Shown here: positions 1 to 64,000 of the stretch, in pieces
How the letters are laid out: each line of letters begins with the position of its first letter
How positions within the stretch are numbered: the first letter of the stretch is position 1
NCBI GenBank assembly: GCA_000002435.2
Contig: CM018792.1
Source: Giardia intestinalis
Taxonomy: Eukaryota
Length of the DNA stretch: 64,000 nt
Reading direction: 5' to 3' (one strand)
The notes under the pieces: generated by a model
What the model saw: the letters and a program-made list of their open reading frames with translations, nothing else
Database searches by the model: none
Told to the model about the DNA's origin: nothing
Position numbers and translations under genes: made by a program

Positions 1-3000
1 TTGTGGGCCAGAGTAACCTTGTCTTGCAGTTCGTGACATAATGAGAAAATACAATGCTTCAGAAAGCGAGAGTGCAGCAGCGAGCCCGGAGATGTGTATA
101 TTTTCTCATAGACAGACACGTGGTCTAGCTTGTGGAACACACGTGCATATGATACTAGCAACTGGTTGTAGAGCTCTGTCAGACGGCGATTTAGTGGGTG
201 ATATGATGCCCTCTCGGGGTCGTATCGACGAATCGCGGAGATGGTAGCCCAGATAGCCGCGTATAGATTCTGGATTTTCTCTATAATCGCAGGGTGAACG
301 CGAAGACGAGTCCGGAGTGTATTTACCAAAGCCTGCATGTGCTCTGACTCTATCACTGCCTGAAACAAGAGGGCTGCTGCTGAGTCTAAAGTTGTATACG
401 TGTCAGATATGCGAATGTGAGGGCAATCTGGAGGGGGGCTCTGCGTGACAAAGAAGATGAGCAAACCTAGAAGAGTGCGGCTAGAAATTATCGGCAGCTT
501 GAGCGTACCTGCCTCTAAAGCCAAGGCCTTATCAGTGGAGTGTCTAGTGGCAAAGTGTATCTGCTGTATGCGAAACAGGGTGAAATAATGATGAATCTTT
601 TCGATTTTACCTATTGGAGCGTTAAAGACAACCAGCTCCGGCGCAAATGCAGCACAAAGATGGCCAATAAGCACTCTGGAAAGCGCTGGAGCAGAATAAG
701 AAGTTGGAATTAAGATTATCAACCCATGCTTAGGCCTTACCGGCTTGCTAATGAACAATTGGACCAACCATTCTACGCTCTTGTTCCCATCAGATAGAAC
801 TACAACAAGGTAGGAGAGCAAGTCGGCGTGAGTGGGCTTTGTTTTATAAACGACAGGAGCAGTCAGCAGAAGCTGATCAACTAGATATTCGAACGCAAAA
901 GAGATGAGTGTAAGAATGTCCAACGTGGAATCGAAGAAGATGGCGACTGTTTTGGATGCACACATAGGACACATCTCTTCTAACAAAGACTGCTTGGATG
1001 CATGAGAAAGTGGTTGCCCATTATCGCTGAAAAACATTCCATAGGATAACTTTTCAGATGGAGGAAAATCCTGTGACCAAAGCTGGCTGCGATAAAAAGC
1101 AGCAATGAATTTGCTGATGGATCCAGTGAGAGACTTTAAAGGACACTGCAAGAACTTAGAGAGGAGCTCGTCATCTCGGTCAGAGCTGAATACGTCAACT
1201 AGACTGAAGCTAGCGGAGTTCGTTAGCTTGCTTACCTTCATAAGAAGGTTGAGGTCCTCCTGCAAATGAGTTGGATTGAGACATATGCTTAAAAGAAAAG
1301 CTATCCACACGCCATTTGCTGAAGGTGACTGAATTGAAATAGGAAAATTACCCAGGGTCATATCATCTTTCAGTTCCATAATCAGCTCATCGGGGATTAA
1401 TCGCTCATAGACTGAGTCAGTATTGTTATGTAGCTGCATGGAATTTTCAAAATTAGCCGACTTTCCCTTATCTTGGTGCGTGGTTTTTACAGAGAAACCG
1501 GCGGTCTCTGCCCTCTTTAGCATGGCTGTCATAGATCTCCTTGACATGCTTATGTGCTTTCTTGCCTTAGTTGCTGTTTTGGCTTGTAAGCTTGGGTGCA
1601 TATTCTCACTGTCTGCATAATCATAATCAAACATAGCATCATAATCCTCGTCAGTGAGCGAAGCCACCGAACCTTCTGAACTAGTGTCATCATCTGAATT
1701 GATAGTCTTCTTATCCGTGACTTTGTATGAGTTATAGTCCCCTGGGTGCGTGTTGGCGATTGGCTCTTTTACAGGCACTGTTCCAGACCCATATACAGCT
1801 TTGTTAGAAGTACTGCTCCAAGCAGGAACGATCCCTGTCTCTGATGTGAAGCCTCCAAAGAGCTCAACGATGTTGTATTCATGCACGGCTGACTTAAGAA
1901 GTGCATGCGGCGCCAGGAAAGTTTCTGCAGAAAGCCTATTAGAGTGCTTGGAAGATCTCTCTACGTAGGCGTAGTGACCAAGCACCTTCCGGAAGAAACT
2001 CGAGCCCCGAACATATGTCAAATACTGCGTTTTCTGGGTAGAAAAGAAGGCCACCCACTCCTTCGCAAGATCTGGGGCAATGAAGACCAAGCTGCAGAGC
2101 TTGTTCCACCTTTCTATTGCAAGGCTATCTGCGGTGTTTGGCAAGAATGAGTCCATGGCCCGTCCGTTGTCTAGAAAGCCTACTGGCTTAGAAAGTGACT
2201 GATCGGTAACAATAGATGAGAAGAGCAGCATATGCTTCTGTACATTGCACTGTCCTGAAATAGATTCCAAGCATGAGATCATTCCCAGAAGCGACTTCAT
2301 ATATGCCTGCGGAACAATAGCGGATATCTTTGATAAGAGATGATGCACAATCGTGGGGAGCAACTCAGTCATGCGTCGTTCAGAGGTGTGCTTCGGAAGC
2401 AAGCGGCGATGGTGTAAGGCGGAGTGGTCCACTCCTTGTAGGTCTACGATCACGGACGTTACTAAAGAGAAGAAAAATGTATCTGTAAAGGCCACTGAAA
2501 GCGCCTCAAATCTCTCGGACAATTTCCAAAGAAGCTCGTAGACTGAGAGCAGGGTCCTGGCACGTGTTCTTATTCCTTGCTTGATAGATAGCGGTATAAT
2601 AGTAAAGTCAGTAAGCTTCTGAAGTTCTGCGTGTATGTGCTTGATGTATGCTAAGAACAGCTCGACATCAGTTAGTGTTACAGGATTCTGAGGTGCAGAG
2701 AGACCTTCGAGGTACCTATTGAACTCACTTAGGACGCCAACGATTTTATTTTTTCTCAGCAAGAATTGACTTATGCGAATGATTGGAAGATTCAAATGGA
2801 TTGCCTCATACGTAAAAATAATAGTAAGCTCTTCGATAATATAGTCATAAAGGACCGTTTGCCTGTGCCTTTGGAGCTTTTCAATTGCAGATAAGCCTAT
2901 TGCAGGAAAATTGGACTGCGGGGTCCCTTCAGAAGTTGACGTTTCCGATCCAACGTAGTACTGTAAGGTGGCTACGGGACTATGAAGTATATGGAGTCTG

Positions 3001-6000
3001 TGATTAAACTCCAAGAGATACAGCGATTCATAAGGATCTGCAAGAGATAGGTACATCCGGCGCATTCTGGGGTGGTATGCAAGGGTCGCCTGCACTGCGT
3101 CGTCGATGCTTAGCGACGCGTGAAATGGCTTGGTATCCCCAAATTCATCCGGCTGTGGCAGCGGAGAATTTACCAACGTAAGTAACGAGCGCAACAATCG
3201 TGCTAGGCTACGGTTATTATCTGTGCACGACGGGGCGAACATGTTATATAAGCATAACGGATGGTCTGCGGCGCCGGAGCAGGAGAGTGCCAGACGCAGT
3301 CGAGAGATAAACTCATCATGTTGCATACTACAATCTATGAACTCAAAGCTATATGCTCTCTTGATCTGGTCAGCAGACGCTGGGTGCTGCAAGTTCTTGG
3401 TCTCTTCAATGTGGCGGAGCGTCTCAGCCATGTACAGAACAGGAAGAAAGAGAGAACACGGGAGAACAGGTATCTTCTCCTGTCCCCTGCTGAAGAGCGT
3501 GTGACATAGAAAGCTGTGCACAGTGCTTTTACGAAACAGAAGGTAACGGGAGTACTCAATGGAAATCCTACCATTTAAAAGGTCTTGCGACATGCCAAAC
3601 CGCATCTCTAGAGCGAGGTCTGCGTACCGGAGAAGGAGTGGAAGGTTTATCTGAAACGTGTCTAAGGCCAACATTAACGAGCGCTCAATGCCAGCGGAGT
3701 CCATCTCAGTAACAAAGTGATTCATGAAGGATCTATTGCTCACTTCAGCAGGCTTTTGGCCCTTGTTTTGGAAGCCTTTATACTCCACAGCTCCTCCTTC
3801 GATATGAGCCAAATAACGATTCGCTTGGGTGCTGTACTCACTGGTAGTGATAGACTTGACAAGGTCTGCGTCTATAGCAGCATTCATAATAAGGACCTCA
3901 AGAGCGTTACTGTGTTGAAGGGTGGGAAGAAGCTGATGCTTAAATACAAGGCTACTGACCGCTATTACCGAATCAACAATAACCCTACGAACAATTGCCG
4001 CAAAGTCATCCATAATTTCGTTGATAATAGTCAAAATATCTTCGCTCTGTGTGGCTAGTACAATGTCGTTGAACTTGGTTGAGCTTCGACTCCTGTGAGA
4101 AATGCTTGTCAATTTAGATGAGAATCTTCCTAGGATACCCCGAGGTGTGATGGAATCATCTGCAGCTTCGGGAGAAATTAATGGTGCCTTGGCGTGCTGT
4201 TTAGACTCAAGCATAAGGGGGAGTAAGGAATTAGTATTACACGTACCTTCTGGTACTGCTGCAAGAATATTAGTCTTGCTTGGTCCTTGCATGCCAGGCC
4301 TGGATTGCATGTGCGCTTCGTCTGTAGCAGTAGCGCCCAGACACACCCTTTGAAATTTGCTCTTGAGTGCCTCTGAGCGAAGATTATTGGCCAGAGTATA
4401 TAGTGTTATTGCAAACCCACTATACATCCCCATGCGCAAATAACAAAAACGCCAAACATGCTCTGTGTATGCGCTAAACGTCAAGGTATAATTCAGAGTG
4501 CTGGTCTGGAGGTATTGGAGGCAGATTGCATAGCCTATCGTGCATGCAAGAATAAGCGTTCCTCTAAACTCGCCGAAAATGTCGGGTGGCAGCACAGAGT
4601 TTGATTCAGGTAGATAAAGAGTTTTCTTGCTTGTTACTGAAAAACACCTCAAAAGAGGCTCTGCAACAGAAGAGAACATGATGTTGAGGGACTTCTCCAG
4701 GTTATGGAAGTAGTTGGTCGTGAAGGAGACACTGGTAAAGCTGTCTGTTCCGCTCAAGCACGTTCCGTTCACGACATACTTTTGTATAGCCTGGTCACCA
4801 ATTGACGGGAGAATAGTAAGGCATTTCAAAATATCTAGGGAAATGGATACGGTGTCATTAAGGACCAAAATGCTGAAGTTTCTAGAGAGAAGCCACATTA
4901 GCTCCTGATCGCAGAGTAAGAAATCAAGCTCATAATAGCAGCTCACAAGTAGGCTGATGAACCGGAGCTCTTCCTCCAGAAAAACCGCAGTAAGTGTATG
5001 AGGAAGAGAAGCAATAGAACTAAGGATATCCAGCTTCCCAACGAGGAGATTACTATGCAGAACCAATAATATATCAACAGGCTCTGGAAGAAAGAAGTCT
5101 CGGATGGATGCTCTTCCTAGGTGCTTCTTCACAAGCGAAGAATCAATAGAATTCCACACACCCATGCCTGAGGATGTCTCTGTGTTGTAAAACTCATTTA
5201 TCCTCAGAAGAGAAAGATCCTTGAGCCCCAGAGATGGACTAAATCCCAAGGCCATCAGCAGGTAGGCTCTAACGATGTAGTATGTAAGCACAGAAACATC
5301 CTTAGACGTTTTATAGACACCAACGAGGTCTACGAGAAAATCCAATCTCAGCCCGGTTAGTGGAAGGGAAAACCCGTTAACCGGTTCTCGCTCGACACAG
5401 TATTTATTGACCTCCCTGAAAATGTAATAGTACGGGTCGCTTTTCGAAAGCTTGCCAGAGTAGGTCATGACTGGCTTTTCGGCCCTAAGGAATGGGCGAG
5501 AATCTGGAGTGAAGACGGACTTCTTTTTGAGAGTTCGTAGGATGCGCGGATTGGTCTGCGCAATAAAGTCGTCTTCATCAGACGAGTCTGAATAGTAAGA
5601 GCTCTTTATTGGCTTCAGAGATTTGCGTATAGACAACTCCACGTCTCCTATCTCTGCCTCAATTGCAAGGATCCCAACCAGGGTAATCAGCTGGTAGGAA
5701 TTGATGAGATATCGGTGGTATCTGGTAAAGAGAAGATGAATTGCGAAGTTCGTATACATTCCTTGATGAATGTTGAGCAAGGAGACACTGCAATCCTTGG
5801 GTTGCTTAGGCTTAGATTTAGTTGAGGTCGGAGCCATCGATCCTCGCTGCCCATCTTTTGGTATTCGCACAGTACCGTCGTGTGGAGAATAGTATAAGCC
5901 GGTGATGAAGCCCATGAAGTCCAGGGAATTGACAAGCTTGAAATTGCCCAGAAGGGCAATAAACTGGAGCATATGATGTGTGTCCTCTACATAATTGTGC

Positions 6001-9000
6001 AGATTGCTTAGCTGAAGGTAGGAGATAAGAATCTTAGGAGGATTATAGACTCGACTGAACTGATTAAATTGGGTCATGCCATTGGCTGGACCAAATCTGA
6101 GCGTAGATAGATACTCATATATTTTGATGCAGTTTCGATGCCACATTATCTCTGTGATGAGGTATGCACGGATAAGTATTATAGCTACATGGCTTGAAAG
6201 ATGTGTAACCTCACGGATATCTCTGTACTTGACCAGTAGGCGAACAATGGTGGTACTGGGGCGTTTATCTTCGAAGTCCTGGACTAGTTGATGTTGAGTG
6301 AGGTCCAAGTCATGACTCTGCTCTTGCTCCTGCTCTGATCGGTCTCTAGCTGTGCTAACGTTGTCATTCCTCAAAAAGCCTTGGGCATAGTCAGAATATG
6401 TGGCCCGAATAGCAGTATTAGCAGCTGAGGTAAGCTCGCCACGCCTTTCGAGAAGATCGGGTCTATGCTCAGATCTGTCGGTGCTTTCGAGTGTCATACT
6501 AGATGAGTCATCAGAGCTGGAATCGGAGTCGAAGAAGTCTAGCCCAGCCCTGGTGAGCATAGATGTAAGGTGGATGTCTTGGAACTTGGACATCTTGCTT
6601 AGCATGGTAAGTGCAGCGTTCTTCTTAGATTCAGCCCTCTCTCTTGGTTTCTCAGCAGCGCTGACAGCAGTAGGCAGCAGTGGCTCATGCTTCGGGCCGT
6701 CATCCACAGATAGCTCGTCAATCAGATCGCCGGTGAACTTCAGCACGTCAACGGAGTACGCCTTGTCTATGTTAAGAATCTTGTTGTATCGAAAGTCTTT
6801 TCGTGCACTTACTGGGATCCTTCGTTGTAGCTCAAATCTGTGACGAGTGAAGTAGTCTCCATTAAAGATCAAAACAGGGGCATGCCTTGAGTTAGGCGTT
6901 GAAACCTTAGAATCTCTGCTAGATACAGGCATGGAGAGGGCGCTATGGGATGGCCCATCCGGATCGATGACCGTTTTGAGACAAGTCTCCCACGAAAAGT
7001 GTAGCATTATACTTATGGTATCTGCTCTACCATTGTCGGAGTAACTGAAAGGGATAAGAAAGGGATACATGCGCTTAAATGCTTCTGCATACTCCGGAGT
7101 AAGGACGCTAAAAACAGATGTCGAAGAGAGAGTGCCAACGGAGAATGCAGACACTAACTCGGAATAGACCCGTGTAGACACGGATATAGGGACAGAACCA
7201 TGTCGAAGAAGCGCCGAGAAAAGACTATTTGCAGAGGGAACTAGCATATGTAGATTCTCTAGAAAACTGGATGGAGGATAGCCGAAAACGTTTCTTACGT
7301 CGGTATCATCAAAGTACACATTCTGCTTCATGCTGCACAAGAGCTCGAGAAGAGATATAGGGAGGAGAGGCCTTATTAGTAGTAACCCTTCGGCAAAGGA
7401 CTTGACGAGGGTACGTATTACGATAGACATGGGCGCATACTTAGTCAACTGGGGTCTGTGGTCGCTCTGAAGGGCATCTATGTTTCCTGCTATGGACTCG
7501 GCAGATAGCTTTGGAAAGCGCTTGATGCCTCTGGCTGCAAACACTCTTGCTGTTATGGGCTGGAAGACCTTCGGATAATGAAAGCGGGGGGAGACTGGCA
7601 AGAGTGCAGTAAGGGGGTCGTCTACATCATAGTGGATCGCATGGTAGTTGGCGACGCTCTTTTCCATCGAGCAGTAGGCATCTTGTATTAGGTGGTCGTA
7701 CACAAAGTTGCGATAGACCAGGCTGTGGAAGAATGTGGGCTTACTAGTCGCAGAGAACGTTGACACATATACAGACATGTCCATCAAGCGTCTTGCCGTC
7801 CTTTCTGTGCATGAGCTAGATACTTCATAGATCACCACAGAATCACGGAGGAATATGCGGCCGCAAAAGCCCCCAATGGCCTTTGAAACATCACGCTGTG
7901 AAATATCGACGTAAATGACATGCTCGAGGAGCGGAAGGCTTAGGAACTCCAATAGATTTGCGTGAGTAAGGCCTGAGATATGTAAGATATTAAATTTGCC
8001 ATTAACAGATTGTGCTGTGTATAGATTTCCTGCTCGAGAAATTTCTGGTCGAAGGAGATAGCTTTTTCTGAGTATTTGTACTTGCAAATCAGCAATGGTC
8101 TTGATAGTACTATTGCCCACGTAGAACGTTTGGAGGGACACCCTGTCGGAGCCTATCAGCGAAGCGGCAATCTGCAAAATAGTGGTTTTTCCGCTAAAGG
8201 AGTCCCCCAGAATAACAAAGGACTCTCCAGATAACATACATCCTGCGTAATAGACTGCGTACGCAGACATGTCATTGGTGATCACTAGCTGGAGAGAGTT
8301 CGACGTATCTGCGTAGCTATTCTGCATAGTTAGGAGGCTGGTGCTAACAAAGATCTCTTCCCCTACTCTATAGGGAACTTCTAATATAGGCATGTACCTT
8401 CTAATGAATGAAACCACGTACTTATCATCTTGTGAGCCAGTTTTTTCGGGCACTGAGTCTAACTGAAGATGCTTCAGCCTTCCCAAGCGCGCCCGTGATG
8501 TCGTCTTTGGCGTCCCAGCAGAAGCAAGGTTATCCCCTTCTAGTTGGTGAGGAGCAGATGAAATACGAGAACCTTTGGTAGGTAAACTTTGACACTCTAA
8601 AGATGTAAGAACCCTTGTTGAAACACGCTGAAGAGATTGCCCCGTGGATGTAGACGAAGCAACCTTCCGAAGCACTGCAGAAAAGTCAGTGCAGTCTGCG
8701 TTCAGTTCTGCTTTTTCTGGCAACAAAGAAGTGTTGTTAACAGGCCGAGAGATGTCTAGGCGTTGTGCTTGAGAATTGTTCTTGATCTTGTTGACTGATG
8801 ACGCTGACATTCCCGTGGGAATTGTCGATTGTGTTTCTTTCAATCTGCTGATTCTTAATTGGTCGGCTCTTTTGCTCAAACTTTCCATGCACTTCTTTCT
8901 ATATTGTGGCAGAGACACTTGCTCCAATTCATAGATAATCTCGGCTGTGAGCCCGAGCTTCTTTGCAATCGTCAACAAAAGCCTGTCCGACAAGTATGAC

Positions 9001-12000
9001 GTAATCGCTATAAAGCTATATGTACTGCCACCCCACATCGACTTGAAATTAGAATCAGATACTGTTTTTTCTGGCTTAGCAGCAAACTGGTCATCTGGAA
9101 CGGAAAAGGCCTCAACAGAAGCCTCTCCACGTGCCGCAGCCCCCATGTCTGACACATTAGCGTATGTCTCACAATAGTTTGGTCCTCTACTGAGAGTTGA
9201 CGAACCAGTGGAGGACCCAGTGGAATGTGCTACCTTAGGGTTCAACGATTCAGCATGCCTCTTCGCAAACAGTGCTGAGAAGGTAGGATAGGTTTCAGCA
9301 TTCGTAAAGAAATATGTTTGGCTCACATAAAGGTCCTGGAGGGACATGATTGCATTGTCGCAGAACAAATGCATCCACTTGCTCAAGCGAAAACCGTCCT
9401 TTCTATAAAAAACATGCTGCTCGAAAAATTCGGACTCCAAAGTTAGAGAAAATGTAGGTATATAGCTCAGAAGAGACGCGTATAGTCGGTAGTAGGACAA
9501 GCTATTGAAGAGCAGCCCTCCGTTGATGTATTCCATGCGGTATAATAACATAAATGCACTAAAAACAGTGCTAATAACACTATAGTGCAGGATGTCTGCA
9601 ATATGGCGGCTGTTTGATGTCAGGAGCAGGCGTGAAATGAACGACTGTGTGAATTGGGCCGATGTTTGGTTTAGCATTGTGCTGTATGCAGTTTCAAATG
9701 ACACCGATCTGTGGTTTAGATTGTGGGCACCGGGGTTGGACTGCAAGGATTCACCGCGGAGGTCTGCGAAAGAATGGGCAAGAGAAATGGGTTCGCTGAA
9801 GTAAGAAAAGTGGGACCCTAAGGCATCGTTAATGTTGAACTCTAAGGGCTTGGTAGAAGCTTCTCTCAAATCCTTCTGTTGCTTGAAGCTTATTGGGTTC
9901 TTTGCGTCGGTGTAAGATCGAATAGATAGCTCATGATACAGATTCATGGTGTCTGTAGAAAGCTCCTCCTCAGTTGACAGGGTAGGGCGATGAGAGTCAT
10001 TCCCAGTCTGCACGTCTAGAATGCCATAGTACCGGAAGAAAAGGTGTATTAGCGCCTTGATAATGCGCCAGTGGCGTAGCGTAAGAGTAAGATGTGCACC
10101 AATCTCAGTGGAGATGAACATAACAAAGTTGAACACGAGGAAATTGAAGTAGCTTATGTAGAGGCCGAGCTTCGTCCGTGTCAAGAAAGAGCTGGTGTAG
10201 ATGTGATAATCAGCGTCAAAATTGGCGTAGATATACTGCATTAGTTTATCATACGATGAGATGCTTGCCAGGGTAGGTGCTTGGATTGAAATCAAGTGAC
10301 TTATATTCAATTGTGAAAGATTGCCAAAACTCATAAAATAAAAGCCTATGTCGGAGAGGTGCAAGTTTCTGCTAAGCGAAAACTTTCTGATGCTAAGCTG
10401 GAGGATTCTTGCATCACGAGCTCGAGCTACAATGATAACATGAACGGGAGCCTTGAATGTATAAGTTTTGTTATTCTCGGAGTAAATGGTCTGCCTTGCA
10501 GCCAACATGCCAAGAATGTTTTGGTAAAGTAGGAGATCAGAGTGCTGATCCAAGACAATAGCCAGTGCATAGCGATTTGGAAAGGCAGATAATAGGTCAG
10601 CATAGAAGTGTATATCTGCAGATGAATAGGCAAGCAGAAATGTCAACGCCGAGGCCCTGGAGAGGATTGCATGGACATACTCAAAGAATTGCTGTGCCAT
10701 GCTCGTGGTTAGAATAGCAAACGGTTCCTTGGCTGCCAAAAGGTCCATCATCACTGTAGCCATATACGCCCCAAACTCAGAGAGGATGCCTGCTGATCGC
10801 TGAAGGCCGTGTAGAGACTCTAGGTACTTGGGGGAAGAAGAACGCCTTATCATATAAGCCATGGAATCCGATGTGACACGAGAGCCCGAATGTTCAAACG
10901 TGGTTGCATTAGCTGGTGACAGGCCAAACACAGAAATAAGGCACGAGATGAGTATGCTGAGTTTGTGTTGCAGATTAATAGCTGCATGCGGAGCCTCTGA
11001 TTTGACTTCTTCATGAGTTGCGCCATCACTCTGGAGGAGATCTGAGTTTATGTCATCGACTAAGCAAAACGACTCCTCGGTGGCTAAGTACATGCATGAG
11101 ACCAGGTACACAAACGTTTGGGTGCACGCTGCAGTCCTGTTTGCATCCGGTGCCAGTCTATGCTGAATAAGCATAAAATCGAGCCCCAATAGCTTTGGAA
11201 AATCGTTAGACAAGTTGCTAAGAAACACATGAAGATGATAAAACGAGTCCTGATAGAGTCCTGGCAGCGATCTGAAGAGTCGTTGAAATGGAGAAATTGT
11301 GCAGCAACTATCTCCCAAGTTTTTGTCGGCTCTAACGACTATTTGGTGCTTTAGCGACTCTACGTGTTCCATGTATACTTCTAAAACAATACTCTTGTAG
11401 GCAGAAAAGTTCTTGGTGAAGGTTGTTTGATCAACAAGAGATGCCGATGCACAGACTAACTGAGTTGTTCTGAATTCATGTGTAGATTGCAAGGTAGAAA
11501 TATAAGGAATAAAGGGAAGATACATCATGTATGCCTTTCGAAACTTTTGAGTTACTCGCTCTGCATGGGGATGTACTTGATAGATATAGTGCTCATCAAC
11601 GATATGTGGGCCTGAAGACGATCTCTGGCTGTGAGAACTAGGGCTGGATGTCATAGTCGTGGTCACGCTGCACTCCTGGGGCATTGCCCCAGCTAGCCAA
11701 ATAATCAGTCTGCAAAACGAATGGTCTATGTCACTATCGATGGGAATCCAGCCCTGAGACGAATATGATCTACTGCTGCGGCTGTAGGGATTAAATTCCA
11801 GCCTTGTTTCGGAAGAGATCGAATAACTAGAAAAATCCTCAAACCCGTACGATAGAGTTGTTGTTGCAAATGTGGTTGAGAGCATTTCCAGATGCTCCTT
11901 TGTCAAGGTATCAACTCCGTACAAAATCACTAGGTATCTCGAGATGAGTAGCTCGCGAAGACGGTTATACTGTGGTAAAAAGCTAGCATCTGTTATTGGA

Positions 12001-15000
12001 ATAAAAAGAACGTGAGAAGATAGATATCTAGCTACTAGATGCGCTAAGTAATAAACCTCTAGGGCAAAGTATCCCCTAGCCCAGTCGGTGAGAAGAAGTG
12101 CGACAGATTTGCTACGCAGAGCAGATATTAATCGTGCTGCTTTCAGCCTCATGGTGTGCGATATGTACATGGAGTCGTATTCATTGGCAGGATTAAAGTA
12201 TGACGAAGATATACTAATAAGCTGCCCCGACAACACAATGTTAACTAAGGTCTCGCTGAGTGGCGCTGTCGGCATTCTGAAGTCGGTTATGTTTGTGTCG
12301 CAATTCAAAGCTATGGAGGAGACGGGTGTAGCGTATGCCATTTTATCATCTAAATTTGCAGTGGAAACGGTGGCTTGATTGAGTTTAGACAAGGACTCAG
12401 GGGTCCTAAAAAGCTCCATAGTAAGTGCAGCGAAGTCATCGAAAGCCACATTATCATTCCCCTTTGTGTCTCGAGGCTCCGTTCCCTCAGGTGCATCGCT
12501 GTTGGATGTTAGCAGGCTGACGGACTCAGTGCGTGCTTGTAGCCGCGCCTTTGCGTTTTTGATCAGGGTCTTCTCCTCTGCTGTGTATGTGAGATCCAGC
12601 ATAGGTAAATCTACGCGGCGATTAGCTCCATTTCCAAGCAAGGTATCGGAAGCAAGGCTATAGACTAGAGCAGATGTTTGCCGATTGGTTGCAATGGAAA
12701 GACTGACTCCATGTTCCAAACCACTGAGCACAAGGCCGCGATTCCGCCCATAAAGCAAAAGGATATCCCAACAGAGTCGAGCATCGAATTGATCTGTTAG
12801 GGATGGAATCCTTTCTGGTGGCAAGATATTGCGCGCAATGACGTGCTGGACAACAGTAAGGGCCATGATATCCAGTGTTTCTTTGTGCTCGAGAAGCCGT
12901 GCATAGAGAGCCTTCAGCATAAGAATCCTGGAGCTTGTTGCCGAAAACGTAGACCCCACCTGAAACGACCCCTGTGCCCTCAACTTCCCTGTGCCCCTAA
13001 TTAAGTCATATGTCTCTTCCTCAAGAATCCGTATCATTGAGCATATTACATTCTCGTAGCAATAGATGAACGATTCGGAGCGGCCATCACAATATAAGTA
13101 GACGATACAGGAGAGCGCATAGACAATGGCTTGATATGTGCAAAACAGAAGAGCCTCGCGGTAGCGCTCGTTGAGGAAAAGTAGTGCTGCCTTGCGATAG
13201 TTATGAACTATATGCTGAGAGTGAAGGGAGCCCTCTGTGAAGAGGTAGCAATCCTTGACGCGTGCATTCGCCTTGATAATTGTTTGGTAAAAGATGTTTT
13301 CATGGCCCTTGAATATACCGAAGAAGTTACCAGTGGAATCTATGAGATTAGAGAGAAGACTATATGACAGCTGTGGGCCGTGTTTTACGTCAGTCATGTC
13401 GCGAGGAGGCTCGTCTTCAAAGCCATCTTCCACGCTGGATTCGTCCGTGTCCACAATCAATGGAGAAAAAACAGAGTTGAATAAGGCATCAGTCAGGACG
13501 CCAGTGAGTGGAACTGTAGTTAGTTGAGAATAGAGGACCGCAAACGAAAGCGGAAGACGTGCGTAGGGTGCACAGATTCTGTACTGCTGATTGGCATAAA
13601 TAGTTGTCACCACTGGATGTGAAGAGAGGTTGCGTCTGCAGCGTGAGAGTAGTTCCTCTGCGGCCAGCACATTTGTCATAAATGACTGGACCTTTGCAAG
13701 AATATCGCGAGCAAAAAGATTCATAAATTGGAAACAGTTTGGATTGGGACTCTCATCTGTATAGAATTTCGGAACAGAAAGCCGAGTCCCGCAGCGTCTT
13801 CTGTCCAGAAGATTAAGGTTGTCCAGAAATGAGATGAACGGAAGGGTGTAAACAGATTCGTGTTCATGAACGTTTTGCTGTCCCATACTATTGAGCTTCC
13901 ACACAACTTCATGCTTTGATTTTGCAAAAATACAGATATGCTTCAAACAGCTTAATATCTCAATCGTCACTTTCTTAACATCATTTGGAGAAAGCTTGAG
14001 TAGCGTGAGGTCGGCTATCCCATCATAGATTGCGTTTGTCAGGGCAATAAGCTCTGGGAGAAGCTTTCTAACATTGCCAATAGCTATGACGAAATTTCTG
14101 CAGAAGATCAGTTTGTCCTCTATTATGCGAGCCATCTTTGCAACCTTAGGTATAACTCCTTTGTCAGCCAAAATAGCTGTCACAATGAAGATACCTTCTC
14201 GCAGAGCCTTCAATAGATAGGGGTGTGTGTTAAAGAATGGTAGTGTAATGCGTGCGGGTCCATCATAGCTACGCCTCTTCCTGATAAGGGGTGCCCTGGT
14301 TCGTTGGTTGCCCAGCAAGACCTTGGATTGGACGTGCCTTTGATCCCTGGAGATTAATATTGATTTAGCGCGTGCCTGCTTAGTAGTATCGTTCGTTTCC
14401 TTAATGGGAGTTTGTGAGCTAAGTGTTGAGTTGCCCGGTTGATGCGACAATGAAGCATCATCATCTCTGGATGCAATCGATGGTTGAGGTGCAATAATGG
14501 TGAGAGCCTTGATGCGAGGTTTTAGCAACGGAAGCGTTGTCTTTCTGTTGGTGCACCCAGCTATCCTTCCGAACGGTGTCTCAAACAGATCAAAGGCGTC
14601 CTCATCTGAAGAATCGGTGCAATGCCGGTGCTGGTCTTTGAATGCCTCCGCCAAATCGCTCTTGGTCTCACTTCCTGGTGCAGTGGCGTCTTCAATCACT
14701 TCTGTGACACCAACAGTCCTTCTAGGTAAAAGAATGCCACTTTTCTGAACTACGGGGACAAGAGAATTAGAGTCAGAGATTTCTGTTTTAATAGCCTCTG
14801 CTGCATCGGCATTGTGCTCACCAAAAGTGAAGTCAAGATCTCCAAGCACACGTGCAATCTCGTCATTTAGATGCAGATTGATCGTGTAATATGTTATAAA
14901 AATATCTATATTATGCAGCCAGTAGTATATTTCTAGCAATCTATTTTCTGCAGAATAATTTAGGAGATATTGCTTATTAATCTGGCTTGCCAGCTGATGA

Positions 15001-18000
15001 TTAAATGGAGAAATGAGCTCCAGACTATCCCGGATGCTTATGGAGGAGTGATCAGAAAAGCCTTTCCAGTCTTGGCTCAAGGTAGTTGGTTCATCAAATG
15101 TACATGCATGCTCTAAGCATTGATTCAGAAAGTAGGAAGCAAAGTGGTTAGAATTGAAAAGAAGCCGAATGGTGGAGAGAAATGAAAAATGCTGGATACC
15201 GTACAGAAGAAGTGAGACGACTAATAGGCGCAGTGTGGGTATCCATGTCCTATAGTTACATTCTAAGCGACAACACTCAAAGAGTGCGGTATTTTTAAAA
15301 CTATTAATCGTTTCTAATATTTTTGCAGAGATGATATCGGGCGAGTTATCCTTCAGTTTGATCACTGTTCGCACGTCCTTTTGCTTAACATATAGCGTTT
15401 GGAAGTACTTTATTTTGACGGGAAGCTTGATTACGTTCATGTGCATAGCAACATCCCGCAGTGACTGTAGGCCAGTGTTGGAAAGCAAGGTAAGCACTGG
15501 CGCATCGCGGATAGAGTTATCTAGAATAAACTGGCTGGCACGACTGGCGTTGGATATAGCCAATCTCGAGCCAGCTGCTATTGCAGAGACAACGCTAGTG
15601 ATCACAGTCTTCGCTGGAGCTCCATGAATGCTTGAAACGTTCGGTGGCGTATCTCCAACTGAGACGTGTTGATTGAATTGGCATTTAGCGGAGCGTACAG
15701 AGCGTGCAGTATCAATTGAAAAGCTATTTGCTGAAACTTCTCCAGCGGGCAACGGCAGTCCAAGTTGTGCGGTAGATATCTCAGAGGTGGTGTCACAGGC
15801 TGCTTGATCGTGGTCTTCGTGCAAGTTTTGGGCATGCTTAAGCAGTCTATCATCAAACGTGATAATCTGAGACGACTGGGACGGAGACGGTGGTGAAGTA
15901 GATTCTTTGTAAATAGAATCCCTAACCTTAGCAGCTGTTGGAGCAACTGATGAATCGATCATGGAGCCCGCTCCTTCAAGGTTTTCTTCCTGTACAACGG
16001 AAAGCTCCTGTTTGGCAGCTCGTGCTGTAAGTATAGATGGAAGCGATGAGGTTTTCGGTTTCTCCTTAGAACGCTGCGAGATTTGGAGCGTGCTCTGCTG
16101 CTTCAGTGTATATCCTGCCGAAATTTTTTCCCCATCAAGCAAGCTAAGAATAAACTTCATCCCTCTTGTTACGAAGGTATTGCTCTGTGTGTTCTTCTCA
16201 GAAATTAATACGGTGAGGTCATCCATACCTTTGGAAAGTAACTCTTCGTGACGGGGTGTATCAATGTTGGTCGTCAAGCCCTTAGGGGCATCGGCATCGA
16301 TACCATCAGTGGTAAAAATGGATGTTTCAAGGATTACTTGGTGTCTAGGATCATAGTCTTCATTGATTAAAAACTCTGCGGTGCTAGGTTCTATGAGTCT
16401 GTGGGCTGTGCTCTGATGATACGAATATTCCGAGTTGTATTGATCATGTCTGTCATTAAGGCTAGGTGCTGCATGGGCCAACATTGAAATGTTGCTACGC
16501 TCGGCCACATGCATCTTTCGGCTGCACAAAAAGATTGTGTCTATATATGTTAGGAAAAGTGACGGATTAAAAGCCGTCACTGGCTGATGCATTATTCGTG
16601 TGTAGGAGGCAAACATATCCACAATTGAAACGAGAAGTTGACAAGGGCTTTCAACCACTGAAAGAATGTCTCGAAAGCTTGGCTCCTCGATAGCCAAGGT
16701 GATCCCGAGAATCTCGCTCCATTGGGTTATTGCACCAAATATCTTAACAGTCTCCTTAACGAGAACATGTACCTCCGTGAAGATCGCATAGAGGTCATAG
16801 TACGGCGACGTATTACCTGTCTGCTTTTGGTCTGCAGACTGCTTCATTATAAGTGTGTTACCCGAGGCATGACTCATCTTTATCGTTCCCGATCTCGAGT
16901 CCTCGTCTAATTCATATATGCACTTTACCAGGAATCGAAAGAGCGACTCCAAATCGGTAATTAGTGGGTTGCTGCATAGATAGTCGTCTGTCGGCCGAGT
17001 ATAAAGAGTGATCATATGCCTCTGAAATGAACTGTGTCGCGTTATCGCCAAATTGGTGTGGCTTTGTACAAACTTTATGAATGCATAGGCGTCCTCCCCG
17101 TTTTGAGATTTAAAGTACTGTTCGAGTCTATTCAACACAATATTGCTCGTCAGGCGTGGATATTTTTCCTTGAACTCATGCGGTCGAGCCACAGAAGATA
17201 TCAGATCAGACGTTGTGAGCCGTGTTACTTCGTTCGCAAGGCCTATGCACAGTTGGCGCAAGTAGAGAAGATATTCTACACTGAGATAAATGAAATTAGA
17301 AAACGACTGGAGTCTCCGATCGATGTTTCTTTTGCAGGTGTTAATAAGTCGCCTGAAGTTGAGGATTTTTTCTATGAACGAAAGAATAAGATAATTATGC
17401 GCATATCCCCGAAGTTGCAGTTGAGAAAGCCTCATTGAAACAAGAATGGAGACCTTGGGCAGAGTTGCTTGACACTTAACTGCCTTTTCGAAGGGGAGCT
17501 TGGCAGGATCAATCTTGTTGCTTGCAACACGCTTCAGGTAGCGTGTCTTCCTTCGCTCATACTTACTACGATCCTTAGAGATCCTAGTCCAGAGCTGGAT
17601 GTCGAAGGCATGATCAAGCATCTGCTCAAACGTAATACGGTCCTCTGGAATAAATAGTAGATCTTTCTGGAGAAGATACCGGTGCACACTTAGGTCATGA
17701 AGCGAGTCCATGTCAGCAGCAGCGTGCTGATTGGTACGCTCGACTTCCGCTGGACTATCTTCTCTAGCTCCGTCTGTATGTACGGTGATGTCTTCCTTTT
17801 TATCAGCGGACCCTTCAGAATCTGAGTCGTCGCTTTGATGAATCGTCCCCTGTGATTCAGTCTGGACACCTGCCTTTAATTTGGCACTAACACCCAGATA
17901 CTCAAAGAGGCTTTGGACGTCTGTAATAGACGCAGTACTCTCAATGTAGGACAAGAGAGGTAGAAGATCTATGAGCATCTTGATCGCCGGGATCCAGCCA

Positions 18001-21000
18001 CATATGAACTTCTGGGCATCATCTAGGCCAGTGATGACCATATCCAAGTTATCCGGAGTGTCCATGTCGAGGCAGATCCTGTTCTCAAAGAAGGAAATGG
18101 TAGCAAAGGGTGTCTGTAAAACCTCACTGATTGTCTGGCGAACATGTTCACGAACGTGCTCGATTACAGCGATGAGCTTATTTATCAGTTGCTTCTTCAT
18201 TAGGGTGGTGTCATACATAATAAAATTGATATAGAATCGCGGATTGATTGGCAAGATTTCTTTTCTAATGTAATTTAGTATTCTATTAATTACTATAGTA
18301 GCGTTATCAACAATCACGTAAAGAAGGGAAGCCTCACGGTGCCGCTTTCTTATAGAATTCTTCTCTGATGAAGGCTTCCCCAGCCGTGGGAAAGGACAGT
18401 CAGATATGTGCGGCTCTTTGCTGGAACTCTGTTGTTGGGTGGTGGTAGCTAAGGACGCCGTCTCTGACCTGTCTGAGTGCTGTTCCTGTTCGCTATCCTG
18501 TTCTTCAACAGTACCAGGAATTGGAGTGGCAGCACTTGAGGAAGACTCCTTAGTAGGGTCACAAAGACCATATGAATTTAGATACTCGCCTGTAGTGAGT
18601 TGTACACTGAAGAGGGGGTTATTAAAGGTAAGTATTTCATCATGTAATATGTTAGTCATATCTGCCTGCTCTTCAACGACTAACTTGGCAGGACTCTGAT
18701 AAAGGAAGAGGGGTGGAGTAAATATAGACTCCGGTAACGAGTTATCTGTCTCCTGGGTGCTTGCATCATCCAGTAACCTCTTGAGCTGTTCGGCATCTTC
18801 GCTTGCAGTTAGATATCGATGTCGCAGGACATTATGCAATGCAATAGTGTGCAGTTTGTTCCGTTCTAGCTCTCTTGTGATGTTCTCTGAACATAGAAAG
18901 GCAGCTGAATAAATATTAGAAAGCAACTGGTCAAACTGCCGAAAAAACTGGCGATTGTAAGATATTATTAACAAATTTGACTTAGATCCCATTGAACTGG
19001 GCGGGCATCGGTATAGTATTTCCTTCAATGACGTGATATTGTTGAAGTTTTCTTCGAGGAGCTGCGCATAGCTGAGTCGAAGCCTCTTCCGTTCCTCAAA
19101 ATAGGCTAGCTCAAAGTCCGAATAACGTGATGCTATGATATCTTCCAGGTACACCTCTCGCTGAAGACGATCCTGAAATGTCTTGGGCTTAATAATATTG
19201 AAGGAGGTTAGATCTTGTTGTATGAGCTCAAGCTCCTTATGAACCAGTTGTTTGCAGTATCGCTTAAGTGGCGGTAGCTCAGAGTAGCCTTTCACGATGC
19301 TTTTAGATAAGAAAATCAAATTGGTAGTGAGGTGGTACTCGAGATCAGTATTAAGTCGATGTAAGGAGTGCACTAAATTGGTGACGACAGTCCGGATCAT
19401 AGTAACTTGGGCAACGCAATCCACTGTGAATCCAACTACCAGATTAGCCAGCCCATTAAGATCTTCTCTGCGCTGGTAGGGCTTGAACACATCTGGCTTT
19501 CGAAAACATACGAAGTCCAGCTTAACAAGTGGCTTATGAGGCAGTTTAATAGTAGAAACATTCTGAGTCGTTATTGCTGCTTCTATGGAGCTGGTGGATC
19601 GCAATTGATTCATAGATTCTTCGGTTGCATAGGCATACTCTGCACGGCACAACTCCAAGAGGTTCTCCTGAATCATATCTAGGTCTTCAGAGAATGTACG
19701 CTGTAGAAAGAGAACGACCTGATAGTTAAATATCTCGTAGGCAAGAACTGGGTTTTCTTCCAAGCGTCTATTACTCTCTTGTATCTTGTTTAAGTTGAAG
19801 TCCCTAAAGAATAGCGCAGAAATAAGCGGGACAACATCGGTGATGAAGAGTGCAAAGAGCTTGCTGTACAAAAATGCGTACCTTAATGTGTCAGAGTACT
19901 GATCACTATCGAGAGGAAGATCATAGTAGAAATCAGCGTGCGCCGAACCAGTAGACTGCTCAAGAATGCTCTTCACAATACTCTTTTGGGCCTCCTTAAC
20001 AATAGCCACATTGGCATGCTCATCTTTCAATTGTAGGGCAGGCTTACTCTCGTCGTCGTCATCATCAGATATCACATCCAGATTGTGATAAACATGAGGT
20101 GGCTCAAGATGTATTCGCTGAGAAATGTACTTTTCGACATATATATGGGGAGATTTTAGCGTACGGCGTCTCAACATGGGAAGAATTAAGGGATCTAACA
20201 AGAAGTCAACTGTGCGAGGAAAAGCGGAGAACTCCTTTAGCAAGGATTGGGTCTCCGATGATTCACGCTTGATCACCTCATAGATCTGTCGCTTTACAGA
20301 GACGAAGTTATACCCAAGCTCTCTATACCTTAGCTCCAGTTCTGCGAACAACTCATTGTATTGTCGTAAAAGAATCCGTGACGAGGAAAACGCATCTAAT
20401 AGCCCTGCAATAGAGAGATTGATTGGTGCACAAAACCTTGATAGAAGTTGAAGAAACGTGTTTGACAGCTTTATAAACTTTGACGAATACCTGGGAAGAT
20501 CCAATAGAACAGTGTGCTGAGCTATGAATGGCCTTTTGCTGAGAGAAATTGCTGATTTGGAATAGAACGAAAAGGTGGTAGATCCACGTGCCCGTCGACT
20601 AACCATCGAGTGGAAGATCCGCCTGGTCTCACGAGAGTACAGAATAATACCATACCGTAAACAATCATTGTAGAGCGCATGCAACTCTACACTAATAGAA
20701 GTTGAGTCTGCACATGGGAGGTTTGGTGGTGTGCTATTTGCAAAATAAGAGCTGGTAGTATTGGTACCATTGTTCTGGTCTTCACCGTCTGGTAACAAAT
20801 CGCTTAATCCCTTCAAAATCAACGCAATCTTTTGAAGATCACAGGATTTGCGAGGTGCAAGCACACGCGTTTCTTCATTGACATCGTCAATTGTGCAGAG
20901 ACGCATCAGCGTATAGCTCACTGCTTGAGAATAGAAAACAGAGTAGTCAGAGATAATGCCCTCTAGCGCAGCTGGTAACACAGGACACAATAAAAGAAGT

Positions 21001-21965
21001 AGGCCATGTGCCTCTGTGCTATAAAGATCACCAGTAAGAAGAAGGGACTTCTGCTCAGTAGTGAGTTGGGACGATAGAGGGGTAGAGAGAAGTGAACGAA
21101 GGACTGCCCTATTGTCTCTAAGAAAGAGCCAAATTGTTTTTGGGTTAATCAGTAGGGAGGTCGATCGTTCAACATCTTTTTTAGCTCGTTCGAAGTCAGC
21201 TAATGATGGCGAAAGATCCAAGCTAAAGTGCTGACTCTGCACCTGAAGTTGCGATTTGACGTAGTCATTAGAAAATAAGTGAAGGTTGAAGAGGAGGCAT
21301 ACCGAATTAATAACCAAGCGCCGTATGTGTGTATGTAACGTATGCTCCAGATATGTGACCCGCTTGTCCTCGTTGACAAAGCGATCAGAGGAGGAACGGT
21401 TTCTAAGAGTTAGTAAGGTATCTGCAGTGGTAATAACAAGAAAGTTATCAATCAGGTAGCGAGCAGATTGTTCGTATGAGGAGTATATCCCATTATTATA
21501 GAGATTGTAAGAGAAGCGTGCGTCCTTATCATCCTGGAGGCTACCGTAGCAGTCTAAATGTATAAGTTGCAGATTAACCTCATGGAATGACCTGGTGCAC
21601 GCATCCCAATCTGTAGAATCTCTGCCAGTGGACAAGGCTACCAAAGCATAGTTCCTTGCAACATCTATTGCTAGGAGGCGGATGGGAACAAGGGTGAATT
21701 GATTATATTCATAAAATGCAGGATGGCCACGAAGAGCTGGATTGTCAATTGAAGATTGAACAACACGAATTGTAATAGTAGTAAGACTGAGGGTAGGTGC
21801 GCTCTCCTGGAGCTCTGCATAAGACCGAGTAATATTCTTTAATGAAAGAGATGGAGATGCAGGGGAGGTTTGTGTTGGAGACGCGCGATGAAGGGTCGAA
21901 GGCTCCCGCTGGCCTATATGCAATAACTTGCAAAAGACTATGGGAATTCGAAAGCTGACACTCAT
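1..21965 (-). CDS. Giant hypothetical protein, 3'-partial (runs off the window's left edge); at least ~7,300 codons in the window; one Walker-A-like motif
   Basis: Across 22 kb the track lists no complete ORF of 60 aa or more in the minus frame whose codon high coordinate is ≡2 mod 3. All six short minus-strand ORFs listed in 1–22000 sit in the other two frames; five of the six share frame ≡1, as expected for out-of-frame noise over a real coding frame. Hand translation of three widely separated spots (1–140, 8100–8220, 21900–22037) shows this frame open. The first ATG is at ~21963–21965, preceded by an in-frame stop at ~22035–22037. Revcomp of ~8100–8220 reads ...FVILGDSFSGKTTILQIAASLIGSDRVSLQTFYVGNSTIK.... 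A complete ORF would have been listed, so the frame must stay open to position 1. Confidence 0.7.
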   Translation of the reverse strand, partial: MSVSFRIPIVFCKLLHIGQREPSTLHRASPTQTSPASPSLSLKNITRSYAELQESAPTLSLTTITIRVVQSSIDNPALRGHPAFYEYNQFTLVPIRLLAIDVARNYALVALSTGRDSTDWDACTRSFHEVNLQLIHLDCYGSLQDDKDARFSYNLYNNGIYSSYEQSARYLIDNFLVITTADTLLTLRNRSSSDRFVNEDKRVTYLEHTLHTHIRRLVINSVCLLFNLHLFSNDYVKSQLQVQSQHFSLDLSPSLADFERAKKDVERSTSLLINPKTIWLFLRDNRAVLRSLLSTPLSSQLTTEQKSLLLTGDLYSTEAHGLLLLLCPVLPAALEGIISDYSVFYSQAVSYTLMRLCTIDDVNEETRVLAPRKSCDLQKIALILKGLSDLLPDGEDQNNGTNTTSSYFANSTPPNLPCADSTSISVELHALYNDCLRYGIILYSRETRRIFHSMVSRRARGSTTFSFYSKSAISLSKRPFIAQHTVLLDLPRYSSKFIKLSNTFLQLLSRFCAPINLSIAGLLDAFSSSRILLRQYNELFAELELRYRELGYNFVSVKRQIYEVIKRESSETQSLLKEFSAFPRTVDFLLDPLILPMLRRRTLKSPHIYVEKYISQRIHLEPPHVYHNLDVISDDDDDESKPALQLKDEHANVAIVKEAQKSIVKSILEQSTGSAHADFYYDLPLDSDQYSDTLRYAFLYSKLFALFITDVVPLISALFFRDFNLNKIQESNRRLEENPVLAYEIFNYQVVLFLQRTFSEDLDMIQENLLELCRAEYAYATEESMNQLRSTSSIEAAITTQNVSTIKLPHKPLVKLDFVCFRKPDVFKPYQRREDLNGLANLVVGFTVDCVAQVTMIRTVVTNLVHSLHRLNTDLEYHLTTNLIFLSKSIVKGYSELPPLKRYCKQLVHKELELIQQDLTSFNIIKPKTFQDRLQREVYLEDIIASRYSDFELAYFEERKRLRLSYAQLLEENFNNITSLKEILYRCPPSSMGSKSNLLIISYNRQFFRQFDQLLSNIYSAAFLCSENITRELERNKLHTIALHNVLRHRYLTASEDAEQLKRLLDDASTQETDNSLPESIFTPPLFLYQSPAKLVVEEQADMTNILHDEILTFNNPLFSVQLTTGEYLNSYGLCDPTKESSSSAATPIPGTVEEQDSEQEQHSDRSETASLATTTQQQSSSKEPHISDCPFPRLGKPSSEKNSIRKRHREASLLYVIVDNATIVINRILNYIRKEILPINPRFYINFIMYDTTLMKKQLINKLIAVIEHVREHVRQTISEVLQTPFATISFFENRICLDMDTPDNLDMVITGLDDAQKFICGWIPAIKMLIDLLPLLSYIESTASITDVQSLFEYLGVSAKLKAGVQTESQGTIHQSDDSDSEGSADKKEDITVHTDGAREDSPAEVERTNQHAAADMDSLHDLSVHRYLLQKDLLFIPEDRITFEQMLDHAFDIQLWTRISKDRSKYERRKTRYLKRVASNKIDPAKLPFEKAVKCQATLPKVSILVSMRLSQLQLRGYAHNYLILSFIEKILNFRRLINTCKRNIDRRLQSFSNFIYLSVEYLLYLRQLCIGLANEVTRLTTSDLISSVARPHEFKEKYPRLTSNIVLNRLEQYFKSQNGEDAYAFIKFVQSHTNLAITRHSSFQRHMITLYTRPTDDYLCSNPLITDLESLFRFLVKCIYELDEDSRSGTIKMSHASGNTLIMKQSADQKQTGNTSPYYDLYAIFTEVHVLVKETVKIFGAITQWSEILGITLAIEEPSFRDILSVVESPCQLLVSIVDMFASYTRIMHQPVTAFNPSLFLTYIDTIFLCSRKMHVAERSNISMLAHAAPSLNDRHDQYNSEYSYHQSTAHRLIEPSTAEFLINEDYDPRHQVILETSIFTTDGIDADAPKGLTTNIDTPRHEELLSKGMDDLTVLISEKNTQSNTFVTRGMKFILSLLDGEKISAGYTLKQQSTLQISQRSKEKPKTSSLPSILTARAAKQELSVVQEENLEGAGSMIDSSVAPTAAKVRDSIYKESTSPPSPSQSSQIITFDDRLLKHAQNLHEDHDQAACDTTSEISTAQLGLPLPAGEVSANSFSIDTARSVRSAKCQFNQHVSVGDTPPNVSSIHGAPAKTVITSVVSAIAAGSRLAISNASRASQFILDNSIRDAPVLTLLSNTGLQSLRDVAMHMNVIKLPVKIKYFQTLYVKQKDVRTVIKLKDNSPDIISAKILETINSFKNTALFECCRLECNYRTWIPTLRLLVVSLLLYGIQHFSFLSTIRLLFNSNHFASYFLNQCLEHACTFDEPTTLSQDWKGFSDHSSISIRDSLELISPFNHQLASQINKQYLLNYSAENRLLEIYYWLHNIDIFITYYTINLHLNDEIARVLGDLDFTFGEHNADAAEAIKTEISDSNSLVPVVQKSGILLPRRTVGVTEVIEDATAPGSETKSDLAEAFKDQHRHCTDSSDEDAFDLFETPFGRIAGCTNRKTTLPLLKPRIKALTIIAPQPSIASRDDDASLSHQPGNSTLSSQTPIKETNDTTKQARAKSILISRDQRHVQSKVLLGNQRTRAPLIRKRRSYDGPARITLPFFNTHPYLLKALREGIFIVTAILADKGVIPKVAKMARIIEDKLIFCRNFVIAIGNVRKLLPELIALTNAIYDGIADLTLLKLSPNDVKKVTIEILSCLKHICIFAKSKHEVVWKLNSMGQQNVHEHESVYTLPFISFLDNLNLLDRRRCGTRLSVPKFYTDESPNPNCFQFMNLFARDILAKVQSFMTNVLAAEELLSRCRRNLSSHPVVTTIYANQQYRICAPYARLPLSFAVLYSQLTTVPLTGVLTDALFNSVFSPLIVDTDESSVEDGFEDEPPRDMTDVKHGPQLSYSLLSNLIDSTGNFFGIFKGHENIFYQTIIKANARVKDCYLFTEGSLHSQHIVHNYRKAALLFLNERYREALLFCTYQAIVYALSCIVYLYCDGRSESFIYCYENVICSMIRILEEETYDLIRGTGKLRAQGSFQVGSTFSATSSRILMLKALYARLLEHKETLDIMALTVVQHVIARNILPPERIPSLTDQFDARLCWDILLLYGRNRGLVLSGLEHGVSLSIATNRQTSALVYSLASDTLLGNGANRRVDLPMLDLTYTAEEKTLIKNAKARLQARTESVSLLTSNSDAPEGTEPRDTKGNDNVAFDDFAALTMELFRTPESLSKLNQATVSTANLDDKMAYATPVSSIALNCDTNITDFRMPTAPLSETLVNIVLSGQLISISSSYFNPANEYDSMYISHTMRLKAARLISALRSKSVALLLTDWARGYFALEVYYLAHLVARYLSSHVLFIPITDASFLPQYNRLRELLISRYLVILYGVDTLTKEHLEMLSTTFATTTLSYGFEDFSSYSISSETRLEFNPYSRSSRSYSSQGWIPIDSDIDHSFCRLIIWLAGAMPQECSVTTTMTSSPSSHSQRSSSGPHIVDEHYIYQVHPHAERVTQKFRKAYMMYLPFIPYISTLQSTHEFRTTQLVCASASLVDQTTFTKNFSAYKSIVLEVYMEHVESLKHQIVVRADKNLGDSCCTISPFQRLFRSLPGLYQDSFYHLHVFLSNLSNDFPKLLGLDFMLIQHRLAPDANRTAACTQTFVYLVSCMYLATEESFCLVDDINSDLLQSDGATHEEVKSEAPHAAINLQHKLSILISCLISVFGLSPANATTFEHSGSRVTSDSMAYMIRRSSSPKYLESLHGLQRSAGILSEFGAYMATVMMDLLAAKEPFAILTTSMAQQFFEYVHAILSRASALTFLLAYSSADIHFYADLLSAFPNRYALAIVLDQHSDLLLYQNILGMLAARQTIYSENNKTYTFKAPVHVIIVARARDARILQLSIRKFSLSRNLHLSDIGFYFMSFGNLSQLNISHLISIQAPTLASISSYDKLMQYIYANFDADYHIYTSSFLTRTKLGLYISYFNFLVFNFVMFISTEIGAHLTLTLRHWRIIKALIHLFFRYYGILDVQTGNDSHRPTLSTEEELSTDTMNLYHELSIRSYTDAKNPISFKQQKDLREASTKPLEFNINDALGSHFSYFSEPISLAHSFADLRGESLQSNPGAHNLNHRSVSFETAYSTMLNQTSAQFTQSFISRLLLTSNSRHIADILHYSVISTVFSAFMLLYRMEYINGGLLFNSLSYYRLYASLLSYIPTFSLTLESEFFEQHVFYRKDGFRLSKWMHLFCDNAIMSLQDLYVSQTYFFTNAETYPTFSALFAKRHAESLNPKVAHSTGSSTGSSTLSRGPNYCETYANVSDMGAAARGEASVEAFSVPDDQFAAKPEKTVSDSNFKSMWGGSTYSFIAITSYLSDRLLLTIAKKLGLTAEIIYELEQVSLPQYRKKCMESLSKRADQLRISRLKETQSTIPTGMSASSVNKIKNNSQAQRLDISRPVNNTSLLPEKAELNADCTDFSAVLRKVASSTSTGQSLQRVSTRVLTSLECQSLPTKGSRISSAPHQLEGDNLASAGTPKTTSRARLGRLKHLQLDSVPEKTGSQDDKYVVSFIRRYMPILEVPYRVGEEIFVSTSLLTMQNSYADTSNSLQLVITNDMSAYAVYYAGCMLSGESFVILGDSFSGKTTILQIAASLIGSDRVSLQTFYVGNSTIKTIADLQVQILRKSYLLRPEISRAGNLYTAQSVNGKFNILHISGLTHANLLEFLSLPLLEHVIYVDISQRDVSKAIGGFCGRIFLRDSVVIYEVSSSCTERTARRLMDMSVYVSTFSATSKPTFFHSLVYRNFVYDHLIQDAYCSMEKSVANYHAIHYDVDDPLTALLPVSPRFHYPKVFQPITARVFAARGIKRFPKLSAESIAGNIDALQSDHRPQLTKYAPMSIVIRTLVKSFAEGLLLIRPLLPISLLELLCSMKQNVYFDDTDVRNVFGYPPSSFLENLHMLVPSANSLFSALLRHGSVPISVSTRVYSELVSAFSVGTLSSTSVFSVLTPEYAEAFKRMYPFLIPFSYSDNGRADTISIMLHFSWETCLKTVIDPDGPSHSALSMPVSSRDSKVSTPNSRHAPVLIFNGDYFTRHRFELQRRIPVSARKDFRYNKILNIDKAYSVDVLKFTGDLIDELSVDDGPKHEPLLPTAVSAAEKPRERAESKKNAALTMLSKMSKFQDIHLTSMLTRAGLDFFDSDSSSDDSSSMTLESTDRSEHRPDLLERRGELTSAANTAIRATYSDYAQGFLRNDNVSTARDRSEQEQEQSHDLDLTQHQLVQDFEDKRPSTTIVRLLVKYRDIREVTHLSSHVAIILIRAYLITEIMWHRNCIKIYEYLSTLRFGPANGMTQFNQFSRVYNPPKILISYLQLSNLHNYVEDTHHMLQFIALLGNFKLVNSLDFMGFITGLYYSPHDGTVRIPKDGQRGSMAPTSTKSKPKQPKDCSVSLLNIHQGMYTNFAIHLLFTRYHRYLINSYQLITLVGILAIEAEIGDVELSIRKSLKPIKSSYYSDSSDEDDFIAQTNPRILRTLKKKSVFTPDSRPFLRAEKPVMTYSGKLSKSDPYYYIFREVNKYCVEREPVNGFSLPLTGLRLDFLVDLVGVYKTSKDVSVLTYYIVRAYLLMALGFSPSLGLKDLSLLRINEFYNTETSSGMGVWNSIDSSLVKKHLGRASIRDFFLPEPVDILLVLHSNLLVGKLDILSSIASLPHTLTAVFLEEELRFISLLVSCYYELDFLLCDQELMWLLSRNFSILVLNDTVSISLDILKCLTILPSIGDQAIQKYVVNGTCLSGTDSFTSVSFTTNYFHNLEKSLNIMFSSVAEPLLRCFSVTSKKTLYLPESNSVLPPDIFGEFRGTLILACTIGYAICLQYLQTSTLNYTLTFSAYTEHVWRFCYLRMGMYSGFAITLYTLANNLRSEALKSKFQRVCLGATATDEAHMQSRPGMQGPSKTNILAAVPEGTCNTNSLLPLMLESKQHAKAPLISPEAADDSITPRGILGRFSSKLTSISHRSRSSTKFNDIVLATQSEDILTIINEIMDDFAAIVRRVIVDSVIAVSSLVFKHQLLPTLQHSNALEVLIMNAAIDADLVKSITTSEYSTQANRYLAHIEGGAVEYKGFQNKGQKPAEVSNRSFMNHFVTEMDSAGIERSLMLALDTFQINLPLLLRYADLALEMRFGMSQDLLNGRISIEYSRYLLFRKSTVHSFLCHTLFSRGQEKIPVLPCSLFLPVLYMAETLRHIEETKNLQHPASADQIKRAYSFEFIDCSMQHDEFISRLRLALSCSGAADHPLCLYNMFAPSCTDNNRSLARLLRSLLTLVNSPLPQPDEFGDTKPFHASLSIDDAVQATLAYHPRMRRMYLSLADPYESLYLLEFNHRLHILHSPVATLQYYVGSETSTSEGTPQSNFPAIGLSAIEKLQRHRQTVLYDYIIEELTIIFTYEAIHLNLPIIRISQFLLRKNKIVGVLSEFNRYLEGLSAPQNPVTLTDVELFLAYIKHIHAELQKLTDFTIIPLSIKQGIRTRARTLLSVYELLWKLSERFEALSVAFTDTFFFSLVTSVIVDLQGVDHSALHHRRLLPKHTSERRMTELLPTIVHHLLSKISAIVPQAYMKSLLGMISCLESISGQCNVQKHMLLFSSIVTDQSLSKPVGFLDNGRAMDSFLPNTADSLAIERWNKLCSLVFIAPDLAKEWVAFFSTQKTQYLTYVRGSSFFRKVLGHYAYVERSSKHSNRLSAETFLAPHALLKSAVHEYNIVELFGGFTSETGIVPAWSSTSNKAVYGSGTVPVKEPIANTHPGDYNSYKVTDKKTINSDDDTSSEGSVASLTDEDYDAMFDYDYADSENMHPSLQAKTATKARKHISMSRRSMTAMLKRAETAGFSVKTTHQDKGKSANFENSMQLHNNTDSVYERLIPDELIMELKDDMTLGNFPISIQSPSANGVWIAFLLSICLNPTHLQEDLNLLMKVSKLTNSASFSLVDVFSSDRDDELLSKFLQCPLKSLTGSISKFIAAFYRSQLWSQDFPPSEKLSYGMFFSDNGQPLSHASKQSLLEEMCPMCASKTVAIFFDSTLDILTLISFAFEYLVDQLLLTAPVVYKTKPTHADLLSYLVVVLSDGNKSVEWLVQLFISKPVRPKHGLIILIPTSYSAPALSRVLIGHLCAAFAPELVVFNAPIGKIEKIHHYFTLFRIQQIHFATRHSTDKALALEAGTLKLPIISSRTLLGLLIFFVTQSPPPDCPHIRISDTYTTLDSAAALLFQAVIESEHMQALVNTLRTRLRVHPAIIEKIQNLYAAIWATISAIRRYDPERASYHPLNRRLTELYNQLLVSYARVFHKLDHVSVYEKIYTSPGSLLHSRFLKHCIFSLCHELQDKVTLAH

Positions 21966-22103
21966 TAGGAAAACTTTACGCCCTGAGTGACTGAAATATA
22001 TGCTCAAACAGGATAGGGACAGGACACGAGCTGACTAGTCCAGGACGCGATGCAAAGGTCTTAAAAAAATCTCCGCTTCAGGTAGCTCGACTTGTGTACG
22101 TCC
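21966..22103. promoter_or_regulatory. Short AT-rich divergent intergenic region (putative bidirectional initiator region) between the giant gene (−) and the hypothetical gene (+)
   Basis: About 138 bp separate the two divergent start codons and include 'cttaaaaaaatctcc'. Giardia promoters are short AT-rich initiator elements right next to the ATG. Confidence 0.35.
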
Positions 22104-22808
22104 ATGGCGATACGCGAACTGGAGCTGTTTCTAAATCACTCTTTGACAGACGAGATTCGATCGCAGCTCATAACCAAGGTCACAGAGATGCTCACCATGC
22201 CCGAGCTCGTCCACTTCCGTTGCTCACTACAGTCAGACTATGGTATTGCTGCACCTATAGGTCTCTACGACATTCTTCGGAGGATTCCCCTGTTTGCTGA
22301 CCATGCCTTTATGACCATCGGAGAGGTCTTTAGTGGCCTTTTTGCTGTAGCAGACTCCTTTCATGAGGTCATTACAGAGATTCAACCGTCTCTCGAGCAA
22401 TACGAAGGCCATATTTTGTGGCTCCTAACAGACACTTATAGTAGCCTCATGCACCAATCCCGTAGCTTCAAAGATTTGGGGATTCCCGTGAAGCGGATTA
22501 AGATGATTCTCAAAACAGCTTATAAGTTTACCCCAGCGCTTCCCAAGACCATTCATGACTTGGATGCCGATACAATGTCCCAGGTTCCGTCCCATGATGA
22601 GCTTAACAAACTACGCGAATACGTTGACCAGCTCCCTAACGCACAAGCCCGAGCGTTAGTGTTTGGTAAACTCTTAAGAGAGATAGGGAGGCGCCCCGAG
22701 GAAATAATCCTCAATGGGAACCAATTAAATCTAGAACTCACTGACCTGCCCTCCTTCGCATTCTGGGTCCTACTGGATGCTGCACAAGCGTATGCAACTC
22801 CATCATAG
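22104..22808 (+). CDS. Hypothetical protein (~234 aa)
   Basis: The track ORF 22092–22808 begins at an alternative TTG. The first in-frame ATG (MAIRELELFLNHSLTDEIRS...) is at 22104. It is transcribed divergently from the giant gene across a ~140-bp AT-rich spacer. I recognise no domain. Confidence 0.5.
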   Translation: MAIRELELFLNHSLTDEIRSQLITKVTEMLTMPELVHFRCSLQSDYGIAAPIGLYDILRRIPLFADHAFMTIGEVFSGLFAVADSFHEVITEIQPSLEQYEGHILWLLTDTYSSLMHQSRSFKDLGIPVKRIKMILKTAYKFTPALPKTIHDLDADTMSQVPSHDELNKLREYVDQLPNAQARALVFGKLLREIGRRPEEIILNGNQLNLELTDLPSFAFWVLLDAAQAYATPS

Positions 22809-24254
22809 CAATCGTGGCCGACCTTGTGTTTGGTGAAGGTATTAGGTGGACTTAAGCTCGCTAGCTAAATGGTCACTGAATTCTCTGAGCAAAAGGGCAC
22901 GAGGTTCTGTAAATGCCGTTTTCTCTAGCTGGCTTTCAAATAAAGTTATCTCATCTATAGCCTCCTGGTGAGAAAGGCTGCGCGGGTCCTCTGAGAAGGT
23001 TATTTCCATTTTAAAAATAGATCTATTCTATCTCCTTACTTATCAATGCGTATTTGCACAGATAAAGTGTACGTATGTACGTGATTAATATCTGAATGTC
23101 CAGAGTAGATAATTACTTAACCTCGAATGTACGTTTTCACCTCATCATGAACGTGGTGCGTGGAAGAACGACACTAATACCCTTCATGACTCAGACTATT
23201 TACTAGAGGGTTCTATGCCGTTTCAGATGAGACAGCATCATTCGCTGAGCCAGGTGCTTGGATCTGTACGTTTACTCTCTCCGTTTCACCGAGGTGGGGT
23301 TGCCATCTGCCACCTGAGCAATCCCCTCCATGCGAGCCACCGCCACTCTGGGTAGGCGGGTCCCTCCCGCCCTTGCACCAGCTGAGATCCAGAGTCCAGA
23401 GTCTAGAAACCAAAATCTGAGAATATGAGCTCAGATGTCAAGCGATTCCGGTGGGAGAAGAAGAAGTTTTCCACTTTCCCTCTCGGGAGTCTCTGTCGCT
23501 CTTCGCGGTGCCTTCCGAGGCTCTCCCATCTTCTGGCCTTTCGGGTCAGCTGTCGTCTGATATCTAGTGAGCACCCGTTGTCTCGGGCTTTTCCGTCAGC
23601 CACAGCAGTCTGGCCTCAGAAGCAGCTGACCCTGGCCATGTACTCCAGAGTCGCCTTGGTGCTGGTACTCTATCACGAAGATCGCATACGCCACGAACCT
23701 CAGGTGTCGATCCCTAGGTCCCTGAGGTGCTCCCTCGTCTTCTCGTGGAGGGTGCCGTCAGTCCCGAGTATGATCGGGAGGGTGCTCCCCGTATGCCTCT
23801 ATCTTAGAGTGGTAGTACGAGCTCATGGACGCCGGCTGGACCACTCCTATGTCGACGGCCTGGCTGGTGTCTGGAAAGAAGAGGTCCGGCTCTGGTTCTC
23901 CTTGTCATGGTCAACCCATACCTTCTGCTCGTGGATCACAGTGCACCTCTTCTTCGACATTATGTGATCAGTCATCCAACACGAGATCATGTCGACGCTC
24001 ACCCTATGCAGTGCGTCTGGCTCAGTGACGATGTGGTCTGCATCTCCTTGCATCGCACAGCACACTTGGAGGTGATGCTTTGGTCTGCCGAGACAGTCGG
24101 TCCAAGCCCGCATCTTTTCGAGAGGCGGCGGAAGGCGTCGTCCGGAAGCATCAGGAACGATCCGAAGACATGATTGATGTACGAGCCTGTGCTCACCGTT
24201 AGGTCGTCTCGCTCAGCAACCGGTTCGCGATGCTCCGTCGTCACGTCGAAGGTG

Positions 24255-24815
24255 TTAAATGCATCGCGCAGTTGCTTGTGATAGACGCCCGGCAGGTGGA
24301 CTCCCAGGCCGCCACTCTTCTTCGGTGCCGCCAGGAACGATCCACCTCTTCGGGTCAGAGCCGAGTATCCCTCCAAGGGCCTCTCCGACCTGCCTGTCGA
24401 AGGATTCATATTGTTCAACTGGTGAGTCCATCTCGACGAGCGGTGCGTAGCCGGCCATCGGAATGGCGTTGATCCTGGCCAGCGTCAGCTTGGCGTGGTG
24501 GGTGATCGGCGCGTCCATCACCAGCTTCAAGCTCTCTGCTGCCTTCTCTATCGCCCTGGGGGCTATGGACTGCTTCTCCTTCGAGACCGGGGCCCCCGGG
24601 AAGGAGACCTCCTGTCCTCTTTGGGTGCTCTTGCACTTGTCAATGTTGACTGTCAAACCATATCGTTTCGCCAGGGCTGTCGCCTCTGTGATTATCCCCG
24701 TCGCGTCGCTGTCGTTGGCATGGAAGCTGAGTGCGTCGTCAGTGTAGGCAATGAGTAGGGTATCTCTCCTTCGGCTCCTGGTGAGCAGGTTCTGTCCCCC
24801 GCAGCACAGAAGCAT
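24255..24815 (-). pseudogene. Reverse transcriptase fragment (domains ~5–7 only; 5'-truncated and frame-disrupted)
   Basis: Motifs AYTDD (YxDD catalytic box), LTVNIDKCK and GAPVSKEK. There is no upstream RT domain 0–4 and no intact long ORF. Confidence 0.55.
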
Positions 24816-25280
24816 GCTCAGGGCCCTGAGGGACCGAGTCCAGGGGTGCAGCGTGGCGCAATTAGAGGAAGGCCTCGATGTAGTTCTCAGGATGAAGGGT
24901 ACACTCGCCTGGCCGAGGCCGTCTGCTGTTGGGGCTCTCGTTATGTCGAGCGAGGCCGCTGTGTTCCGTCAATCTGCATCTCCATGTATGCCATGCGGAC
25001 ACCACCCATGTGCGTTCAGGTGGAGTGCATCTGCTCGGTCTCTAGAAAGGCCAGTGTCTGGGTCTCCAGGGGGCTCAGCAGTATCTGTGAAACACAGCCA
25101 TGATCGTCCACTGATTGTGCTTGTCCTGTCTCATCATTGGGAAGAGGGTAGAACAAGAGTTCTTCCGCTCTCCAGACCTGGTTGACATCTGATCTTCGGG
25201 CTCTGGACGTGGATCTCAGGCGATGTATGGACAGGAGGTACCCGCTTGCCTAAGGCGGTGGCTCGCATGAGGGGATCATT
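24400..25280. repeat. Inverted repeat copy 1 (retroelement-derived); the 24770–25280 core is >99% identical to 29911–30421
   Basis: Track ORFs 24751–25185 (+) and 30006–30434 (−) encode the same 142–144 aa with a single F/L difference. ORFs 24846–25103 (+) and 30088–30345 (−) encode identical 85-aa products. The coordinate mapping is x ↔ 55191−x. A lower-identity (~85%) extension runs 24400–24770 ↔ 30421–30790, for example RQGCRLCDYPRRVAVVGMEAEC versus RQACRLCDCPHRVTVVNIDTEW. Confidence 0.85.
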
Positions 25281-25465
25281 CCAGGAAGATGGAACCGTTA
25301 CATTATATCTACTGCTGTTCAGCTGTGATATTACATTAGAACTTGATTCTATTAATTTCGATAAAGTAACATTAGACACCGAGAAGGAAGCAATGTACAC
25401 AAAAACTGACACACATCCACAAACAGCACGAAAGCGTAGTGAAATGGTCGCTATTCACTCTAGGA

Positions 25466-26497
25466 TCATTTCGAGAGGATATCTACTATCTCTTTGTGAC
25501 CCTTCTTCTTAGCGATGTCAAGGGCAGTAGTACGGGGCGGGTAACCACAGTAGTCATAGACTGTCATCAGCTGCCTCTCCCCTAAGAGTAACTCAACACA
25601 CTCTATGTGGTCACCCCACACCGCATTCATAAGAGCTGTCCATCCTTTATCATTCTTCATGCCACTTTCTCTTCCTAACAGAAGCCTGACACACTCTGGA
25701 TGGCCATTACGTGCTGCCCACATGAGAGCAGTTTGACCGGTATTATTCTCCATGCCACTCTCTTTTTTGAGCAGCTCTACAACCCCTCTGTGCCCTTGCG
25801 CTGCCGCATACATAAGCGCTGTCCATCCACCAGCATCCTGGCCCCTCCTCATGTGAAGGTTGTTTCTGACTGCACCGATATCACCACGGTAAGCGGCGTA
25901 TATGAGTCCTGTCCACCCTGAGACACTGCTCTCATACCCCACCAGAAGCTCAACGCACCTAGGATAGTCTACCAGGGGGTCATTGGAACGGCCACTCCGT
26001 GCCGCGAATACGAGAGCGGTCCAACCGCCTACTTTCGCACCTCCTTCGTAACCCGCTAGCAGTTCTACTATTTCTGCGTATCCATGTGCCGCAGCCATCA
26101 TCAGCGCGGTTCCCCCCTTGTACATGGTCATCTCATCTATCTTGAAGCCTCCGGACGCCTTCTGTCCTTCCTGAAGGGGAGCAAGCGCCTTCACAGTACC
26201 TACATCATTTCTGTCAACAGCTCTCATGAGGGCAGTAAATCCGTTTTTGTCGGTGGGGTCGAGGAGCTCAACGATGTTCTTGTGTCCTGCCCTCGCAGCT
26301 ATGATCAGCGCTGTATCCCCCTCGCTGTTCTTCTTGTCTTTGTCTGAGAGATGCTTCTCGGCTGCCTCGAAGTCTCCGTCCGCAGCAGCGTGCATGAGAG
26401 GCGTCCAGGACAAATCCCTTGTGAACTGAGGTCCTGCATCGACATCCCCTTGACCAGAACTGCCTACTCGCGACCCTCCGCGTTCGTTGCGTGCCAT
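25466..26497 (-). CDS. Ankyrin-repeat protein, Giardia 'Protein 21.1' family (343 aa)
   Basis: ATG confirmed (M-A-R). Repeated ankyrin modules of the 21.1 type: ...GDTALIIAARAGHKNIVELL..., ...GFTALMRAVDRNDVGTVKAL..., ...GGTALMMAAAHGYAEIVELL..., ...GWTALMYAAAQGHRGVVELL..., ...GQTALMWAARNGHPECVRLL..., ...GWTALMNAVWGDHIECVELL.... Confidence 0.85.
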   Translation of the reverse strand: MARNERGGSRVGSSGQGDVDAGPQFTRDLSWTPLMHAAADGDFEAAEKHLSDKDKKNSEGDTALIIAARAGHKNIVELLDPTDKNGFTALMRAVDRNDVGTVKALAPLQEGQKASGGFKIDEMTMYKGGTALMMAAAHGYAEIVELLAGYEGGAKVGGWTALVFAARSGRSNDPLVDYPRCVELLVGYESSVSGWTGLIYAAYRGDIGAVRNNLHMRRGQDAGGWTALMYAAAQGHRGVVELLKKESGMENNTGQTALMWAARNGHPECVRLLLGRESGMKNDKGWTALMNAVWGDHIECVELLLGERQLMTVYDYCGYPPRTTALDIAKKKGHKEIVDILSK

Positions 26498-27469
26498 TCC
26501 TTATTTTTCTTGCCGAAGAAAGGGGCTAAAACACCTGTAATTCACACTGTAATCTACAGCTCAGTCAAATGATGTCCATACATGTATTCCTATATAACTT
26601 TGGCCCTTGCTGATTCTTTCTGTTGCATATAACTGTATGTAGTGTTATGCGTCCATGCCCGGCCTCTGCTCCTTCGTGCTGCGGCTAGCTGGGATCTTGT
26701 GAAGTACTAGGCTAGAGCCATTAACAGCGTGGAACACTGGTGGGCTTTCATCTCACCCGCAAAGTGCAGTGCGCTATGCTCTGTCTGTGAGCACTCATGC
26801 TTGACTACCCGAATGGGCTGCGTGATGTAGACTACTCTGAGACTGTAACCAAGGATTCGTGCTCAGTGCTAATTCATCTGCCGCTGTCGTTGGACCTCGT
26901 GGCAGCCATGATCTCAGATGCCTTGTGCTTACATCTGTAAGTCTTCTATGGTTGAAGAAAGTGTCTGTACGAACAGCGGGGGGCTCTCCCATGGGTTGCA
27001 GCTATGCCCATTGCAGGACCTTCAGGTCTCCTTGGACGTAGCCTGCCCAAGCTCAGTGGACTGCTGTGCAGAGAGTGTAGTCGCTCTTCGCCTGTTACGC
27101 TTTCTCCTGAAGAAGGCACGTTGCGGGAGCACTTCAAGCCCTACACTAGTGGAAAGCGCCATCGGCAGAACGCAGTCCACTGAATTCTCACGAAAGAAGC
27201 CGCTTCCACAGGATGCCCGTGGAGAGCGGCGCAGACGGCCCCCGCTCTATCTACACATGCAAGCTGGCCCCTTCGGCACACACGTTCTGCACCTTGTACG
27301 AGGCAGAGGGGTCCTGATGGGATAAAGTACCGACGCGTGTTACGGTGTGAGTGGGACGAATGACGAAGAACCAAAAAACGGTCTTACACATGCTAACAGC
27401 GTTGAACAGTGTACACTGTGGTCTCTATAGACCCACAAAGCCATCACAAAAAACGAGGAAACGACCCTG

Positions 27470-29148
27470 ATGAGCCAGGACGAGGGCAAAGCGGCAGAAG
27501 AATCCTTTGGCCGCTGGTTTTCTGCTGCACAGCGCGGAGATTGCGCCTATCTAAAACAGCATATAGCGACCATGCGGCGAGCCGTGGACTCCCGAGGAAT
27601 GACTGCGCTGATGCATGCAGCGGATGCAGGTCACGCATCGTATGTCCAAGCACTGGTTAGTGAAGCGTGCGAAATCAGCTCTGAGGGGTTCAAGGCTCTT
27701 AGGTACGCAATCCGCGCGTCCTCGATTGATGCTGCAGGAGTCTTGCTTCCGTATGAGGGCTCTGTTGAGACCTCTTCCGGTCTTTCTCCACTCCTTATGT
27801 TATTGAAGCGCAAGCAGGACACCATTGCACATATGTGCTTTGAGCATATGGATTCGTCTAAAGATCTGGCTCAAGGGAAGGATGGGGAGTTAGAAAGATA
27901 TTAATGTTTGCTACTGAGCTGAACGACTACGGGCTCCTGCAGGATGCCATCCGTCGCTGTCATAAGCTGCCTGCGGGCGATATAGCTGAAGTACTTTCTC
28001 TCGAAACAGCTACCGGCCCAACCTTTTGCATAACGTACCTCATGGGTGTGCTTGACGGATTCGCACACCGGGATGACTCAAGGCGCCAACACGCTTCTCC
28101 CACACTGATCACAACGACTCCAGATGTTGTAAAGGGTGGCCCCAAAGTAGATGAGAACGGCAACACTCTCTTGATGAGGGCAGTCATGACCTTCAACTAT
28201 AAGAAGATGCCCGACTATTCTTCTATCCTGTGCAGAAGCGTGAACAGGGAGGGGAAGACTGCGCTCATGATCGCGGCAGAAATAGGCAATGAGTCCGCTG
28301 CGGCAATACTCAGGAAATACGAGGCGAAGATCCAAGATCCTGCTGGAATGACGGCCCTGATGTTCGCCGTGAACAAGGGAAATTTAAAGCTCGTCCAGAC
28401 GCTGTTAAAGTATGAGGTTGGTCTGAAGGACGTTGCAGGCCGGACGGCGCTGATGCATGCAGTACTATCAAACAAGCAGCCTATTATTCAGGAACTTATC
28501 AAGTGTGAGACTAGCAACCAAGACTTTCAGGGCAAAACAGCCCTTATCTATGCCGTAGAGCAGAACCTTTATCAAGCCTGCAAGGCGCCCATTCCTTATG
28601 AAGCGGGCTTGGTGGACCATAGGGGTCTGCGTGCAATAGATTATGCCAAGCTCTTCGACAATATGGAGCTGATAGATCTTTTAGAGGACTCAGAAGGAAT
28701 TTCACGAAACTCTCTTCAGCAGATCCTGCTTCGTCACGGGTGGCTAGCGCCACGCATATCCAGGCCCAGCCCCAGTCGTAGTAGCCCTAAGCCGGCTCTC
28801 TCTGGTTCCACTGTGAGCAAGCCCACTACTTCAACACAAGATAAGCAGCACACTACTGTAGATGTGAATAAAGAAGGCTCACTGCCTGAAGACGCGAAGG
28901 TATTTTCCACCGATCTTATCTCTGCTGTCCACGCCAGTAGGTACTATGACATCGGTGTTCTAGCCCCACATCTTGCCAACATGAGAGATCACCACAACCT
29001 CACGGCACTCCACTACGCTATCTACCAGAATAAACGAGTGGCAGTACGCATCTTGCTTCCTCACGAATACGAATCCCTTAATGGGTTTACTATTCCACCA
29101 GAGACGCGACCAGAGATAGTTGAGATGATAAACCTCTATAGGAAGTGA
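27470..29148 (+). pseudogene. Ankyrin-repeat (Protein 21.1-like) gene split into two ORFs by a −1/+2 frameshift at ~27901–27905 (ORF1 27470–27904, ORF2 27904–29148); possibly a pseudogene or an assembly indel
   Basis: ORF1 (144 aa) ends ...KDLAQGKDGELERY* and ORF2 (414 aa) starts MFATELNDYG... on the overlapping string TAATG. Both halves carry ankyrin repeats. ORF1: ...GMTALMHAADAGHASYVQAL.... ORF2: ...GNTLLMRAVMTFNYKKM..., ...GKTALMIAAEIGNESAAAIL..., ...GMTALMFAVNKGNLKLVQTLL..., ...GRTALMHAVLSNKQPIIQELI..., ...GKTALIYAVEQ.... A single-nucleotide indel would fuse them into one ~560-aa protein. Confidence 0.6.
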
Positions 29149-29208
29149 AGCTCTCATATAAGTACCCATTCAATCTGTATAGGCAGGCCTGTGAGGTATC
29201 TATGGAAC

Positions 29209-29940
29209 TCATTTCTTTTTACCGCCACGTGAGTTGTTCTTGAAGAAGATTATGTCCCCATCTTCAACAACGTAGTTCTTCCCTTCGGTGCGGACCTTCC
29301 CGGCTGCCTTGGCCTCTGCTTCGGACCCTAACCTCTTGAGATCCTTATAAGTGTAAACCTCTGCACATATAAAATAGTCGCGGAAGTCGCTGTGGATAAC
29401 CGCGCCTGCGTCCGGTGCCTTGGTGTATTTTCTGACCGTCCAGCATCTAACTTCGTCTGCACCACATGTGAAGAAATGACAGAGGTTCAATGCCTTATAT
29501 CCCGTCTTGATGATCTTATCGAGAGCCAACTCCACAACGGAACCGTCAGGGAGCTTGTATTTTGAGGGGAGCTCTCTGAGGTAAGCATTTCTAGCCTCTG
29601 CAGAGCCTAGCTCCAAAAGTGTCGCCTCTAGCTTGGCGCTGTACGGCACTATATGCGCAGTCTCGTTTTTGGCCGTTATCCGTTCCTGTATCTTAGTAAG
29701 GAACTTATTCTTCTTCTTACTATAATCTGCCTCACTCATGTTCAAAAGGTAGACCACAGGCTTGCAACTAAGCAACTGCAGCTCGTTGAGAATCTCCACC
29801 TCACGGGACGACCAGCCCTGGGCAAAGAGGTCCTTCTTTTCCTTGAGTAGTCCCTCTATTTTTAGGTTTACTTTCCGGTTCACCGGGGTAGGGTTGTCAC
29901 CTGCTGCTTGGATGATCCCCTCATGCGAGCCACCGCCTTA
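29209..29940 (-). pseudogene. OLA1: OLA1/YchF (Obg-like ATPase 1) fragment: only the C-terminal coiled-coil and TGS half. The N-terminal G domain is missing, and the frame breaks exactly where inverted-repeat copy 2 begins
   Basis: Track ORF 29209–29883 (224 aa; its listed start is an alternative GTG, and the first ATG is internal at ...LLNMSEADY). It aligns with human OLA1 residues ~170–396: PVVYLLNMSEADYSKKKNKFLTKIQE ≈ [61 protein letters not shown] ≈ [60 protein letters not shown] ≈ [25 protein letters not shown]. Upstream, the frame stays open only to a stop at ~29938–29940, inside the repeat, and there is no GxPNVGKST P-loop. Minus-strand translation of 30790–31146 shows no OLA1 N-terminus. 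Confidence 0.7.
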
Positions 29941-30790
29941 GGCAAGCGGGTACCTCCTGTCCATACATCGCCTGAGATCCACGTCCAGAGCCCGAAGATC
30001 AGATGTCAACCAGGTCTGGAGAGCGGAAGAACTCTTGTTCTACCCTCTTCCCAATGATGAGACAGGACAAGCACAATCAGTGGACGATCATGGCTGTGTT
30101 TCACAGATACTGCTGAGCCCCCTGGAGACCCAGACACTGGCCTTTCTAGAGACCGAGCAGATGCACTCCACCTGAACGCACATGGGTGGTGTCCGCATGG
30201 CATACATGGAGATGCAGATTGACGGAACACAGCGGCCTCGCTCGACATAACGAGAGCCCCAACAGCAGACGGCCTCGGCCAGGCGAGTGTACCCTTCATC
30301 CTGAGAACTACATCGAGGCCTTCCTCTAATTGCGCCACGCTGCACCCCTGGACTCGGTCCCTCAGGGCCCTGAGCATGCTTCTGTGCTGCGGGGGACAGA
30401 GCCTGCTCACCAGGAACTGAAGGAGATACTCCACTCAGTGTCTATATTGACGACAGTGACGCGATGGGGACAGTCACAGAGGCGACAGGCCTGGCGAAGC
30501 AACATGGCTTGACGGTCAGCACTGGGTGTAGGAGCACTGAGGGGCAGGAGGCCTCCTTCCTGGCCGGTCTCAAGGATCCCCCAAGACAACCGAAGGCCGA
30601 AGCCAGTGATGGCACCAATCACTCGCCAAGCTGGCCGGGATGGACCCACACGTGACCCATGTGAATCCCTCGACAGGCAAGTCGGGATCCTTGGGGTGCT
30701 TGGCTGGCAGAGGCGGACTGATCCTGCCTGCACCGAAGAGTGGTGGCGGCTCGCATGAGAAATCACTCAGATAACAGATGAGAGTAAATC
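29911..30790. repeat. Inverted repeat copy 2: a partial retroelement copy holding the TIR-side end plus an RT fragment (YIDD box ~30440–30460, + strand), truncated at ~30790
   Basis: See copy 1. On the + strand ~30407–30655 I read ...SVYIDDSDAMGTVTEATGLAKQHGLTVSTGCRSTEGQEASF..., which parallels ...IAYTDDALSF...TEATALAKRYGLTVNIDKCKSTQRGQEVSF... in copy 1. Confidence 0.8.
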
Positions 30791-31128
30791 AGGGGACTTT
30801 GTTGAAAAAGAAACGGCGACTCGAACTTCACCCACCACGAAGGAAGACCAAGGATAGGCGCCACCGGTAGACCAGAGAGTCTACAAGAAGGCCTGAATTC
30901 AAGGTAGATCGATGTGTACACCCAGACAGAGCATATCCTCATGGAGCAGCCGAGGAGCGCCCAGATTCTGAATGTGTCACTAAAGAGGACTCTCTCGTCA
31001 TGTTATTCGCAACCAACCCTCATCTTTGGATGACCAGGACTTAAATGAAAGCTTACCCGTGAGATCCTTGAATGCACTTGCGGGCAGGCCCCAGCAACAC
31101 ATCTACATGAGCTACATACGGTGACGCG

Positions 31129-31135
31129 TTTACTA
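31129..31135 (-). promoter_or_regulatory. Poly(A) signal AGTAAAC (Giardia consensus AGTRAAY) 12 nt downstream of the VSP stop codon
   Basis: The + strand reads ...cgcgtttactaccta..., whose reverse complement is TAG GTA GTAAACG. Position taken from track ORF 31121–31324. Confidence 0.6.
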
Positions 31136-31146
31136 CCTAAGTACAT

Positions 31147-33000
31147 CTACGCCTTGCCCCTGCAGATGAACCACCAGCAGAGGAATCCGACGAGGCCTCC
31201 TACAACAACAATCACAGCGACGGAGATCCCCGCGATGGCCCCCGTGGAAAGGCCACTCCTGTTGGTGCTGTCTCCTCCAGTATCTCCGCCGGTGCCATCG
31301 TCAGCCTTTTGTTGCGTTACGTAACAGGTGACAGGGCCATTGCCACCAGCTGGCGGGGCACAGCTTATGCAGTTTTCTACACCAGTTATTGCATTAGAGC
31401 TAGCCTTATCACTATCCGTGCATTTGAAGCATTTATCACCGGCACCTTTGTAATACCCTGCTAAGCAATCTGTGCAGGTTTCCTTACTACCCGCACACTT
31501 CACACATCCTTCAGTACACGCCGGACATTTTCCTCCAGCTGGGCTTTGTCCATTGGCACACGTTTGGCATTGTCCCTTATTCTGTGCAGCCGTACACACA
31601 GAGCTACCAGGAAGCTTCTGTGTGTTGTAGCATCCGCCCGATAACAGAGCGTAGTTTGCCCCACACTCAGTGCATTTCCCGCCACTTGCCTTACATCCGG
31701 AGGCATCTCTCGCTGTTGCAGGTATGGATGTGCAGACGCCGTCGACTGGGGCGTACCCCTCCTCGCACTGATCGCAGTACTTCGAGCCTCCGACGTTCAG
31801 TGAGCAGCCGTCGGCCTTGCAGTGGGCCATAAAGTCTCCCGTGCACTCCTTTATACAGGTACCCTTAGCATTCGTCTCATCACGCTTCAACACGTATCCC
31901 GGATAGCAGGCCGTGCACGACGTTTCTGCGTTAGTACTACAGCTTGCGCACGATTCGTGGCACAGATTACAAACGTTAGCGTCAGTGCGAGTTCCCGCGG
32001 GACAGGCATCTAAGCACGCGTCTCCCAAGGGGCTCAGCTTCTTTTCTGATCCGCAAGCTTCGCAGACGTTGTCCTTACTGCACTTTTCGCAATGCTCCAT
32101 GGGACACACAAAGCAGCCTGTTCCGGCTTCATTGGGTTTTTTAGTACCCTCGCAGGTAAGACACTTAACGGAATCTCCAGTCTTTGAGCACGTCTTGCAG
32201 TCGGCCACACCGCCCTCACTGACACTACCGCAGAGATGGCACTTTTTGTCCTCTGCTATTGGGAAGTGTGTGTTACCACATCCGTTTTCGTCAACACACG
32301 TGCCTGTCCCGTCGCTATTGGCCCCTTCTTTGAAGTATTGCTTACCAGTATCCTTGCAGGAGGTGCATTTATCCTCACCGTTGCCGGTGCACGTTCTACA
32401 ATCTGCATGGCACTGCTGACAGCTTGTAGTGCCATAGTATCCGTCCACACAGCTTTTACATGTGGCCGTCTGTTCTGCACTGCTTTGTCCGGGAGTTTTC
32501 GGGGCGTCGCACGTCGCACAGTTCTGAACCCCCTTATTATGATCCACACCGGCCGTGTTGTTGCATGCAATACAGGACTCCTTCGTTTTATCAGCGTCAG
32601 ATGCAGGATTCTTGAAGTACCCGTCGTGGCAAGCTATGCATATTCCATCCTTATCAGCCGTGGCAGTTCTATCGTTGCACACAAGGAGCCCGATATCGCT
32701 TCCCATCTCGTAGCACCCTCCCCTGTGCAGGAAGAAGCCGGCTTTACAAGATGTACATGTGCCATCATTCTTTGTTGTACATGCTCCTTCAGCATCCTCG
32801 CCTGTAGTTATGCACTTTCCATTGACAAGATGCTCTGCTGCTGTCGAGCACTGGGAGCAGAAGTTTGAGCCCCCAATCCAGACGTCGCACTTTCCTGTTG
32901 CGCACTGTCCTGTTTGCGGGTCACTGCTAGCCTCTGTGCATGTCGTTGCTGCCCATACCACTTGCAGGATGGCGATTCCGAAGATGATTTTCTCGAACAT
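31147..33000 (-). CDS. VSP: Variant-specific surface protein (VSP): signal peptide, CXXC-rich ectodomain, transmembrane helix and the invariant CRGKA C-terminus
   Basis: The track ORF 31147–33021 starts at an alternative GTG. The first ATG (MFEKIIFGIAILQVVWAATT..., a signal peptide) is at ~32998–33000. It has dozens of CxxC motifs, a GGCY motif, and the C-terminus ...[31 protein letters not shown], which is diagnostic of Giardia VSPs. Stop TAG at 31147–31149. Confidence 0.9.
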   Translation of the reverse strand: MFEKIIFGIAILQVVWAATTCTEASSDPQTGQCATGKCDVWIGGSNFCSQCSTAAEHLVNGKCITTGEDAEGACTTKNDGTCTSCKAGFFLHRGGCYEMGSDIGLLVCNDRTATADKDGICIACHDGYFKNPASDADKTKESCIACNNTAGVDHNKGVQNCATCDAPKTPGQSSAEQTATCKSCVDGYYGTTSCQQCHADCRTCTGNGEDKCTSCKDTGKQYFKEGANSDGTGTCVDENGCGNTHFPIAEDKKCHLCGSVSEGGVADCKTCSKTGDSVKCLTCEGTKKPNEAGTGCFVCPMEHCEKCSKDNVCEACGSEKKLSPLGDACLDACPAGTRTDANVCNLCHESCASCSTNAETSCTACYPGYVLKRDETNAKGTCIKECTGDFMAHCKADGCSLNVGGSKYCDQCEEGYAPVDGVCTSIPATARDASGCKASGGKCTECGANYALLSGGCYNTQKLPGSSVCTAAQNKGQCQTCANGQSPAGGKCPACTEGCVKCAGSKETCTDCLAGYYKGAGDKCFKCTDSDKASSNAITGVENCISCAPPAGGNGPVTCYVTQQKADDGTGGDTGGDSTNRSGLSTGAIAGISVAVIVVVGGLVGFLCWWFICRGKA

Positions 33001-33943
33001 TGCCGGCAGCCCATAGAGCACGCAACACCAGGCGACGCTGCCACGTGGTAAGTGAGGATAATGTGCACCCTACGAGGATGCCCCGGTGTAGCGGATCTCT
33101 GGTGTCCTAGTGGCTTCTCCTATGTGTGGCGTCTCTAGGGACCAAGGAGAGAATGTGCATTATGGCATCTCAAGAGCGGCCCCTCGCACATCACCGGTAC
33201 CTATGACAGTAATCATCACTACGTGGATAGGTCCACTCAAGTAATGAATGCACCCACTGCTATGAAACTGGACCGATGCTCCTCACAAGAGCTGCCTGGA
33301 TAAAGGAGAGAGCCACCGACAAGCCTCAGCTGTGCTCTGTCCAGGACCACCACACAGGGGCGAGAAGTCGGCTGGCCGTCACTTTTTAGCAATGACACCA
33401 ACCACTGCCTCTGCTTGGTCCTCCTGGGATGCCTAGAGCGCTCACACATGGATTCTTGTGTGTCCTCCACGGCTATCTGGGCATAGTCGCCACGGTCTCT
33501 CGTAGTTCTGTTCCCTACTGTTACAGGCCACATGCTAGCCGCCTACACAGTACTAGAGCAGCTGTAGACAAGACCGAGGCGGATCGATGAACCAGTGTGT
33601 CTGGCTTCCCCTCTGGCTGTATCTTCTATTCAGTTCAACACTCTCAGATAGCATCCTTTACATAACAGATTTTGTTAAGTACATGGATCCATTCTTAACC
33701 TTCCACTGTTACTACGGACGACCGAGCTGTTTGGCTGGCGTATGCCTCTGTAGACGGTGTTATTCTAAACTATACAATTTACAGGGGTAGGCAGAGAGTA
33801 TGAGGACTGAAGAGAAGGGAACTCAGATAGAGTCCTAGCTCAGCGGGATAGTGTCATCGTGGTCACGTTATCAATGAGTGGCAGGCTTGCACATATAGAA
33901 ACCCTTTGGTACATATTGTGCTACGCTTTATGAAAAACGCTAA
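33001..33943. promoter_or_regulatory. ~0.94-kb divergent intergenic region between the VSP (−) and the high-cysteine membrane protein (+) start codons; the initiator contexts are AT-rich (…gaaaaacgctaaATG for the HCMP gene)
   Basis: There is no ORF of 100 aa or more. It is flanked by head-to-head members of the two cysteine-rich surface-protein families. Its length is unusual against 16–150-bp spacers elsewhere in the window. Confidence 0.35.
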
Positions 33944-36426
33944 ATGCTCGGCCTTTTACCACTGGCTCTCCTTGCTTCTATTTGCAAAAGTTCAAGAGAT
34001 GCGTATTACAACAAGTTCGGCGTGGGATGTGAGGGCAAGCAGGAGAATTGCGCCCAGGATAGGTGCTTTTCCATAGGGTCATGGACGTCATGCACCCAAT
34101 GTATCCCTGGGTATGTTCCAATAGATGGAAAATGCCAGAATTACTCCGGAGCTAGCTCCCCTCCATGTACTCCAGATGATCCCAACTCACCGACTCGCTG
34201 CATCAGATGCACATCAACAGAAAATGTCTTTCTCTTTTATGGCAGCTGCTATACAATTACAACAGCACAGAACAGAAATCTGGGCAATTTCTTGTGCTCT
34301 GAAGCATCGAATGGTGTGTGCACTAAATGCTTTGAAAGTAAGCTTGAAAGATATGTCTTTACCAATCCAGACACAAGTGCAGCTGAGAAGTGCATCCTGT
34401 GCTCCGATACGGTCGGGTTCAATGGGTACAAAGGCGCCTCTGGGTGCCTAGACTGCCTTCCTCCCATCACTGATAAAATAGGCATCGCTCTGTGTGTTAA
34501 GTGTCACTATACTACCGAGGATAGACATTTTTATCCGATTGACTATCAATGCCAAGCCAAAGGGCCTCACAATTGCGTCAATGGTTACTGCACGTCATGC
34601 TACAAGACACATTTGTTCTATGAGTATGGATGTTATAGTCGGCACAGTTCGACTGGATTTGCCATATGCGCGGGGGCGAATCAGTACGAGCTAGATAATG
34701 TTACTATCTGCAAAGAGTGCGCAAATGCATCATACGCACCCAGGAACGGAGCATGCATTCTTATCAAGGAAAATCCATCTATTGAAGAGATCGCTTTTAA
34801 GTGCACAAAGGATCCAACTAAAGGACTATGCACGGCCTGCTCTAGCTCCGCGCCATCTTTCCTCTTCTACGGCGGCTGCTATGACGAGGACGCCCGTATT
34901 AGCTCAAAACTCTGTTCAAGAATTGGATCAAATGCCTGTGAACAATGGAATAGTGCTTTCAAATGGATCTTCTCTAAGAATGGCGATAACAATAAAAATG
35001 GATATCTGTGTGGCGATATTGCAAACGGTGGCATCTCTGGCTGTGCTACGTGTAACTATGCCAGCGGTGCTGTCACTTGCACGCGGTGCTCGGCAGGGTG
35101 CCTAGGAGTGGACGGGAAGTCCTGCAGTGAAGGCTGCAGCGGAGACACTCGGGGAGTGTGCACGAAGGTAACAGAGGGGAGCGAGTCAACTGAAGTGTCG
35201 TGTCGATGCGTCTGCAGGCCGACGTTCTACAACAGCTCCGGAACGTGTACACCATGTACGGACTCGTGCGCTGTCTGCAAGGATGGCACACTAACCGGCT
35301 GTCAGCAGTGCAGCCCCGGCAAGATCCTGAGCTTCTCGATCGTCTCTAGCGAGAGTGCAGACTGTGTCGATCAGTGTTCTGTTGGTAGTGAGTGTGCAGA
35401 GTGCGGCATCACCATCGACGGCAGCAGGTACTGCACGCGCTGCAAGGACGCAAGCACGTATCCGTTCAATGGCGTGTGTATTCCAAACACACAAAGAGAC
35501 GCGTACTGTACCAGCACGGCAAATGGTGCTTGCACTGCCTGCTCAGAAGCGGCCTTCCTGATGAACGGGGGCTGCTACACAACGGAGCACTATCCAGGAA
35601 GCACTATCTGTGATAAGCAGTCAAACGGAAAGTGTGAGAAGACCAAGGAGGGGTACGGGATATCGGCCGATGGAAAGCTGCTGGAGTGCGATCCGACATG
35701 TCTGGCGTGCACTGCCCCTGGCCCCGGCCGCTGCACCAGGTGCCCCTTTGGAAAGCTCCTGAAGAAGGTCTCGGGTGCCGCCACCGGGAGCTGCGTCGGC
35801 CTTAATGCCTGTGTAGACGGGTACTATGCAGACGGAGACGCGTGCCTGCCCTGCGCCACTCCGGGGTGCAAGACCTGCGGACATGCCTCTTTCTGCACAG
35901 AGTGCGCGGGGGAGCTCTTCGTGAGCCTGGACGGGCGGTCGTGCCTGGAGGAGTGCACCGGGGACAAGGTGGTGGGAGAGGTGTCCAGCGGCGTGCAGAG
36001 GTGCTGGTGTGAGCGGGGCTTCCTACCGGCACTGGACAGATCCGGGTGTGTGCTCCCAACCGAGTGTCCCCCTGACATGTCGTGGTGTGCTGCCTGCGAT
36101 ACGTCGGGTAAGTGTCTCTCGTGTGCCGCCTCGAATCATAACATCCAGACAGATCAGCGGACGTGTGCAGAGGGGTGCGGCGCCAGGGCCTCATCGAACC
36201 AGGGGCTGTGCATGTGCGAGCTTGACGCGGTCCTCAGAAGGGCATCTGTGTTTCGACCAAGGAGCTGGCCAAGAAGAGAACGGCGGCGATCGCAGGAGGG
36301 ACGGTGGCCGGGGTCATTGTGATTGGGAGCCTGGTTGGCTTCCTTTGCTGGTGGTTTCTCTACCGGGGCAAGCGAATTGGTGCCTCTTTGAGTACTGTGG
36401 GACTCGTTCAATCCAAGTCTATGTAA
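33944..36426 (+). CDS. High-cysteine membrane protein (HCMP/VSP-like, ≥792 aa of ectodomain) with a +1 frameshift at ~36222–36240 that separates the ectodomain from its transmembrane and short cytoplasmic tail
   Basis: Track ORF 33944–36322 has ATG confirmed, a signal peptide [16 protein letters not shown], many CxxC motifs and GGCY/GSCY motifs. The main frame ends ...[41 protein letters not shown]. The +1 frame from ~36226 reads (stop)[66 protein letters not shown] (stop ~36424–36426). That is the family's canonical membrane anchor (…GFLCWWF…) with a non-CRGKA tail, as is typical of HCMPs. Confidence 0.75.
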
Positions 36427-37526
36427 CGCTCCCAAGAACTTGTTGATATACGTGTCTATGATAGGGCTATGCCCATATTGTGCTGAGCACCATTCTCGGT
36501 GTCCTTCTACAGTGAACAACTTGATCTGCGTCCACGCTGTCTTGCTGCGGCACCCCTGGGCATATTCTAGCTAACGGGGCAGAAAAGCGAAGTCTACTCA
36601 CATTATTCGCCTTGCATCTGCAAATCCGTGTGAGATCAGCGAGAAGCGGCTTCAGATACCCTTAGGTACCCTGCTTGCTAGTTGCCATCCCGAGGCACGT
36701 GATCACATCAGATACCGTTGTGAGCTTATCCCTCACACAAGTAATCATTAGCTTGGAGATGCAACCTGGTCCACCTGTACAGGGCCTTTTCCCCTGTGTA
36801 GACGTTACCAGGACAGAACAAGATGCACGAAGAACTCGTTGGCACCTGCTCTGCGCAAGTCTAGCAGCCGACATTATCTGACTTTGGATGGGCTTCTGTA
36901 ATTCTTCCTTTTAGGCATGGACTTGCTTCTGCACCAATGGCATGTGGAATATCCTAGTCTCTCAACTTAAGCACCTTTAGGAAGCAAACGCTATTTAGTA
37001 TTCAAAGGTACATCAGCTTCCCGGGTTGCCGTCGATGTCTAAGGCTATCTCTCTAGGAACTACTGTCAGCCTTGCATGCACTCATTCTAGTGCCCCATTA
37101 ATATAAGAGCTGCATTTCTTAGTCACAAGCATCAACAGCTAGTGAAGAGGTTCAATACTTCGAGAAGGTATTTCCTGGGGATCCATTCTATACTTGCAGT
37201 AATTAAAGCTCCTGCTGCAACCCTACTATTAGTTATCTGTTTTATTGGCTAAACTACACCTTTGCTACTGAACCTAGTGTGTTTCTAGGCATCACCAATG
37301 CTTGCATAGTCAACAGAAAATTGCGCTAAATCATTGGTACGGATGTACTTGTTACTATTTAATGTGCAATCCTTTCGTCTTTGTCTGCAGATAACCCGCT
37401 AATATTGAAGGAACAACAGAATTAAGACATATCTATGAGAAGCGCTGGAGAATATCCAGGCTTCAGATCCAGCAGTTCAGCTTACGCTAGGCTACTCACT
37501 CTATCATCAGTGATGAGATCACTTTG

Positions 37527-39686
37527 ATGAAACAGAGTAAACAATTTTATCACAAGGTTTGGGCAGAAAAGATTTGTACACACATTCCTCTTACTATGAA
37601 TCTCGCTGAAAAACTGAAATTAGACTATGAAATAAGGCTTCGGGAGGCACCTAGCAATAAGCTGTGGAGCCAGTATGCTCGTTGGGAGGCTTCTCAAGGC
37701 CGAGTAAGAGCTGCATGCGTCATTTGTGAAAGATACTTAGACTCTACCGCCGATCCATCTGAGGATATGTGGCTTCTCTATGCAGAACTGTCTCCTTCAC
37801 GCTCCATGAAGCTGGACATTTTTACCCGTGCTATCCAGCAACAGCCCCTTTCCACAAGATTACATCGCTCCATGCTACAGTGCTTCCTATCGCACGATGG
37901 AGCACCACTTTTGTCTATAGCAGACATAGAGCATTTAGTTAAGAACTGGATGAACAGGGTACTCGAGCATGGTTCTCCTAGCCATTTAGAGGCCCTGTTT
38001 AAGACTCTAGTTGATAGTCTAGAGCAACTAATTTGCTATAGCTCTATTCAGCAATGTGAGGAGCTTGCGCTTTTGCTTCTGCATGCTTATGCTTCTATTC
38101 CTGGAGCCAGAGACCCTCTGTGCTTTGTCTTTAATGCTCTTCAGCAGCTTATCGAACAATCTGGGTTTAATCGAAGAAAGCTGTTTATTAGTGCGCTCAA
38201 GATCTTCACGCTAATCTTTCCAACTCTGTCTTCCTTCAGCGAACAATATTTAGCTTTACATCGTCTTTATTTGCTGTACGAATTCATGCAGCCGCGCCTT
38301 CATTCTCTTTTCTTTGCTGAAACGCTGGTCTCTAGCCCTGTTAATAATACGAGTGAGTCACCCTTTAAATCAATCTATGCACTTCTATTTGCTGCTCGGA
38401 CTAACCTGGAGACAGCTCCTTCGCTGGGTGTTACCGAACTCTGCCTATTATTGGCATATGACTCTCTTCTAACACTACAAGTAGATGATAGAATTTTTCA
38501 ATCTGGTTGTTGTTCAATCTTTAATATTGTGAGCCCGGTGCAACTGTTTGGTGAATCCTGGTTTGACAGACTCAGTGTTATCCAGCTCATTATTGAATCT
38601 GAGCTGTTTGTGCTTAGAAAAACTACAATCACAGAAGTGCTGAAAAATTTAGTACTATCGATGGGCAGCCATTCTTATCAGTCTAATAGCTTATCTGATG
38701 AGCAACTTGTTCAGCTTTACTCTTCAATCCAGCATCTCCTTCAGCGCTTCCCCTCTGAACCTGAAGCATTTAAAAGTGTAGAGTACTTGTTGAGCGTTTG
38801 CCTACCCACCATTCTGTCCAGGTTCGACCAACTTTTCGGATTAGTAGAAGGCCTTCTGCAGATGCTACTTACATCTCCCAGGTGTGCACGGTTTACTGAC
38901 AGGATACTCTCAATTATAGAAGAAGTGGATCCTATGCTTTTTGATCCGTGTACAATCAGGTTGGTGTTGAGGGCAATGGCGTCAAGAACGTTGATCACCG
39001 AAAATCTATCTGGCACAACGCTAGCTCGTATAGTATCCTGCAGTATTATTAATGGTGAGATAACGATGGCTATAGATGTCCTGCTATTAGCTCGGAACAA
39101 ACAGCCATGCTTTGAATTGTTCCAAAATATTATTAGAATCATATTTGATAATACAGAAGCTAAAGGCATGTTCAGCACAACAATTAGGTGCCTAAGTGAA
39201 ATAACATCCATTTTATTAAGTGACGTAGAGTTTCGTAATGATATTATAAACTTCTCGTCAAATACAACCTTAGATTTGAATTACATATCTGTCAAAGATT
39301 TCCTAGATTGCTCAGCTATTGTATTGTTGCTTTTTCTTGCATGCATGACGCAGCAATTAGCAGAAAACCACATATTCGATGGTGCAATCTTTGAAGATAT
39401 CATTGGGAGCGTGCTTAAGCAGGTTGAGATTGTGCACATAGGCGTTAAGATGGGCGATATTATCCTAGTGGATCAGTACGCGAAGCTCAGCAGCTTGATT
39501 GGTACAGTGTTTGAGTACTATGAGCTGATTACCGGTGCAGAAGCAATATCGGGGAGAGTCGCGCTCGAGTGTGTAGTGAGTGTAAAGGACAAGGACCAGA
39601 GTAGATCTCTTCTTTTATATGAGGTTGTCCCGATTGACCGCTCCGATGGAGATGGGCTCCTCAAGCTGTTGGACAGAGTGGAGTAA
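37527..39686 (+). CDS. Hypothetical protein (~719 aa, leucine-rich, α-helical by composition)
   Basis: The track ORF 37524–39686 begins at an alternative TTG; the first ATG is 3 nt later (MKQSKQFYHKVWAEK...). I recognise no motif. It is convergent with the next gene, with only ~11 bp between the stop codons. Confidence 0.5.
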   Translation: MKQSKQFYHKVWAEKICTHIPLTMNLAEKLKLDYEIRLREAPSNKLWSQYARWEASQGRVRAACVICERYLDSTADPSEDMWLLYAELSPSRSMKLDIFTRAIQQQPLSTRLHRSMLQCFLSHDGAPLLSIADIEHLVKNWMNRVLEHGSPSHLEALFKTLVDSLEQLICYSSIQQCEELALLLLHAYASIPGARDPLCFVFNALQQLIEQSGFNRRKLFISALKIFTLIFPTLSSFSEQYLALHRLYLLYEFMQPRLHSLFFAETLVSSPVNNTSESPFKSIYALLFAARTNLETAPSLGVTELCLLLAYDSLLTLQVDDRIFQSGCCSIFNIVSPVQLFGESWFDRLSVIQLIIESELFVLRKTTITEVLKNLVLSMGSHSYQSNSLSDEQLVQLYSSIQHLLQRFPSEPEAFKSVEYLLSVCLPTILSRFDQLFGLVEGLLQMLLTSPRCARFTDRILSIIEEVDPMLFDPCTIRLVLRAMASRTLITENLSGTTLARIVSCSIINGEITMAIDVLLLARNKQPCFELFQNIIRIIFDNTEAKGMFSTTIRCLSEITSILLSDVEFRNDIINFSSNTTLDLNYISVKDFLDCSAIVLLLFLACMTQQLAENHIFDGAIFEDIIGSVLKQVEIVHIGVKMGDIILVDQYAKLSSLIGTVFEYYELITGAEAISGRVALECVVSVKDKDQSRSLLLYEVVPIDRSDGDGLLKLLDRVE

Positions 39687-39697
39687 GGCACAATGCA

Positions 39698-41602
39698 CTA
39701 TGGTAGGGCAACGGTGAGGTCGTAGGAGCTTCCACTAATAGTAGTGGGTGAAAGAAACGTGGCTCTGTAAATAATCAGTCCGCACACATTGCTTGGCTCT
39801 TCACTAGTGACAGTTACAGGGGCTTCGGGACGCACATCGTCGGGGCTTGCCTTTCCAGTAGGTACCTCAGAGGCGAAGGTTTCATCAGTTTCATGCTCAG
39901 TCTCTCTGAAGGAAGTGATGGCGGGCATAAGAAATAAGTCATCGTCGTCGTCATTAGGAGGATGCTGACATTCATCTTCGGTTGATGTTGGAGGAATCTT
40001 GTGTAAAACATCTGTGCAGGTAGGCATATCCTCATCAAGTGAAGGAGCATCTGGAGTATCACATAGTCCAGACGAATGGACACACTGACGGTAGGTGTGC
40101 ACAACCTCAGAAGGTGCATCGTCATATAACTCGGGCATGGAGACACGATCGATATTGGAGAGTGGTCGTGGGAGACTACAAAGCTCACCTTGGATCTTCT
40201 TTAGAATTGCGTGTATTCCACCATCGGTGCTGGCTTTGCTCTTTCTCGGAAGTGCCCCGGGCGCCGGAGGTTTGGCGTTCCTTGGCATAGAAGACCCGTC
40301 TGTCGGGGCGTGATATTTGGTAAAGAGCGAGCCACTGCCACTACGCTGTGATGGAGCGGAGCGAGTTGAATAAACCTCGTATTGATCGGTCTCTTCCCTG
40401 TGCTGGACAGGGACTACCACAATCTCCTTTCCCTGATGGAGATACTCGTCGGCTACCTTTCTAAACTCTGTAATACGCTGTCCTTCTTTGATTAATAGCT
40501 GCCTTATCTCGTCACTTGACACAGGCATGTCAGGCGCCCCAAATGCTGTCTCCAGAAATTGTGAGAGCATTTCAGGAAGAGAACTGAAGTCCATAGGCTT
40601 CAGAGTCGGTATTGGTAATCCCAAGAGTAAAAATAGGGAAACATCTGCAGAGGTAAATATCCCCGTTTGGTCCGATCTTTGCTCTTTCGGGGCAGAATCA
40701 TCAACATTTGAGGTTATCCAAACACCGTACTCCACTGACCTTTTATAAAAGGCGGCCACGGCATCGCTTACAGTGTCAATACCCACAAATTCACCTTTGT
40801 CAGGGTCATCGAAAAATCCAATGAGGAGCATCAGTTTAATAACAACCTCCTCTGTGAAGATGTTTTCTGTTAAAAGACGTGCATACCATGATTCTGTGCA
40901 GTTTTGACTAATTGCTTCAGCTGAAAACAGAGGAAGATTCAGGGGCAGCTTGCATTGAGCTCTTGTTCTCTCTAAGGCAAAAGTTACTCTTGATGTCAAC
41001 GATCTAATGCTGAGAACGAGTTCTGCAATACGTTTTCTTGAGCTAGTACTCGCTTTTGTGTGGTTCTCATTTAGCATCATCAAGAAGCTGCGAATAGCTG
41101 CTTGCCTTTGGTGGGTAAGATCTACATATTCTTTTTTAAGACCAAGAATAACTCGCAAGCGGCACCCATAGATCTTTTGCGCGGCAGTGTCTCCTTTTAG
41201 TACATTCCATGCATACCGCCGCTCGCCCTCAGACAGATATAAGGCCTCCCATATTCGAGAAATCGTTGCCTTCTCGTCTCCACTGCGTATTTTTAGCCGT
41301 CCAGATGCTCCTGGTGAAGTGGTAGGGGTTCCAGCACTTGAGGGCAAAGAGTCCCTCAAGCTTAGGCTTGGCTTCCGTATATCTACGGACTTGCTCTCTG
41401 AAATACTGTGTCCTAGTGAGCGCTGCGTCAGGGGTGATTGGCGCTGATAGATACTCCTTTCCACAAGGAGATTTTTTCTGCGATAGGGCGTGGCATCCGA
41501 GTGCCTTCTAGATGTTGCAGCAGAAGCTGTCGAGGCGGAGACCCCTAGACTGGCGTCCGAGGATGCAGTCAGCAGACGCCCTGAAAAGGCCGAGGGCTCC
41601 AT
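39698..41602 (-). CDS. Hypothetical protein (634 aa; Ser/Thr/Pro-rich N-terminus, acidic DDDDD stretch near the C-terminus)
   Basis: Track ORF with ATG confirmed (MEPSAF...). No recognised domain. Confidence 0.5.
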   Translation of the reverse strand: MEPSAFSGRLLTASSDASLGVSASTASAATSRRHSDATPYRRKNLLVERSIYQRQSPLTQRSLGHSISESKSVDIRKPSLSLRDSLPSSAGTPTTSPGASGRLKIRSGDEKATISRIWEALYLSEGERRYAWNVLKGDTAAQKIYGCRLRVILGLKKEYVDLTHQRQAAIRSFLMMLNENHTKASTSSRKRIAELVLSIRSLTSRVTFALERTRAQCKLPLNLPLFSAEAISQNCTESWYARLLTENIFTEEVVIKLMLLIGFFDDPDKGEFVGIDTVSDAVAAFYKRSVEYGVWITSNVDDSAPKEQRSDQTGIFTSADVSLFLLLGLPIPTLKPMDFSSLPEMLSQFLETAFGAPDMPVSSDEIRQLLIKEGQRITEFRKVADEYLHQGKEIVVVPVQHREETDQYEVYSTRSAPSQRSGSGSLFTKYHAPTDGSSMPRNAKPPAPGALPRKSKASTDGGIHAILKKIQGELCSLPRPLSNIDRVSMPELYDDAPSEVVHTYRQCVHSSGLCDTPDAPSLDEDMPTCTDVLHKIPPTSTEDECQHPPNDDDDDLFLMPAITSFRETEHETDETFASEVPTGKASPDDVRPEAPVTVTSEEPSNVCGLIIYRATFLSPTTISGSSYDLTVALP

Positions 41603-41618
41603 AGTCTTAAATTTTTAC
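41603..41618. promoter_or_regulatory. 16-nt AT-rich spacer (agtcttaaatttttac) separating the divergent start codons at 41602 (−) and 41619 (+); a minimal bidirectional initiator
   Basis: Both ATGs were located by translation, giving ...ggctccat|agtcttaaatttttac|atgaaaggtggg.... Confidence 0.45.
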
Positions 41619-42029
41619 ATGAAAGGTGGGACCATTGCGCAGCGCCGGGATGCCATGATGAGAGCGCATATTCTATCAAAGGTAAGGCAGCGGACAGATG
41701 CAGAAATCAACAGCACATTTTATACACCAGAAGAAATTGCTTCCCACGCAAGCATGGACGACGCGTGGATGTCCTACAGAGGGAAGGTATATGACATTAC
41801 ACACTACGTTCGTTATCACCCAGGAGGGCTACAATGTATGCAGGAATACATGGGAAAGGACATGACCCACGCGGCAGACTCCGTCCACAAATGGGTAAAT
41901 GTGGCAACAATGCTACGTCCCTTGGCGATCGGAACAGTAAAAACACACGTTGACAATTCTAATGCCTTTTCTTGCCTACCAACAATTGCTGAAGTAGCAG
42001 AAGAAGAAAATAATAAGGATGCTTCTTAG
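41619..42029 (+). CDS. Cytochrome b5-like heme-binding protein (~136 aa)
   Basis: The track ORF 41490–42029 starts at GTG and overlaps the upstream gene; the first ATG is MKGGTIAQRR... at 41619. It carries the cytochrome b5 family signature: ...WMSYRGKVYDITHYVRYHPGGLQCMQEYMGKDMTHAADSVH... (HPGG plus the second heme-ligand His region). Confidence 0.7.
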   Translation: MKGGTIAQRRDAMMRAHILSKVRQRTDAEINSTFYTPEEIASHASMDDAWMSYRGKVYDITHYVRYHPGGLQCMQEYMGKDMTHAADSVHKWVNVATMLRPLAIGTVKTHVDNSNAFSCLPTIAEVAEEENNKDAS

Positions 42030-42133
42030 ACCAATTCACTAGATCAGCAGTGACATCCTCCCCTCCATAGATTGATTGATATCTTTTGAATCTGTGAATT
42101 GCTGCGTATTCAAATTTTGGCAACCAAAAGATA

Positions 42134-42568
42134 ATGCCGCCGTTTAAGCGCCAGCCCGTGAAGCTTGAGGACCTACTTGCTCCACGGGGTCTTCAAACAG
42201 CGATCAAAGAGATCTGCCAGTGCGTGGACGAGGCGCGAGCAGATAGAGAGTCTGGGGTGACGTTAGCTCGACGCATAGCAGGTCAGTTTGTCAGGTGGAA
42301 TAGGGAAGTCTTTGGACCCATTCCGCCGATCCGCACACTCCGACGAATTAATGCAATGGTGAAAGCCCAAGTCATTGCAAATTACTCTTCGTCTGCATTC
42401 GAGAGGATGGTGGGAGTTACTGGCTCTGAAGAAGATTTTGACAACCTAATCCACCAGACATCGAGGCAGAGGCCGCACACATCTGCTATTAAAGTTCTTC
42501 AAAAAGATGACTCATTGGACTCACAGAGGGACACCTTGAGAATCAGCGATAGCGATGACATCCACTAA
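42134..42568 (+). CDS. Hypothetical protein (144 aa)
   Basis: Track ORF with ATG confirmed (MPPFKRQPVKLEDLL...). A consensus poly(A) signal AGTAAAT (...cttcagtaaatttactg...) lies ~50 nt after the stop, at ~42620. Confidence 0.5.
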   Translation: MPPFKRQPVKLEDLLAPRGLQTAIKEICQCVDEARADRESGVTLARRIAGQFVRWNREVFGPIPPIRTLRRINAMVKAQVIANYSSSAFERMVGVTGSEEDFDNLIHQTSRQRPHTSAIKVLQKDDSLDSQRDTLRISDSDDIH

Positions 42569-42804
42569 AGACGTTTGTCAGTAGAGCCATTTGCGCATTT
42601 ATCTGCTAATGCTGGATGCTTCAGTAAATTTACTGTAACTCCCCCGTTCTGCGCCGTGGGGCACGCCTCTCCCGCTTTCGCCGCTGCAACTCCGCATACT
42701 CCTCCTCGGAGAGAATGATCACAAACTCCTGGCCTCTCTGCTGAGATGGCTGCGTAGGGGGCATTCAAATCTCAACCTTTTATAGTTTACATACACCTCA
42801 ACCC

Positions 42805-45800
42805 TCAATCAAAGATTTCTAGAAGAGACGGGGCCATGCTCTTGTCTGGGCGATCGCGGAACCATTCTGTCATCTGCTGTTTGACGCTCGTGAGCTTTTC
42901 ACGAATTGTGCTCGGGATGTTCCCGCCTGCCTCCTCGTACTCTCTCAGCCGGTCCTCCAGGGACTTAACGTATGCGGCATCGCGCCCGTCGCCCTGGCCA
43001 TTCTTAAGCGCATCATCCTTGCGGAGCAGCTCCGCTTGGAGGCGGTCCATCTGCTCGAGCATGGCCTTGAACTCAACTTCCTTGGCATCAGGTGGCAGGC
43101 TATTGAAGTCAAGGCACTGCTTAAGGCGCATACACTCAGCTTTGAGAATGGCGTAGAGGGAGGGATCCACCTCATCCAAGTCCCGCAGATACGCCTTTGC
43201 AGTTTGCTCTGGGGATAGCGCTGCGCACAGGCCCATAATGGTTTGCTCACTATCTTTCAGGCTCGCCTCCATCGACCTGACCTCTCCCGTCTGGGACATG
43301 CTTTGCTCGCGCATGCCAGTCATCTCGTTCTCGTTGTAGAAGCGTGCATCCTTAAGAGACATTAGCTCCTTGTCTTTGGCAGTGTTGGCTCGCTCAAGAG
43401 CTTCATTAGATTTGTTGAGCTGGGAGATTATTGCCAGTAGCTCCTGGATCTGCATATCTTTGTCCAAAACGTCCTCCAGCGCTCCTTCGTCGGCTCGTGA
43501 CCTGTAGTGATGCAATAGCTTGAGCCTTTCCAGTTCTTTCTTGGCTACTTCGAAATCCTTCTTCAGTGCTGCCAGCTCGGCCGGATCTGCGCCAGCTCCA
43601 TCGCCAGAAACGCCCTCGCCAGGCGCATTAATCGTTTCGTCACGAGACATGCTCTTGATTGTTGCCAACAGCTTCTCGCACTCCTTCTCTTTGCTCTCCA
43701 TCGTGCTCTGAAGGTCCTTGACCTGCTTGCTTGTGGAAGTGTTGGCCTTCTCTAGGCTGCTAATGGTGTCATTTGCTCGCTCCAAGGCAGCGCGAAGGTT
43801 GGCAATTTCGTTTGCGGCATCGGTGGACATGACAGGCTGCATGGGCGGAGACATCGGGCCTACAACCGACCGCATTGGCGATTTGGCAGCCAACTTCGGT
43901 GAAAGGCTCATGCAGAGAGATGAAACGGTTCTTTCCTGATAGATAAGCGCGTCATTCAGCTCATCGATCTCGCGGTCCTTTGCCATGTTGGCCTCTCTCA
44001 GGGCCGCCATTGCCTGGGATTGCTGGGCTAGCGTCTCCGTGAGGGTCTTTATCTCTGCATCCTTATCGTTCATGCTGTGATATCTAGCATATGCGGCCTC
44101 CACCGACGCCAGACGCCTTTGTGCTTCTGCTAGGCTTGCCCGAAGTTGCTGCAATTCTGCATCCTTGCGCTCCAGCTCCTCCGAGACATTCTTTCCTGCA
44201 TTTCCAGCTGCCCTAAGAGCGTTGCTCACGCTTTCTGCATCGCGCACCCTACTCATAAGATTGTCGATTTCCTCCTTGAGTTTTCTGTTCTGCTCCAGGA
44301 GCTCGAGTTGCGTCCCCAGAGCAGTGCTATCGCGAGCCGCATCGGAGACTACGCTAGGAGACCTTGTGCGCAGATCCTCCTCTAGTTGACGAATCTTCTC
44401 CTCTCTGCTCTTCAATTGAGATTGCAGGTCGTCAGCATCTGCTAATTGACCCTTGAGCGTTTCCACTTCTTTTTCCTTTTCTACTAATTTGTCTGTGAGG
44501 GAATCGACAGTATCTCGCAAGACCTGTAGGTTGTACTCATGTGCGGTGTCGACGTTATCGTGCTGGTTATTTCGAAGCCTGTGTAGCTCGTCCTTTGCGC
44601 TGGCAAGGTCCGACCTAATGTTATTTAACTCCTCTTGCTTTCTGAGCAGCTCGTTCTCCTTCTCTGCATAGCTAGACTCGAAGATCCTCATCCTGGCCTG
44701 AGCTTCTTCAAGGAGAGGTCTGATAGTCGCAACCTCCTTCTCCTTGAGATCCAGGCGCTCGCGCAAGCGTGCAATTTCATCGGCATCAGACATCGAGCGA
44801 AGCTTGCTGAGCTCTTCCTGGTCACCGGCAGCATCAGCCTTAGTCTTCAGGAGCTTGTCAAGAGCTTCGCCGTGATACTGACGAAGTTCATCAATCGCAC
44901 GCTCAAGGTTACTGATATCCACGTACGACGCGCCACCGACAAATTGGGCACACAGTTCGTTCTCCATGACCCTGATCTTCTGGGCCGCCTCGTTTGTCAG
45001 CGTAGTAAGATTATCAATGGTGCTCTGCGCATTAGAAATCTTGTATTCCAGCTCCTGAATGCGAGCGTTCTTCTCCATAATCTCCCGCTTAAGCTCTTCG
45101 ATCTCCCGGTCTCGCTCCTCCAAGAGCTGCTCGAGCTCCTTGAGCCTTCTCTCTAACTCACGTGCGTCAATGAGATCCTTTTCTGAGGCAGTAAGCTGCT
45201 CACGGAGTGCCATCAGCTCACGCTCAACTTCCTCTGGGATCAAAGGCCTTGCCTCAAGAGTCTTGATCCGCTGCTGCGCCTCTTTAAGCATAGTAAAGAC
45301 CGCCGGGTCGACGTTTGGTCGTGCATTCAACTGTTCCGTAAGATCCTCAATCTCTCTGTTGAGCTTGTCGCACAGATTCCTGCTATTCTGCATTACCTCC
45401 TCCACATACTTACGGGCCTCGGACTCTCCCGTTCGGGCTTGGTCGACTCCCTTCATAAGCGCCTGAACCTGGGCTTCTAGCTCCTCCCGAGCCTTTGTGA
45501 GCTCTTCTAGGCACTCCTTCTGCTGCTGCGAGGCCATTTCTGAGATCCGATGCTCATCTTCCATGCAGATGATGGACGTGCGAAGCTTAGTAAATGAGTC
45601 TTCCTGGACACGAATGGCATCCAGAAGCCTGTCGATGGTAAGGTCCTTTTCGAGAAGCTCTTTATCGCGCTTCTCAGCCGTGTCCGTGAGCTCCTTGAAG
45701 TCACGCATGAGGTCGCTGTGGGCCTGCTCCCCGGTAGCCTGGAGCTCCTGAAGAGTCTGAAGCTCACGATTGAGCTCGTCAATCTTAATGTCCTTCTCTG

Positions 45801-47832
45801 TCAATTGCTGGCGGTAAGGATCGAGCTCAGAATTGTGGATATGTGTGCTCTTCAAGTCAGTATACTCCTTCTCGAGTCGCTTGATGCGATAGCGGGCTTC
45901 ATCCAGTTGAGGGGAGAGCGTGTTTATCTGCATGATCTTGTCCTCTATCTCAGCCTCCTTCATTCTCAGCTGCTTGCTAAGATCTTCGTACTCGTCCTGA
46001 AGGTTGCTTAGTTGCTCGCGAAGCTGCTCCTTGCCTTGCTGTTCCTGCAAAAGTTTCTGCTCTAGATCGCGTAGCTTACCGTCGCTAGCTTTGAGCTTCG
46101 AGGTGAGAGCGTTGAGATCTTCCTCCTTCTGCGTATTGTCTGCGTTGAGTGTACGGATCCTCTCCTCGAGGTTAGCACCGGCGGCAGCAGTCGTCTCATT
46201 CGAAAGCGTGGCATAAAAATTCTCAAAGTAGCGGATGCGCGCGTTGGCATCCACAGCAGCTGACTTAGCCCGGTCAAGCTCCTCATTGAGAAACATAATC
46301 TGGCTCATGTTCTCGCGAATTCTGTCCTCTTTTTCTTTCAGCTCCCAGTTATTTTTGTTAACGAGGTCGTCAATCTCTCTTGTCTTTTCATTGACCTGCT
46401 CCTGAAGTTGCTTGATTCTCTCTCGGCTGGCATCATCAACGGCTGCACCAGCTGCCCGCTCCTGGGACGCTACAAGGTGCTCCAGATAGCGGAGCCGGGC
46501 CTTCTCATCCTCGCCGGTCGGCCTCCTGTCCAGCTCCTCCGACAGCTGCCTGACCTTCTCAGCCTTGTCTGAGAGTTGGCGCTGCATGTCCCGGAGCCTT
46601 TCCTGATAGTCCGATTCACTCTTGGTCAGCTCAGCTATCCGACCGAGAAGTTCCTTGCGTGCCCGTTCAAAGTCTTCGTTATTCTCGCTAGCAGGTGACT
46701 CTGCAATAAGTCGCTCAATCAACTTGATTCGCTCCTTGGCCTCACGGAGCTCCTCGCTTGTATCTATGGGCCCTGCGGCCGATCTCTTAAAGACAGCATT
46801 GTCGCCGCCCTCCTTTTCCAACTGTCGCTGGAGCTCATCAATTGTGTTGGCAAGGTCAGCAATTTTGCGCCGCAACGCTGGTCGCTCGACCTCCGTGCAT
46901 GTCTGCACCTGCTCACGCAACTTCTTGATCTCTGCATTGAGCGCATCGATTTCAGGCTGATATTTTTCATCGCCCGAGAGCTTCCCGCTTCCTAGACTAT
47001 CGCGAAGCTTATTAATTGTGCGCTCCTTCACGGCAAGAATCTTTATCATGCGACTCAGCGCGGAAGTCTTGTCATTTAGAGACTTTTTAAGTTCGATTAC
47101 CTCATCGTCTGCGGCCTGCCCCGCATCCTGGAGCTTGTTCACCTCCCCACTAAGGCTCGTGGCTGTCAAGCGAAGCCCGTCAAGTCCAGCCATCGCACTC
47201 TCCTTAGCGCTGATGAGGTTTGTAACAGAGTCATGACGAGAGGCTACAGATTTAATAAGGTTGTCGTTAACTGTCTGGATGCTTTTCAGCTTCTCGCGCA
47301 TCTCCTCCGGGCTCAGGGTACTGATGTCGGCGTCAGAGTGAACACGATTGCTCTGCGAAAGCAGGCTGTCTGCTTCAAGGAGCTTTGCGCCCTGAATCTG
47401 TGCACGTGCAACCAGATCTCGCATGTTTTCCTCGTGGAGAAGACGCAAATTCTCGATGCTCTCTTTAAGATGCGCGATCTCGGCGTCCTTTTCTCTTACC
47501 GTTGCAGTTAGTGTTTCGGCCGCAACCAACTCTGTGTCCATGGACCGGTCGCAGTACGGACAACGGTTACCCTTGCCCACGCCTTTCCTCTGTGCTGCGT
47601 TGCGCAAGGTAGGCGATGCTGGACAAAGCTCATCGGGGTCAATTCCCTGCTCTGATATCTTCTGCTTAAAAATCCTGCAGCTAGAGTCCGTCTCAGTGTA
47701 CAAATCACGGAGCGCTTTGCACTGCTCCTTGGTGTCTTTGAGCTCGTTGCAGACGCGTAGAAGCTTTTCGCGGAGCTCCGGGGCTGCAAGCTTATCGATT
47801 CCGACTAGGTAATCGTCCATGCCTCCGGACAT
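42805..47832 (-). CDS. Large coiled-coil protein (1675 aa), SMC/myosin-tail-like heptad periodicity throughout; probable cytoskeletal or flagellar structural protein
   Basis: Track ORF with ATG confirmed (MSGGMDDYLVGID...). There are more than 1,500 residues of charged heptad-repeat sequence rich in E/K/R/L/Q (...LEERIRTLNADNTQKEEDLNALTSKLKASDGKLRDLEQKLLQEQQGKEQLREQLSNLQDEYEDLSKQLRMKEAEIEDK...) and a short N-terminal C-x2-C element (NRCPYCDRS). A variant poly(A) signal (TGTAAAC, from + ...tagtttacat...) sits ~35 nt past the stop. Confidence 0.7.
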   Translation of the reverse strand: MSGGMDDYLVGIDKLAAPELREKLLRVCNELKDTKEQCKALRDLYTETDSSCRIFKQKISEQGIDPDELCPASPTLRNAAQRKGVGKGNRCPYCDRSMDTELVAAETLTATVREKDAEIAHLKESIENLRLLHEENMRDLVARAQIQGAKLLEADSLLSQSNRVHSDADISTLSPEEMREKLKSIQTVNDNLIKSVASRHDSVTNLISAKESAMAGLDGLRLTATSLSGEVNKLQDAGQAADDEVIELKKSLNDKTSALSRMIKILAVKERTINKLRDSLGSGKLSGDEKYQPEIDALNAEIKKLREQVQTCTEVERPALRRKIADLANTIDELQRQLEKEGGDNAVFKRSAAGPIDTSEELREAKERIKLIERLIAESPASENNEDFERARKELLGRIAELTKSESDYQERLRDMQRQLSDKAEKVRQLSEELDRRPTGEDEKARLRYLEHLVASQERAAGAAVDDASRERIKQLQEQVNEKTREIDDLVNKNNWELKEKEDRIRENMSQIMFLNEELDRAKSAAVDANARIRYFENFYATLSNETTAAAGANLEERIRTLNADNTQKEEDLNALTSKLKASDGKLRDLEQKLLQEQQGKEQLREQLSNLQDEYEDLSKQLRMKEAEIEDKIMQINTLSPQLDEARYRIKRLEKEYTDLKSTHIHNSELDPYRQQLTEKDIKIDELNRELQTLQELQATGEQAHSDLMRDFKELTDTAEKRDKELLEKDLTIDRLLDAIRVQEDSFTKLRTSIICMEDEHRISEMASQQQKECLEELTKAREELEAQVQALMKGVDQARTGESEARKYVEEVMQNSRNLCDKLNREIEDLTEQLNARPNVDPAVFTMLKEAQQRIKTLEARPLIPEEVERELMALREQLTASEKDLIDARELERRLKELEQLLEERDREIEELKREIMEKNARIQELEYKISNAQSTIDNLTTLTNEAAQKIRVMENELCAQFVGGASYVDISNLERAIDELRQYHGEALDKLLKTKADAAGDQEELSKLRSMSDADEIARLRERLDLKEKEVATIRPLLEEAQARMRIFESSYAEKENELLRKQEELNNIRSDLASAKDELHRLRNNQHDNVDTAHEYNLQVLRDTVDSLTDKLVEKEKEVETLKGQLADADDLQSQLKSREEKIRQLEEDLRTRSPSVVSDAARDSTALGTQLELLEQNRKLKEEIDNLMSRVRDAESVSNALRAAGNAGKNVSEELERKDAELQQLRASLAEAQRRLASVEAAYARYHSMNDKDAEIKTLTETLAQQSQAMAALREANMAKDREIDELNDALIYQERTVSSLCMSLSPKLAAKSPMRSVVGPMSPPMQPVMSTDAANEIANLRAALERANDTISSLEKANTSTSKQVKDLQSTMESKEKECEKLLATIKSMSRDETINAPGEGVSGDGAGADPAELAALKKDFEVAKKELERLKLLHHYRSRADEGALEDVLDKDMQIQELLAIISQLNKSNEALERANTAKDKELMSLKDARFYNENEMTGMREQSMSQTGEVRSMEASLKDSEQTIMGLCAALSPEQTAKAYLRDLDEVDPSLYAILKAECMRLKQCLDFNSLPPDAKEVEFKAMLEQMDRLQAELLRKDDALKNGQGDGRDAAYVKSLEDRLREYEEAGGNIPSTIREKLTSVKQQMTEWFRDRPDKSMAPSLLEIFD

Positions 47833-47988
47833 TTTTGTTTTTAAAAAAAGGCGGTATTTGGATTAAAAAACCGAAAAACGGACCAAATTCTGGGCTCAAA
47901 AATTTGAAAAGTTCCCAAAATTTGCGGACGAGCCCAAAGCCAGCACATAAAGTGTACAGGAAAGTAAGTTTACCTTTGCTTGCTGCCG
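47833..47988. promoter_or_regulatory. A/T-rich spacer that holds the FKBP gene's 3' end region and the coiled-coil gene's promoter; A5–A8 tracts recur about every 20 nt
   Basis: ...tttttgtttttaaaaaaaggcggtatttggattaaaaaaccgaaaaacggaccaaattctgggctcaaaaatttgaaaag.... Giardia promoters are AT-rich initiator elements directly upstream of the ATG. Confidence 0.35.
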
Positions 47989-49005
47989 TCACTTGCCCAT
48001 GTTGGCCATGAGCCTCTTGTAGATGTCCTGCTGCTTACGCGCCTCGAGGGCAATTTGGGCGTCGCACTTCTTTAGATCGTTCTCGAACTCCTGTACCTTG
48101 TCGTTCTGGCCGGCGGCCTTTGCAATGTCAAGGCCCATGTCTATATATTTCCTGGCCTCCGCGCTGCGGCCAGCCCCCATCGCACCGCGCCCCACTCTCT
48201 GGCAGAGCTTGAGACGCAGCTCGACGTTCTTCGACGCCCTCTCTTCCTTCTCTTCGAGAATCTTCATGCCTTCGCGTGCGTGGGAGCAGCAATCAGCATA
48301 GTCCTTCATGCGCAGATTGCAGAGTGCCCAATTCCCAAAGAGGGTTGCACGGAGGACACACCTCTCCTCCTCCACCTCTGGAGTGCTGTCAATGAAGTAC
48401 TCCAGGAGCTGCGTGCCCTTGTCGTACTTGGCAGCTGCCTTTTTGTACTTTCCGCTCTTGAAAAGAGCATTCCCTGCCTCCTGACGAACCTTTGCAGCAG
48501 CAAGCTTCTCCTCGTTGGTATGAGGATACTCGTGGTCCTTTTCGACCACATCCAAAAGCTCTATTTCAAACTGTAGAGTAGCGTCTGCAGGAATAGATCC
48601 GGAACCCTTGCTCCCGTAGGCATAATCCGAAGCGATGGTGAAGAGAGATTTTTCTCCAACCCGCATACCACACACGCCCTCGTCCCAGCCGCGTATAACA
48701 GACATATTTCCTATGTCGAAGTTGAAGGGCTGGCCTCGTGTAACAGACGAGTCGAAAACGGTCCCGTTCAGCAACTTACCGGTGTAGTGGACATATACGG
48801 TAGCGTCTGATTGCGGGCAGACCTCTGCGTCTTCTGGGCCCGCGACAAGTACCTGCTTCAGGATTGCACCATTTCCCTTGACGTCGATGGTCTCAGGGCT
48901 CTCCTTGAACTTGTTATATATCTCCCGCTCCTCATCGCTGCAAAAGGTCGGCATAAAGACCTCGGTCACTTCTCCAGCCGGCTCTGGGGCACTGTTATCG
49001 AACAT
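47989..49005 (-). CDS. FKBP-type peptidyl-prolyl cis-trans isomerase with C-terminal TPR repeats (FKBP51/52-like, 338 aa)
   Basis: FKBP domain: ...VHYTGKLLNGTVFDSSVTRGQPFNFDIGNMSVIRGWDEGVCGMRVGEKSLFTIASDYAYGSKG... (compare FKBP12 [58 protein letters not shown]). This is followed by a TPR region: ...KVRQEAGNALFKSGKYKKAAAKYDKG...LRATLFGNWALCNLRMKDYADCCSHAREGMKI.... Confidence 0.85.
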   Translation of the reverse strand: MFDNSAPEPAGEVTEVFMPTFCSDEEREIYNKFKESPETIDVKGNGAILKQVLVAGPEDAEVCPQSDATVYVHYTGKLLNGTVFDSSVTRGQPFNFDIGNMSVIRGWDEGVCGMRVGEKSLFTIASDYAYGSKGSGSIPADATLQFEIELLDVVEKDHEYPHTNEEKLAAAKVRQEAGNALFKSGKYKKAAAKYDKGTQLLEYFIDSTPEVEEERCVLRATLFGNWALCNLRMKDYADCCSHAREGMKILEEKEERASKNVELRLKLCQRVGRGAMGAGRSAEARKYIDMGLDIAKAAGQNDKVQEFENDLKKCDAQIALEARKQQDIYKRLMANMGK

Positions 49006-49068
49006 TTACTTTTTTGGAGAGGATCAATTTGATTCAATTCCACTGAATCAATTAATCACTGAATTACT

Positions 49069-51633
49069 TTACCGAAGTTTAGCCAGGATCCTCCGCACGG
49101 TCTCTGTTCGAGCATATGCCTCGCACTTCCTGCCCTTCTTGTCTGTGAGGTTGCGCTCCAGCGGAGCCAGAATCCGGATGCACTCTATGTGACCAGACTG
49201 GACAGCTATCATTAGAGCCGTTATTCCATCTTTTTCCCGTTTCTGTCTGATCTGCCTCTTGTCTTTAGAGAGGATTTGCACTATTTCTGGCTTGTTTTTC
49301 AACGCTGCACTCATTAATGCGGTCCAGCCCCCGGGCTTGTGGACGTCTCCTTCTTTTGAAAGCAAGATAGACACACACTCCTTGTGGCCCTCTTGTGCTG
49401 CTGACATCAGGGCTGTAAAGCCATCCTTTCTTTGTATTCGTGCCTCAAGCGGTGCTAGGACTTTGCATATGTCTGCGTATCCAGACAAGGCTGCCATTAT
49501 AAGTGCAGTGGATCCCTTGCCATCCTGACACCCCATCCCTATCCTTTGCTCTGCTAGAACCCTTACGCAGCTCAGAGATCTACTTAACGCTGCAATCATG
49601 AGGCATGTCCTGTTGTCTATGGAGCCTCCGATAAGCTTGCTCTCAGCTTCACGTTGTGACATGCAGAGGATGGAGAGGGCTGCCGCAGAGTCGTTGCTTG
49701 CCGCAATCATGGAAGCAGTCATTCCGTCGGCGTTACGGATACCTTCTTCCAGCTCCACTAGCTTTCTGCAGCCGTCCGCATCATTGCTGTATGCTGCTAG
49801 CATGAGTGCAGTAGCTCCGTTGTGCCATGAGTCCTCTTCACTTTCAGCTGCGATAGTTTTTCTGGCCTGGCTGTGCTTCAGCAGATCGATGACCTCATAC
49901 TGTTTATGTTCTACGGCACACATTAATGGTGTGTAGCCCATATTTAGGGTAAGATGTCCCTCGTAGTCAATAAGGAGTTTGGCTGCTTCTGTGTGCCCAT
50001 TTGTTATCGCAGACATCAGAGCAGACCAGCCCTTATCAGTCACGAGTCCTGCCTCCTTCTCTTTGCGTAGGAGCTCTACACACTTAGAGTGCCCATATTG
50101 CGCAGCGAACATGAGCGCGGTCTGCCCTTTGGGGTCTCGAAGGCCGCACTCCTTCGTTGTGATCAAAAGCTTAACTGCAGATACTAATCCCAAAGCCGCG
50201 GCTCTATGGAGAGCGGTGTATCCTGAGCTGTCTCTCATCCCCGCTTCATACTGAATTAGACTGTTGGCTATGTGGAGTTGGTGGAATTCGCACGCAAGCA
50301 TTAAAGCCGTGGTCCCATTTTTAGGATTGCTTAGATCATCGAGTTGGATTACTGATTTAGCCTCATACTTCATCAGAACATCAGCAGCAGAACTGTGTCC
50401 ACGCACGGTTGCTTCCATGAGTGCAGTGAAGCCGTCACGCTTCTTAAGCTTTGCTTCGTGTGGTGCTAGCAGCTTACATGCTTCTGTCTGACCATTGCGA
50501 GCGGCGAGGATCAGGGCTGTGGCACCATTCAATGAGTCTCCAGTAATCATCCTCATGCCGAACTCGTGGGGAATAAGGATCTTCAGAACCTCTATATTGC
50601 CGAGAACGGCGGCCGCCATGAGTGCAGTGGCCCCGTCGTAGTTAGTCAAGCGCTTCTGTTTGTCCACCAACGCACGGACGTACTCCACATTGTTCATATT
50701 GGCAGATAGTATGAGCTGCGTTGATCCTAAGGCGTTTCTGAACACTCTTTCGTTCTCTCTGGAGCCCGATTTAACCATGAAACCAAATATAAACGGATGA
50801 GCCAGGACCTCATCTAGGTACGGCCGTGAGTTATTGCAAGGATTAGTGAGCCACGTGAGCACGCGTACAAGGTCTTTAGAATACGCGTTTTCCTTTATAA
50901 TACTCTTTAACATGTATGCAGTGTCATACTCTCCTTTGACAGCCTTGCACTTAGAACCTGCAAAGCATAGCTCGCAACATAAGCGACCGACATTGTAGGC
51001 AAGCATTTTGAGCGGAGACACGTTTAGGCGTGCACGGTCTTCTCCGCTGTGTCGACTGTGTAACACTTCTGGACAGAGGTATGCCATAGTAAATGCCGAA
51101 TGTCGTTGAGCAGCAAGCTTGACTGCGAAGGCTGAATAGTCCACTAATGCACGCCCCTTGCTGCTTAGTCTAATGCAGAGAGGGTCCAACCCAGTTGATG
51201 GTAGGTTGCTTGCTAGTGCGTCTGTGAAGTCGGTTTTGCGGTTCGTTGAATATACGTAAAGAATAGCGTTAATTAGCTCAACCAATATTGTTATGATCAC
51301 CTCCTCTTCCAGATTCACTTGGAGAAAACATAGCTCCTCACTGTATTCATAGAGAGATTGCCCTGCTCCCCTAGATATAAGAAATATACACTCTTGTTCG
51401 TCATCTACAAATGCCTCCAGTAAGGGTGTTATGCTTTCATGATCTAAGCGGTGGGCTTGCCTCGCCAAATCCCGAATGAGAGCATACCGCCCACGGCCAA
51501 CATCTGCCTCGCTGACGATTCGACACGTGGCAGACAGATCAAGATTTCTATCTCTTACCAAGTAGCTTATCCCATAAATATCACTGTTCAGATATCTTAC
51601 AGCTTCATATGCGGGGGGCAAGTAGAGTGTCAT
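49069..51633 (-). CDS. NEK-family kinase-like protein with C-terminal ankyrin repeats (Protein 21.1/NEK class); the kinase domain looks catalytically degenerate (pseudokinase)
   Basis: The N-terminal ~300 aa has a kinase-like fold, with remnants of subdomain VIII (…AYLCPEVL…) and the C-lobe (…ENAYSKDLVRVLTWLTNPCNNSRPYLDEVLAHPF…). There is no GxGxxG, VAIK lysine, HRD or DFG. About 17 ankyrin repeats follow (…GATALMAAAVLGNIEVLKIL…, …GFTALMEATVRGHSSAADVL…, …GWTALMSAALKNKPEIVQIL…). Confidence 0.7.
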   Translation of the reverse strand: MTLYLPPAYEAVRYLNSDIYGISYLVRDRNLDLSATCRIVSEADVGRGRYALIRDLARQAHRLDHESITPLLEAFVDDEQECIFLISRGAGQSLYEYSEELCFLQVNLEEEVIITILVELINAILYVYSTNRKTDFTDALASNLPSTGLDPLCIRLSSKGRALVDYSAFAVKLAAQRHSAFTMAYLCPEVLHSRHSGEDRARLNVSPLKMLAYNVGRLCCELCFAGSKCKAVKGEYDTAYMLKSIIKENAYSKDLVRVLTWLTNPCNNSRPYLDEVLAHPFIFGFMVKSGSRENERVFRNALGSTQLILSANMNNVEYVRALVDKQKRLTNYDGATALMAAAVLGNIEVLKILIPHEFGMRMITGDSLNGATALILAARNGQTEACKLLAPHEAKLKKRDGFTALMEATVRGHSSAADVLMKYEAKSVIQLDDLSNPKNGTTALMLACEFHQLHIANSLIQYEAGMRDSSGYTALHRAAALGLVSAVKLLITTKECGLRDPKGQTALMFAAQYGHSKCVELLRKEKEAGLVTDKGWSALMSAITNGHTEAAKLLIDYEGHLTLNMGYTPLMCAVEHKQYEVIDLLKHSQARKTIAAESEEDSWHNGATALMLAAYSNDADGCRKLVELEEGIRNADGMTASMIAASNDSAAALSILCMSQREAESKLIGGSIDNRTCLMIAALSRSLSCVRVLAEQRIGMGCQDGKGSTALIMAALSGYADICKVLAPLEARIQRKDGFTALMSAAQEGHKECVSILLSKEGDVHKPGGWTALMSAALKNKPEIVQILSKDKRQIRQKREKDGITALMIAVQSGHIECIRILAPLERNLTDKKGRKCEAYARTETVRRILAKLR

Positions 51634-51694
51634 AGATGCAGCCGACCCCGAGTTTTTCGGAACTGATAGAAGTGCCAGTGGCGAGAGTTTACAG

Positions 51695-54600
51695 CTAGTG
51701 ATCGCTCTTTTCGGCTGTTAGGTCTATATCTTCCAGTTCGAGGGCTTTATTGACAACAGTGAGACCTGCTTCAGCAGCATGCGCGGCGTACAGATCAGCG
51801 GCCAAGTAATTTTCGGGGTCTATGCCTTCATTGCACATATCCTTAATAATACTAACTATTCTTGCTTTCTCTCCTCTGACCCCGTGGAACTCAGCCAACA
51901 GCCCCATGATATCCCCTGGCTTAACATAGCAGTTCTCCATTTTCCGCACTGCAGTCAGAAGCTTTGAGGAATTTGTTGTGAGCGTTTCAGAACTATCATG
52001 CGCTTGGGACGTGTCTCGGGCAAAGTCACACAGCTGTAAAAATGCATGTATTAACTTTCCATTCTGCTCATATGCTTGGAGGGTCTTCTTGAGAGAGGCT
52101 ACTTTGGCTGCCCTGGCTGTTGCAACCTTTTCGCTCTCTTTACTAGAAGCGTTTTGCTCAACGTAGTCGATTGCTACCTTTTGTCTATTCATGGCCTCGA
52201 TGATCGCCTGCTTAGCCTTTACATAATCATGGTATTCTGAGATTTCTTCCGCGGCACAGTTAGCAAAGAACTTCGCGATATTCTCTAGAGAGTTTGCTTT
52301 CTCATAAAAACTTATAATCGCCTTCATGTAGGTTGGATTGGACCGCCAGTCTAGTGTCTGAAGAAAATTTGACGCAGCAATATAGACCTGCTTTTGTCGC
52401 GCCATGTTTGCAAACTTAATCACCTTCATCGGATCACCTTGCTTTATCAGTGAATTTATGGCTAGCGTGTGATTTTGAGCGAGAATGAACTTTTTGACAG
52501 CTGATTGATAAAGGCCCGCTTTGTGCAGGAGCTTCCCAAGCGTCTCAGTGACTCTGACCGCCTCTTCATCGTGTTCTATACTAGCGGGTGTGAGAATGTC
52601 TGCTATCCGCTCTGAGATTTGGATCTTGCCATCTAGTATGGCCTGTAGCGCATCTTGGTATGCAGAAGCCTTTGCCAAAGCAATAACGGCTGTGCGAATA
52701 AAGCTGTTATAGTCGTTCAGCGAATAGTCTTCCGGAGACACGTCCAAGAGCGCCCTACCGGCACGCAGCAGTAAGTCTGAACTGATCCCTTGAAGTACAT
52801 CACCTGTGCCCTGAGTCGTGGTGCTCTGTTCTTGGAGAACCACGTCATCATCTAGCTCACGATCAAGAGACTTTGAGGGCTCGGATAATATATCAGCTAA
52901 AAGATTAGAGAGTTCTTTCATGCGGTTACTTTTAATGCAGAGCTCCAGGCTTTGAGCTCCAAGCCCCGCAGATTTGTATAGAACCAGCGCGTGTTCTATA
53001 GTCGCCTGGAGCTCATCACAAAAGTCCTCCGAGACGTTGTCTCTTCCTTTTTCGCTAATGGTGATCAGTCCACTCTTGTACTTATTAGAAAAGTAAGTTG
53101 CAGCCACTAGGCTGAGTCTCTGACTCTGTGAGGTAGTACCTATGTTGTAAATAAGCTCATCATCCTCACACTTGAGTGCACAGGCCAAGGCGTGTGTGAA
53201 TGCGCTACACCGCTTGTAAAGTCTAGCTGCCTCTAGCCACAAGGTCTGCTGATCAAGCTCGTCCTTCATTTTGCCAGGTATATCCGACTTCACATCTCTA
53301 CTTTTGGCCTCGGATTCTATCATGCGTGCGGCCACGTATAGAAACTGAGGATCGGTCCCCTTCTTAGCTAGAGTCAGGCATGCAGCAACCCCCTTTTTCT
53401 TATACTCGTCGTTGAGGAATTGAACGCTCTCATTTTGCTGCAAAAGCTGTTGTGGATTTGCGTTTAGGCTGTCTATCTCCCCCTGCGCGGCCACAGGTGC
53501 CTTGTAGACTTCTGAGTAACAAATCTTTGAGCTCTCGAGGTCGTTGAGGTGGATCAATCTATTAGCAAGAGATAAGATAGATGACTTTTTAGCCAGAGAC
53601 GTCAATCCTCCGGTCTGTTGCAGAGAACTATGCGCCCCGTCGCTCATCAGATACCTTATTGATAGCCCTATGTCATTCATCACCCCAGATAACAGAAGAG
53701 GTTTCCCTTGCAATCTATCTAAACCCTGGGCAGAGGCCCCAAGAGCAATGCTTAGCAGGGCCAAAAGCAACTCATCCTGCGGAGCAAGTTTGGTTTTCAA
53801 CTGATCCTGGCCTGTGTCAGCTGCATCCGAACGCTTGCGATTTGTAACTAGGCGCATCAGAAGGGACAATATGGGAGACTTGAGGTGCGTCGTGCATGTC
53901 TTTAGAAGATCAACATAGCCATTCTGGATGCACAGTGTCGCTAAGGAGCGCCAAACGTGAAGGTTCTCACTAACCAATACGTGGGAATACGCCTCTGCAA
54001 GCTGACCGTTACTACTGCAAATGGTGAATTTGTTAAGTGCATACGTCGCAGTGCACGATTGCTGAAAGCCAGTTTTCTTACTGCTTCCCAGAGCTGTTAA
54101 GTTCTTGATTGTTAAACGGTCAGAATTAATGGAGACAAAGTTAGAAGTGCGTGGTTTTTCCGACTTTCCACTACGCTCAGAAAAAACGAAAGCTGGAGAT
54201 AAAAGGGTCAACATGGTCGAGGACAATGGTTGCATAAGTGTCTCTAACTTTGAATTGACATAGGGAGCAAAGACACCTTGTATTGAAAGGAAGATTTTGT
54301 CGTTAAAGTCAAGCCAGCTCCCTTTAATGCGGTCATTCATGGAAATAGTGGTCTCAGCAAGTGATTGGACTAGCAATGGGACCTTAGCCCGCTGCTCAGA
54401 GGAGATGTATATGCTTTGGAGTAGAGAGATCTGGTCCTCATATTTCTCTTGCTGAAAGACAAGATCGGCATTTCTTTGGGATCCTTTCTCTTTAGAGTCC
54501 AACCAGCTGAGATAAGCGGAGAGATTCTTGGAGCTTAGCGCCCGCTTTGTGAAAGTGCCTGTTTTTAGTGCGAAAAGCATGCTCGAGCCGACAAAGAGGA

Positions 54601-57484
54601 GATTCAGGGAGGTCGATAGCACTAGCTCGAGACCAATATTTCCAAAGCAATCAGGTATGGCATTAGTGACGGTGTACGGTGCCATGTCAAAGATGCGCGA
54701 CTTGAGGACAGCAGAGCCTCCATCGGATCCAGTCGTAGGCCGGCTCCCAACCTTCTCAGTGGGCTGTGAAGGCGTAGCTGTCAACCCCGCACTTATCATC
54801 TCCCCAAGTATCTTTGTGTCTATTGACAATGCAACTACGTATGGCAGCAAACATGGAAGGCCTGTGACCACATTGTACCCCTTAAACACTACAGTGAATA
54901 GCACGTGGTGAGCGTTATCTAGAGTGATCGTCGCATTACATGACTGCACACAGATAGTGTCCAGGGGAATGAGAGTAGGCAAGGTTGTATACACTGAGAT
55001 AACGTTTTGTTCTTTCCTCTCCTGCTTTATGCGATCATGTAGCTGTTGGTTAATTTGCATCGTGTTCTCCACTAGCAGTAAATCCTTGATCTTTTCCTCC
55101 CTGGTCTGACGCTGGGGACTCTCTTCTGCCTCTACCGCAGGTGAACCGGTATCAGGAGTAGATAGATGGATATCATCCAGGTCTTCTTCTTCTAGGTAGG
55201 CACAGTATATGTTTGTATTAAACATCAACTGCCCTATATCCGTTATCTTCACTACTGAATTAAAGGTCTTACAATCGGTGTAGAAAAGAGATAAATTGTT
55301 ATTGATCATAAAAAGGTGCTGGTTAACGAGAGTCATGCGTGCAATACGTTCGACAGTGGCTCCGTGAGTTGGGTCATCACTAAGGACCAGTGATCCTGCC
55401 TTGCTCCCCGTAATACTATACTTGACTATCTCAACCTTGAGATAATCCGACTCCAGATCCGCACGAGAGTTTTGGGAAGCAAGGATGTACCTCCCATAAA
55501 GAACACAGTCGGCGACATAGGTGTATCGCTCATCCAGTTTAAAGGACCCCGCCAGGTGAGGCACCTTTCCAATGGCAACCTCAAAAACGGTAAACACGTT
55601 ATCCCCAAAAGCCAAGACAAATCCAGATAAATTGTCTGAAGAAACTGATGTAAGAGGATTTGTCAGAATAGAAATCTTTTTAATAGGATGCTTTATTTCC
55701 AGAGTATGCTCTTGCAAGAGATTGGCGTTTGTGTTGACACTGACCTTAATTATTCTAGCTCCTATTAAGACTGCGCTGATGAAGCTGTTCCTGCTGTCAG
55801 TGAACTTTTGATCCAAAAACTTCATGTGTGTCAAACCCTCTCCGGTTAAATCCTGAGCCATGATGGCGCTGTTAGTGTTATTGGCATAGGCTACCTGCAT
55901 ATCCTTCGGTTCAAAAGAGAATAGCAATAGAGAGACGAACTTACCTCTGGACGAGATAATTTCTGCACTAAACGAATCAATGGTTGCGTCATCCACACCC
56001 TCTGGAGTGGAAGCTGTTTCTGGGGAGAATCCAGGCGGCAAGTTGATCGGCTTGCCACCCTCGTCGTGAAAGATAGGAAGCATCTTGTTAGAGACGACGT
56101 TCCTATTAGTAATGGAGTAGTTTGTTATCATGGTCTGTGAGAAGCTATTGTCCCCTACAACGATCTGACTCATGTAGATATTCGCATAGCTGCATCTAGG
56201 GTTTTCTGCGTGAAGGAAGTGTTGCTCAGTTACGATAAACTCATCGCTTCCAGGGCGTATTCTAGGACCAGAACTTGGACCATTAGAATCCTGTACCCTT
56301 GCAAATCTCATATCGTTGGCATGAAGATAATGATCAGAGGCAGCAAGAATATGCATCCCTTCATTACCGTTAGAGTCACAAGAGCCTGTGCTGCGGTGGC
56401 AAGATACAACTGCATAGCCATTCTTGCCCCGCAAGGGTATCAGTATGCCATAGTCCCTGATCACTGCCAATCCACCGTTGACGCCGACAAAGTTTTCAAT
56501 GTGATCCTCCAGGTCAATGTATGCAACTTCCTGAGTCAGCAAACTGAGGACACGGAGCTGGCCATCGGAGGGGGCCATATATGCAATCTTAGTGGCGGGA
56601 AGCTGAACAATCCCATTCTCTCTTTTATACTCTATCTTATATTTTGCTAGAATATCTTTATATGCGCCGACAGCAAGGGTTTTGAAGCCAAACAGAAACA
56701 TATCGCCAGATGTAGAAATAGCACAGCAGGTGTCGCTACAGCTCCAGTAATATAACTTATAGAGTAGGGCATGTCCAGCTGACAGATTCACCGTCCCTAT
56801 ATGTCGAATAACTCCGTTGTCTGTAAGGACTGCTACATCCCCCTTAGACCACATAACAATGAACTCACATAACCCGACTCCAGCGTAGTTGGAAACATCA
56901 ATGGGGTGATCGCTGTGCTCCTGGTCAATACTATATATTATATTGTCAGTGCAACACGTGCGTTCAACAATATCAACTACATGACCTGATTTTCTAGTTT
57001 TTGTAATAGACTCGAAGGAGTAGGTGTCTGTCGAGAACTTGTAGAGGATAACTTGGCCGGAGACATCACAGGTGACCAATATTCGACCGTGTGAAAGCCA
57101 TTTGATGAGACAAAGCTCCTCCTGGTGAAGTTCCGTCTTATAGCTGGGGTCAGAATCAGTCGGAAACCAGATAGAAAATGAGGCATCTTTAAATCCGACA
57201 ACCACTAAATTCTCTACAAAGGGATGGCAAGCAAGTGCAGTAATAGGAACCTGAACTTGTCCTTCATCTGTGGTAATCACTTTCCTAAGAATATCCACTG
57301 GAAGCTGATTTGCCATAGATGTCTTGGAAGCCAGAACAAGTGCATTGTTATCGTTAGGGTATAGGACTGCCAAAGAGCCGTCTGACAGCAAAGCAAAGAC
57401 GGTCTGAGAACTTACTTGAGTATAAAGTTGGACAACACAGAGTGTTGGATCTTCAAGAATGACATCAATTGTAATTTGAATCAT
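51695..57484 (-). CDS. IFT140: Intraflagellar transport protein 140 (IFT-A complex) homolog: N-terminal WD40 β-propellers plus C-terminal TPR/α-solenoid (1929 aa)
   Basis: ATG confirmed (MIQITIDV...). The WD-like N-terminus reads …LACHPFVENLVVVGFKDASFSIWF… and …GRILVTCDVSGQVILYKF…. The C-terminal third is collinear with human IFT140: YIAASNFLQTLDWRSNPTYMKAIISFYEKANSLENIAKFFANCAAEEISEYHDYVKAKQAIIEA ≈ [64 protein letters not shown]. It also shares the WD + TPR architecture. Confidence 0.65.
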   Translation of the reverse strand: MIQITIDVILEDPTLCVVQLYTQVSSQTVFALLSDGSLAVLYPNDNNALVLASKTSMANQLPVDILRKVITTDEGQVQVPITALACHPFVENLVVVGFKDASFSIWFPTDSDPSYKTELHQEELCLIKWLSHGRILVTCDVSGQVILYKFSTDTYSFESITKTRKSGHVVDIVERTCCTDNIIYSIDQEHSDHPIDVSNYAGVGLCEFIVMWSKGDVAVLTDNGVIRHIGTVNLSAGHALLYKLYYWSCSDTCCAISTSGDMFLFGFKTLAVGAYKDILAKYKIEYKRENGIVQLPATKIAYMAPSDGQLRVLSLLTQEVAYIDLEDHIENFVGVNGGLAVIRDYGILIPLRGKNGYAVVSCHRSTGSCDSNGNEGMHILAASDHYLHANDMRFARVQDSNGPSSGPRIRPGSDEFIVTEQHFLHAENPRCSYANIYMSQIVVGDNSFSQTMITNYSITNRNVVSNKMLPIFHDEGGKPINLPPGFSPETASTPEGVDDATIDSFSAEIISSRGKFVSLLLFSFEPKDMQVAYANNTNSAIMAQDLTGEGLTHMKFLDQKFTDSRNSFISAVLIGARIIKVSVNTNANLLQEHTLEIKHPIKKISILTNPLTSVSSDNLSGFVLAFGDNVFTVFEVAIGKVPHLAGSFKLDERYTYVADCVLYGRYILASQNSRADLESDYLKVEIVKYSITGSKAGSLVLSDDPTHGATVERIARMTLVNQHLFMINNNLSLFYTDCKTFNSVVKITDIGQLMFNTNIYCAYLEEEDLDDIHLSTPDTGSPAVEAEESPQRQTREEKIKDLLLVENTMQINQQLHDRIKQERKEQNVISVYTTLPTLIPLDTICVQSCNATITLDNAHHVLFTVVFKGYNVVTGLPCLLPYVVALSIDTKILGEMISAGLTATPSQPTEKVGSRPTTGSDGGSAVLKSRIFDMAPYTVTNAIPDCFGNIGLELVLSTSLNLLFVGSSMLFALKTGTFTKRALSSKNLSAYLSWLDSKEKGSQRNADLVFQQEKYEDQISLLQSIYISSEQRAKVPLLVQSLAETTISMNDRIKGSWLDFNDKIFLSIQGVFAPYVNSKLETLMQPLSSTMLTLLSPAFVFSERSGKSEKPRTSNFVSINSDRLTIKNLTALGSSKKTGFQQSCTATYALNKFTICSSNGQLAEAYSHVLVSENLHVWRSLATLCIQNGYVDLLKTCTTHLKSPILSLLMRLVTNRKRSDAADTGQDQLKTKLAPQDELLLALLSIALGASAQGLDRLQGKPLLLSGVMNDIGLSIRYLMSDGAHSSLQQTGGLTSLAKKSSILSLANRLIHLNDLESSKICYSEVYKAPVAAQGEIDSLNANPQQLLQQNESVQFLNDEYKKKGVAACLTLAKKGTDPQFLYVAARMIESEAKSRDVKSDIPGKMKDELDQQTLWLEAARLYKRCSAFTHALACALKCEDDELIYNIGTTSQSQRLSLVAATYFSNKYKSGLITISEKGRDNVSEDFCDELQATIEHALVLYKSAGLGAQSLELCIKSNRMKELSNLLADILSEPSKSLDRELDDDVVLQEQSTTTQGTGDVLQGISSDLLLRAGRALLDVSPEDYSLNDYNSFIRTAVIALAKASAYQDALQAILDGKIQISERIADILTPASIEHDEEAVRVTETLGKLLHKAGLYQSAVKKFILAQNHTLAINSLIKQGDPMKVIKFANMARQKQVYIAASNFLQTLDWRSNPTYMKAIISFYEKANSLENIAKFFANCAAEEISEYHDYVKAKQAIIEAMNRQKVAIDYVEQNASSKESEKVATARAAKVASLKKTLQAYEQNGKLIHAFLQLCDFARDTSQAHDSSETLTTNSSKLLTAVRKMENCYVKPGDIMGLLAEFHGVRGEKARIVSIIKDMCNEGIDPENYLAADLYAAHAAEAGLTVVNKALELEDIDLTAEKSDH

Positions 57485-57987
57485 TGGTCGAGATGGTCTA
57501 TGATGTTTTTAATTTCTACAATTTGACAATGCAATTGGAGTCCTTGTAGCTATTTAGTGACTTTAGTGACAAATACTGAGGCTTTATGACAAGATAGAGG
57601 CCGCCAAAATCGTCAAGCATAAGCCTACCTCAACACTCTCAGTTGCTACATTGAATTCCCCATGGAAAATTGATAGGTTATAGCCATATCACCTTATCTG
57701 CTACTATAATAGTTGATGTATACTCAAATTTTTGCTAGATTAAAAGTACCGGGCTATTGATAACAACCTTCGCAATTGGTTAAGCTGATTTATTTACAAA
57801 GAATTCCTGATTTCCTCATTTCAACAGCCTTTAGTAAATTTGCGTGCTTTGCGATACCAGAGCAATTACTCCCAGATTACTCATTGTCATGGACTGCATG
57901 TCTGGGTTTGCGGCTTTAAATGCACAGTTTGAATGGATAAACTTAAAGGACAACTTATGCCTTTGAATTAATTTGGTGGAGATACCT
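57485..57987. promoter_or_regulatory. ~0.5-kb AT-rich divergent intergenic region between IFT140 (−) and the ABC transporter (+)
   Basis: No ORF. The sequence is AT-rich (…ctataatagttgatgtatactcaaatttttgctagattaaaag…). Confidence 0.35.
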
Positions 57988-60900
57988 ATGCTCCCAGTGC
58001 TCCGGCTGTATCTCAAGACGGCCAGGGCCCATCTTTATCTCTACATCTGCATGATTGTCATGCCGGTCGTTGTGATGGCCGCTGTCGCCCTCTTCTTCTC
58101 GTTCGAGGATAGACTGCAAAGCCCTAGCAGCGGCCTAGGCGAAGGGACTCTCCCGCGCCTCCCGTTGTGCAGGGACCTGCCTGGTTGCACGAGCCAGACC
58201 GTGTACCTTGCATTCTCCCCCGACACGATCGAAGCGCGCCGGGTCGTTGACAGACTCGCCCAACAGAACGGATTAGAGTCGGAGCGGATTGTTGCTGTAA
58301 AGGACCGCGCAACAATGCAGAGGCTTGTGGCCGGGAAGAATCTCGGCCCGAGCTTTGTCGATGACGTGATTGCGGCCAACCTGGGAGAGACGGTGCGGAG
58401 GCACCTCCTAGGCGCCGATGGCTCCCTCGCTTCGATCCTCACCCCGCGGGGGGTCCTTGCAGACAGGGGCGTCGTTGCAGAGATGCTTGACACAGCGTAT
58501 GGGCTTGATGACAGAACCCTGGATGCGTTCGATGACGAGTGGGCCGCGAGCATGGGACCGGCCGACAGCGTCTTCCTCGCGCTCGACCTAAACATCTCAA
58601 ACCGGGAAGCGTCAGACATCCCGCAGGCCGTCCAGTACTCGCTCTGGTACAGCCAGGAGATGATGACCTGGTACGCTGTCAAACACCCTAGTCCACGGAC
58701 AAGGTCCTCAACGCCTAACTCGTACGCCATGTCGTATGTGTGGAGCCCGGTGTCCTTCAGCATTTTCGAGGCGATTCACAACGCCCTGACGGGGACCTTT
58801 ATTGGCAAAACCATTTCGTACAGCCTGGGAGAGTATCCGTCGCAAGGCTCTACCACCACCCTTGCCGGGATGCAGGCGTACATGATTCTCCAGCTTTCTA
58901 TCTTCCTCGAGTGCATCCTGACCCTCATCTTCGCAGCGCATTTCCGCGGGCCCTTTCAGACCACGCTCCGCCGATTGGGTGTCTCGGAGTTCTGCATGTA
59001 CGGGCTCACGTTCGGCACACTTTTGATCGCCAACCTCTTGGCATACGGACTTCTCTTCGGTGCTGGCTCGCTCTTCAAGCTGTTCCCCTTCTCGAACTAC
59101 ACCCCTTCTCTTAACGCCCTTGTCAGCATCACCTTCGCCCTCATCACCACCGCCTCCGTGCTGCTCCTGCACATGTTCTTCTACAACACGTCGGTGGCAA
59201 TTGCCTTTGGGACGGTGGCCCTGATTCTGCTCGTGGCGTTCCCCTTCCTGATCCTCCTCGAGCAACCAGACTACCCCACGATCTGGACACAATTTGCTAT
59301 TCCAACCTGGCTGACAAAGGTCTTCTACGTCCTGTTTCCCCCCTTGGGGCTCGTCGCCATCTGCGACATGATGATAACGTTGAGACCGGAGCGTATGTCG
59401 ACTCTCCTTGTTGGACAGAGCGCCAGCATGTACGGCCTTGAGCTCCTGTTTAATGACATAGATGGATATCATTCAAAGCACTTTTCGTGTCTAGGTACAA
59501 TGGTTGCTAGTATATCTGAGTGTACTTTTCAGCTTCCTTACCTTGGATCTCTTGTCGTCATGTCCCTGATCCAGAGCACCCTAGCTCTTCCGCTGCTAAC
59601 TCTGGTTCTCCTCTTCTGCAAGCACGAGCCGGGCTCGCAAGGACTTCCCCTCGGCTTCCTCTGTAGCCGCAAGTTCTACCGTACAAGGTGCCCCAAGGAC
59701 AATCCAGAGTTCCCCTTTCTGTCTGTCTCAGGGCTTCGGAAGACATACCGTAAGGCAAAGAGATGCACGGTCGTCAAGGAGGAGGCGCTGTGCGGGCTGG
59801 ACTTGCACCTTGAGCAGGGAGAGGTCACGGGCCTCGTCGCGACAAGCGGCGGGGGAAAGTCCACAGCCCTGGGGATCATGGCTGGCGAACTGGCGCCCTC
59901 CGGCGGGCAGTGCGCAGGGCTCGGGCACGATCTCCTCTGTCCGTACACCGCACGGTCCCTGCGGGGGTTCATCTCGCTCTGTCCCCAGGAGTGGAACAAC
60001 CTCTGGATCAACCTCACCGTTAGGGAGAACGTTCTTCTGTGCGCAGAGATCCGGGCCAGGGTCACGGGCCGCCTCGGCGAGCTCCAGCACAGAAGCGGGT
60101 CTCTCGACGGATACGTCGACGAACTCCTGAAGCGCCTCGGGTTGCACGACCACGCGCACAAGCAGGCGTCTGCCCTGTCTGGGGGGATGCTTCGTCGCCT
60201 GGCCCTTGCAAACGCAACGGCGGGAGGTCCGCGGCTGATACTTCTCGACGAGATTACGGTGGGCGTGGATCCGATCCTGAAGCGCCAGATCTGGGCGTAC
60301 GTTCGCGCACTGGTCACAGAGGGCGCCGCAGCAGTCCTGTCCTCCCACGACGCCAACGAGATAGCAGAGCTAGCCACTCGCGTTGTCGTGCTCAAGGCCG
60401 GTCGGACGCAGGCCGATGCCCCTGTCGTGCAACTCCTTGAGGAGCATGGAGACTACGTGGTTTCAGTGACATCGGAAAGCCGCGACGCCATTTCACGAGT
60501 AGCGCTGCTGCTCTCGACGGAGCTAGGGACTCTGCTCGGAGTTGGCGCTAAAGAGCTAAGTGTTACAATGGACCCACGGCGCGCCAGCATATCCATCCCT
60601 GCAACACTAGTCCCAGATGCACATACTCTGACGAGTCTGATACAGCACTGCCGCGCCTTCGAGAAACGAGAGGGCGTCCAGGTTGCCGTCTCACGGGCCC
60701 GGCTGGAGGATGTCTTTGAGCACCTGCTGGATGGCGAAGACGACGCGCAGCCGGAGCCTCTGCGCTCAGTAACTCTGGACGAGGACAGAAAGCCCTCCGT
60801 GACGCGCCACCTGCTGCTCCTCTTCCTCTCCCTGGACCTTCAAGAGCACTGCAGAAGCTTTGTTTCCATACTTGCTGCACTGACCGCCCTGTTTGTGCTA

Positions 60901-63900
60901 ATTTGGATGGGGGTCCATTATACTCTTACTAGCGTCAAAAGTGCTATTGAGTTGGTAGAGGCAGCGCAACTTACTGAGTGGTCTCTGTCGTGCCTTGCTG
61001 ACTGCATCAACGCCAATCCCGGTGCAGACCCTTTGTTGACAGACGCCAATGTCACAACTGAAAACGTAAGCGAGTTTTTGAAGGCCAACCCAGGAATCGA
61101 TGCCCTTCAGGTCATGGAGCGCTGCCTGGTGAAGCGTCCTCGGCGACTCTTCGAGCCAATGCTTCAGTATCCAGACGGATTCTCCGCTTGTCTTAGCTAC
61201 ATGAATCACTTGGGCCTTGACACATATCGCTACGATTACTTGACCGTTGGAGATCGTCAGACAGGATCCCTGGGAACCAACGAGACGCAGTTCAATTGGT
61301 ACTACATTGGCGTAGTAGGTGACGCCTCGAAGGTCGAGACCTCAGACAGCGTATCATTGAGTCTGTCTTTGGACGACCCCCTTATAGCAAGCTCTCCAAC
61401 GGGAGGGCTTGACTATTATGTCGCAAACGAACCCCAGCAGATCTCTTTCTCTCCCCAGAACTTTGGGGATGTGTGGAGGAGGGGCGTGGAGGCAGGCCTC
61501 AGACACCCCTTGGACTCCGATGACCTGTTCTCGCTTGTGGCCCCCCGCATGACTGTACCTCAGTATCTTCGCAGTGACACATCTCCGCCCCCGAAGGATA
61601 CAGAGAATCGCACACTTCTGCTTGAGGAGACAATTCTTCGCCAACCCACGGCAAGTGACTTCTTCGAGGGGATTACGTCCACAATTGGCAGCACATTTAC
61701 CAAGCCAGACTGCTTCGATTCACAGCCGGCTGTACAAGCACGTGTGGTTCGCAGGGTGTTCAGAAGCATCCCTGCGGTTATCTTTCAACCAGGCCAGCAC
61801 GAGGCAGGCAGTGCGTTGCTTCTTAAGATGTATGCTATGCTTCCTCCTCTCGGGCCACAAGGCAAGGCCTATCGTGATTGGGTCATTACCTTTACTCCAT
61901 CGAAAGAGCGGGTCGATACGCCAGCATCTACCTCGAAATATTTCATCCCCACTTTATTTCAATATCTGTACAAATATGCTAACGGTGCCATTGATATCAC
62001 GAAAACCGATCGTGTCAGGTTCACATTCACGACGATTGGGGCGGATGCGATGGCCAAGATGACCGGCGCTCTCTTCCGTCAGCACCTCATAGAGTCTCTT
62101 CGGGACACGCTCGGCGTAGAGGAGGCGTGGCGCCAAGGGACAGAATTCACCTATGACGGGTCCGTGATGAGTATCCCTAGACGATATCTGAACAGAGATC
62201 TCATATTCGAAACTCCGGGGGCAGCTCTGCAATCGATGGAGATAATGAGTGACTACTACTTAGTGTTCCTCTTGTTGCTAGGAAGCGTTATTGTAGCTGG
62301 CCGCGCTGCCCGGGAGTTTCAGCAGCGCACCGTGACCCTTCTTCACCTCCACGGGGCCTCTGAAATGCGCGTTGTCATGGTTCTTATCCTGTACTTCAGC
62401 ATCTGGACCATCATCCCCACAATACTGATTGCAGCGGCCTTGACAGCACTCTTTAAGGACGCCTTCTTCATCCACGGTCCTGCAGTGGCCGCTGTCGCAT
62501 ATACCTGCCTGGGAATGATAGCTCTTTCCAGCGTGTTCAATGCAGTCCTAGTGGCCGTGCTCCTTCGCTCTCAGCAGAACGCCATGCTGACCGTGGTTCT
62601 CCAGATCCTCATCGCTGTCTTTGTCTCCGGCTCTCTCAGGGCCGAGGGAGCAGTGGCCGCCGTCCTGGGCCTTCTGGCTCCTGGTGTGGGGTACATGCCC
62701 GTGCTGCGAAACGCCATAGGACTTAGCCGCATTAGCTGGGGATCCCTTGCCCTCTCGTTTCTGATATCGCTGCTAGAGGTCTTTGCCTCGCTTGGCGTGC
62801 TGCTGCTCAGGAAGATTCGGGTCCGCCAGAGGATCAAAGACAGGACCCCTGACGGATCAGATTCAGAGGAGTCTGGACTGCTGAGCGGGCTGTCAGAAAC
62901 AACTTCCATGACCAGCCTCAATTTGGAGAGGAAGGATGCACCTCCCAGACACCCTGACAACCACCTCAGCGTGCAGGGGATCTCGCACAGCTATCGCAAG
63001 GGCGCCCACGCGCTCGACAACGCCTCGTTTTCGGTGCCGGCGGGGAGCATCTTCGCCCTGCTCGGCGCCAACGGGGCCGGGAAGTCTACGATGATGCACG
63101 CCCTGACCGGAGTCCTGAGGCCGACTGCTGGAAGCGCTCTCTGCGTGCGTAACGAGGCCGACAGCAGATGGGTTGACCTCTTCCGGCGGGTCCACCACAG
63201 CCGGTACATCACAGTTGTTCCCCAGCACGACCTTTACTGGCCGCAGCTCACGGTCCGCGACCACGTGAAGATCATCCGAGGGCTCACGCCCAGGGCACTT
63301 CGGCCAAACATCAAGTCGACGGACCACGTGCTCCGCCTGGTGGGGCTGGCCGAGCACGCCGACAAGAGGGCCAGTGCGCTCTCGGGCGGGATGCGGCGGC
63401 GCCTCACGCTCGCGATGGTCCTAGTCTCGTCTCCCTCGCTCATTTGCCTCGACGAGGCGACGACGGGCTTCTCGGGGCGCCTGAGGAAGCGGGTCTGGGA
63501 CGCCATTCTTGCCAGCAAGGGCGCCAACAAGACGCTCATCGTCACGAGCCACGACATGGCCGAGGTGGAGGCCCTGGCAGACACATGCTGCGTCCTCCGG
63601 AAGGGCCGGGTCATCGCCAGCGGGTCTGTCGATGATCTCTGTGCACAGAGTCGCGTGGCCTACACGCTCACTGTCGCGTGCGGATCATTGAAGGCATTCG
63701 ACACCTACCTTGCTGGCCCCCACAAGTGCGCCTGTGAATTCTCTGGTGGGCTGCTTGCAGACGCCGAAGTCAACAGCGTTGCACGGCTAGTCAAGTACAG
63801 GATCCCTCAAGGTGTGGACCTCGAGACGGCCATCTCCTCTCTGTCCTCGGTCGGGTGCCTAACGCACGCCTGGGCACTGACGCATGCACGCCTGGAAGAG

Positions 63901-63927
63901 GCGTTCATTGATTTAGTAGAACTCTAA
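57988..63927 (+). CDS. Full-length ABC transporter, ABCA-like architecture (TMD1-NBD1-TMD2-NBD2, ~1980 aa)
   Basis: The track ORF 57973–63927 starts at an alternative TTG; the first ATG is ~57988 (MLPVLRLYLK...). NBD1 has Walker A …LVATSGGGKSTALG… (with A in place of the first Gly), signature …LSGGMLRRLALANA… and Walker B …LILLDEITVGVD…. NBD2 has canonical Walker A …LLGANGAGKSTMM…, signature …LSGGMRRRLTLAMV… and Walker B …LICLDEATTGFS…. Each NBD follows a multi-helix hydrophobic TMD. Confidence 0.85.
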   Translation: MLPVLRLYLKTARAHLYLYICMIVMPVVVMAAVALFFSFEDRLQSPSSGLGEGTLPRLPLCRDLPGCTSQTVYLAFSPDTIEARRVVDRLAQQNGLESERIVAVKDRATMQRLVAGKNLGPSFVDDVIAANLGETVRRHLLGADGSLASILTPRGVLADRGVVAEMLDTAYGLDDRTLDAFDDEWAASMGPADSVFLALDLNISNREASDIPQAVQYSLWYSQEMMTWYAVKHPSPRTRSSTPNSYAMSYVWSPVSFSIFEAIHNALTGTFIGKTISYSLGEYPSQGSTTTLAGMQAYMILQLSIFLECILTLIFAAHFRGPFQTTLRRLGVSEFCMYGLTFGTLLIANLLAYGLLFGAGSLFKLFPFSNYTPSLNALVSITFALITTASVLLLHMFFYNTSVAIAFGTVALILLVAFPFLILLEQPDYPTIWTQFAIPTWLTKVFYVLFPPLGLVAICDMMITLRPERMSTLLVGQSASMYGLELLFNDIDGYHSKHFSCLGTMVASISECTFQLPYLGSLVVMSLIQSTLALPLLTLVLLFCKHEPGSQGLPLGFLCSRKFYRTRCPKDNPEFPFLSVSGLRKTYRKAKRCTVVKEEALCGLDLHLEQGEVTGLVATSGGGKSTALGIMAGELAPSGGQCAGLGHDLLCPYTARSLRGFISLCPQEWNNLWINLTVRENVLLCAEIRARVTGRLGELQHRSGSLDGYVDELLKRLGLHDHAHKQASALSGGMLRRLALANATAGGPRLILLDEITVGVDPILKRQIWAYVRALVTEGAAAVLSSHDANEIAELATRVVVLKAGRTQADAPVVQLLEEHGDYVVSVTSESRDAISRVALLLSTELGTLLGVGAKELSVTMDPRRASISIPATLVPDAHTLTSLIQHCRAFEKREGVQVAVSRARLEDVFEHLLDGEDDAQPEPLRSVTLDEDRKPSVTRHLLLLFLSLDLQEHCRSFVSILAALTALFVLIWMGVHYTLTSVKSAIELVEAAQLTEWSLSCLADCINANPGADPLLTDANVTTENVSEFLKANPGIDALQVMERCLVKRPRRLFEPMLQYPDGFSACLSYMNHLGLDTYRYDYLTVGDRQTGSLGTNETQFNWYYIGVVGDASKVETSDSVSLSLSLDDPLIASSPTGGLDYYVANEPQQISFSPQNFGDVWRRGVEAGLRHPLDSDDLFSLVAPRMTVPQYLRSDTSPPPKDTENRTLLLEETILRQPTASDFFEGITSTIGSTFTKPDCFDSQPAVQARVVRRVFRSIPAVIFQPGQHEAGSALLLKMYAMLPPLGPQGKAYRDWVITFTPSKERVDTPASTSKYFIPTLFQYLYKYANGAIDITKTDRVRFTFTTIGADAMAKMTGALFRQHLIESLRDTLGVEEAWRQGTEFTYDGSVMSIPRRYLNRDLIFETPGAALQSMEIMSDYYLVFLLLLGSVIVAGRAAREFQQRTVTLLHLHGASEMRVVMVLILYFSIWTIIPTILIAAALTALFKDAFFIHGPAVAAVAYTCLGMIALSSVFNAVLVAVLLRSQQNAMLTVVLQILIAVFVSGSLRAEGAVAAVLGLLAPGVGYMPVLRNAIGLSRISWGSLALSFLISLLEVFASLGVLLLRKIRVRQRIKDRTPDGSDSEESGLLSGLSETTSMTSLNLERKDAPPRHPDNHLSVQGISHSYRKGAHALDNASFSVPAGSIFALLGANGAGKSTMMHALTGVLRPTAGSALCVRNEADSRWVDLFRRVHHSRYITVVPQHDLYWPQLTVRDHVKIIRGLTPRALRPNIKSTDHVLRLVGLAEHADKRASALSGGMRRRLTLAMVLVSSPSLICLDEATTGFSGRLRKRVWDAILASKGANKTLIVTSHDMAEVEALADTCCVLRKGRVIASGSVDDLCAQSRVAYTLTVACGSLKAFDTYLAGPHKCACEFSGGLLADAEVNSVARLVKYRIPQGVDLETAISSLSSVGCLTHAWALTHARLEEAFIDLVEL

Positions 63928-64000
63928 AGAGGCGAGTGCTTGACGTAACTAAAGCTTGACTATGAAAGGTACAAAAATGAAAATCAATATGCAGGTCACA

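Follow-up and report, generated by a model that had tools for sequence, protein, structure and literature searches.

A giant single-exon Giardia gene encoding a protein with a single conserved P-loop

Results

An open frame of 22 kb runs off the window

The window analysed here is a stretch of 64,000 nucleotides of Giardia DNA. At its left end, one minus-strand reading frame leaves the window before it terminates. The features of this region are listed below.

22104-22808, plus strand: divergent 234-aa gene, with its ATG at 22104
21966..22103, no strand: intergenic region of 138 bp between the giant gene and the divergent 234-aa gene
22035..22037, minus strand: in-frame TAG bounding the frame upstream
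21963..21965, minus strand: ATG start codon, the first ATG past the upstream stop
3..21965, minus strand: open frame, codons 1-7,321 of the 7,838-codon GL50803_0035487 (100% identity to the annotated protein, P0001, and to the gene on contig L004; dN/dS 0.105 against assemblage B)

Six-frame translation in which stops were not required gave 7,344 codons without a stop on the minus strand (22034..3). The second-longest open stretch within the window has 1,986 codons, and the remaining five frames contain between 297 and 561 stops over the same 22 kb. Given the base composition of the region, a run of 7,344 codons would be free of stops with a probability of about 10^-165. The original prediction, made from the sequence and a list of its open reading frames (ORFs), held that this frame stays open from an ATG at 21965 (high coordinate 2 mod 3), preceded by a stop near 22036, to the edge of the window, and that any in-frame stop between 1 and 21965 would split it into several genes. 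The ATG is indeed at 21965-21963, the upstream stop is an in-frame TAG at 22037-22035, and the interval contains no in-frame stop. The choice of start is backed by the N-terminus MSVSFRIPIV, which is preserved in assemblage B DNA; in addition, the alignment of the GenBank GS protein (P0145) begins at residue 1 of the giant protein.

The largest entry of the ORF list in 1..22040 has 147 aa. The giant frame is missing from that list because the lister discards ORFs running off the source, as had been argued from its absence. The gene had for this reason been called invisible, which is true of the ORF track but not of the databases, where it is a long-standing entry (GenBank and GiardiaDB). Its 3' end, expected to lie beyond the window, is reached on the public contig L004, which carries 1,552 nt more of the gene to the left of the window (517 codons and a TAG) and matches the window portion of the gene without mismatches (21,965/21,965 nt identical). 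On the other side, the divergent 234-aa neighbour is also found in L004 and in a second contig, L003, and the promoter of the giant gene would have to sit in the 138 bp between the two genes.

The frame is one gene under purifying selection

The ORF product corresponds to the 'hypothetical protein' GL50803_0035487 (XP_001708404.1 / KAE8303497.1 / UniProt A8BAI0; 7,838 aa), with 100% identity over a 5,000-aa query and over the 7,321 aa of the window part. This identity, together with the VSP, ankyrin/NEK and IFT140 neighbours, bears out the earlier attribution of the DNA to Giardia. We are thus highly confident that minus-strand positions 3-21965 of the window correspond to codons 1-7,321, the first 93%, of the single-exon GL50803_0035487 of Giardia duodenalis (assemblage A, WB-type), one real gene under purifying selection over its full length and already catalogued in public annotation.

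Orthologs of the gene (GLP15_2708, GL50581_234, ESU35709.1 and ESU44786.1) are named in public records either 'hypothetical protein' or, on the DH and GS orthologs and on the paralogue described below, 'ABC transporter ATP-binding protein', a name without support (see below). Assemblages B and E and a fourth lineage carry full-length syntenic orthologs, and the frame is uninterrupted in four Giardia lineages (7,808-7,866 aa), with the same start and synteny. Between assemblages A and B, whose synonymous sites are near saturation, the overall dN/dS is 0.105, and it does not exceed 0.19 in 15 of the 16 blocks of 500 codons, the remaining block having saturated dS. Judged by its sequence, the frame as a whole is a single coding gene under constraint, because dN/dS is around 0.1 in the resolvable blocks and the orthologs match in length, start and end. 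The proposal that one gene exceeds 7,300 codons and is larger than dynein heavy chains therefore holds: the full length is 7,838 aa, against 4,646 aa for the human cytoplasmic dynein-1 heavy chain. It also exceeds midasin and RNF213.

A single conserved P-loop in a protein lacking recognisable domains

The features within the giant protein, from its N-terminus to its C-terminus, are as follows.

18666..20510, minus strand: conserved N-terminal block (aa 486-1100), which is 27-38% identical to the paralogue
8466..8876, minus strand: poorly conserved polar linker (aa 4364-4500) immediately N-terminal of the P-loop domain, from the composition scan
7041..8423, minus strand: predicted P-loop domain region (aa 4515-4975) with helices after an alpha/beta core, from conservation and low-confidence AF2 models
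8184..8207, minus strand: Walker A GDSFSGKT (aa 4587-4594), with consensus G-x2-F-[ST]-G-K-T-T over aa 4587-4595
7974..7997, minus strand: candidate Walker-B-position strand KFNILHIS (aa 4657-4664), from the alignment and a strand in both low-confidence AF2 models
4806..5528, minus strand: conserved block (aa 5480-5720), second in conservation rank and the top BLAST match to the 7,203-aa homolog
5487..5588, minus strand: acidic Ser/Asp cluster, then Phe, then a basic stretch, SDSSDEDDFIAQTNPRILRTLKKK; the counterpart in the paralogue is SDEDQFVSRVDPRVLRK

The most conserved 100-aa block across all six homologs spans aa 4501-4600 and includes the Walker A motif, at about 59% of the chain. This motif has the G-x4-G-K-[ST] form of P-loop NTPases and is conserved among homologs: all six have its G, F, G, K, T and T unchanged. 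It is also the only G-x4-GK[ST] motif that orthologs, paralogue and distant homolog all retain. The Walker A loop is thereby a putative nucleotide-binding site. Two AF2 models of the P-loop region both have a beta-alpha-beta pattern, at a mean pLDDT of only 34 and 42. The strand KFNILHIS would occupy the Walker B position; it follows the pattern K-hhhh-H, in which K and H are invariant and no acidic residue is conserved (E is found in the paralogue only, IIHIEG).

Searches of Pfam with the whole protein, 800-aa tiles, members of the P-loop alignment, the paralogue and the distant homolog returned nothing above noise, the matches being P-loop matches to DUF927, AAA_14 and ABC_tran (E 0.002-0.3). 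Sequence searches of the PDB with single sequences and three profiles yielded P-loop noise and no relative, and the N-terminal block at aa 486-1100 has no relative in either Pfam or PDB. Internal repeats were absent by self-BLAST and a tandem-repeat scan, no two 400-aa segments were similar when compared pairwise at the profile level, and Rfam and tRNA scans found nothing embedded within the gene. The giant protein is probably soluble, because it has no conserved transmembrane helix: its 7,838 aa contain only four hydropathy peaks, all weak, and none of them is kept in the paralogue or homolog. Leucine makes up 12.5% of the residues. The composition scan identified 12 polar linkers, totalling 869 aa, and the region of the linker at aa 4364-4500 is the block with the highest dN/dS (0.185). 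One might speculate that the SDSSDEDDFIAQTNPRILRTLKKK cluster acts as a phosphorylation or docking motif.

The family comprises a second giant in Giardia and one distant homolog

Giardia duodenalis encodes a second giant, the type-2 paralogue (P0005, 7,616 aa; GenBank ESU45201.1, 7,678 aa), which is collinear with the giant protein from end to end at about 25% identity; a fragment of it was also found in a second lineage. The possibility that P0005 was instead the ortholog from a distant species was ruled out, since its cluster holds ESU45201.1, which is labelled Giardia duodenalis. The two giants have in common one Walker A at a matching relative position and several short motifs, but they have diverged to the above identity and lie at separate loci with different neighbours.

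The distant homolog (7,203 aa) has five collinear BLAST matches to the giant protein, the P-loop among them. When it was used as the query of a word-index search, it matched itself only. An exhaustive HMMER search of 1.84 billion representatives with a profile of aa 4480-5679 recovered only Giardia sequences, fragments and this one distant homolog. Two homologs of the family are known from Logan only. In the searches run here, the family thus appears to be detectable only in Giardia and one other organism.

Alternative interpretations

The frame could fail to be one functional gene, being instead a chance or decaying frame, or several adjacent units with separate mRNAs or proteins. Searches of the literature and its supplements with all of the gene's identifiers found no true match and no transcript, peptide, proteomic or localisation record; the missing transcript and peptide records fit such a split, and the units might in theory be parted by the twelve polar linkers, which are poorly conserved. 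We regard this as extremely improbable: chance alone has a probability of ~1e-165, the frame is kept uninterrupted over 7,808-7,866 codons with a common start and synteny in four lineages, the dN/dS bound of 0.19 per resolvable 500-codon block includes the linkers, and the paralogue and the distant homolog likewise hold their full length in one frame. Going by the GenBank labels on the paralogue and on the DH and GS orthologs, the protein would be an ABC-type ATPase. Most of the weak PDB profile matches are indeed ABC nucleotide-binding domains (NBDs), at a non-significant E of 0.4-2, hhalign against the two NBDs of an ABC transporter encoded in the same window gave a probability of 45% (P 2e-4), and an 'AIGGF' aligns with the LSGG signature 105 aa past the Walker A lysine, an ABC-like spacing. 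However, when the Walker A was deleted on both sides, the score dropped to 12.7 (P 0.42), below the 17.4 of a reversed-sequence control, which means that the similarity is that of the P-loop alone and does not extend past Walker A. The family as a whole does not have the LSGGQ signature, the hhhhDE Walker B or the H-loop: 'AIGGF' occurs in type-1 sequences only, and the signature-like motif, the Walker B and the H-loop are missing from the paralogue and the distant homolog. Pfam ABC_tran matches 1/6 members, at E 0.2, and neither conserved transmembrane helices (0) nor the membrane domains of a transporter are present. An ABC-type ATPase is thus a very unlikely identity, and the label 'ABC transporter ATP-binding protein' goes back to the Walker A alone.

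Another possibility is that of an extremely divergent dynein-like or ring AAA+ mechanoenzyme, with the P-loop as AAA1, a hugely extended tail before it and degenerate AAA modules after it. The context L-V-I-T-x-D-M ... G-x-S-F-S-GKTT resembles that of AAA1 in DYNC1H1 (L-V-Q-T-P-L-T-D ... GPAGTGKTE), there are ~3,250 aa beyond the P-loop, compared with ~2,700 in human DYNC1H1, and the best Foldseek match is a dynein-1 AAA1-3 fragment (7z8h; E=1.0, not significant), with RFC, Yta7, ORC and katanin among the weak matches. Yet the structure model underlying the Foldseek match has a pLDDT of 42, and the resemblance in context is not supported by profile-profile comparison: hhalign of the P-loop alignment (six sequences) with an AAA1 profile of 90 sequences gave a probability of 1.8% (P 0.027). 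The C-terminal 3,800 aa against the human motor (a reference verified against PDB 5NUG) did not exceed a probability of 2.8%, the best score being 34.9 and that of a reversed-sequence control 22.0. Pfam AAA_5 to AAA_9, DHC and MT had no matches even at E up to 10, and dynein is absent from the PDB profile matches although the PDB contains dozens. Dyneins have six tandem AAA+ modules (AAA_6, 7, 8, 9 etc), with P-loops in AAA1-4; here, there is a single P-loop, no pair of similar 400-aa segments and no conserved acidic residue at Walker B. A dynein-like or ring AAA+ origin is accordingly about as doubtful as an ABC one.

Discussion

A nucleotide-binding scaffold is the preferred reading

Our preferred reading, tentative and more doubtful than not, is that of a giant scaffold restricted to this lineage and able to bind nucleotide. 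This very large protein would be mostly helical and made of several domains, and ATP or GTP bound at its single P-loop would control its conformation or its binding of partners. The helical, scaffold-like character is suggested by the weak AF2 models and by composition (notably the leucine content). Nucleotide binding or slow turnover would be likelier than motor-like hydrolysis, given the lack of a conserved acidic residue at Walker B. The dozen or so polar, acidic and Ser-rich linkers may serve as flexible joints and would probably be phosphorylated. The original prediction placed such giants of Giardia mostly among cytoskeletal or flagellar scaffolds, and a cytoskeletal location would be conceivable.

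A broader and less probable proposal, which we consider unlikely, is that the two ~7,700-aa paralogues and the 7,203-aa homolog represent an unrecognised class of single-P-loop giants, either a lineage-specific, nucleotide-gated structural machine (e.g., of the ventral disc, median body or axoneme-associated cytoskeleton) or a remnant, diverged beyond recognition, of an ancient giant ATPase of eukaryotes. Sequence profiles link the family to no known one, and a structural link would remain compatible with the data.

The gene overturns nothing known, being already publicly annotated. It does illustrate how an ORF track that drops run-off frames can hide the largest gene of a region, here recovered by the reasoning of the original prediction. 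It also belongs clearly to the 'dark' proteome: purifying selection acts throughout its 23.5 kb, in a genome that is very compact, and it was duplicated and retained as two giants, yet no domain, structure or literature was found for it. The single invariant Walker A offers a concrete experimental handle (nucleotide binding, K4593).

Comparison with known systems

GL50803_0035487 and the gene in the window are the same, the window lacking only the last 517 codons. With ABC NBDs, the giant protein has in common the Walker A and its preceding strand, as well as, in type-1 sequences, a comparable distance to a weak 'IGG' motif, whereas the conserved signature, Walker B, H-loop and membrane domain of these systems are absent from it. 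Dynein heavy chains, midasin and RNF213 are, like the giant protein, very large and probably soluble, with a P-loop deep in the chain; they carry, in tandem, six AAA+ modules that Pfam recognises, and several Walker A/B pairs, in contrast to its one P-loop, its lack of a repeated module and its lack of profile similarity to them. Other parasitic protists also have giants that are poor in domains, such as BdWA1_000001 of Babesia duncani, a protein of 11,561 aa with no conserved-domain matches (PMC10993292). Both are many times the average size in their proteomes and poor in domains, but they have no sequence relationship, and the conserved P-loop and ancient paralogue belong to the Giardia giant.

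The giant frame and its gene

Six-frame translation without a requirement for stops yielded, on the minus strand, a stop-free stretch running from 22034 down to 3 (7,344 codons), the runner-up anywhere in the window having 1,986 codons. Stops number 297-561 in the remaining five frames of the same 22 kb and, given the local base composition, the probability of zero stops in 7,344 codons is about 10^-165. Codon-position periodicity is strong (e.g., G makes up 25.6%, 13.6% and 21.5% of positions 1, 2 and 3). The original prediction, made from the sequence alone, was of a frame exceeding 7,300 codons, open from 21965 to position 1 and absent from the ORF list. It was right in every element: no in-frame stop splits the frame between 22034 and 3, the start and the upstream stop are as listed here, and the mechanical ORF list has no entry above 147 aa in 1..22040, because it leaves out ORFs that run off the source.

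21965-21963, minus: first ATG of the giant gene
22037-22035, minus: in-frame TAG closing the frame upstream
22104-22808, plus: divergent 234-aa gene, 138 bp from the ATG on its upstream side
[quoted passage not shown]
33944-36322, plus: Giardia VSP ORF

That this frame is one giant gene was also correctly anticipated. Over its last 5,000 residues, the window ORF shows 100% identity to the 7,838-aa "hypothetical protein GL50803_0035487 [Giardia duodenalis]" (XP_001708404.1, KAE8303497.1, UniProt A8BAI0; hereafter P0001). A public contig holds the complete gene, with zero mismatches over the window's 21,965 coding nt, and there it continues 1,552 nt past the left edge (517 codons and a TAG). Downstream lie a VSP gene, an LRR protein, Mpp10 and a tubulin-tyrosine-ligase gene; the other neighbouring ORFs in the window encode ankyrin-repeat and NEK-type proteins, IFT140, an FKBP-TPR protein and an ABC transporter. 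The gene is thus already known, having long been present in GenBank and GiardiaDB; its identifiers are not mentioned in the literature searched, and it is absent from the checked supplementary files of proteome and transcriptome papers.

Several other features of the window were recorded. Of a YchF/OLA1 GTPase, the ORF at 29209-29883 (minus) encodes just the C-terminal portion (Pfam PF06071); visual inspection of every minus-strand frame as far as the VSP gene at 31147 revealed no N-terminal G domain. The ORF could represent a pseudogene, a split gene or a truncated copy. At 24255-24815 (minus), a weak reverse-transcriptase match (RVT_1, E 1.5e-5, under the gathering score) is probably a retroelement remnant. 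The ORFs at 42805-47832 (minus; 1,675 aa) and 37524-39686 (plus; 720 aa) have no above-threshold Pfam domain.

Constraint along the whole gene

Full-length orthologs were found in three lineages beyond the window's own:

Assemblage E (P15, GLP15_2708): 7,850 aa, 84% identity
Assemblage B (GS, GL50581_234 / ESU44786.1): 7,808-7,836 aa, 70% identity
Fourth lineage: 7,866 aa, 68% identity

Synteny holds on both flanks of the assemblage B locus, which keeps the same N-terminus, MSVSFRIPIV. On its contig the called start (L003:1418) lies 14 codons downstream of a conserved ATG matching the WB start, the ATG at which the GenBank GS entry begins. Between the A and B genes, pN is 0.157, pS 0.670 and dN/dS 0.105 (Nei-Gojobori, 7,783 aligned codons). 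In blocks of about 500 codons, dN/dS is 0.045-0.185 in 15 of 16, poorly conserved linker-rich blocks included; in the sixteenth (aa 3521-4029), dS is too saturated for an estimate. Full-length orthologs and block-wise dN/dS together argue that the frame is translated and selected end to end, as one constrained gene.

A second giant and a distant homolog

A second protein, P0005 (7,616 aa), is collinear with P0001 end to end at about 25% identity. A reading of it as the ortholog from a distant species was rejected, because its 90% cluster includes ESU45201.1, a GenBank entry labelled Giardia duodenalis; the simplest reading is an old duplication from which G. duodenalis retains two giant paralogues. 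From the accession series, which ESU45201.1 shares with ESU44786.1 (the assemblage B ortholog), we infer that both giants occur in one genome; a copy in WB is not confirmed. The P0005 locus (48.6% G+C) is a different one: of six genes lying upstream of the window's giant gene, none was matched there. On a 2.3-kb contig from a separate sample, a version of P0005 is encoded with 59-84% identity piece by piece.

When 1.84 billion representatives were searched exhaustively with an HMMER profile built on aa 4480-5679, the only matches were the giants described above, their fragments and one distant homolog, P0008 (7,203 aa), which gives five collinear BLAST hits to P0001, the P-loop among them. A search seeded with P0008 found only itself, and no further relative was detected among 5.8 billion proteins.

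L001:6001-28851 (Logan SRR2158266): P0005 gene, the second giant, 7,616-7,678 aa including GenBank ESU45201.1
L002:3001-24612 (Logan SRR31929897): P0008 gene, single exon; locus 52% G+C, 31-bp gap to the next gene

Composition and the conserved P-loop

The giant protein is rich in Leu (12.5%) and Ser (10.9%), with only 0.4% Trp. Self-BLAST found no internal repeats, nor did profile-profile comparison of twenty 400-aa segments (190 pairs; lowest P 0.015, the chance expectation). It is very probably soluble, because its only four hydropathy peaks are weak and none is conserved in relatives. No Pfam family matched the protein, its 800-aa tiles, the paralogue or the distant homolog, and no solved structure was found with profiles spanning the entire protein. 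Better conserved blocks alternate with twelve polar acidic/Ser-rich segments, which together make up 869 aa, and one of these linkers is followed by a motif common to P0001 and the paralogue, SDEDxF(I/V)x4PR(I/V)LR. Ser/Asp acidic clusters beside Phe recur (DSSDEDAFDLFETPF, SDSSDEDDF, FDSDSSSDDSS), one of them kept in the paralogue; a role in phosphorylation or docking is conceivable.

14568-14612 (aa 2452-2466): acidic Ser/Asp cluster
5487-5588 (aa 5460-5493): acidic Ser/Asp cluster
6501-6533 (aa 5145-5155): acidic Ser/Asp cluster
8184-8207 (first eight residues; aa 4587-4595 in full): Walker A GDSFSGKT-T, the only one kept family-wide

G+C is 0.43-0.47 over window positions 1-22000 and markedly higher, up to 0.59, over most of 22001-64000. 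The GC3 of the gene (0.476) is low relative to the 0.42-0.69 of other window genes and near that of IFT140 (0.484); given published work on Giardia codon usage, this value would fit a low-abundance product.

The best conserved 100-residue block in all six homologs is aa 4501-4600. The Walker A in this block is invariant at G, F, G, K, T and T; sixty-odd residues further on comes a hydrophobic strand, KFNILHIS, in which one Lys and one His are invariant, and no acidic residue of this strand is conserved in the six-sequence alignment. A 21-bp imperfect tandem duplication (8196-8236, encoding SGESFVI / LGDSFSG) lies right at the Walker A. Two AlphaFold2 models place a beta-alpha-beta alternation, then helices, around the P-loop; their confidence is low (mean pLDDT 34 and 42, core 50-69), and we treat this fold as unproven.

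Dynein and ABC labels

The P-loop context was taken by us to resemble dynein AAA1. We retrieved 120 dynein AAA1 sequences; against a 90-sequence AAA1 profile, the giant P-loop alignment reached a probability of 1.8% (hhalign, P 0.027). The C-terminal 3,800 aa, compared with the human dynein motor (DYNC1H1, verified against PDB 5NUG: 2,781 aa ungapped, 6,407 bits), gave at most 2.8%, the best score being 34.9 against 22.0 for the reversed-sequence control. With one P-loop and no repeated module, dynein/AAA+ membership is not supported. The name "ABC transporter ATP-binding protein" is given in GenBank to the DH and GS orthologs and the paralogue (ESU35709.1, ESU44786.1 and ESU45201.1, in the clusters of P0001, its assemblage B ortholog P0003, and P0005). 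The weak PDB profile hits are mostly ABC nucleotide-binding domains (E 0.4-2), and the P-loop aligned to the two such domains of the window's own ABC transporter with a probability of 45% (hhalign, P 2e-4). Once the Walker A was cut from both sides, this similarity vanished (score 12.7, under the reversed control at 17.4); the signature-like AIGGF is not retained in the paralogue or distant homolog, and no membrane helices are conserved in the family. These results make an ABC ATPase improbable, and the GenBank name, which by these comparisons reflects the P-loop alone, is unjustified. The giant is best described as a P-loop protein without an assigned class.

Possible function

The giant is a single polypeptide of great length, non-repetitive, constrained and probably soluble, which has been kept as two diverged copies; its best conserved site is a predicted nucleotide-binding loop. 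We tentatively suggest, with low confidence, a mostly helical multi-domain scaffold whose state would be set by the ATP or GTP that its single P-loop binds. With no catalytic acid seen to be conserved, the site would more plausibly bind nucleotide or turn it over slowly than carry out motor-type hydrolysis; flexible joints, possibly phosphorylated, would be supplied by the acidic/Ser-rich linkers. A cytoskeletal role is possible. A bolder reading, in which the giants are structural ATPases of a new, single-P-loop class, seems improbable.

Beyond the existing annotation, this analysis profiles constraint along the gene, recognises a second giant paralogue and a distant homolog, reports negative outcomes for the dynein and ABC labels, and identifies the lone invariant Walker A as the hallmark of the family.

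What the first reader, a model, noticed from the sequence alone, without database searches (positions are those of the whole stretch)
23220..25280. Dead reverse-transcriptase-bearing element with ~150-bp terminal inverted repeats (GilD/Genie-like remnant)
This GC-rich island has no intact gene but clear RT domain 5–7 fragments (AYTDD box) on the minus strand. Its left ~140 bp (23320–23460) are an inverted, ~75%-identical copy of its right ~140 bp (25140–25280). Giardia's known non-LTR elements, GilM and GilT, are telomeric tandem arrays, and only the 'dead' GilD family is chromosome-internal. An RT remnant bounded by inverted termini fits GilD. If it is not GilD, it is an undescribed TIR-bounded derivative, because an RT-encoding unit with TIRs is an unusual architecture.
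Basis: partly seen in the sequence, partly recalled or inferred. Interest (0 to 1): 0.6.

Follow-up and report, generated by a model that had tools for sequence, protein, structure and literature searches.

The report
Dead Giardia GilD retrotransposon copy

Summary
Both parts of the observation hold. The window is Giardia lamblia WB: ORF 24255-24815(-) is 100% identical to XP_001708398.1, "Reverse transcriptase/endonuclease, putative". A GC-rich 2.03-kb unit (23268-~25300, sense on the minus strand) carries frameshifted RT domains 1-7, then a CCHC and restriction-like endonuclease region. It is bounded by inverted repeats (alignment score about 20 SD above shuffles).

Every GilD/Genie 2 feature I could test is met:
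- R2-like RT/EN, 28-35% identical to the other Giardia RT/EN proteins.
- No intact ORF.
- Chromosome-internal, with VSP genes nearby.
- A microhomology-mediated deletion in a second copy (29865-30789).
- Terminal inverted repeats.

Giardia P15 (assemblage E) has copies at the same loci, so both insertions predate the split between assemblages A and E. The 5' arms cluster together and so do the 3' arms, so the repeat is a family trait, not a local accident.

Side findings:
- A 489-bp tract is 100% identical between the two inverted WB copies, most likely through gene conversion.
- P15 has a 4.2-kb, nearly intact relative with inverted-repeat ends and a 16-bp target duplication, at a site that is empty in WB.

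Verdict: already known. I could not compare against the published GilD/Genie 2 consensus. The published "inverted repeats up to 172 bp" is my recollection, not verified here.

The parts
23268..23460 (-). 3' inverted-repeat arm of copy 1. It includes the terminal motif ACGTTTACTCTC (23268-23279 on the + strand) and the core CATGCGAGCCACCGCC (23329-23344).
   Evidence: The terminus is fixed by the point where similarity to a non-orthologous P15 copy (L008) ends.
23461..23585 (-). Short untranslated spacer between the end of the endonuclease region and the 3' arm.
   Evidence: It lies between the tblastn end at 23586 and the inner end of the repeat. It is collinear with the P15 copies.
23586..24167 (-). 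Degraded CCHC zinc knuckle and restriction-like endonuclease (PD...D) region.
   Evidence: tblastn with the P15 200-aa ORF, E 4.6e-20. The intact homologue P0014 aligns to R2 protein 9nl2_A residues 941-1018. Frame-2 translation reads ...PDLFFPDTSQAVDIGV....
24185..24463 (-). RT thumb / FLAAPK..GGLGVHLPG region, frameshifted relative to the palm.
   Evidence: tblastn in frame -1. Alignment with P0008/P0014.
24255..24815 (-). Longest surviving ORF (186 aa). It covers RT domains 4-7 with the YTDD box and is annotated in WB as XP_001708398.1.
   Evidence: tblastn with the P15 618-aa ORF gives 62% identity over 24821-24339.
24823..25165 (-). Degraded RT domains 1-3 in shifting frames (LPND..G, SLDIT).
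   Evidence: DNA collinearity with the P15 4.2-kb element: score 56 against shuffles of 25 +/- 2.8.
25140..25300 (-). 5' inverted-repeat arm of copy 1, with the outermost ~24 nt missing. Core CATGCGAGCCACCGCC lies at 25254-25269 on the minus strand.
24791..25279 (-). 489-bp tract that is 100% identical to 29912-30400 of copy 2. It is a putative gene-conversion tract.
   Evidence: Beyond the tract, identity falls to 76% with many indels.
29865..30789 (+). Copy 2, a heavily deleted sister element in the opposite orientation. 5' arm 29866-30060; RT remnants 30104-30562; deletion junction at 30737-30749; remnant of the 3' arm up to GAGAGTAAAT at 30780-30789.
   Evidence: The orthologous P15 copies are full 2.0-kb units.

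Best explanation
Region 23268-~25300 is an old, inactivated copy of the Giardia non-LTR retrotransposon family GilD (= Genie 2). Its sense strand is the minus strand.

Shown here:
- It encodes only the decayed remains of an R2-like polyprotein: RT domains 1-7, thumb, CCHC knuckle and restriction-like endonuclease.
- It lacks the N-terminal zinc-finger and RT-0 part that a nearly intact 4.2-kb relative in Giardia P15 still has.
- It is bounded by ~190-nt inverted repeats.
- The same 2-kb unit sits at the orthologous locus in P15 (only its 5' 1.3 kb was retrieved there) and, full-length, at the copy-2 locus in P15.
- The 5' and 3' arms had already diverged from each other before the copies spread.

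Inferred:
- When active, the family moved by target-primed reverse transcription. The endonuclease nicks the target and the RT primes on the 3' tail (...GGTGAA..GTAAAC). The P15 relative has a 16-bp target duplication that fits this.
- The 2-kb form is an internal-deletion derivative that kept both termini and was spread either in trans or by segmental duplication.

Today the copy most likely does nothing in cis. Its remaining effects are as a recombination substrate, as shown by the 489-bp perfectly identical tract shared with the inverted copy 2 some 4.6 kb away. It may also be a source of double-stranded RNA.
For: - Identity: 100% match to the WB 'Reverse transcriptase/endonuclease' protein.
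- Pfam: RVT_1 scores 25 bits for the window ORF and 73-75 bits for the intact relatives P0014 and P0007.
- R2 structures: they match both the RT part and the C-terminal endonuclease part of P0014.
- Other Giardia RT/EN proteins: collinear, 31-35% identity to P0064 and P0057. Direct tblastn of these onto the window gives E 1e-9 to 1e-17.
- Decay: frameshifts and stops.
- Inverted repeat: z of about 20. The core motif is present only at the four expected arms.
- Age: P15 has orthologous copies with the same flanks.
- Arms: they cluster by type, not by copy, and the 3' arms share insertions.
- Copy 2: its ~970-bp deletion is joined at the 10-nt repeat AGAGTGGCGG, which occurs exactly twice in copy 1. 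This matches the published GilD hallmark (PMC2861651).
- Context: two VSP-family genes lie 6-9 kb away, at 31147-33021 and 33944-36322.
- Literature: RT remnants and high-GC RT islands at synteny breaks are reported for WB and P15 (PMC7000408; PMC3091692).
Against: - I could not align the sequence to the deposited GilD or Genie 2 consensus. No tool holds them, and the two defining papers are not in the held library.
- No target-site duplication is detectable around either WB copy.
- The window ORF alone is below Pfam's gathering score.
- The origin of the 5' arm (5' UTR or RT-0 coding) could not be settled.
- The two telomeric families were not positively identified among my comparison proteins. 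They are only annotated as Giardia reverse transcriptases.
Confidence: 0.9

Rival explanations
1. An undescribed element class. It would be either a DNA transposon, or a DIRS- or Penelope-like element, whose inverted ends are used by a transposase or recombinase and which merely carries an RT.
For: Inverted termini are atypical for non-LTR elements. They are conserved at both ends of every complete copy, and a deletion derivative kept both ends.
Against: - No transposase, tyrosine recombinase or GIY-YIG domain was found. All ORFs of at least 40 aa on both strands gave only RVT_1.
- The nearly intact P15 relative encodes zinc fingers, RT, CCHC and a PD..D endonuclease, which is the R2-like layout.
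- It has a 16-bp target duplication and an asymmetric 24-nt 3' tail outside the repeat, as expected for target-primed reverse transcription.
- From memory, inverted repeats are already described for Genie 2.
Confidence: 0.04
2. The inverted repeat was made locally at this locus, for example by two converging insertions followed by a deletion, or by palindrome-forming repair. On this reading it is not a property of the element.
For: The left arm read on the + strand looks like the 5' end of a second element that points towards copy 1.
Against: - The same two arms, with the same arm-specific indels, bound the full copies at a different locus in P15 (L008, L009). They also bound the deleted copy 2 in WB.
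- 5' versus 3' arm identity is 59-77% whether the arms belong to one copy or to different copies.
- A separate subfamily in P15 also has inverted ends, 82 nt at 98%.
Confidence: 0.03
3. The family retains a function. One version is that the 489-bp perfect inverted repeats of copies 1 and 2 make the 4.6-kb segment between them invertible. Another is that the hairpin-forming ends feed the RNAi pathway.
For: - 489 bp at 100% identity flank 25280-29911 in inverted orientation, while the rest of the copies is 76% identical.
- Giardia makes small RNAs from retroposons (PMC2875222).
Against: - No data on orientation isomers or small RNAs were available.
- In P15 the corresponding tracts are only 93% alike, so the perfect identity is WB-specific and recent, as expected from a chance conversion event.
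- An assembly or polishing artefact is not excluded.
Confidence: 0.1

Closest known systems
GilD (Arkhipova and Morrison 2001, PNAS 98:14497) = Genie 2 (Burke, Malik, Rich and Eickbush 2002, Mol Biol Evol 19:619), the 'dead' non-LTR retrotransposon family of Giardia lamblia
   Same: - Same host strain.
- Defective RT/endonuclease ORF.
- Chromosome-internal position near VSP genes.
- Microhomology-mediated internal deletions (PMC2861651).
- Inverted repeats at the ends. The published size of up to 172 bp is my recollection. Here the right arm is about 170 nt once the 21-nt indel is allowed for.
   Different: Nothing found that conflicts. This copy is a 2.0-kb form that lacks the N-terminal third of the coding region. 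Whether that equals the published consensus could not be checked.
GilM / GilT (= Genie 1 / 1A), the telomeric Giardia non-LTR elements
   Same: Same overall protein layout (RT, CCHC, restriction-like endonuclease). Giardia RT/EN proteins P0064 and P0057, which probably belong to these families, are collinear and 28-35% identical.
   Different: GilM and GilT are potentially active elements of 5.5-6 kb in head-to-tail telomeric arrays (PMC7000408; PMC5537684). This copy is solitary, internal, dead and bounded by inverted repeats.
R2 and related RLE-bearing non-LTR retrotransposons (R2Bm, R2Tg; PDB 9nl2, 9nl3, 9dou, 8gh6)
   Same: RT palm and fingers plus a C-terminal CCHC and PD-(D/E)xK endonuclease. 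P0014 matches R2 chains in both regions. The P15 relative has N-terminal C2H2 zinc fingers.
   Different: R2 is rDNA-specific and has no terminal inverted repeats. Identity is low (E about 2e-4).
Hexamita inflata 'Reverse transcriptase/endonuclease' proteins
   Same: They are the nearest non-Giardia relatives found by the profile search (E about 1e-7). tblastn of P0050 onto the window gives E 9e-17.
   Different: They come from a different genus, and many copies have long ORFs of up to 1212 aa. I did not examine their ends.

Membership tests
GilD / Genie 2 | Resident in the Giardia lamblia (WB) nuclear genome. | tested here: met
   The 186-aa ORF is 100% identical to XP_001708398.1 of G. lamblia ATCC 50803. 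Neighbouring genes are VSPs and ankyrin 'protein 21.1'-type genes.
GilD / Genie 2 | Non-LTR RT with a C-terminal CCHC and restriction-like endonuclease, related to but distinct from the telomeric Giardia families. | tested here: met
   Identity to other Giardia RT/EN proteins is 28-35%, against 62% to the P15 GilD-like ORF.
GilD / Genie 2 | All copies defective (frameshifts, stops, deletions). | tested here: met
   Copy 1 has at least four frame changes and several stops. Copy 2 has lost more than half of its length.
GilD / Genie 2 | Chromosome-internal and dispersed, next to VSP genes, not in telomeric head-to-tail arrays. | tested here: met
   Single copies flanked by unique genes. VSP genes lie at 31147-33021 and 33944-36322. 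No tandem array in 1-32000. The only other similarity within the window is copy 2.
GilD / Genie 2 | Internal deletions bounded by microhomology (as summarised in PMC2861651). | tested here: met
   The deletion junction of copy 2 lies in AGAGTGGCGG. That 10-mer is present exactly twice in copy 1, at 24309-24318 and 23340-23349.
GilD / Genie 2 | Inverted repeats (up to 172 bp) in all copies (my recollection of Burke et al. 2002; not retrievable here). | tested here: met
   Both WB copies and both complete P15 copies have both arms.
GilD / Genie 2 | Nucleotide identity to the deposited GilD / Genie 2 consensus sequences. | not testable with these tools
   No collection offered holds Giardia reference repeats. 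The papers are not held.
RLE-type non-LTR retrotransposon (R2-like) mobilised by target-primed reverse transcription | Target-site duplication flanking the insertion. | tested here: not met
   No direct repeat of 8 nt or more at consistent positions around either WB copy. A 16-bp duplication is seen only for the 4.2-kb P15 relative.
TIR DNA transposon / DIRS / Penelope-like element | A transposase, tyrosine recombinase or GIY-YIG nuclease ORF. | tested here: not met
   Pfam scans of the ORFs on both strands gave only RVT_1. The ORFs of the nearly intact P15 element show only zinc-finger, RT and CCHC/PD..D motifs.

The most novel reading that the evidence does not exclude
GilD/Genie 2 may be a non-LTR (R2-like) retrotransposon family in which both inverted termini are needed for mobility. 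Three observations would then fit together:
- An internally deleted 2-kb derivative that kept both ends was propagated non-autonomously to several loci.
- The longer 4.2-kb subfamily was still transposing in the assemblage E lineage after it split from assemblage A. It has 82-nt ends at 98% identity and a 16-bp target duplication, at a site that is empty in WB.
- The family would therefore be 'dead' in WB only.

The inverted ends could give sense and antisense transcripts the same RT-recognised 3' end, or let the cDNA form a panhandle for second-strand priming.
Probability: 0.25. Interest if true: 0.5.

Novelty: already known. Interest (0 to 1): 0.22.

Why it matters
For this window it matters little. 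The feature is a correctly recognised fossil of a retrotransposon family described in 2001-2002 and already annotated as an RT/endonuclease remnant.

Its wider value is as a worked example in three respects:
- It shows that an R2-like retrotransposon family can carry ancestral terminal inverted repeats.
- It shows such fossils acting as recombination substrates in the VSP- and ankyrin-rich, synteny-breaking parts of Giardia chromosomes.
- The cross-assemblage comparison gives a minimum age for both WB insertions (before the split of assemblages A and E). It also points to a much younger, nearly intact relative in P15 that could be used to study how the inverted ends work.

Tried and rejected
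- **Defining papers.** I tried to read Arkhipova and Morrison 2001 and Burke et al. 2002 by DOI, PMID and PMC id. Neither is held, and Ullu et al. 2005 is not held either. Five text searches for Genie 2 with inverted repeats found nothing. The '172 bp' statement therefore stays a recollection.
- **Exact-protein look-ups.** The window's own RT ORF and the neighbouring ankyrin ORF are not on record. I could not fetch other WB assemblies to look for the alternative orientation of 25280-29911.
- **Metagenome scan.** A scan for the 21-nt repeat core gave one hit, a chance match in a 72.5% GC bacterial contig.
- **Origin of the 5' arm.** I asked whether it derives from RT domain 0 coding. Its best local matches to the P15 4.2-kb element fall at the collinear place (14334-14413), but the scores equal the shuffle mean. 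The match to L003 is also at background. This is inconclusive.
- **Repeat sequences across subfamilies.** The repeats of the 2-kb and 4.2-kb forms are not alignable apart from the ~20-nt terminal motif GTTTACT..TTCACCGG.
- **PDB profile search.** A search with a 4-sequence alignment found nothing. Only the single sequence P0014 reached R2 chains.
- **Target-site duplications.** None were found around the WB copies.
- **Rfam.** No family matched in 22000-31500 at E <= 0.1.
- **Apparent gene desert.** I briefly suspected that 1-22000 was a 22-kb gene desert. It is one giant minus-strand ORF that runs off the window.
- **Truncated YchF gene.** I first read the truncated YchF gene next to copy 2 as having been cut by the insertion in WB. 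P15 has the same truncated form twice, so the truncation is old.
Full report
**What is at the coordinates**

The stretch 23220-25280 lies in a GC-rich island. GC is 0.577 for 23268-25300, against 0.452 in the left flank and 0.49 for the window.

On the minus strand the longest ORF (24255-24815, 186 aa) reads ...LLIAYTDDALSFHANDSDATGIITEATALAKRYGLTVNIDKCKS.... It matches Pfam RVT_1 positions 142-202 of 205 at E 1.5e-5, 25.2 bits, which is below the 29.6-bit gathering score. It is 100% identical to XP_001708398.1, 'Reverse transcriptase/endonuclease, putative [Giardia lamblia ATCC 50803]'. The window is therefore Giardia lamblia WB, and this ORF has already been annotated as an RT remnant.

**The coding remains**

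Homologues recovered from gut metagenomes and from Giardia P15 show what the intact protein looks like. P0014 has 415 aa and scores 73 bits on RVT_1. It matches solved R2 retrotransposon proteins in two places: the RT (residues 18-136 against 553-693 of 9nl3_A) and the C-terminal endonuclease region (326-403 against 941-1018 of 9nl2_A).

A nearly intact P15 element encodes C2H2 zinc fingers, RT domains 0-7, a thumb, a CCHC knuckle (CVLCGARMHEDHIQNC) and a PD...D nuclease core. Mapping that protein onto the window gives these pieces:
- aa 297-340 at 25087-24959, frame -1
- aa 373-393 at 24885-24823, frame -2
- aa 400-562 at 24821-24339, frame -3, 62% identity
- aa 503-614 at 24463-24185, frame -1
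- the CCHC/endonuclease ORF at 24167-23586

So the copy keeps RT domain 1 through to the end of the polyprotein, but broken by at least four frame changes and several stops. It lacks the first ~270 residues and the upstream zinc-finger ORF.

Other Giardia RT/EN proteins (P0064, 883 aa; P0057, 582 aa) are collinear with P0014 at 31-35% identity through the RT, and for P0064 on into the CCHC and nuclease part. They hit the window directly at E 1e-9 to 1e-17, as does a Hexamita inflata RT/EN protein.

**The inverted repeat**

It is real:
- The repeat finder lists three collinear inverted pairs.
- MAFFT gives 74% identity over about 190 columns with one 21-nt indel.
- A local alignment scores 70 (64 of 76 aligned bases identical, 23321-23401 against 25276-25201). 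Dinucleotide shuffles give 18.0 +/- 2.6, and the best random genomic pair scores 53.
- The core CATGCGAGCCRCCRCC occurs four times in 64 kb where 0.13 matches are expected. The four sites are the two arms of this copy and the two arms of a second copy.

The 3' terminus is at 23268 (ACGTTTACTCTC). That is where similarity to a non-orthologous P15 copy stops. The 5' arm of this copy runs to about 25300 and lacks the outermost ~24 nt that copy 2 and its P15 orthologues keep. No target-site duplication can be seen.

**A second copy and a deletion junction**

Copy 2 lies at 29865-30789 on the plus strand, so it is inverted relative to copy 1. It has both arm cores but has lost most of its interior.

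One deletion of about 970 bp joins the RT region to the 3' arm exactly at the 10-mer AGAGTGGCGG. That 10-mer occurs just twice in copy 1, at the two places brought together in copy 2. Microhomology-mediated deletion is the property that Arkhipova's group reported as distinguishing GilD from the two telomeric families. They also noted that GilD sits next to VSP genes (PMC2861651). Here VSP-family genes lie at 31147-33021 and 33944-36322.

**Age, and whether the repeat is a family trait**

Two P15 (assemblage E) contigs are collinear with window 23268-30800.
- L009 carries an orthologue of copy 1 with the same flank, of which only the 5' 1.3 kb was retrieved.
- L008 and L009 both carry full 2.0-kb units, with both arms, at the position of WB copy 2 next to the same truncated YchF gene.
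- A third P15 locus (L001) has the same 5' end in unrelated flanks.

So both WB insertions predate the split of assemblages A and E, and copy 2 has lost about 1.1 kb in the WB lineage since then.

I aligned nine arms. The 5' arms are 74-93% alike and the 3' arms 81-87% alike. A 5' arm and a 3' arm are only 59-77% alike, whether they come from one copy or from different copies. All 3' arms share a CCA insertion and a ~28-nt insertion. The two arms had therefore already diverged in the ancestor of all these copies. The repeat belongs to the element and was not produced at this locus.

**Classification**

Every GilD/Genie 2 feature that I could test is met; the membership table lists them. What I could not do is align the sequence to the deposited consensus or read the two defining papers. 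The statement that all Genie 2 copies contain inverted repeats of up to 172 bp is my recollection of the abstract of Burke et al. 2002. The arm length found here, about 170-190 nt, agrees with it.

Alternatives fail as follows:
- A TIR DNA transposon or a DIRS- or Penelope-like element is excluded because no other catalytic ORF is present.
- A locally made palindrome is excluded by the arm phylogeny.
- Chance is excluded by the statistics.

**How it works (inference)**

When active, the family presumably moved by target-primed reverse transcription, as its R2-like nuclease and RT imply. The one young insertion I found supports this (see the side observations).

The 2-kb form kept both termini while losing the N-terminal third of the ORF, and it is present at three or more unrelated loci. 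This suggests it was spread as a deletion derivative, either in trans or by segmental duplication. The present copy is most likely inert.

**Side observations**

1. *Identical tract.* Positions 24791-25279 and 29912-30400 are 100% identical over 489 bp in inverted orientation. The remainder of the two copies is 76% identical with many gaps, and the P15 counterparts are 93% alike in that tract. Recent gene conversion is the simplest reading; an assembly artefact is not excluded. The tract shares a 20-nt deletion with P15 copy L001, but not with the P15 orthologues. This hints at exchange among dispersed copies. These repeats flank a 4.6-kb segment with two ankyrin genes and the YchF fragment, which could in principle invert.
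2. *Younger relative in P15.* P15 has an extra 4.2-kb element (L009 12131-16340; L008 12713-16891) with 82-nt inverted ends at 98% identity and ORFs broken by only a few frameshifts. Its RT part is 67.7% identical at nucleotide level to copy 1. It sits where WB has an uninterrupted sequence. The target GGGCATCCTGTGGAAG (window 27203-27218) is present at the left junction in L008 and at the right junction in L009, which makes a 16-bp target duplication. However, each junction comes from a different paralogue. Outside the right repeat lies a 24-nt tail, TCCGGTGAAGAAGTAAACCTTCTT, which resembles the 3' terminus of the 2-kb form. This indicates transposition in the assemblage E lineage after the split from A. 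It also shows that inverted ends are shared by both subfamilies.
3. *P15 genome paper.* It notes that RT and 'GTP-binding protein' genes cluster at synteny breaks and that RT genes form high-GC islands (PMC3091692). This fits the YchF-RT pairing seen here.

**Verdict**

The feature is an already known kind of element, so interest is low. The P15 element and the conversion tract are the only parts that might merit a specialist's follow-up.

Noticed in passing
window 29865-30789 (+): A second, heavily deleted copy of the same element in inverted orientation, with both arm cores. One ~970-bp deletion is joined at the 10-nt microhomology AGAGTGGCGG (junction at 30737-30749).
   Followed up: yes
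window 24791-25279 and 29912-30400: A 489-bp tract is 100% identical between the two inverted copies, while the rest is about 76% identical with many indels. It looks like recent gene conversion, and it flanks a potentially invertible 4.6-kb segment (25280-29911). The tract shares a 20-nt deletion with P15 copy L001 but not with the P15 orthologues.
   Followed up: partly
L009 12131-16340 and L008 12713-16891 (Giardia P15); empty site at window 27203-27218: P15 has a ~4.2-kb, nearly intact GilD-like element (zinc fingers, a 618-aa RT ORF and a 200-aa CCHC/nuclease ORF). It has 82-nt inverted ends at 98% identity, a 24-nt 3' tail and a 16-bp target duplication (GGGCATCCTGTGGAAG). WB has an uninterrupted site at that position. 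This implies transposition after the split of assemblages A and E.
   Followed up: partly
window 29209-29883 (-): A YchF/OLA1-like gene that lacks the whole N-terminal G domain (only PF06071 remains). It abuts the 5' terminus of copy 2, and its upstream-most start codon lies inside the repeat arm. P15 has the same truncated form twice (236 and 195 aa, 'GTP-binding protein'), each next to a GilD copy. No full-length Giardia YchF appeared among the top hits.
   Followed up: partly
window 3-22034 (-): One uninterrupted minus-strand reading frame of more than 7,300 codons. The first Met is at 21965, and the frame runs off the left end of the window. It is a giant gene of unknown function, and the ORF listing does not show it because it is cut by the window edge.
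   Followed up: partly
window 31147-33021 (-) and 33944-36322 (+): Two divergently oriented VSP-family genes lie immediately to the right of copy 2. Xu et al. 2020 report RT remnants between several divergent duplicated VSP pairs in WB. Here the RT remnant lies beside the pair, not between the two genes.
   Followed up: no
L003 (ENA ERZ4567601, human gut metagenome, 3080 bp); L004, L006, L007: Human-gut metagenome contigs carry GilD-like elements that are 67-79% identical to the WB copy. One has a 415-aa open RT-CCHC-nuclease ORF at 40x coverage. They presumably come from other Giardia assemblages and form at least one further subfamily with a shared downstream region.
   Followed up: partly
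L009 9820-9880 (P15 orthologue of copy 2, 5' arm): The outermost ~25 nt of the 5' arm (GTTTACTTTCCGTTTCAC) is tandemly duplicated in this P15 copy.
   Followed up: no

Follow-up and report, generated by a model that had tools for sequence, protein, structure and literature searches.

How does a Giardia gene come to encode a cysteine-rich ectodomain in one reading frame and the membrane anchor that should follow it in another, and what becomes of the product? The question is raised by the ORF at 33944..36322 (+) of the window, by which we mean the whole 64,000-nt stretch of DNA that was analysed. This ORF corresponds to GL50803_00115202 (XP_001708391.1), annotated as "High cysteine protein" on chromosome 4 of Giardia intestinalis WB, and the S1 table of 10.1101/2022.03.07.483299 gives its length on NC_051859.1 as 2379 nt (792 aa). 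A preliminary description, made from the sequence alone, had taken the gene for a high-cysteine membrane protein (HCMP) whose ectodomain is uncoupled from its anchor by a frameshift, and had offered a secreted protein, a fresh pseudogene and an assembly indel as explanations. The annotated product has the following parts.

33944..36322, + strand: annotated CDS, 792 codons and then a TGA stop at 36320-36322 (ORF list)
33944..33997, + strand: signal peptide, recorded in the S1 table of 10.1101/2022.03.07.483299 and seen as a hydrophobic N-terminus
33998..36235, + strand: Cys-rich ectodomain, in frame, with HCMP Group 4 homology up to ...CMCELDAVL

The N-terminal signal peptide and the Cys-rich CXXC ectodomain matching PF03302 that mark the VSP/HCMP superfamily were both found. 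A 12-residue window at the N-terminus of the ORF reached a Kyte-Doolittle value of 2.34, cysteine makes up 11.7% of the translation with 24 CXXC motifs, and the Pfam VSP model (PF03302) was matched at 116.9 bits (E = 1.3e-33). In a protein search, named HCMP Group 4 proteins were 62-87% identical to the ORF over its whole length, and comparison with relatives showed the gene interior to be a mosaic of paralogues. The last residue in the family frame is Leu764 (CTC, 36233-36235), and the 764 codons of the ectodomain carry no second disabling mutation.

Beyond Leu764 the two frames part, and the features there are these.

36236..36322, + strand: out-of-frame tail and TGA stop; 28 codons, 10 of them Arg, with no Cys and no hydrophobic stretch
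36223..36225, + strand: in-frame TGA that bounds the open anchor frame on its upstream side (three-frame translation, stop-codon check)
36238..36282, + strand: membrane-proximal stalk, 15 residues, -1 frame, aligning with intact relatives, including TKGVCVPAKELARKRT
36283..36360, + strand: transmembrane (TM) segment, 26 residues, -1 frame, supported by hydrophobicity and Pfam and identical to that of the DH genes P0055 and P0046
36361..36426, + strand: HCMP-type cytoplasmic tail, 21 residues, and TAA, -1 frame, identical in DH P0055 and P0046

The 28-residue tail had no counterpart in any family member of the C-terminal alignment, and when the 127 C-terminal residues, tail included, were searched against proteins, the three matches were all partial and none contained the tail. 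The 792-aa ORF and its nonsense ending are therefore as the preliminary description had them. The anchor frame, which had been placed after a TGA at about 36222, is open from just after the TGA at 36223-36225 to the TAA at 36424-36426 and encodes a 66-aa peptide. By itself this out-of-frame peptide matched positions 365-396 of the 397 in PF03302 with 38.7 bits (cut-off 31.4, E = 7e-10). It holds the sole strongly hydrophobic 19-residue window after the signal peptide (Kyte-Doolittle 2.28), compared with a maximum of 1.2 for residues 31-792 of the annotated ORF. The TM segment and cytoplasmic tail are identical to those of the syntenic orthologue in strain DH; 2 of 62 residues differ, both of them before the TM segment, and the tail differs from that of DH P0050 by one residue. 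Chance occurrence of an open hydrophobic frame was ruled out by the Pfam match together with this near-identity to the DH anchor. The core of the preliminary reading stands: one frameshift separates an HCMP-type ectodomain from its own, apparently intact anchor. The anchor is intact and in another frame, as had been proposed, although not in the +1 frame: codons of the ORF start at 2 mod 3 and those of the anchor at 1 mod 3, so the anchor lies in the -1 (equivalently +2) frame and one nucleotide is missing. HCMP Group 4 proteins have a single C-terminal TM segment in frame with the ectodomain and a cytoplasmic tail other than CRGKA. GL50803_00115202 lacks the former, and its tail is encoded out of frame only, although the DNA for it is present and identical to that of intact relatives.

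That GL50803_00115202 is split in this way has already been annotated and published. Rodriguez-Walker et al. (10.1101/2022.03.07.483299, Table 3, S1 table) give it as an example of an HCP whose TM domain and tail lie in another frame, and argue that former HCPs are pseudogenes. This is the same gene and the same observation, with nothing different in substance, and the secreted anchorless protein and the fresh pseudogene are the two readings already in the literature. What is added here is the exact lesion, the intact syntenic DH orthologue and the finding that no other difference breaks the frame. A literature search with the accession numbers of the gene returned no match.

The lesion was mapped by alignment of the DNA with that of in-frame relatives.

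36236..36237, + strand: 1-nt deletion site, from DNA alignments to DH genes

Against three in-frame relatives there was a single 1-nt gap, after 36236. The WB gene reads CTCA-GAAGG where two DH genes read CTCACGAAGG and CTCACGAAAGG, which places the missing C between A36236 and G36237; the frame switch had previously been narrowed to about 20 nt. The base lost is the C of an ACG codon for Thr, and the last ectodomain cysteine lies three codons further on. The other gaps relative to the syntenic DH gene are of 3, 6, 3, 3 and 3 nt, and the 1-nt gap alone breaks the frame; insertion of one C in silico gave an HCMP of 827 aa. The deletion itself is very probably real. Around 36230-36245 the form that carries the deletion is CTCAGAAGG, and the form with the extra C is CTCACGAAGG.

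Comparison with orthologous HCMPs had been suggested as a check, and at the syntenic DH locus it returned an intact gene from which WB has lost one C, the lesion against an intact orthologue at the same locus that is expected of a young pseudogene. The neighbours on DH contig L019 are as in WB: first a minus-strand VSP of 617 aa, next an ORF of 67 aa, then the HCMP, and after it genes of 696 aa (719 aa in WB) and 634 aa. Between WB and L019 the flanking sequence is 96-99% identical. The DH HCMP at this locus (P0055, ESU38735.1) is 823 aa long and anchored. DH P0046, on contig L017, was considered as the orthologue and rejected, as it is without downstream synteny; the true positional orthologue is P0055 on L019. 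Over the anchor remnant, 6 of 189 nt differ from the DH gene (4 synonymous and 2 non-synonymous changes), with no stop and no indel. This divergence is about the same as that of the non-coding flank, which is 97.8% identical between the strains. As a check for relaxed constraint, the 4 synonymous and 2 non-synonymous changes are too few and not assignable to a lineage. The intact syntenic copy in DH suggests, though it does not prove, that the deletion arose after the split of the WB and DH (assemblage A2) lineages. The youth of the lesion accounts for the anchor-coding DNA having stayed undamaged in the -1 frame.

An assembly or sequencing indel would make the real gene an ordinary in-frame HCMP of 827 aa. 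Single-base indels are the commonest long-read error, and PacBio homopolymer errors did truncate some genes before correction (Xu et al.). For the 2020 WB assembly, PacBio reads were assembled de novo, Quiver was used for polishing and indels were corrected with 100x Illumina coverage, a correction being made where at least 50% of at least 10 reads supported the indel (Xu et al.). The context of the deletion, CTCA|GAAGGG, is not a homopolymer. Furthermore, an exact-sequence look-up found the identical 792-aa product under the 2020 GenBank accession (KAE8303503.1) and the older RefSeq and UniProt entries (XP_001708391.1, A8BAG1), and RefSeq keeps version.1 on the new chromosome NC_051859.1, where changed proteins carry.2. 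Independent runs were approached through Logan contigs. Many contigs, 100% identical to the window, were found via the FKBP gene and the 719-aa gene; each of them stops at 36315 or at 36518, from where on paralogues share the sequence, and so none reaches the site at 36236. Exact-product look-ups of the 792-aa ORF, the neighbouring VSP (two starts), P0001 and the 40-aa ATG-initiated anchor ORF returned no contig, and neither form of the junction, with the C deleted or present, was matched in a scan of metagenome contigs. On the combined evidence of accessions, correction and context we set the assembly indel aside as highly improbable; the other two of the three alternatives first proposed, secreted protein and fresh pseudogene, both still stand.

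The reference may instead record a frameshifted allele while at least one of the four genome copies is intact and anchored. Giardia trophozoites contain two diploid nuclei, and allelic heterozygosity in WB is very low, below 0.01%, which speaks against such a difference. Under the 50% read-support rule the consensus would not show an intact allele that is in the minority, but no result in this analysis pointed to a second allele, and we regard an allelic difference as very unlikely.

Recoding near 36236, by a programmed -1 ribosomal frameshift or by slippage during transcription, could add the anchor to some of the products and so yield secreted and membrane forms from one gene. Past the overlap the anchor frame runs on for 66 codons without a stop or other damage, and Giardia ribosomes can carry out -1 frameshifting on the RNA of Giardia lamblia virus, in whose gag-pol, too, two frames overlap and the downstream one is -1 relative to the first. 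To our knowledge, -1 programmed frameshifting has not been described for any Giardia gene. The WB gene differs from gag-pol in that it has no slippery heptamer, stimulatory structure or conserved frame arrangement. No X XXY YYZ heptamer occurred in 36200-36322 in any frame, and the RNA of 36226-36345 had a minimum free energy of -42.3 kcal/mol, while shuffled sequences averaged -43.5 (z = +0.29). Most WB, DH and P15 relatives, including the syntenic orthologue, cross the junction in one frame, the exceptions being truncated elsewhere. Slippage was ruled out by the lack of a homopolymer at the site, and an undamaged anchor is what so young a lesion leaves behind. Recoding is therefore extremely improbable.

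It was also considered that the deletion turned a type I membrane protein into a soluble one, kept as an HCP/SCRP for an extracellular role comparable to that of secreted tenascin-like proteins. Both the signal peptide and the ectodomain have been retained, the latter whole and without interruption, and the gene is transcribed. Its sense transcript is low (11-20 TPM), with a small increase during contact with intestinal cells (logFC 0.37 and 0.58, logCPM 7.53). Like other HCPs and SCRPs it is Cys-rich, has a signal peptide and is without a TM segment in the annotated product, and the decision tree of 10.1101/2022.03.07.483299 filed this former HCP as a secretory Cys-rich protein (SCRP). Ma'ayeh et al. 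2017 (PMC5739509, S3 and S7 tables) list GL50803_115202 among the proteins found in the WB secretome only and among the secretome proteins with a signal peptide. However, 23 VSPs and 12 HCMPs are present in the same secretome as well, and a C-terminal membrane anchor is the defining feature of either class, so detection there is no proof of a dedicated soluble form. The peptides may moreover be common to paralogues in the 90%-identity cluster, for example P0047. In the portion of the secretome peptide table examined (S1, PMC5739509) GL50803_115202 did not appear, nor was it found in the Dubourg 2018 supplements or among the Cys-rich proteins with peptide evidence in the multi-dataset re-analysis of 10.1101/2022.03.07.483299. 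The evidence at the protein level is thus contradictory: some product may be made and released, and the secretome peptides are possibly shared with paralogues. The SCRPs (tenascin-like proteins) share with GL50803_00115202 a signal peptide and a Cys-rich EGF-like body without a TM segment, and both have been reported from secretomes. SCRPs mostly have proteomic support, 14 of 16 in 10.1101/2022.03.07.483299, whereas GL50803_00115202 is among the 2 without it and differs from the others as an HCMP with a very recent loss of its anchor. Since the syntenic DH gene is anchored, a soluble form would be strain- or sub-assemblage-specific at most, and the 28-aa tail amounts to frame noise, without a counterpart elsewhere. 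A secreted protein kept for its function is rather unlikely on this evidence. The broader proposition, that a single-base frameshift is a working route from an HCMP to a released soluble Cys-rich protein and that the WB-specific GL50803_115202 product is a functional secreted factor, we consider doubtful; were the soluble product functional, it would be a small example of the creation of a strain-specific secreted factor.

We favour, with a probability of roughly 0.6, a genuine 1-nt deletion in an HCMP Group 4 gene of WB, a DNA lesion rather than a decoding device, which has left an incipient pseudogene. With the C of the Thr ACG codon lost, translation would leave the family frame after Leu764, run through 28 basic nonsense codons and stop at 36320. 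As read from the sequence, the product would comprise the signal peptide and the entire Cys-rich ectodomain, without the TM segment or cytoplasmic tail. The HCMP family is a birth-and-death family with heavy recombination, in which the C-terminus is regularly lost. GL50803_00115202 is most likely an incipient pseudogene on which low-level transcription persists, and any product would be soluble and released without being specifically selected for. Against this pseudogene reading count the secretome listing, by which at least some product may be made and released, and the transcript with its small increase on host-cell contact; the undamaged 764-codon ectodomain is as compatible with a functional soluble protein as with a young pseudogene.

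Intact HCMP Group 4 proteins, such as DH P0055 and WB XP_001706611.1 (P0047, 827 aa), share the signal peptide and ectodomain architecture with GL50803_00115202 and, at the DNA level, the ...CMCELDAVL(T)KG.CV... stalk, the TM segment and the YRGKRIGAS... tail. In these proteins the anchor is in frame, whereas in GL50803_00115202 it is displaced by the missing nucleotide and the product is anchorless. C-terminally truncated CRMPs/HCMPs (GL50803_00114617 and GL50803_00114470 in the preprint, and WB P0001, XP_001704473.1) have likewise lost part of the anchor by a single point lesion, and there too the remaining coding sequence carries on past the stop. Their lesion is a nonsense mutation that turns a Trp codon into a stop within the TM segment or directly behind it (within it in the case of P0001), whereas the frameshift in GL50803_00115202 lies upstream of the TM segment and removes the whole anchor. 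Among other relatives, WB P0012 is frameshifted after CERGF, and DH P0003 and P0013 are truncated.

The finding has little significance beyond annotation. It shows at single-nucleotide resolution how the HCMP and VSP families of Giardia shed members, and it lends support to the view, already in print, that "High cysteine proteins" are for the most part HCMPs disabled not long ago. Anyone working with the WB reference should not count GL50803_00115202 as a membrane protein, and should assign a proteomic or RNA-seq signal to it only on the strength of peptides or reads that set it apart from the close paralogues in its 90%-identity cluster.

One further element was noted downstream of the ancestral stop.

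36511..36517, + strand: AGTGAAC, the sole match to AGTRAAY, the Giardia polyadenylation motif, in a pattern scan of 36301-36600

From its match to the motif, this AGTGAAC is a putative poly(A) signal.

The 'High cysteine protein' (HCP) gene GL50803_00115202 and the open frame behind it, which encodes a membrane anchor, are arranged as follows.

33944..36322, plus strand: HCP gene ORF, 792 residues with a signal-peptide-like N-terminus of 18 residues
From just after the TGA at 36223-36225 to the TAA at 36424-36426, plus strand: open anchor frame, 66-residue peptide

As the preliminary description had it, the 792-aa product is cysteine-rich (11.7% cysteine, 24 CXXC motifs) and its C-terminus runs from family sequence into an out-of-frame tail, here 28 residues followed by TGA. 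An exact-sequence look-up identified the product as KAE8303503.1 (XP_001708391.1, UniProt A8BAG1), named 'High cysteine protein' of Giardia intestinalis ATCC 50803 (WB clone C6), on a record of 2,761,001 bp. The locus tag is listed on NC_051859.1 (2379 nt, 792 aa; S1 table, 10.1101/2022.03.07.483299) and placed on chromosome 4 (Peirasmaki et al.). Full-length homologues were HCMP Group 4 proteins from isolates WB, DH and P15 (62–87% identity). The product matched the Pfam VSP profile (PF03302) at positions 73-281 only, and the 66-residue out-of-frame peptide alone matched the end of the profile (positions 365-396 of 397) with 38.7 bits (E = 7e-10; curated cut-off 31.4 bits). This peptide also holds the sole strongly hydrophobic window past the signal peptide (19 residues, Kyte-Doolittle 2.28); the maximum over residues 31-792 of the annotated product is 1.2. 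On these three counts the open anchor frame exceeds chance occurrence. An intact anchor after a TGA in another frame had been correctly reported, but not its designation as +1: ORF codons start at 2 mod 3 and anchor codons at 1 mod 3, and the anchor therefore lies in the -1 (or +2) frame.

We aligned the C-termini of 20 family members. The window's product tracks the family as far as CMCELDAVL, after which most other members continue with T-K/R-G/D-x-C-V and then the stalk, transmembrane segment and tail; the anchor frame supplies the 15-residue continuation at that point. Comparison with the DNA of three in-frame relatives (the DH paralogue P0046, a gene from an ENA isolate and the DH gene P0055) revealed one 1-nt gap at the frame junction, where WB reads CTCA-GAAGGGC and the two DH genes read CTCACGAAGGAC and CTCACGAAAGGC. 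A Thr codon (ACG) lacks its C between A36236 and G36237; this narrows to one position the short stretch before the anchor in which a frame switch had been proposed. With a C restored at the gap, the gene encodes 827 aa including a normal anchor, equal in length to the WB paralogue P0047. These results confirm that the anchor was lost from an HCMP Group 4 gene through a real single-base deletion.

The gene order of the window recurs on DH contig AHGT01000010.1, whose alignment to the window spans 29936 to 40425. Its genes are, in order:

Neighbour 1: 617-aa VSP, minus strand
Neighbour 2: 67-aa ORF
Neighbour 3: P0055 (ESU38735.1), an anchored HCMP of 823 aa
Neighbour 4: 696-aa gene, counterpart 719 aa in WB
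Neighbour 5: 634-aa gene, minus strand

Both gene flanks are 96–99% identical, and with the matching gene order P0055 is therefore the positional orthologue of the WB HCP gene. Inside the gene the two isolates differ by gaps of 3, 6, 3, 3 and 3 nt and by the 1-nt gap at 36236, the sole frame-breaking difference.

The alternative of an assembly indel was not borne out. The 2020 assembly's GenBank entry carries the identical 792-aa sequence that RefSeq and UniProt had listed under older accessions, and on the new chromosome the protein kept RefSeq version.1, while changed proteins carry.2. That assembly is a de novo PacBio assembly with Quiver polishing; Illumina reads at 100x served to correct it, since homopolymer errors in the PacBio data had cut genes short. 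The CTCA|GAAGGG context contains no homopolymer. An artefact at 36236 is thus very unlikely. Logan contigs from many independent sequencing runs were 100% identical to the window; they stop short of 36236, ending at 36315 or 36518, the points at which sequence common to paralogues starts. Giardia is tetraploid, and an intact allele hidden among its copies is improbable.

Rescue of the anchor by programmed frameshifting or transcriptional slippage at the junction is hardly credible. A scan of 36200-36322 found no X XXY YYZ heptamer, the junction itself lacks a homopolymer, RNA 36226-36345 folded no better than shuffled sequence (z = +0.29), and most relatives aligned, including the syntenic DH orthologue, encode the junction in one frame. 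Recoding is therefore unsupported.

Between the displaced anchor (36238-36426) and its DH counterpart, 6 of 189 nt differ (4 synonymous, 2 non-synonymous), with no stops or indels, and the two share the same protein sequence throughout the transmembrane segment and tail. Over 1074 nt of downstream non-coding flank, identity to DH is 97.8%; the remnant has therefore not decayed past background. The 764 upstream codons carry no second lesion. The undecayed remnant and lesion-free ectodomain fit a recent deletion. As DH has kept an intact copy, the deletion probably followed the split of WB from DH. Gene conversion could also have refreshed the remnant. At 34700-35100 the HCP gene is just 49–69% identical to its syntenic DH counterpart and mostly 94–100% identical (86% at 34800-34899) to the non-syntenic P0046. 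This mosaic interior indicates that HCMP Group 4 genes have exchanged sequence, by gene conversion or recombination.

The anchorless state of GL50803_00115202 is already annotated and published, and is not new: a preprint (10.1101/2022.03.07.483299) gives this gene as its example of an HCP whose transmembrane domain and tail lie out of frame. Our analysis only places the lesion to the base, shows that the syntenic orthologue in DH is intact and finds no recoding signal. Most former HCPs are probably pseudogenes, and Trp-to-stop mutations at the transmembrane segment truncate two family members (10.1101/2022.03.07.483299). Anchor loss is recurrent among HCMP Group 4 relatives: WB P0001 has a stop after GFLCW, inside the transmembrane segment, WB P0012 has a frameshift after CERGF, and DH P0003 and P0013 are truncated ahead of the anchor.

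We consider GL50803_00115202 a young pseudogene whose transcription continues (probability roughly 0.6). Its sense transcript reaches 11–20 TPM in clonal WB cultures (10.1101/2022.03.07.483299, tables), and it rises slightly in intestinal-cell co-culture (logFC 0.37 and 0.58, logCPM 7.53; Peirasmaki et al.). Antisense TPM (42–69), normalised separately, exceeded sense TPM (11–20) in all 7 samples (S9 table, 10.1101/2022.03.07.483299). The protein evidence conflicts. GL50803_115202 is among the WB-secretome-only proteins and the secretome proteins with a signal peptide (Ma'ayeh et al. 2017). In a re-analysis of 8 proteomic datasets it is not among the Cys-rich proteins with peptide evidence, and is one of just two 'SCRPs' lacking it (10.1101/2022.03.07.483299); it is also missing from the supplementary data of Dubourg et al. 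2018. The secretome listing argues only weakly for a dedicated soluble form, because VSPs and HCMPs, which by definition have a C-terminal membrane anchor, are abundant there as well (Ma'ayeh et al. 2017) and many peptides may be common to paralogues that fall into one 90%-identity cluster with the gene, such as P0047. The less likely alternative is a soluble secreted protein specific to the strain.

Elsewhere in the window, a 520-nt inverted repeat (24765-25284 / 29907-30426, 99% complementary), with a weaker pair (93 nt, 80%) immediately outside it, encloses ~4.6 kb in which ankyrin-repeat (protein 21.1-like) ORFs lie; its inner-arm sequence also occurs on the DH contig. An ORF fragment at 24255-24815 (minus strand) carries the reverse-transcriptase motif AYTDDAL (Pfam RVT_1 25.2 bits, below the cut-off of 29.6) and is probably a retrotransposon remnant adjoining the repeat and the VSP/HCMP cluster. 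Adjoining the arm at 29907, the ORF at 29209-29883 (minus strand) encodes the C-terminal part only of a YchF/OLA1-type GTPase (Pfam YchF-GTPase_C, E = 1.2e-35), with no N-terminal GTPase domain in any of the upstream frames; the gene copy is probably truncated. The gene beside the 719-aa gene (~39698-41602, minus strand) is called as 549 aa instead of 588 aa in Logan contigs of some runs (L010-L016 versus L007-L009), those with the 549-aa call extending 203 nt further toward the HCP gene; either Giardia lines may be polymorphic here or the gene may have been called differently. One stop-free frame of 7344 codons (3-22034, minus strand) runs past the window start and is therefore part of a giant gene, which accounts for the lack of listed ORFs and the steady positive GC skew in the first 22 kb.
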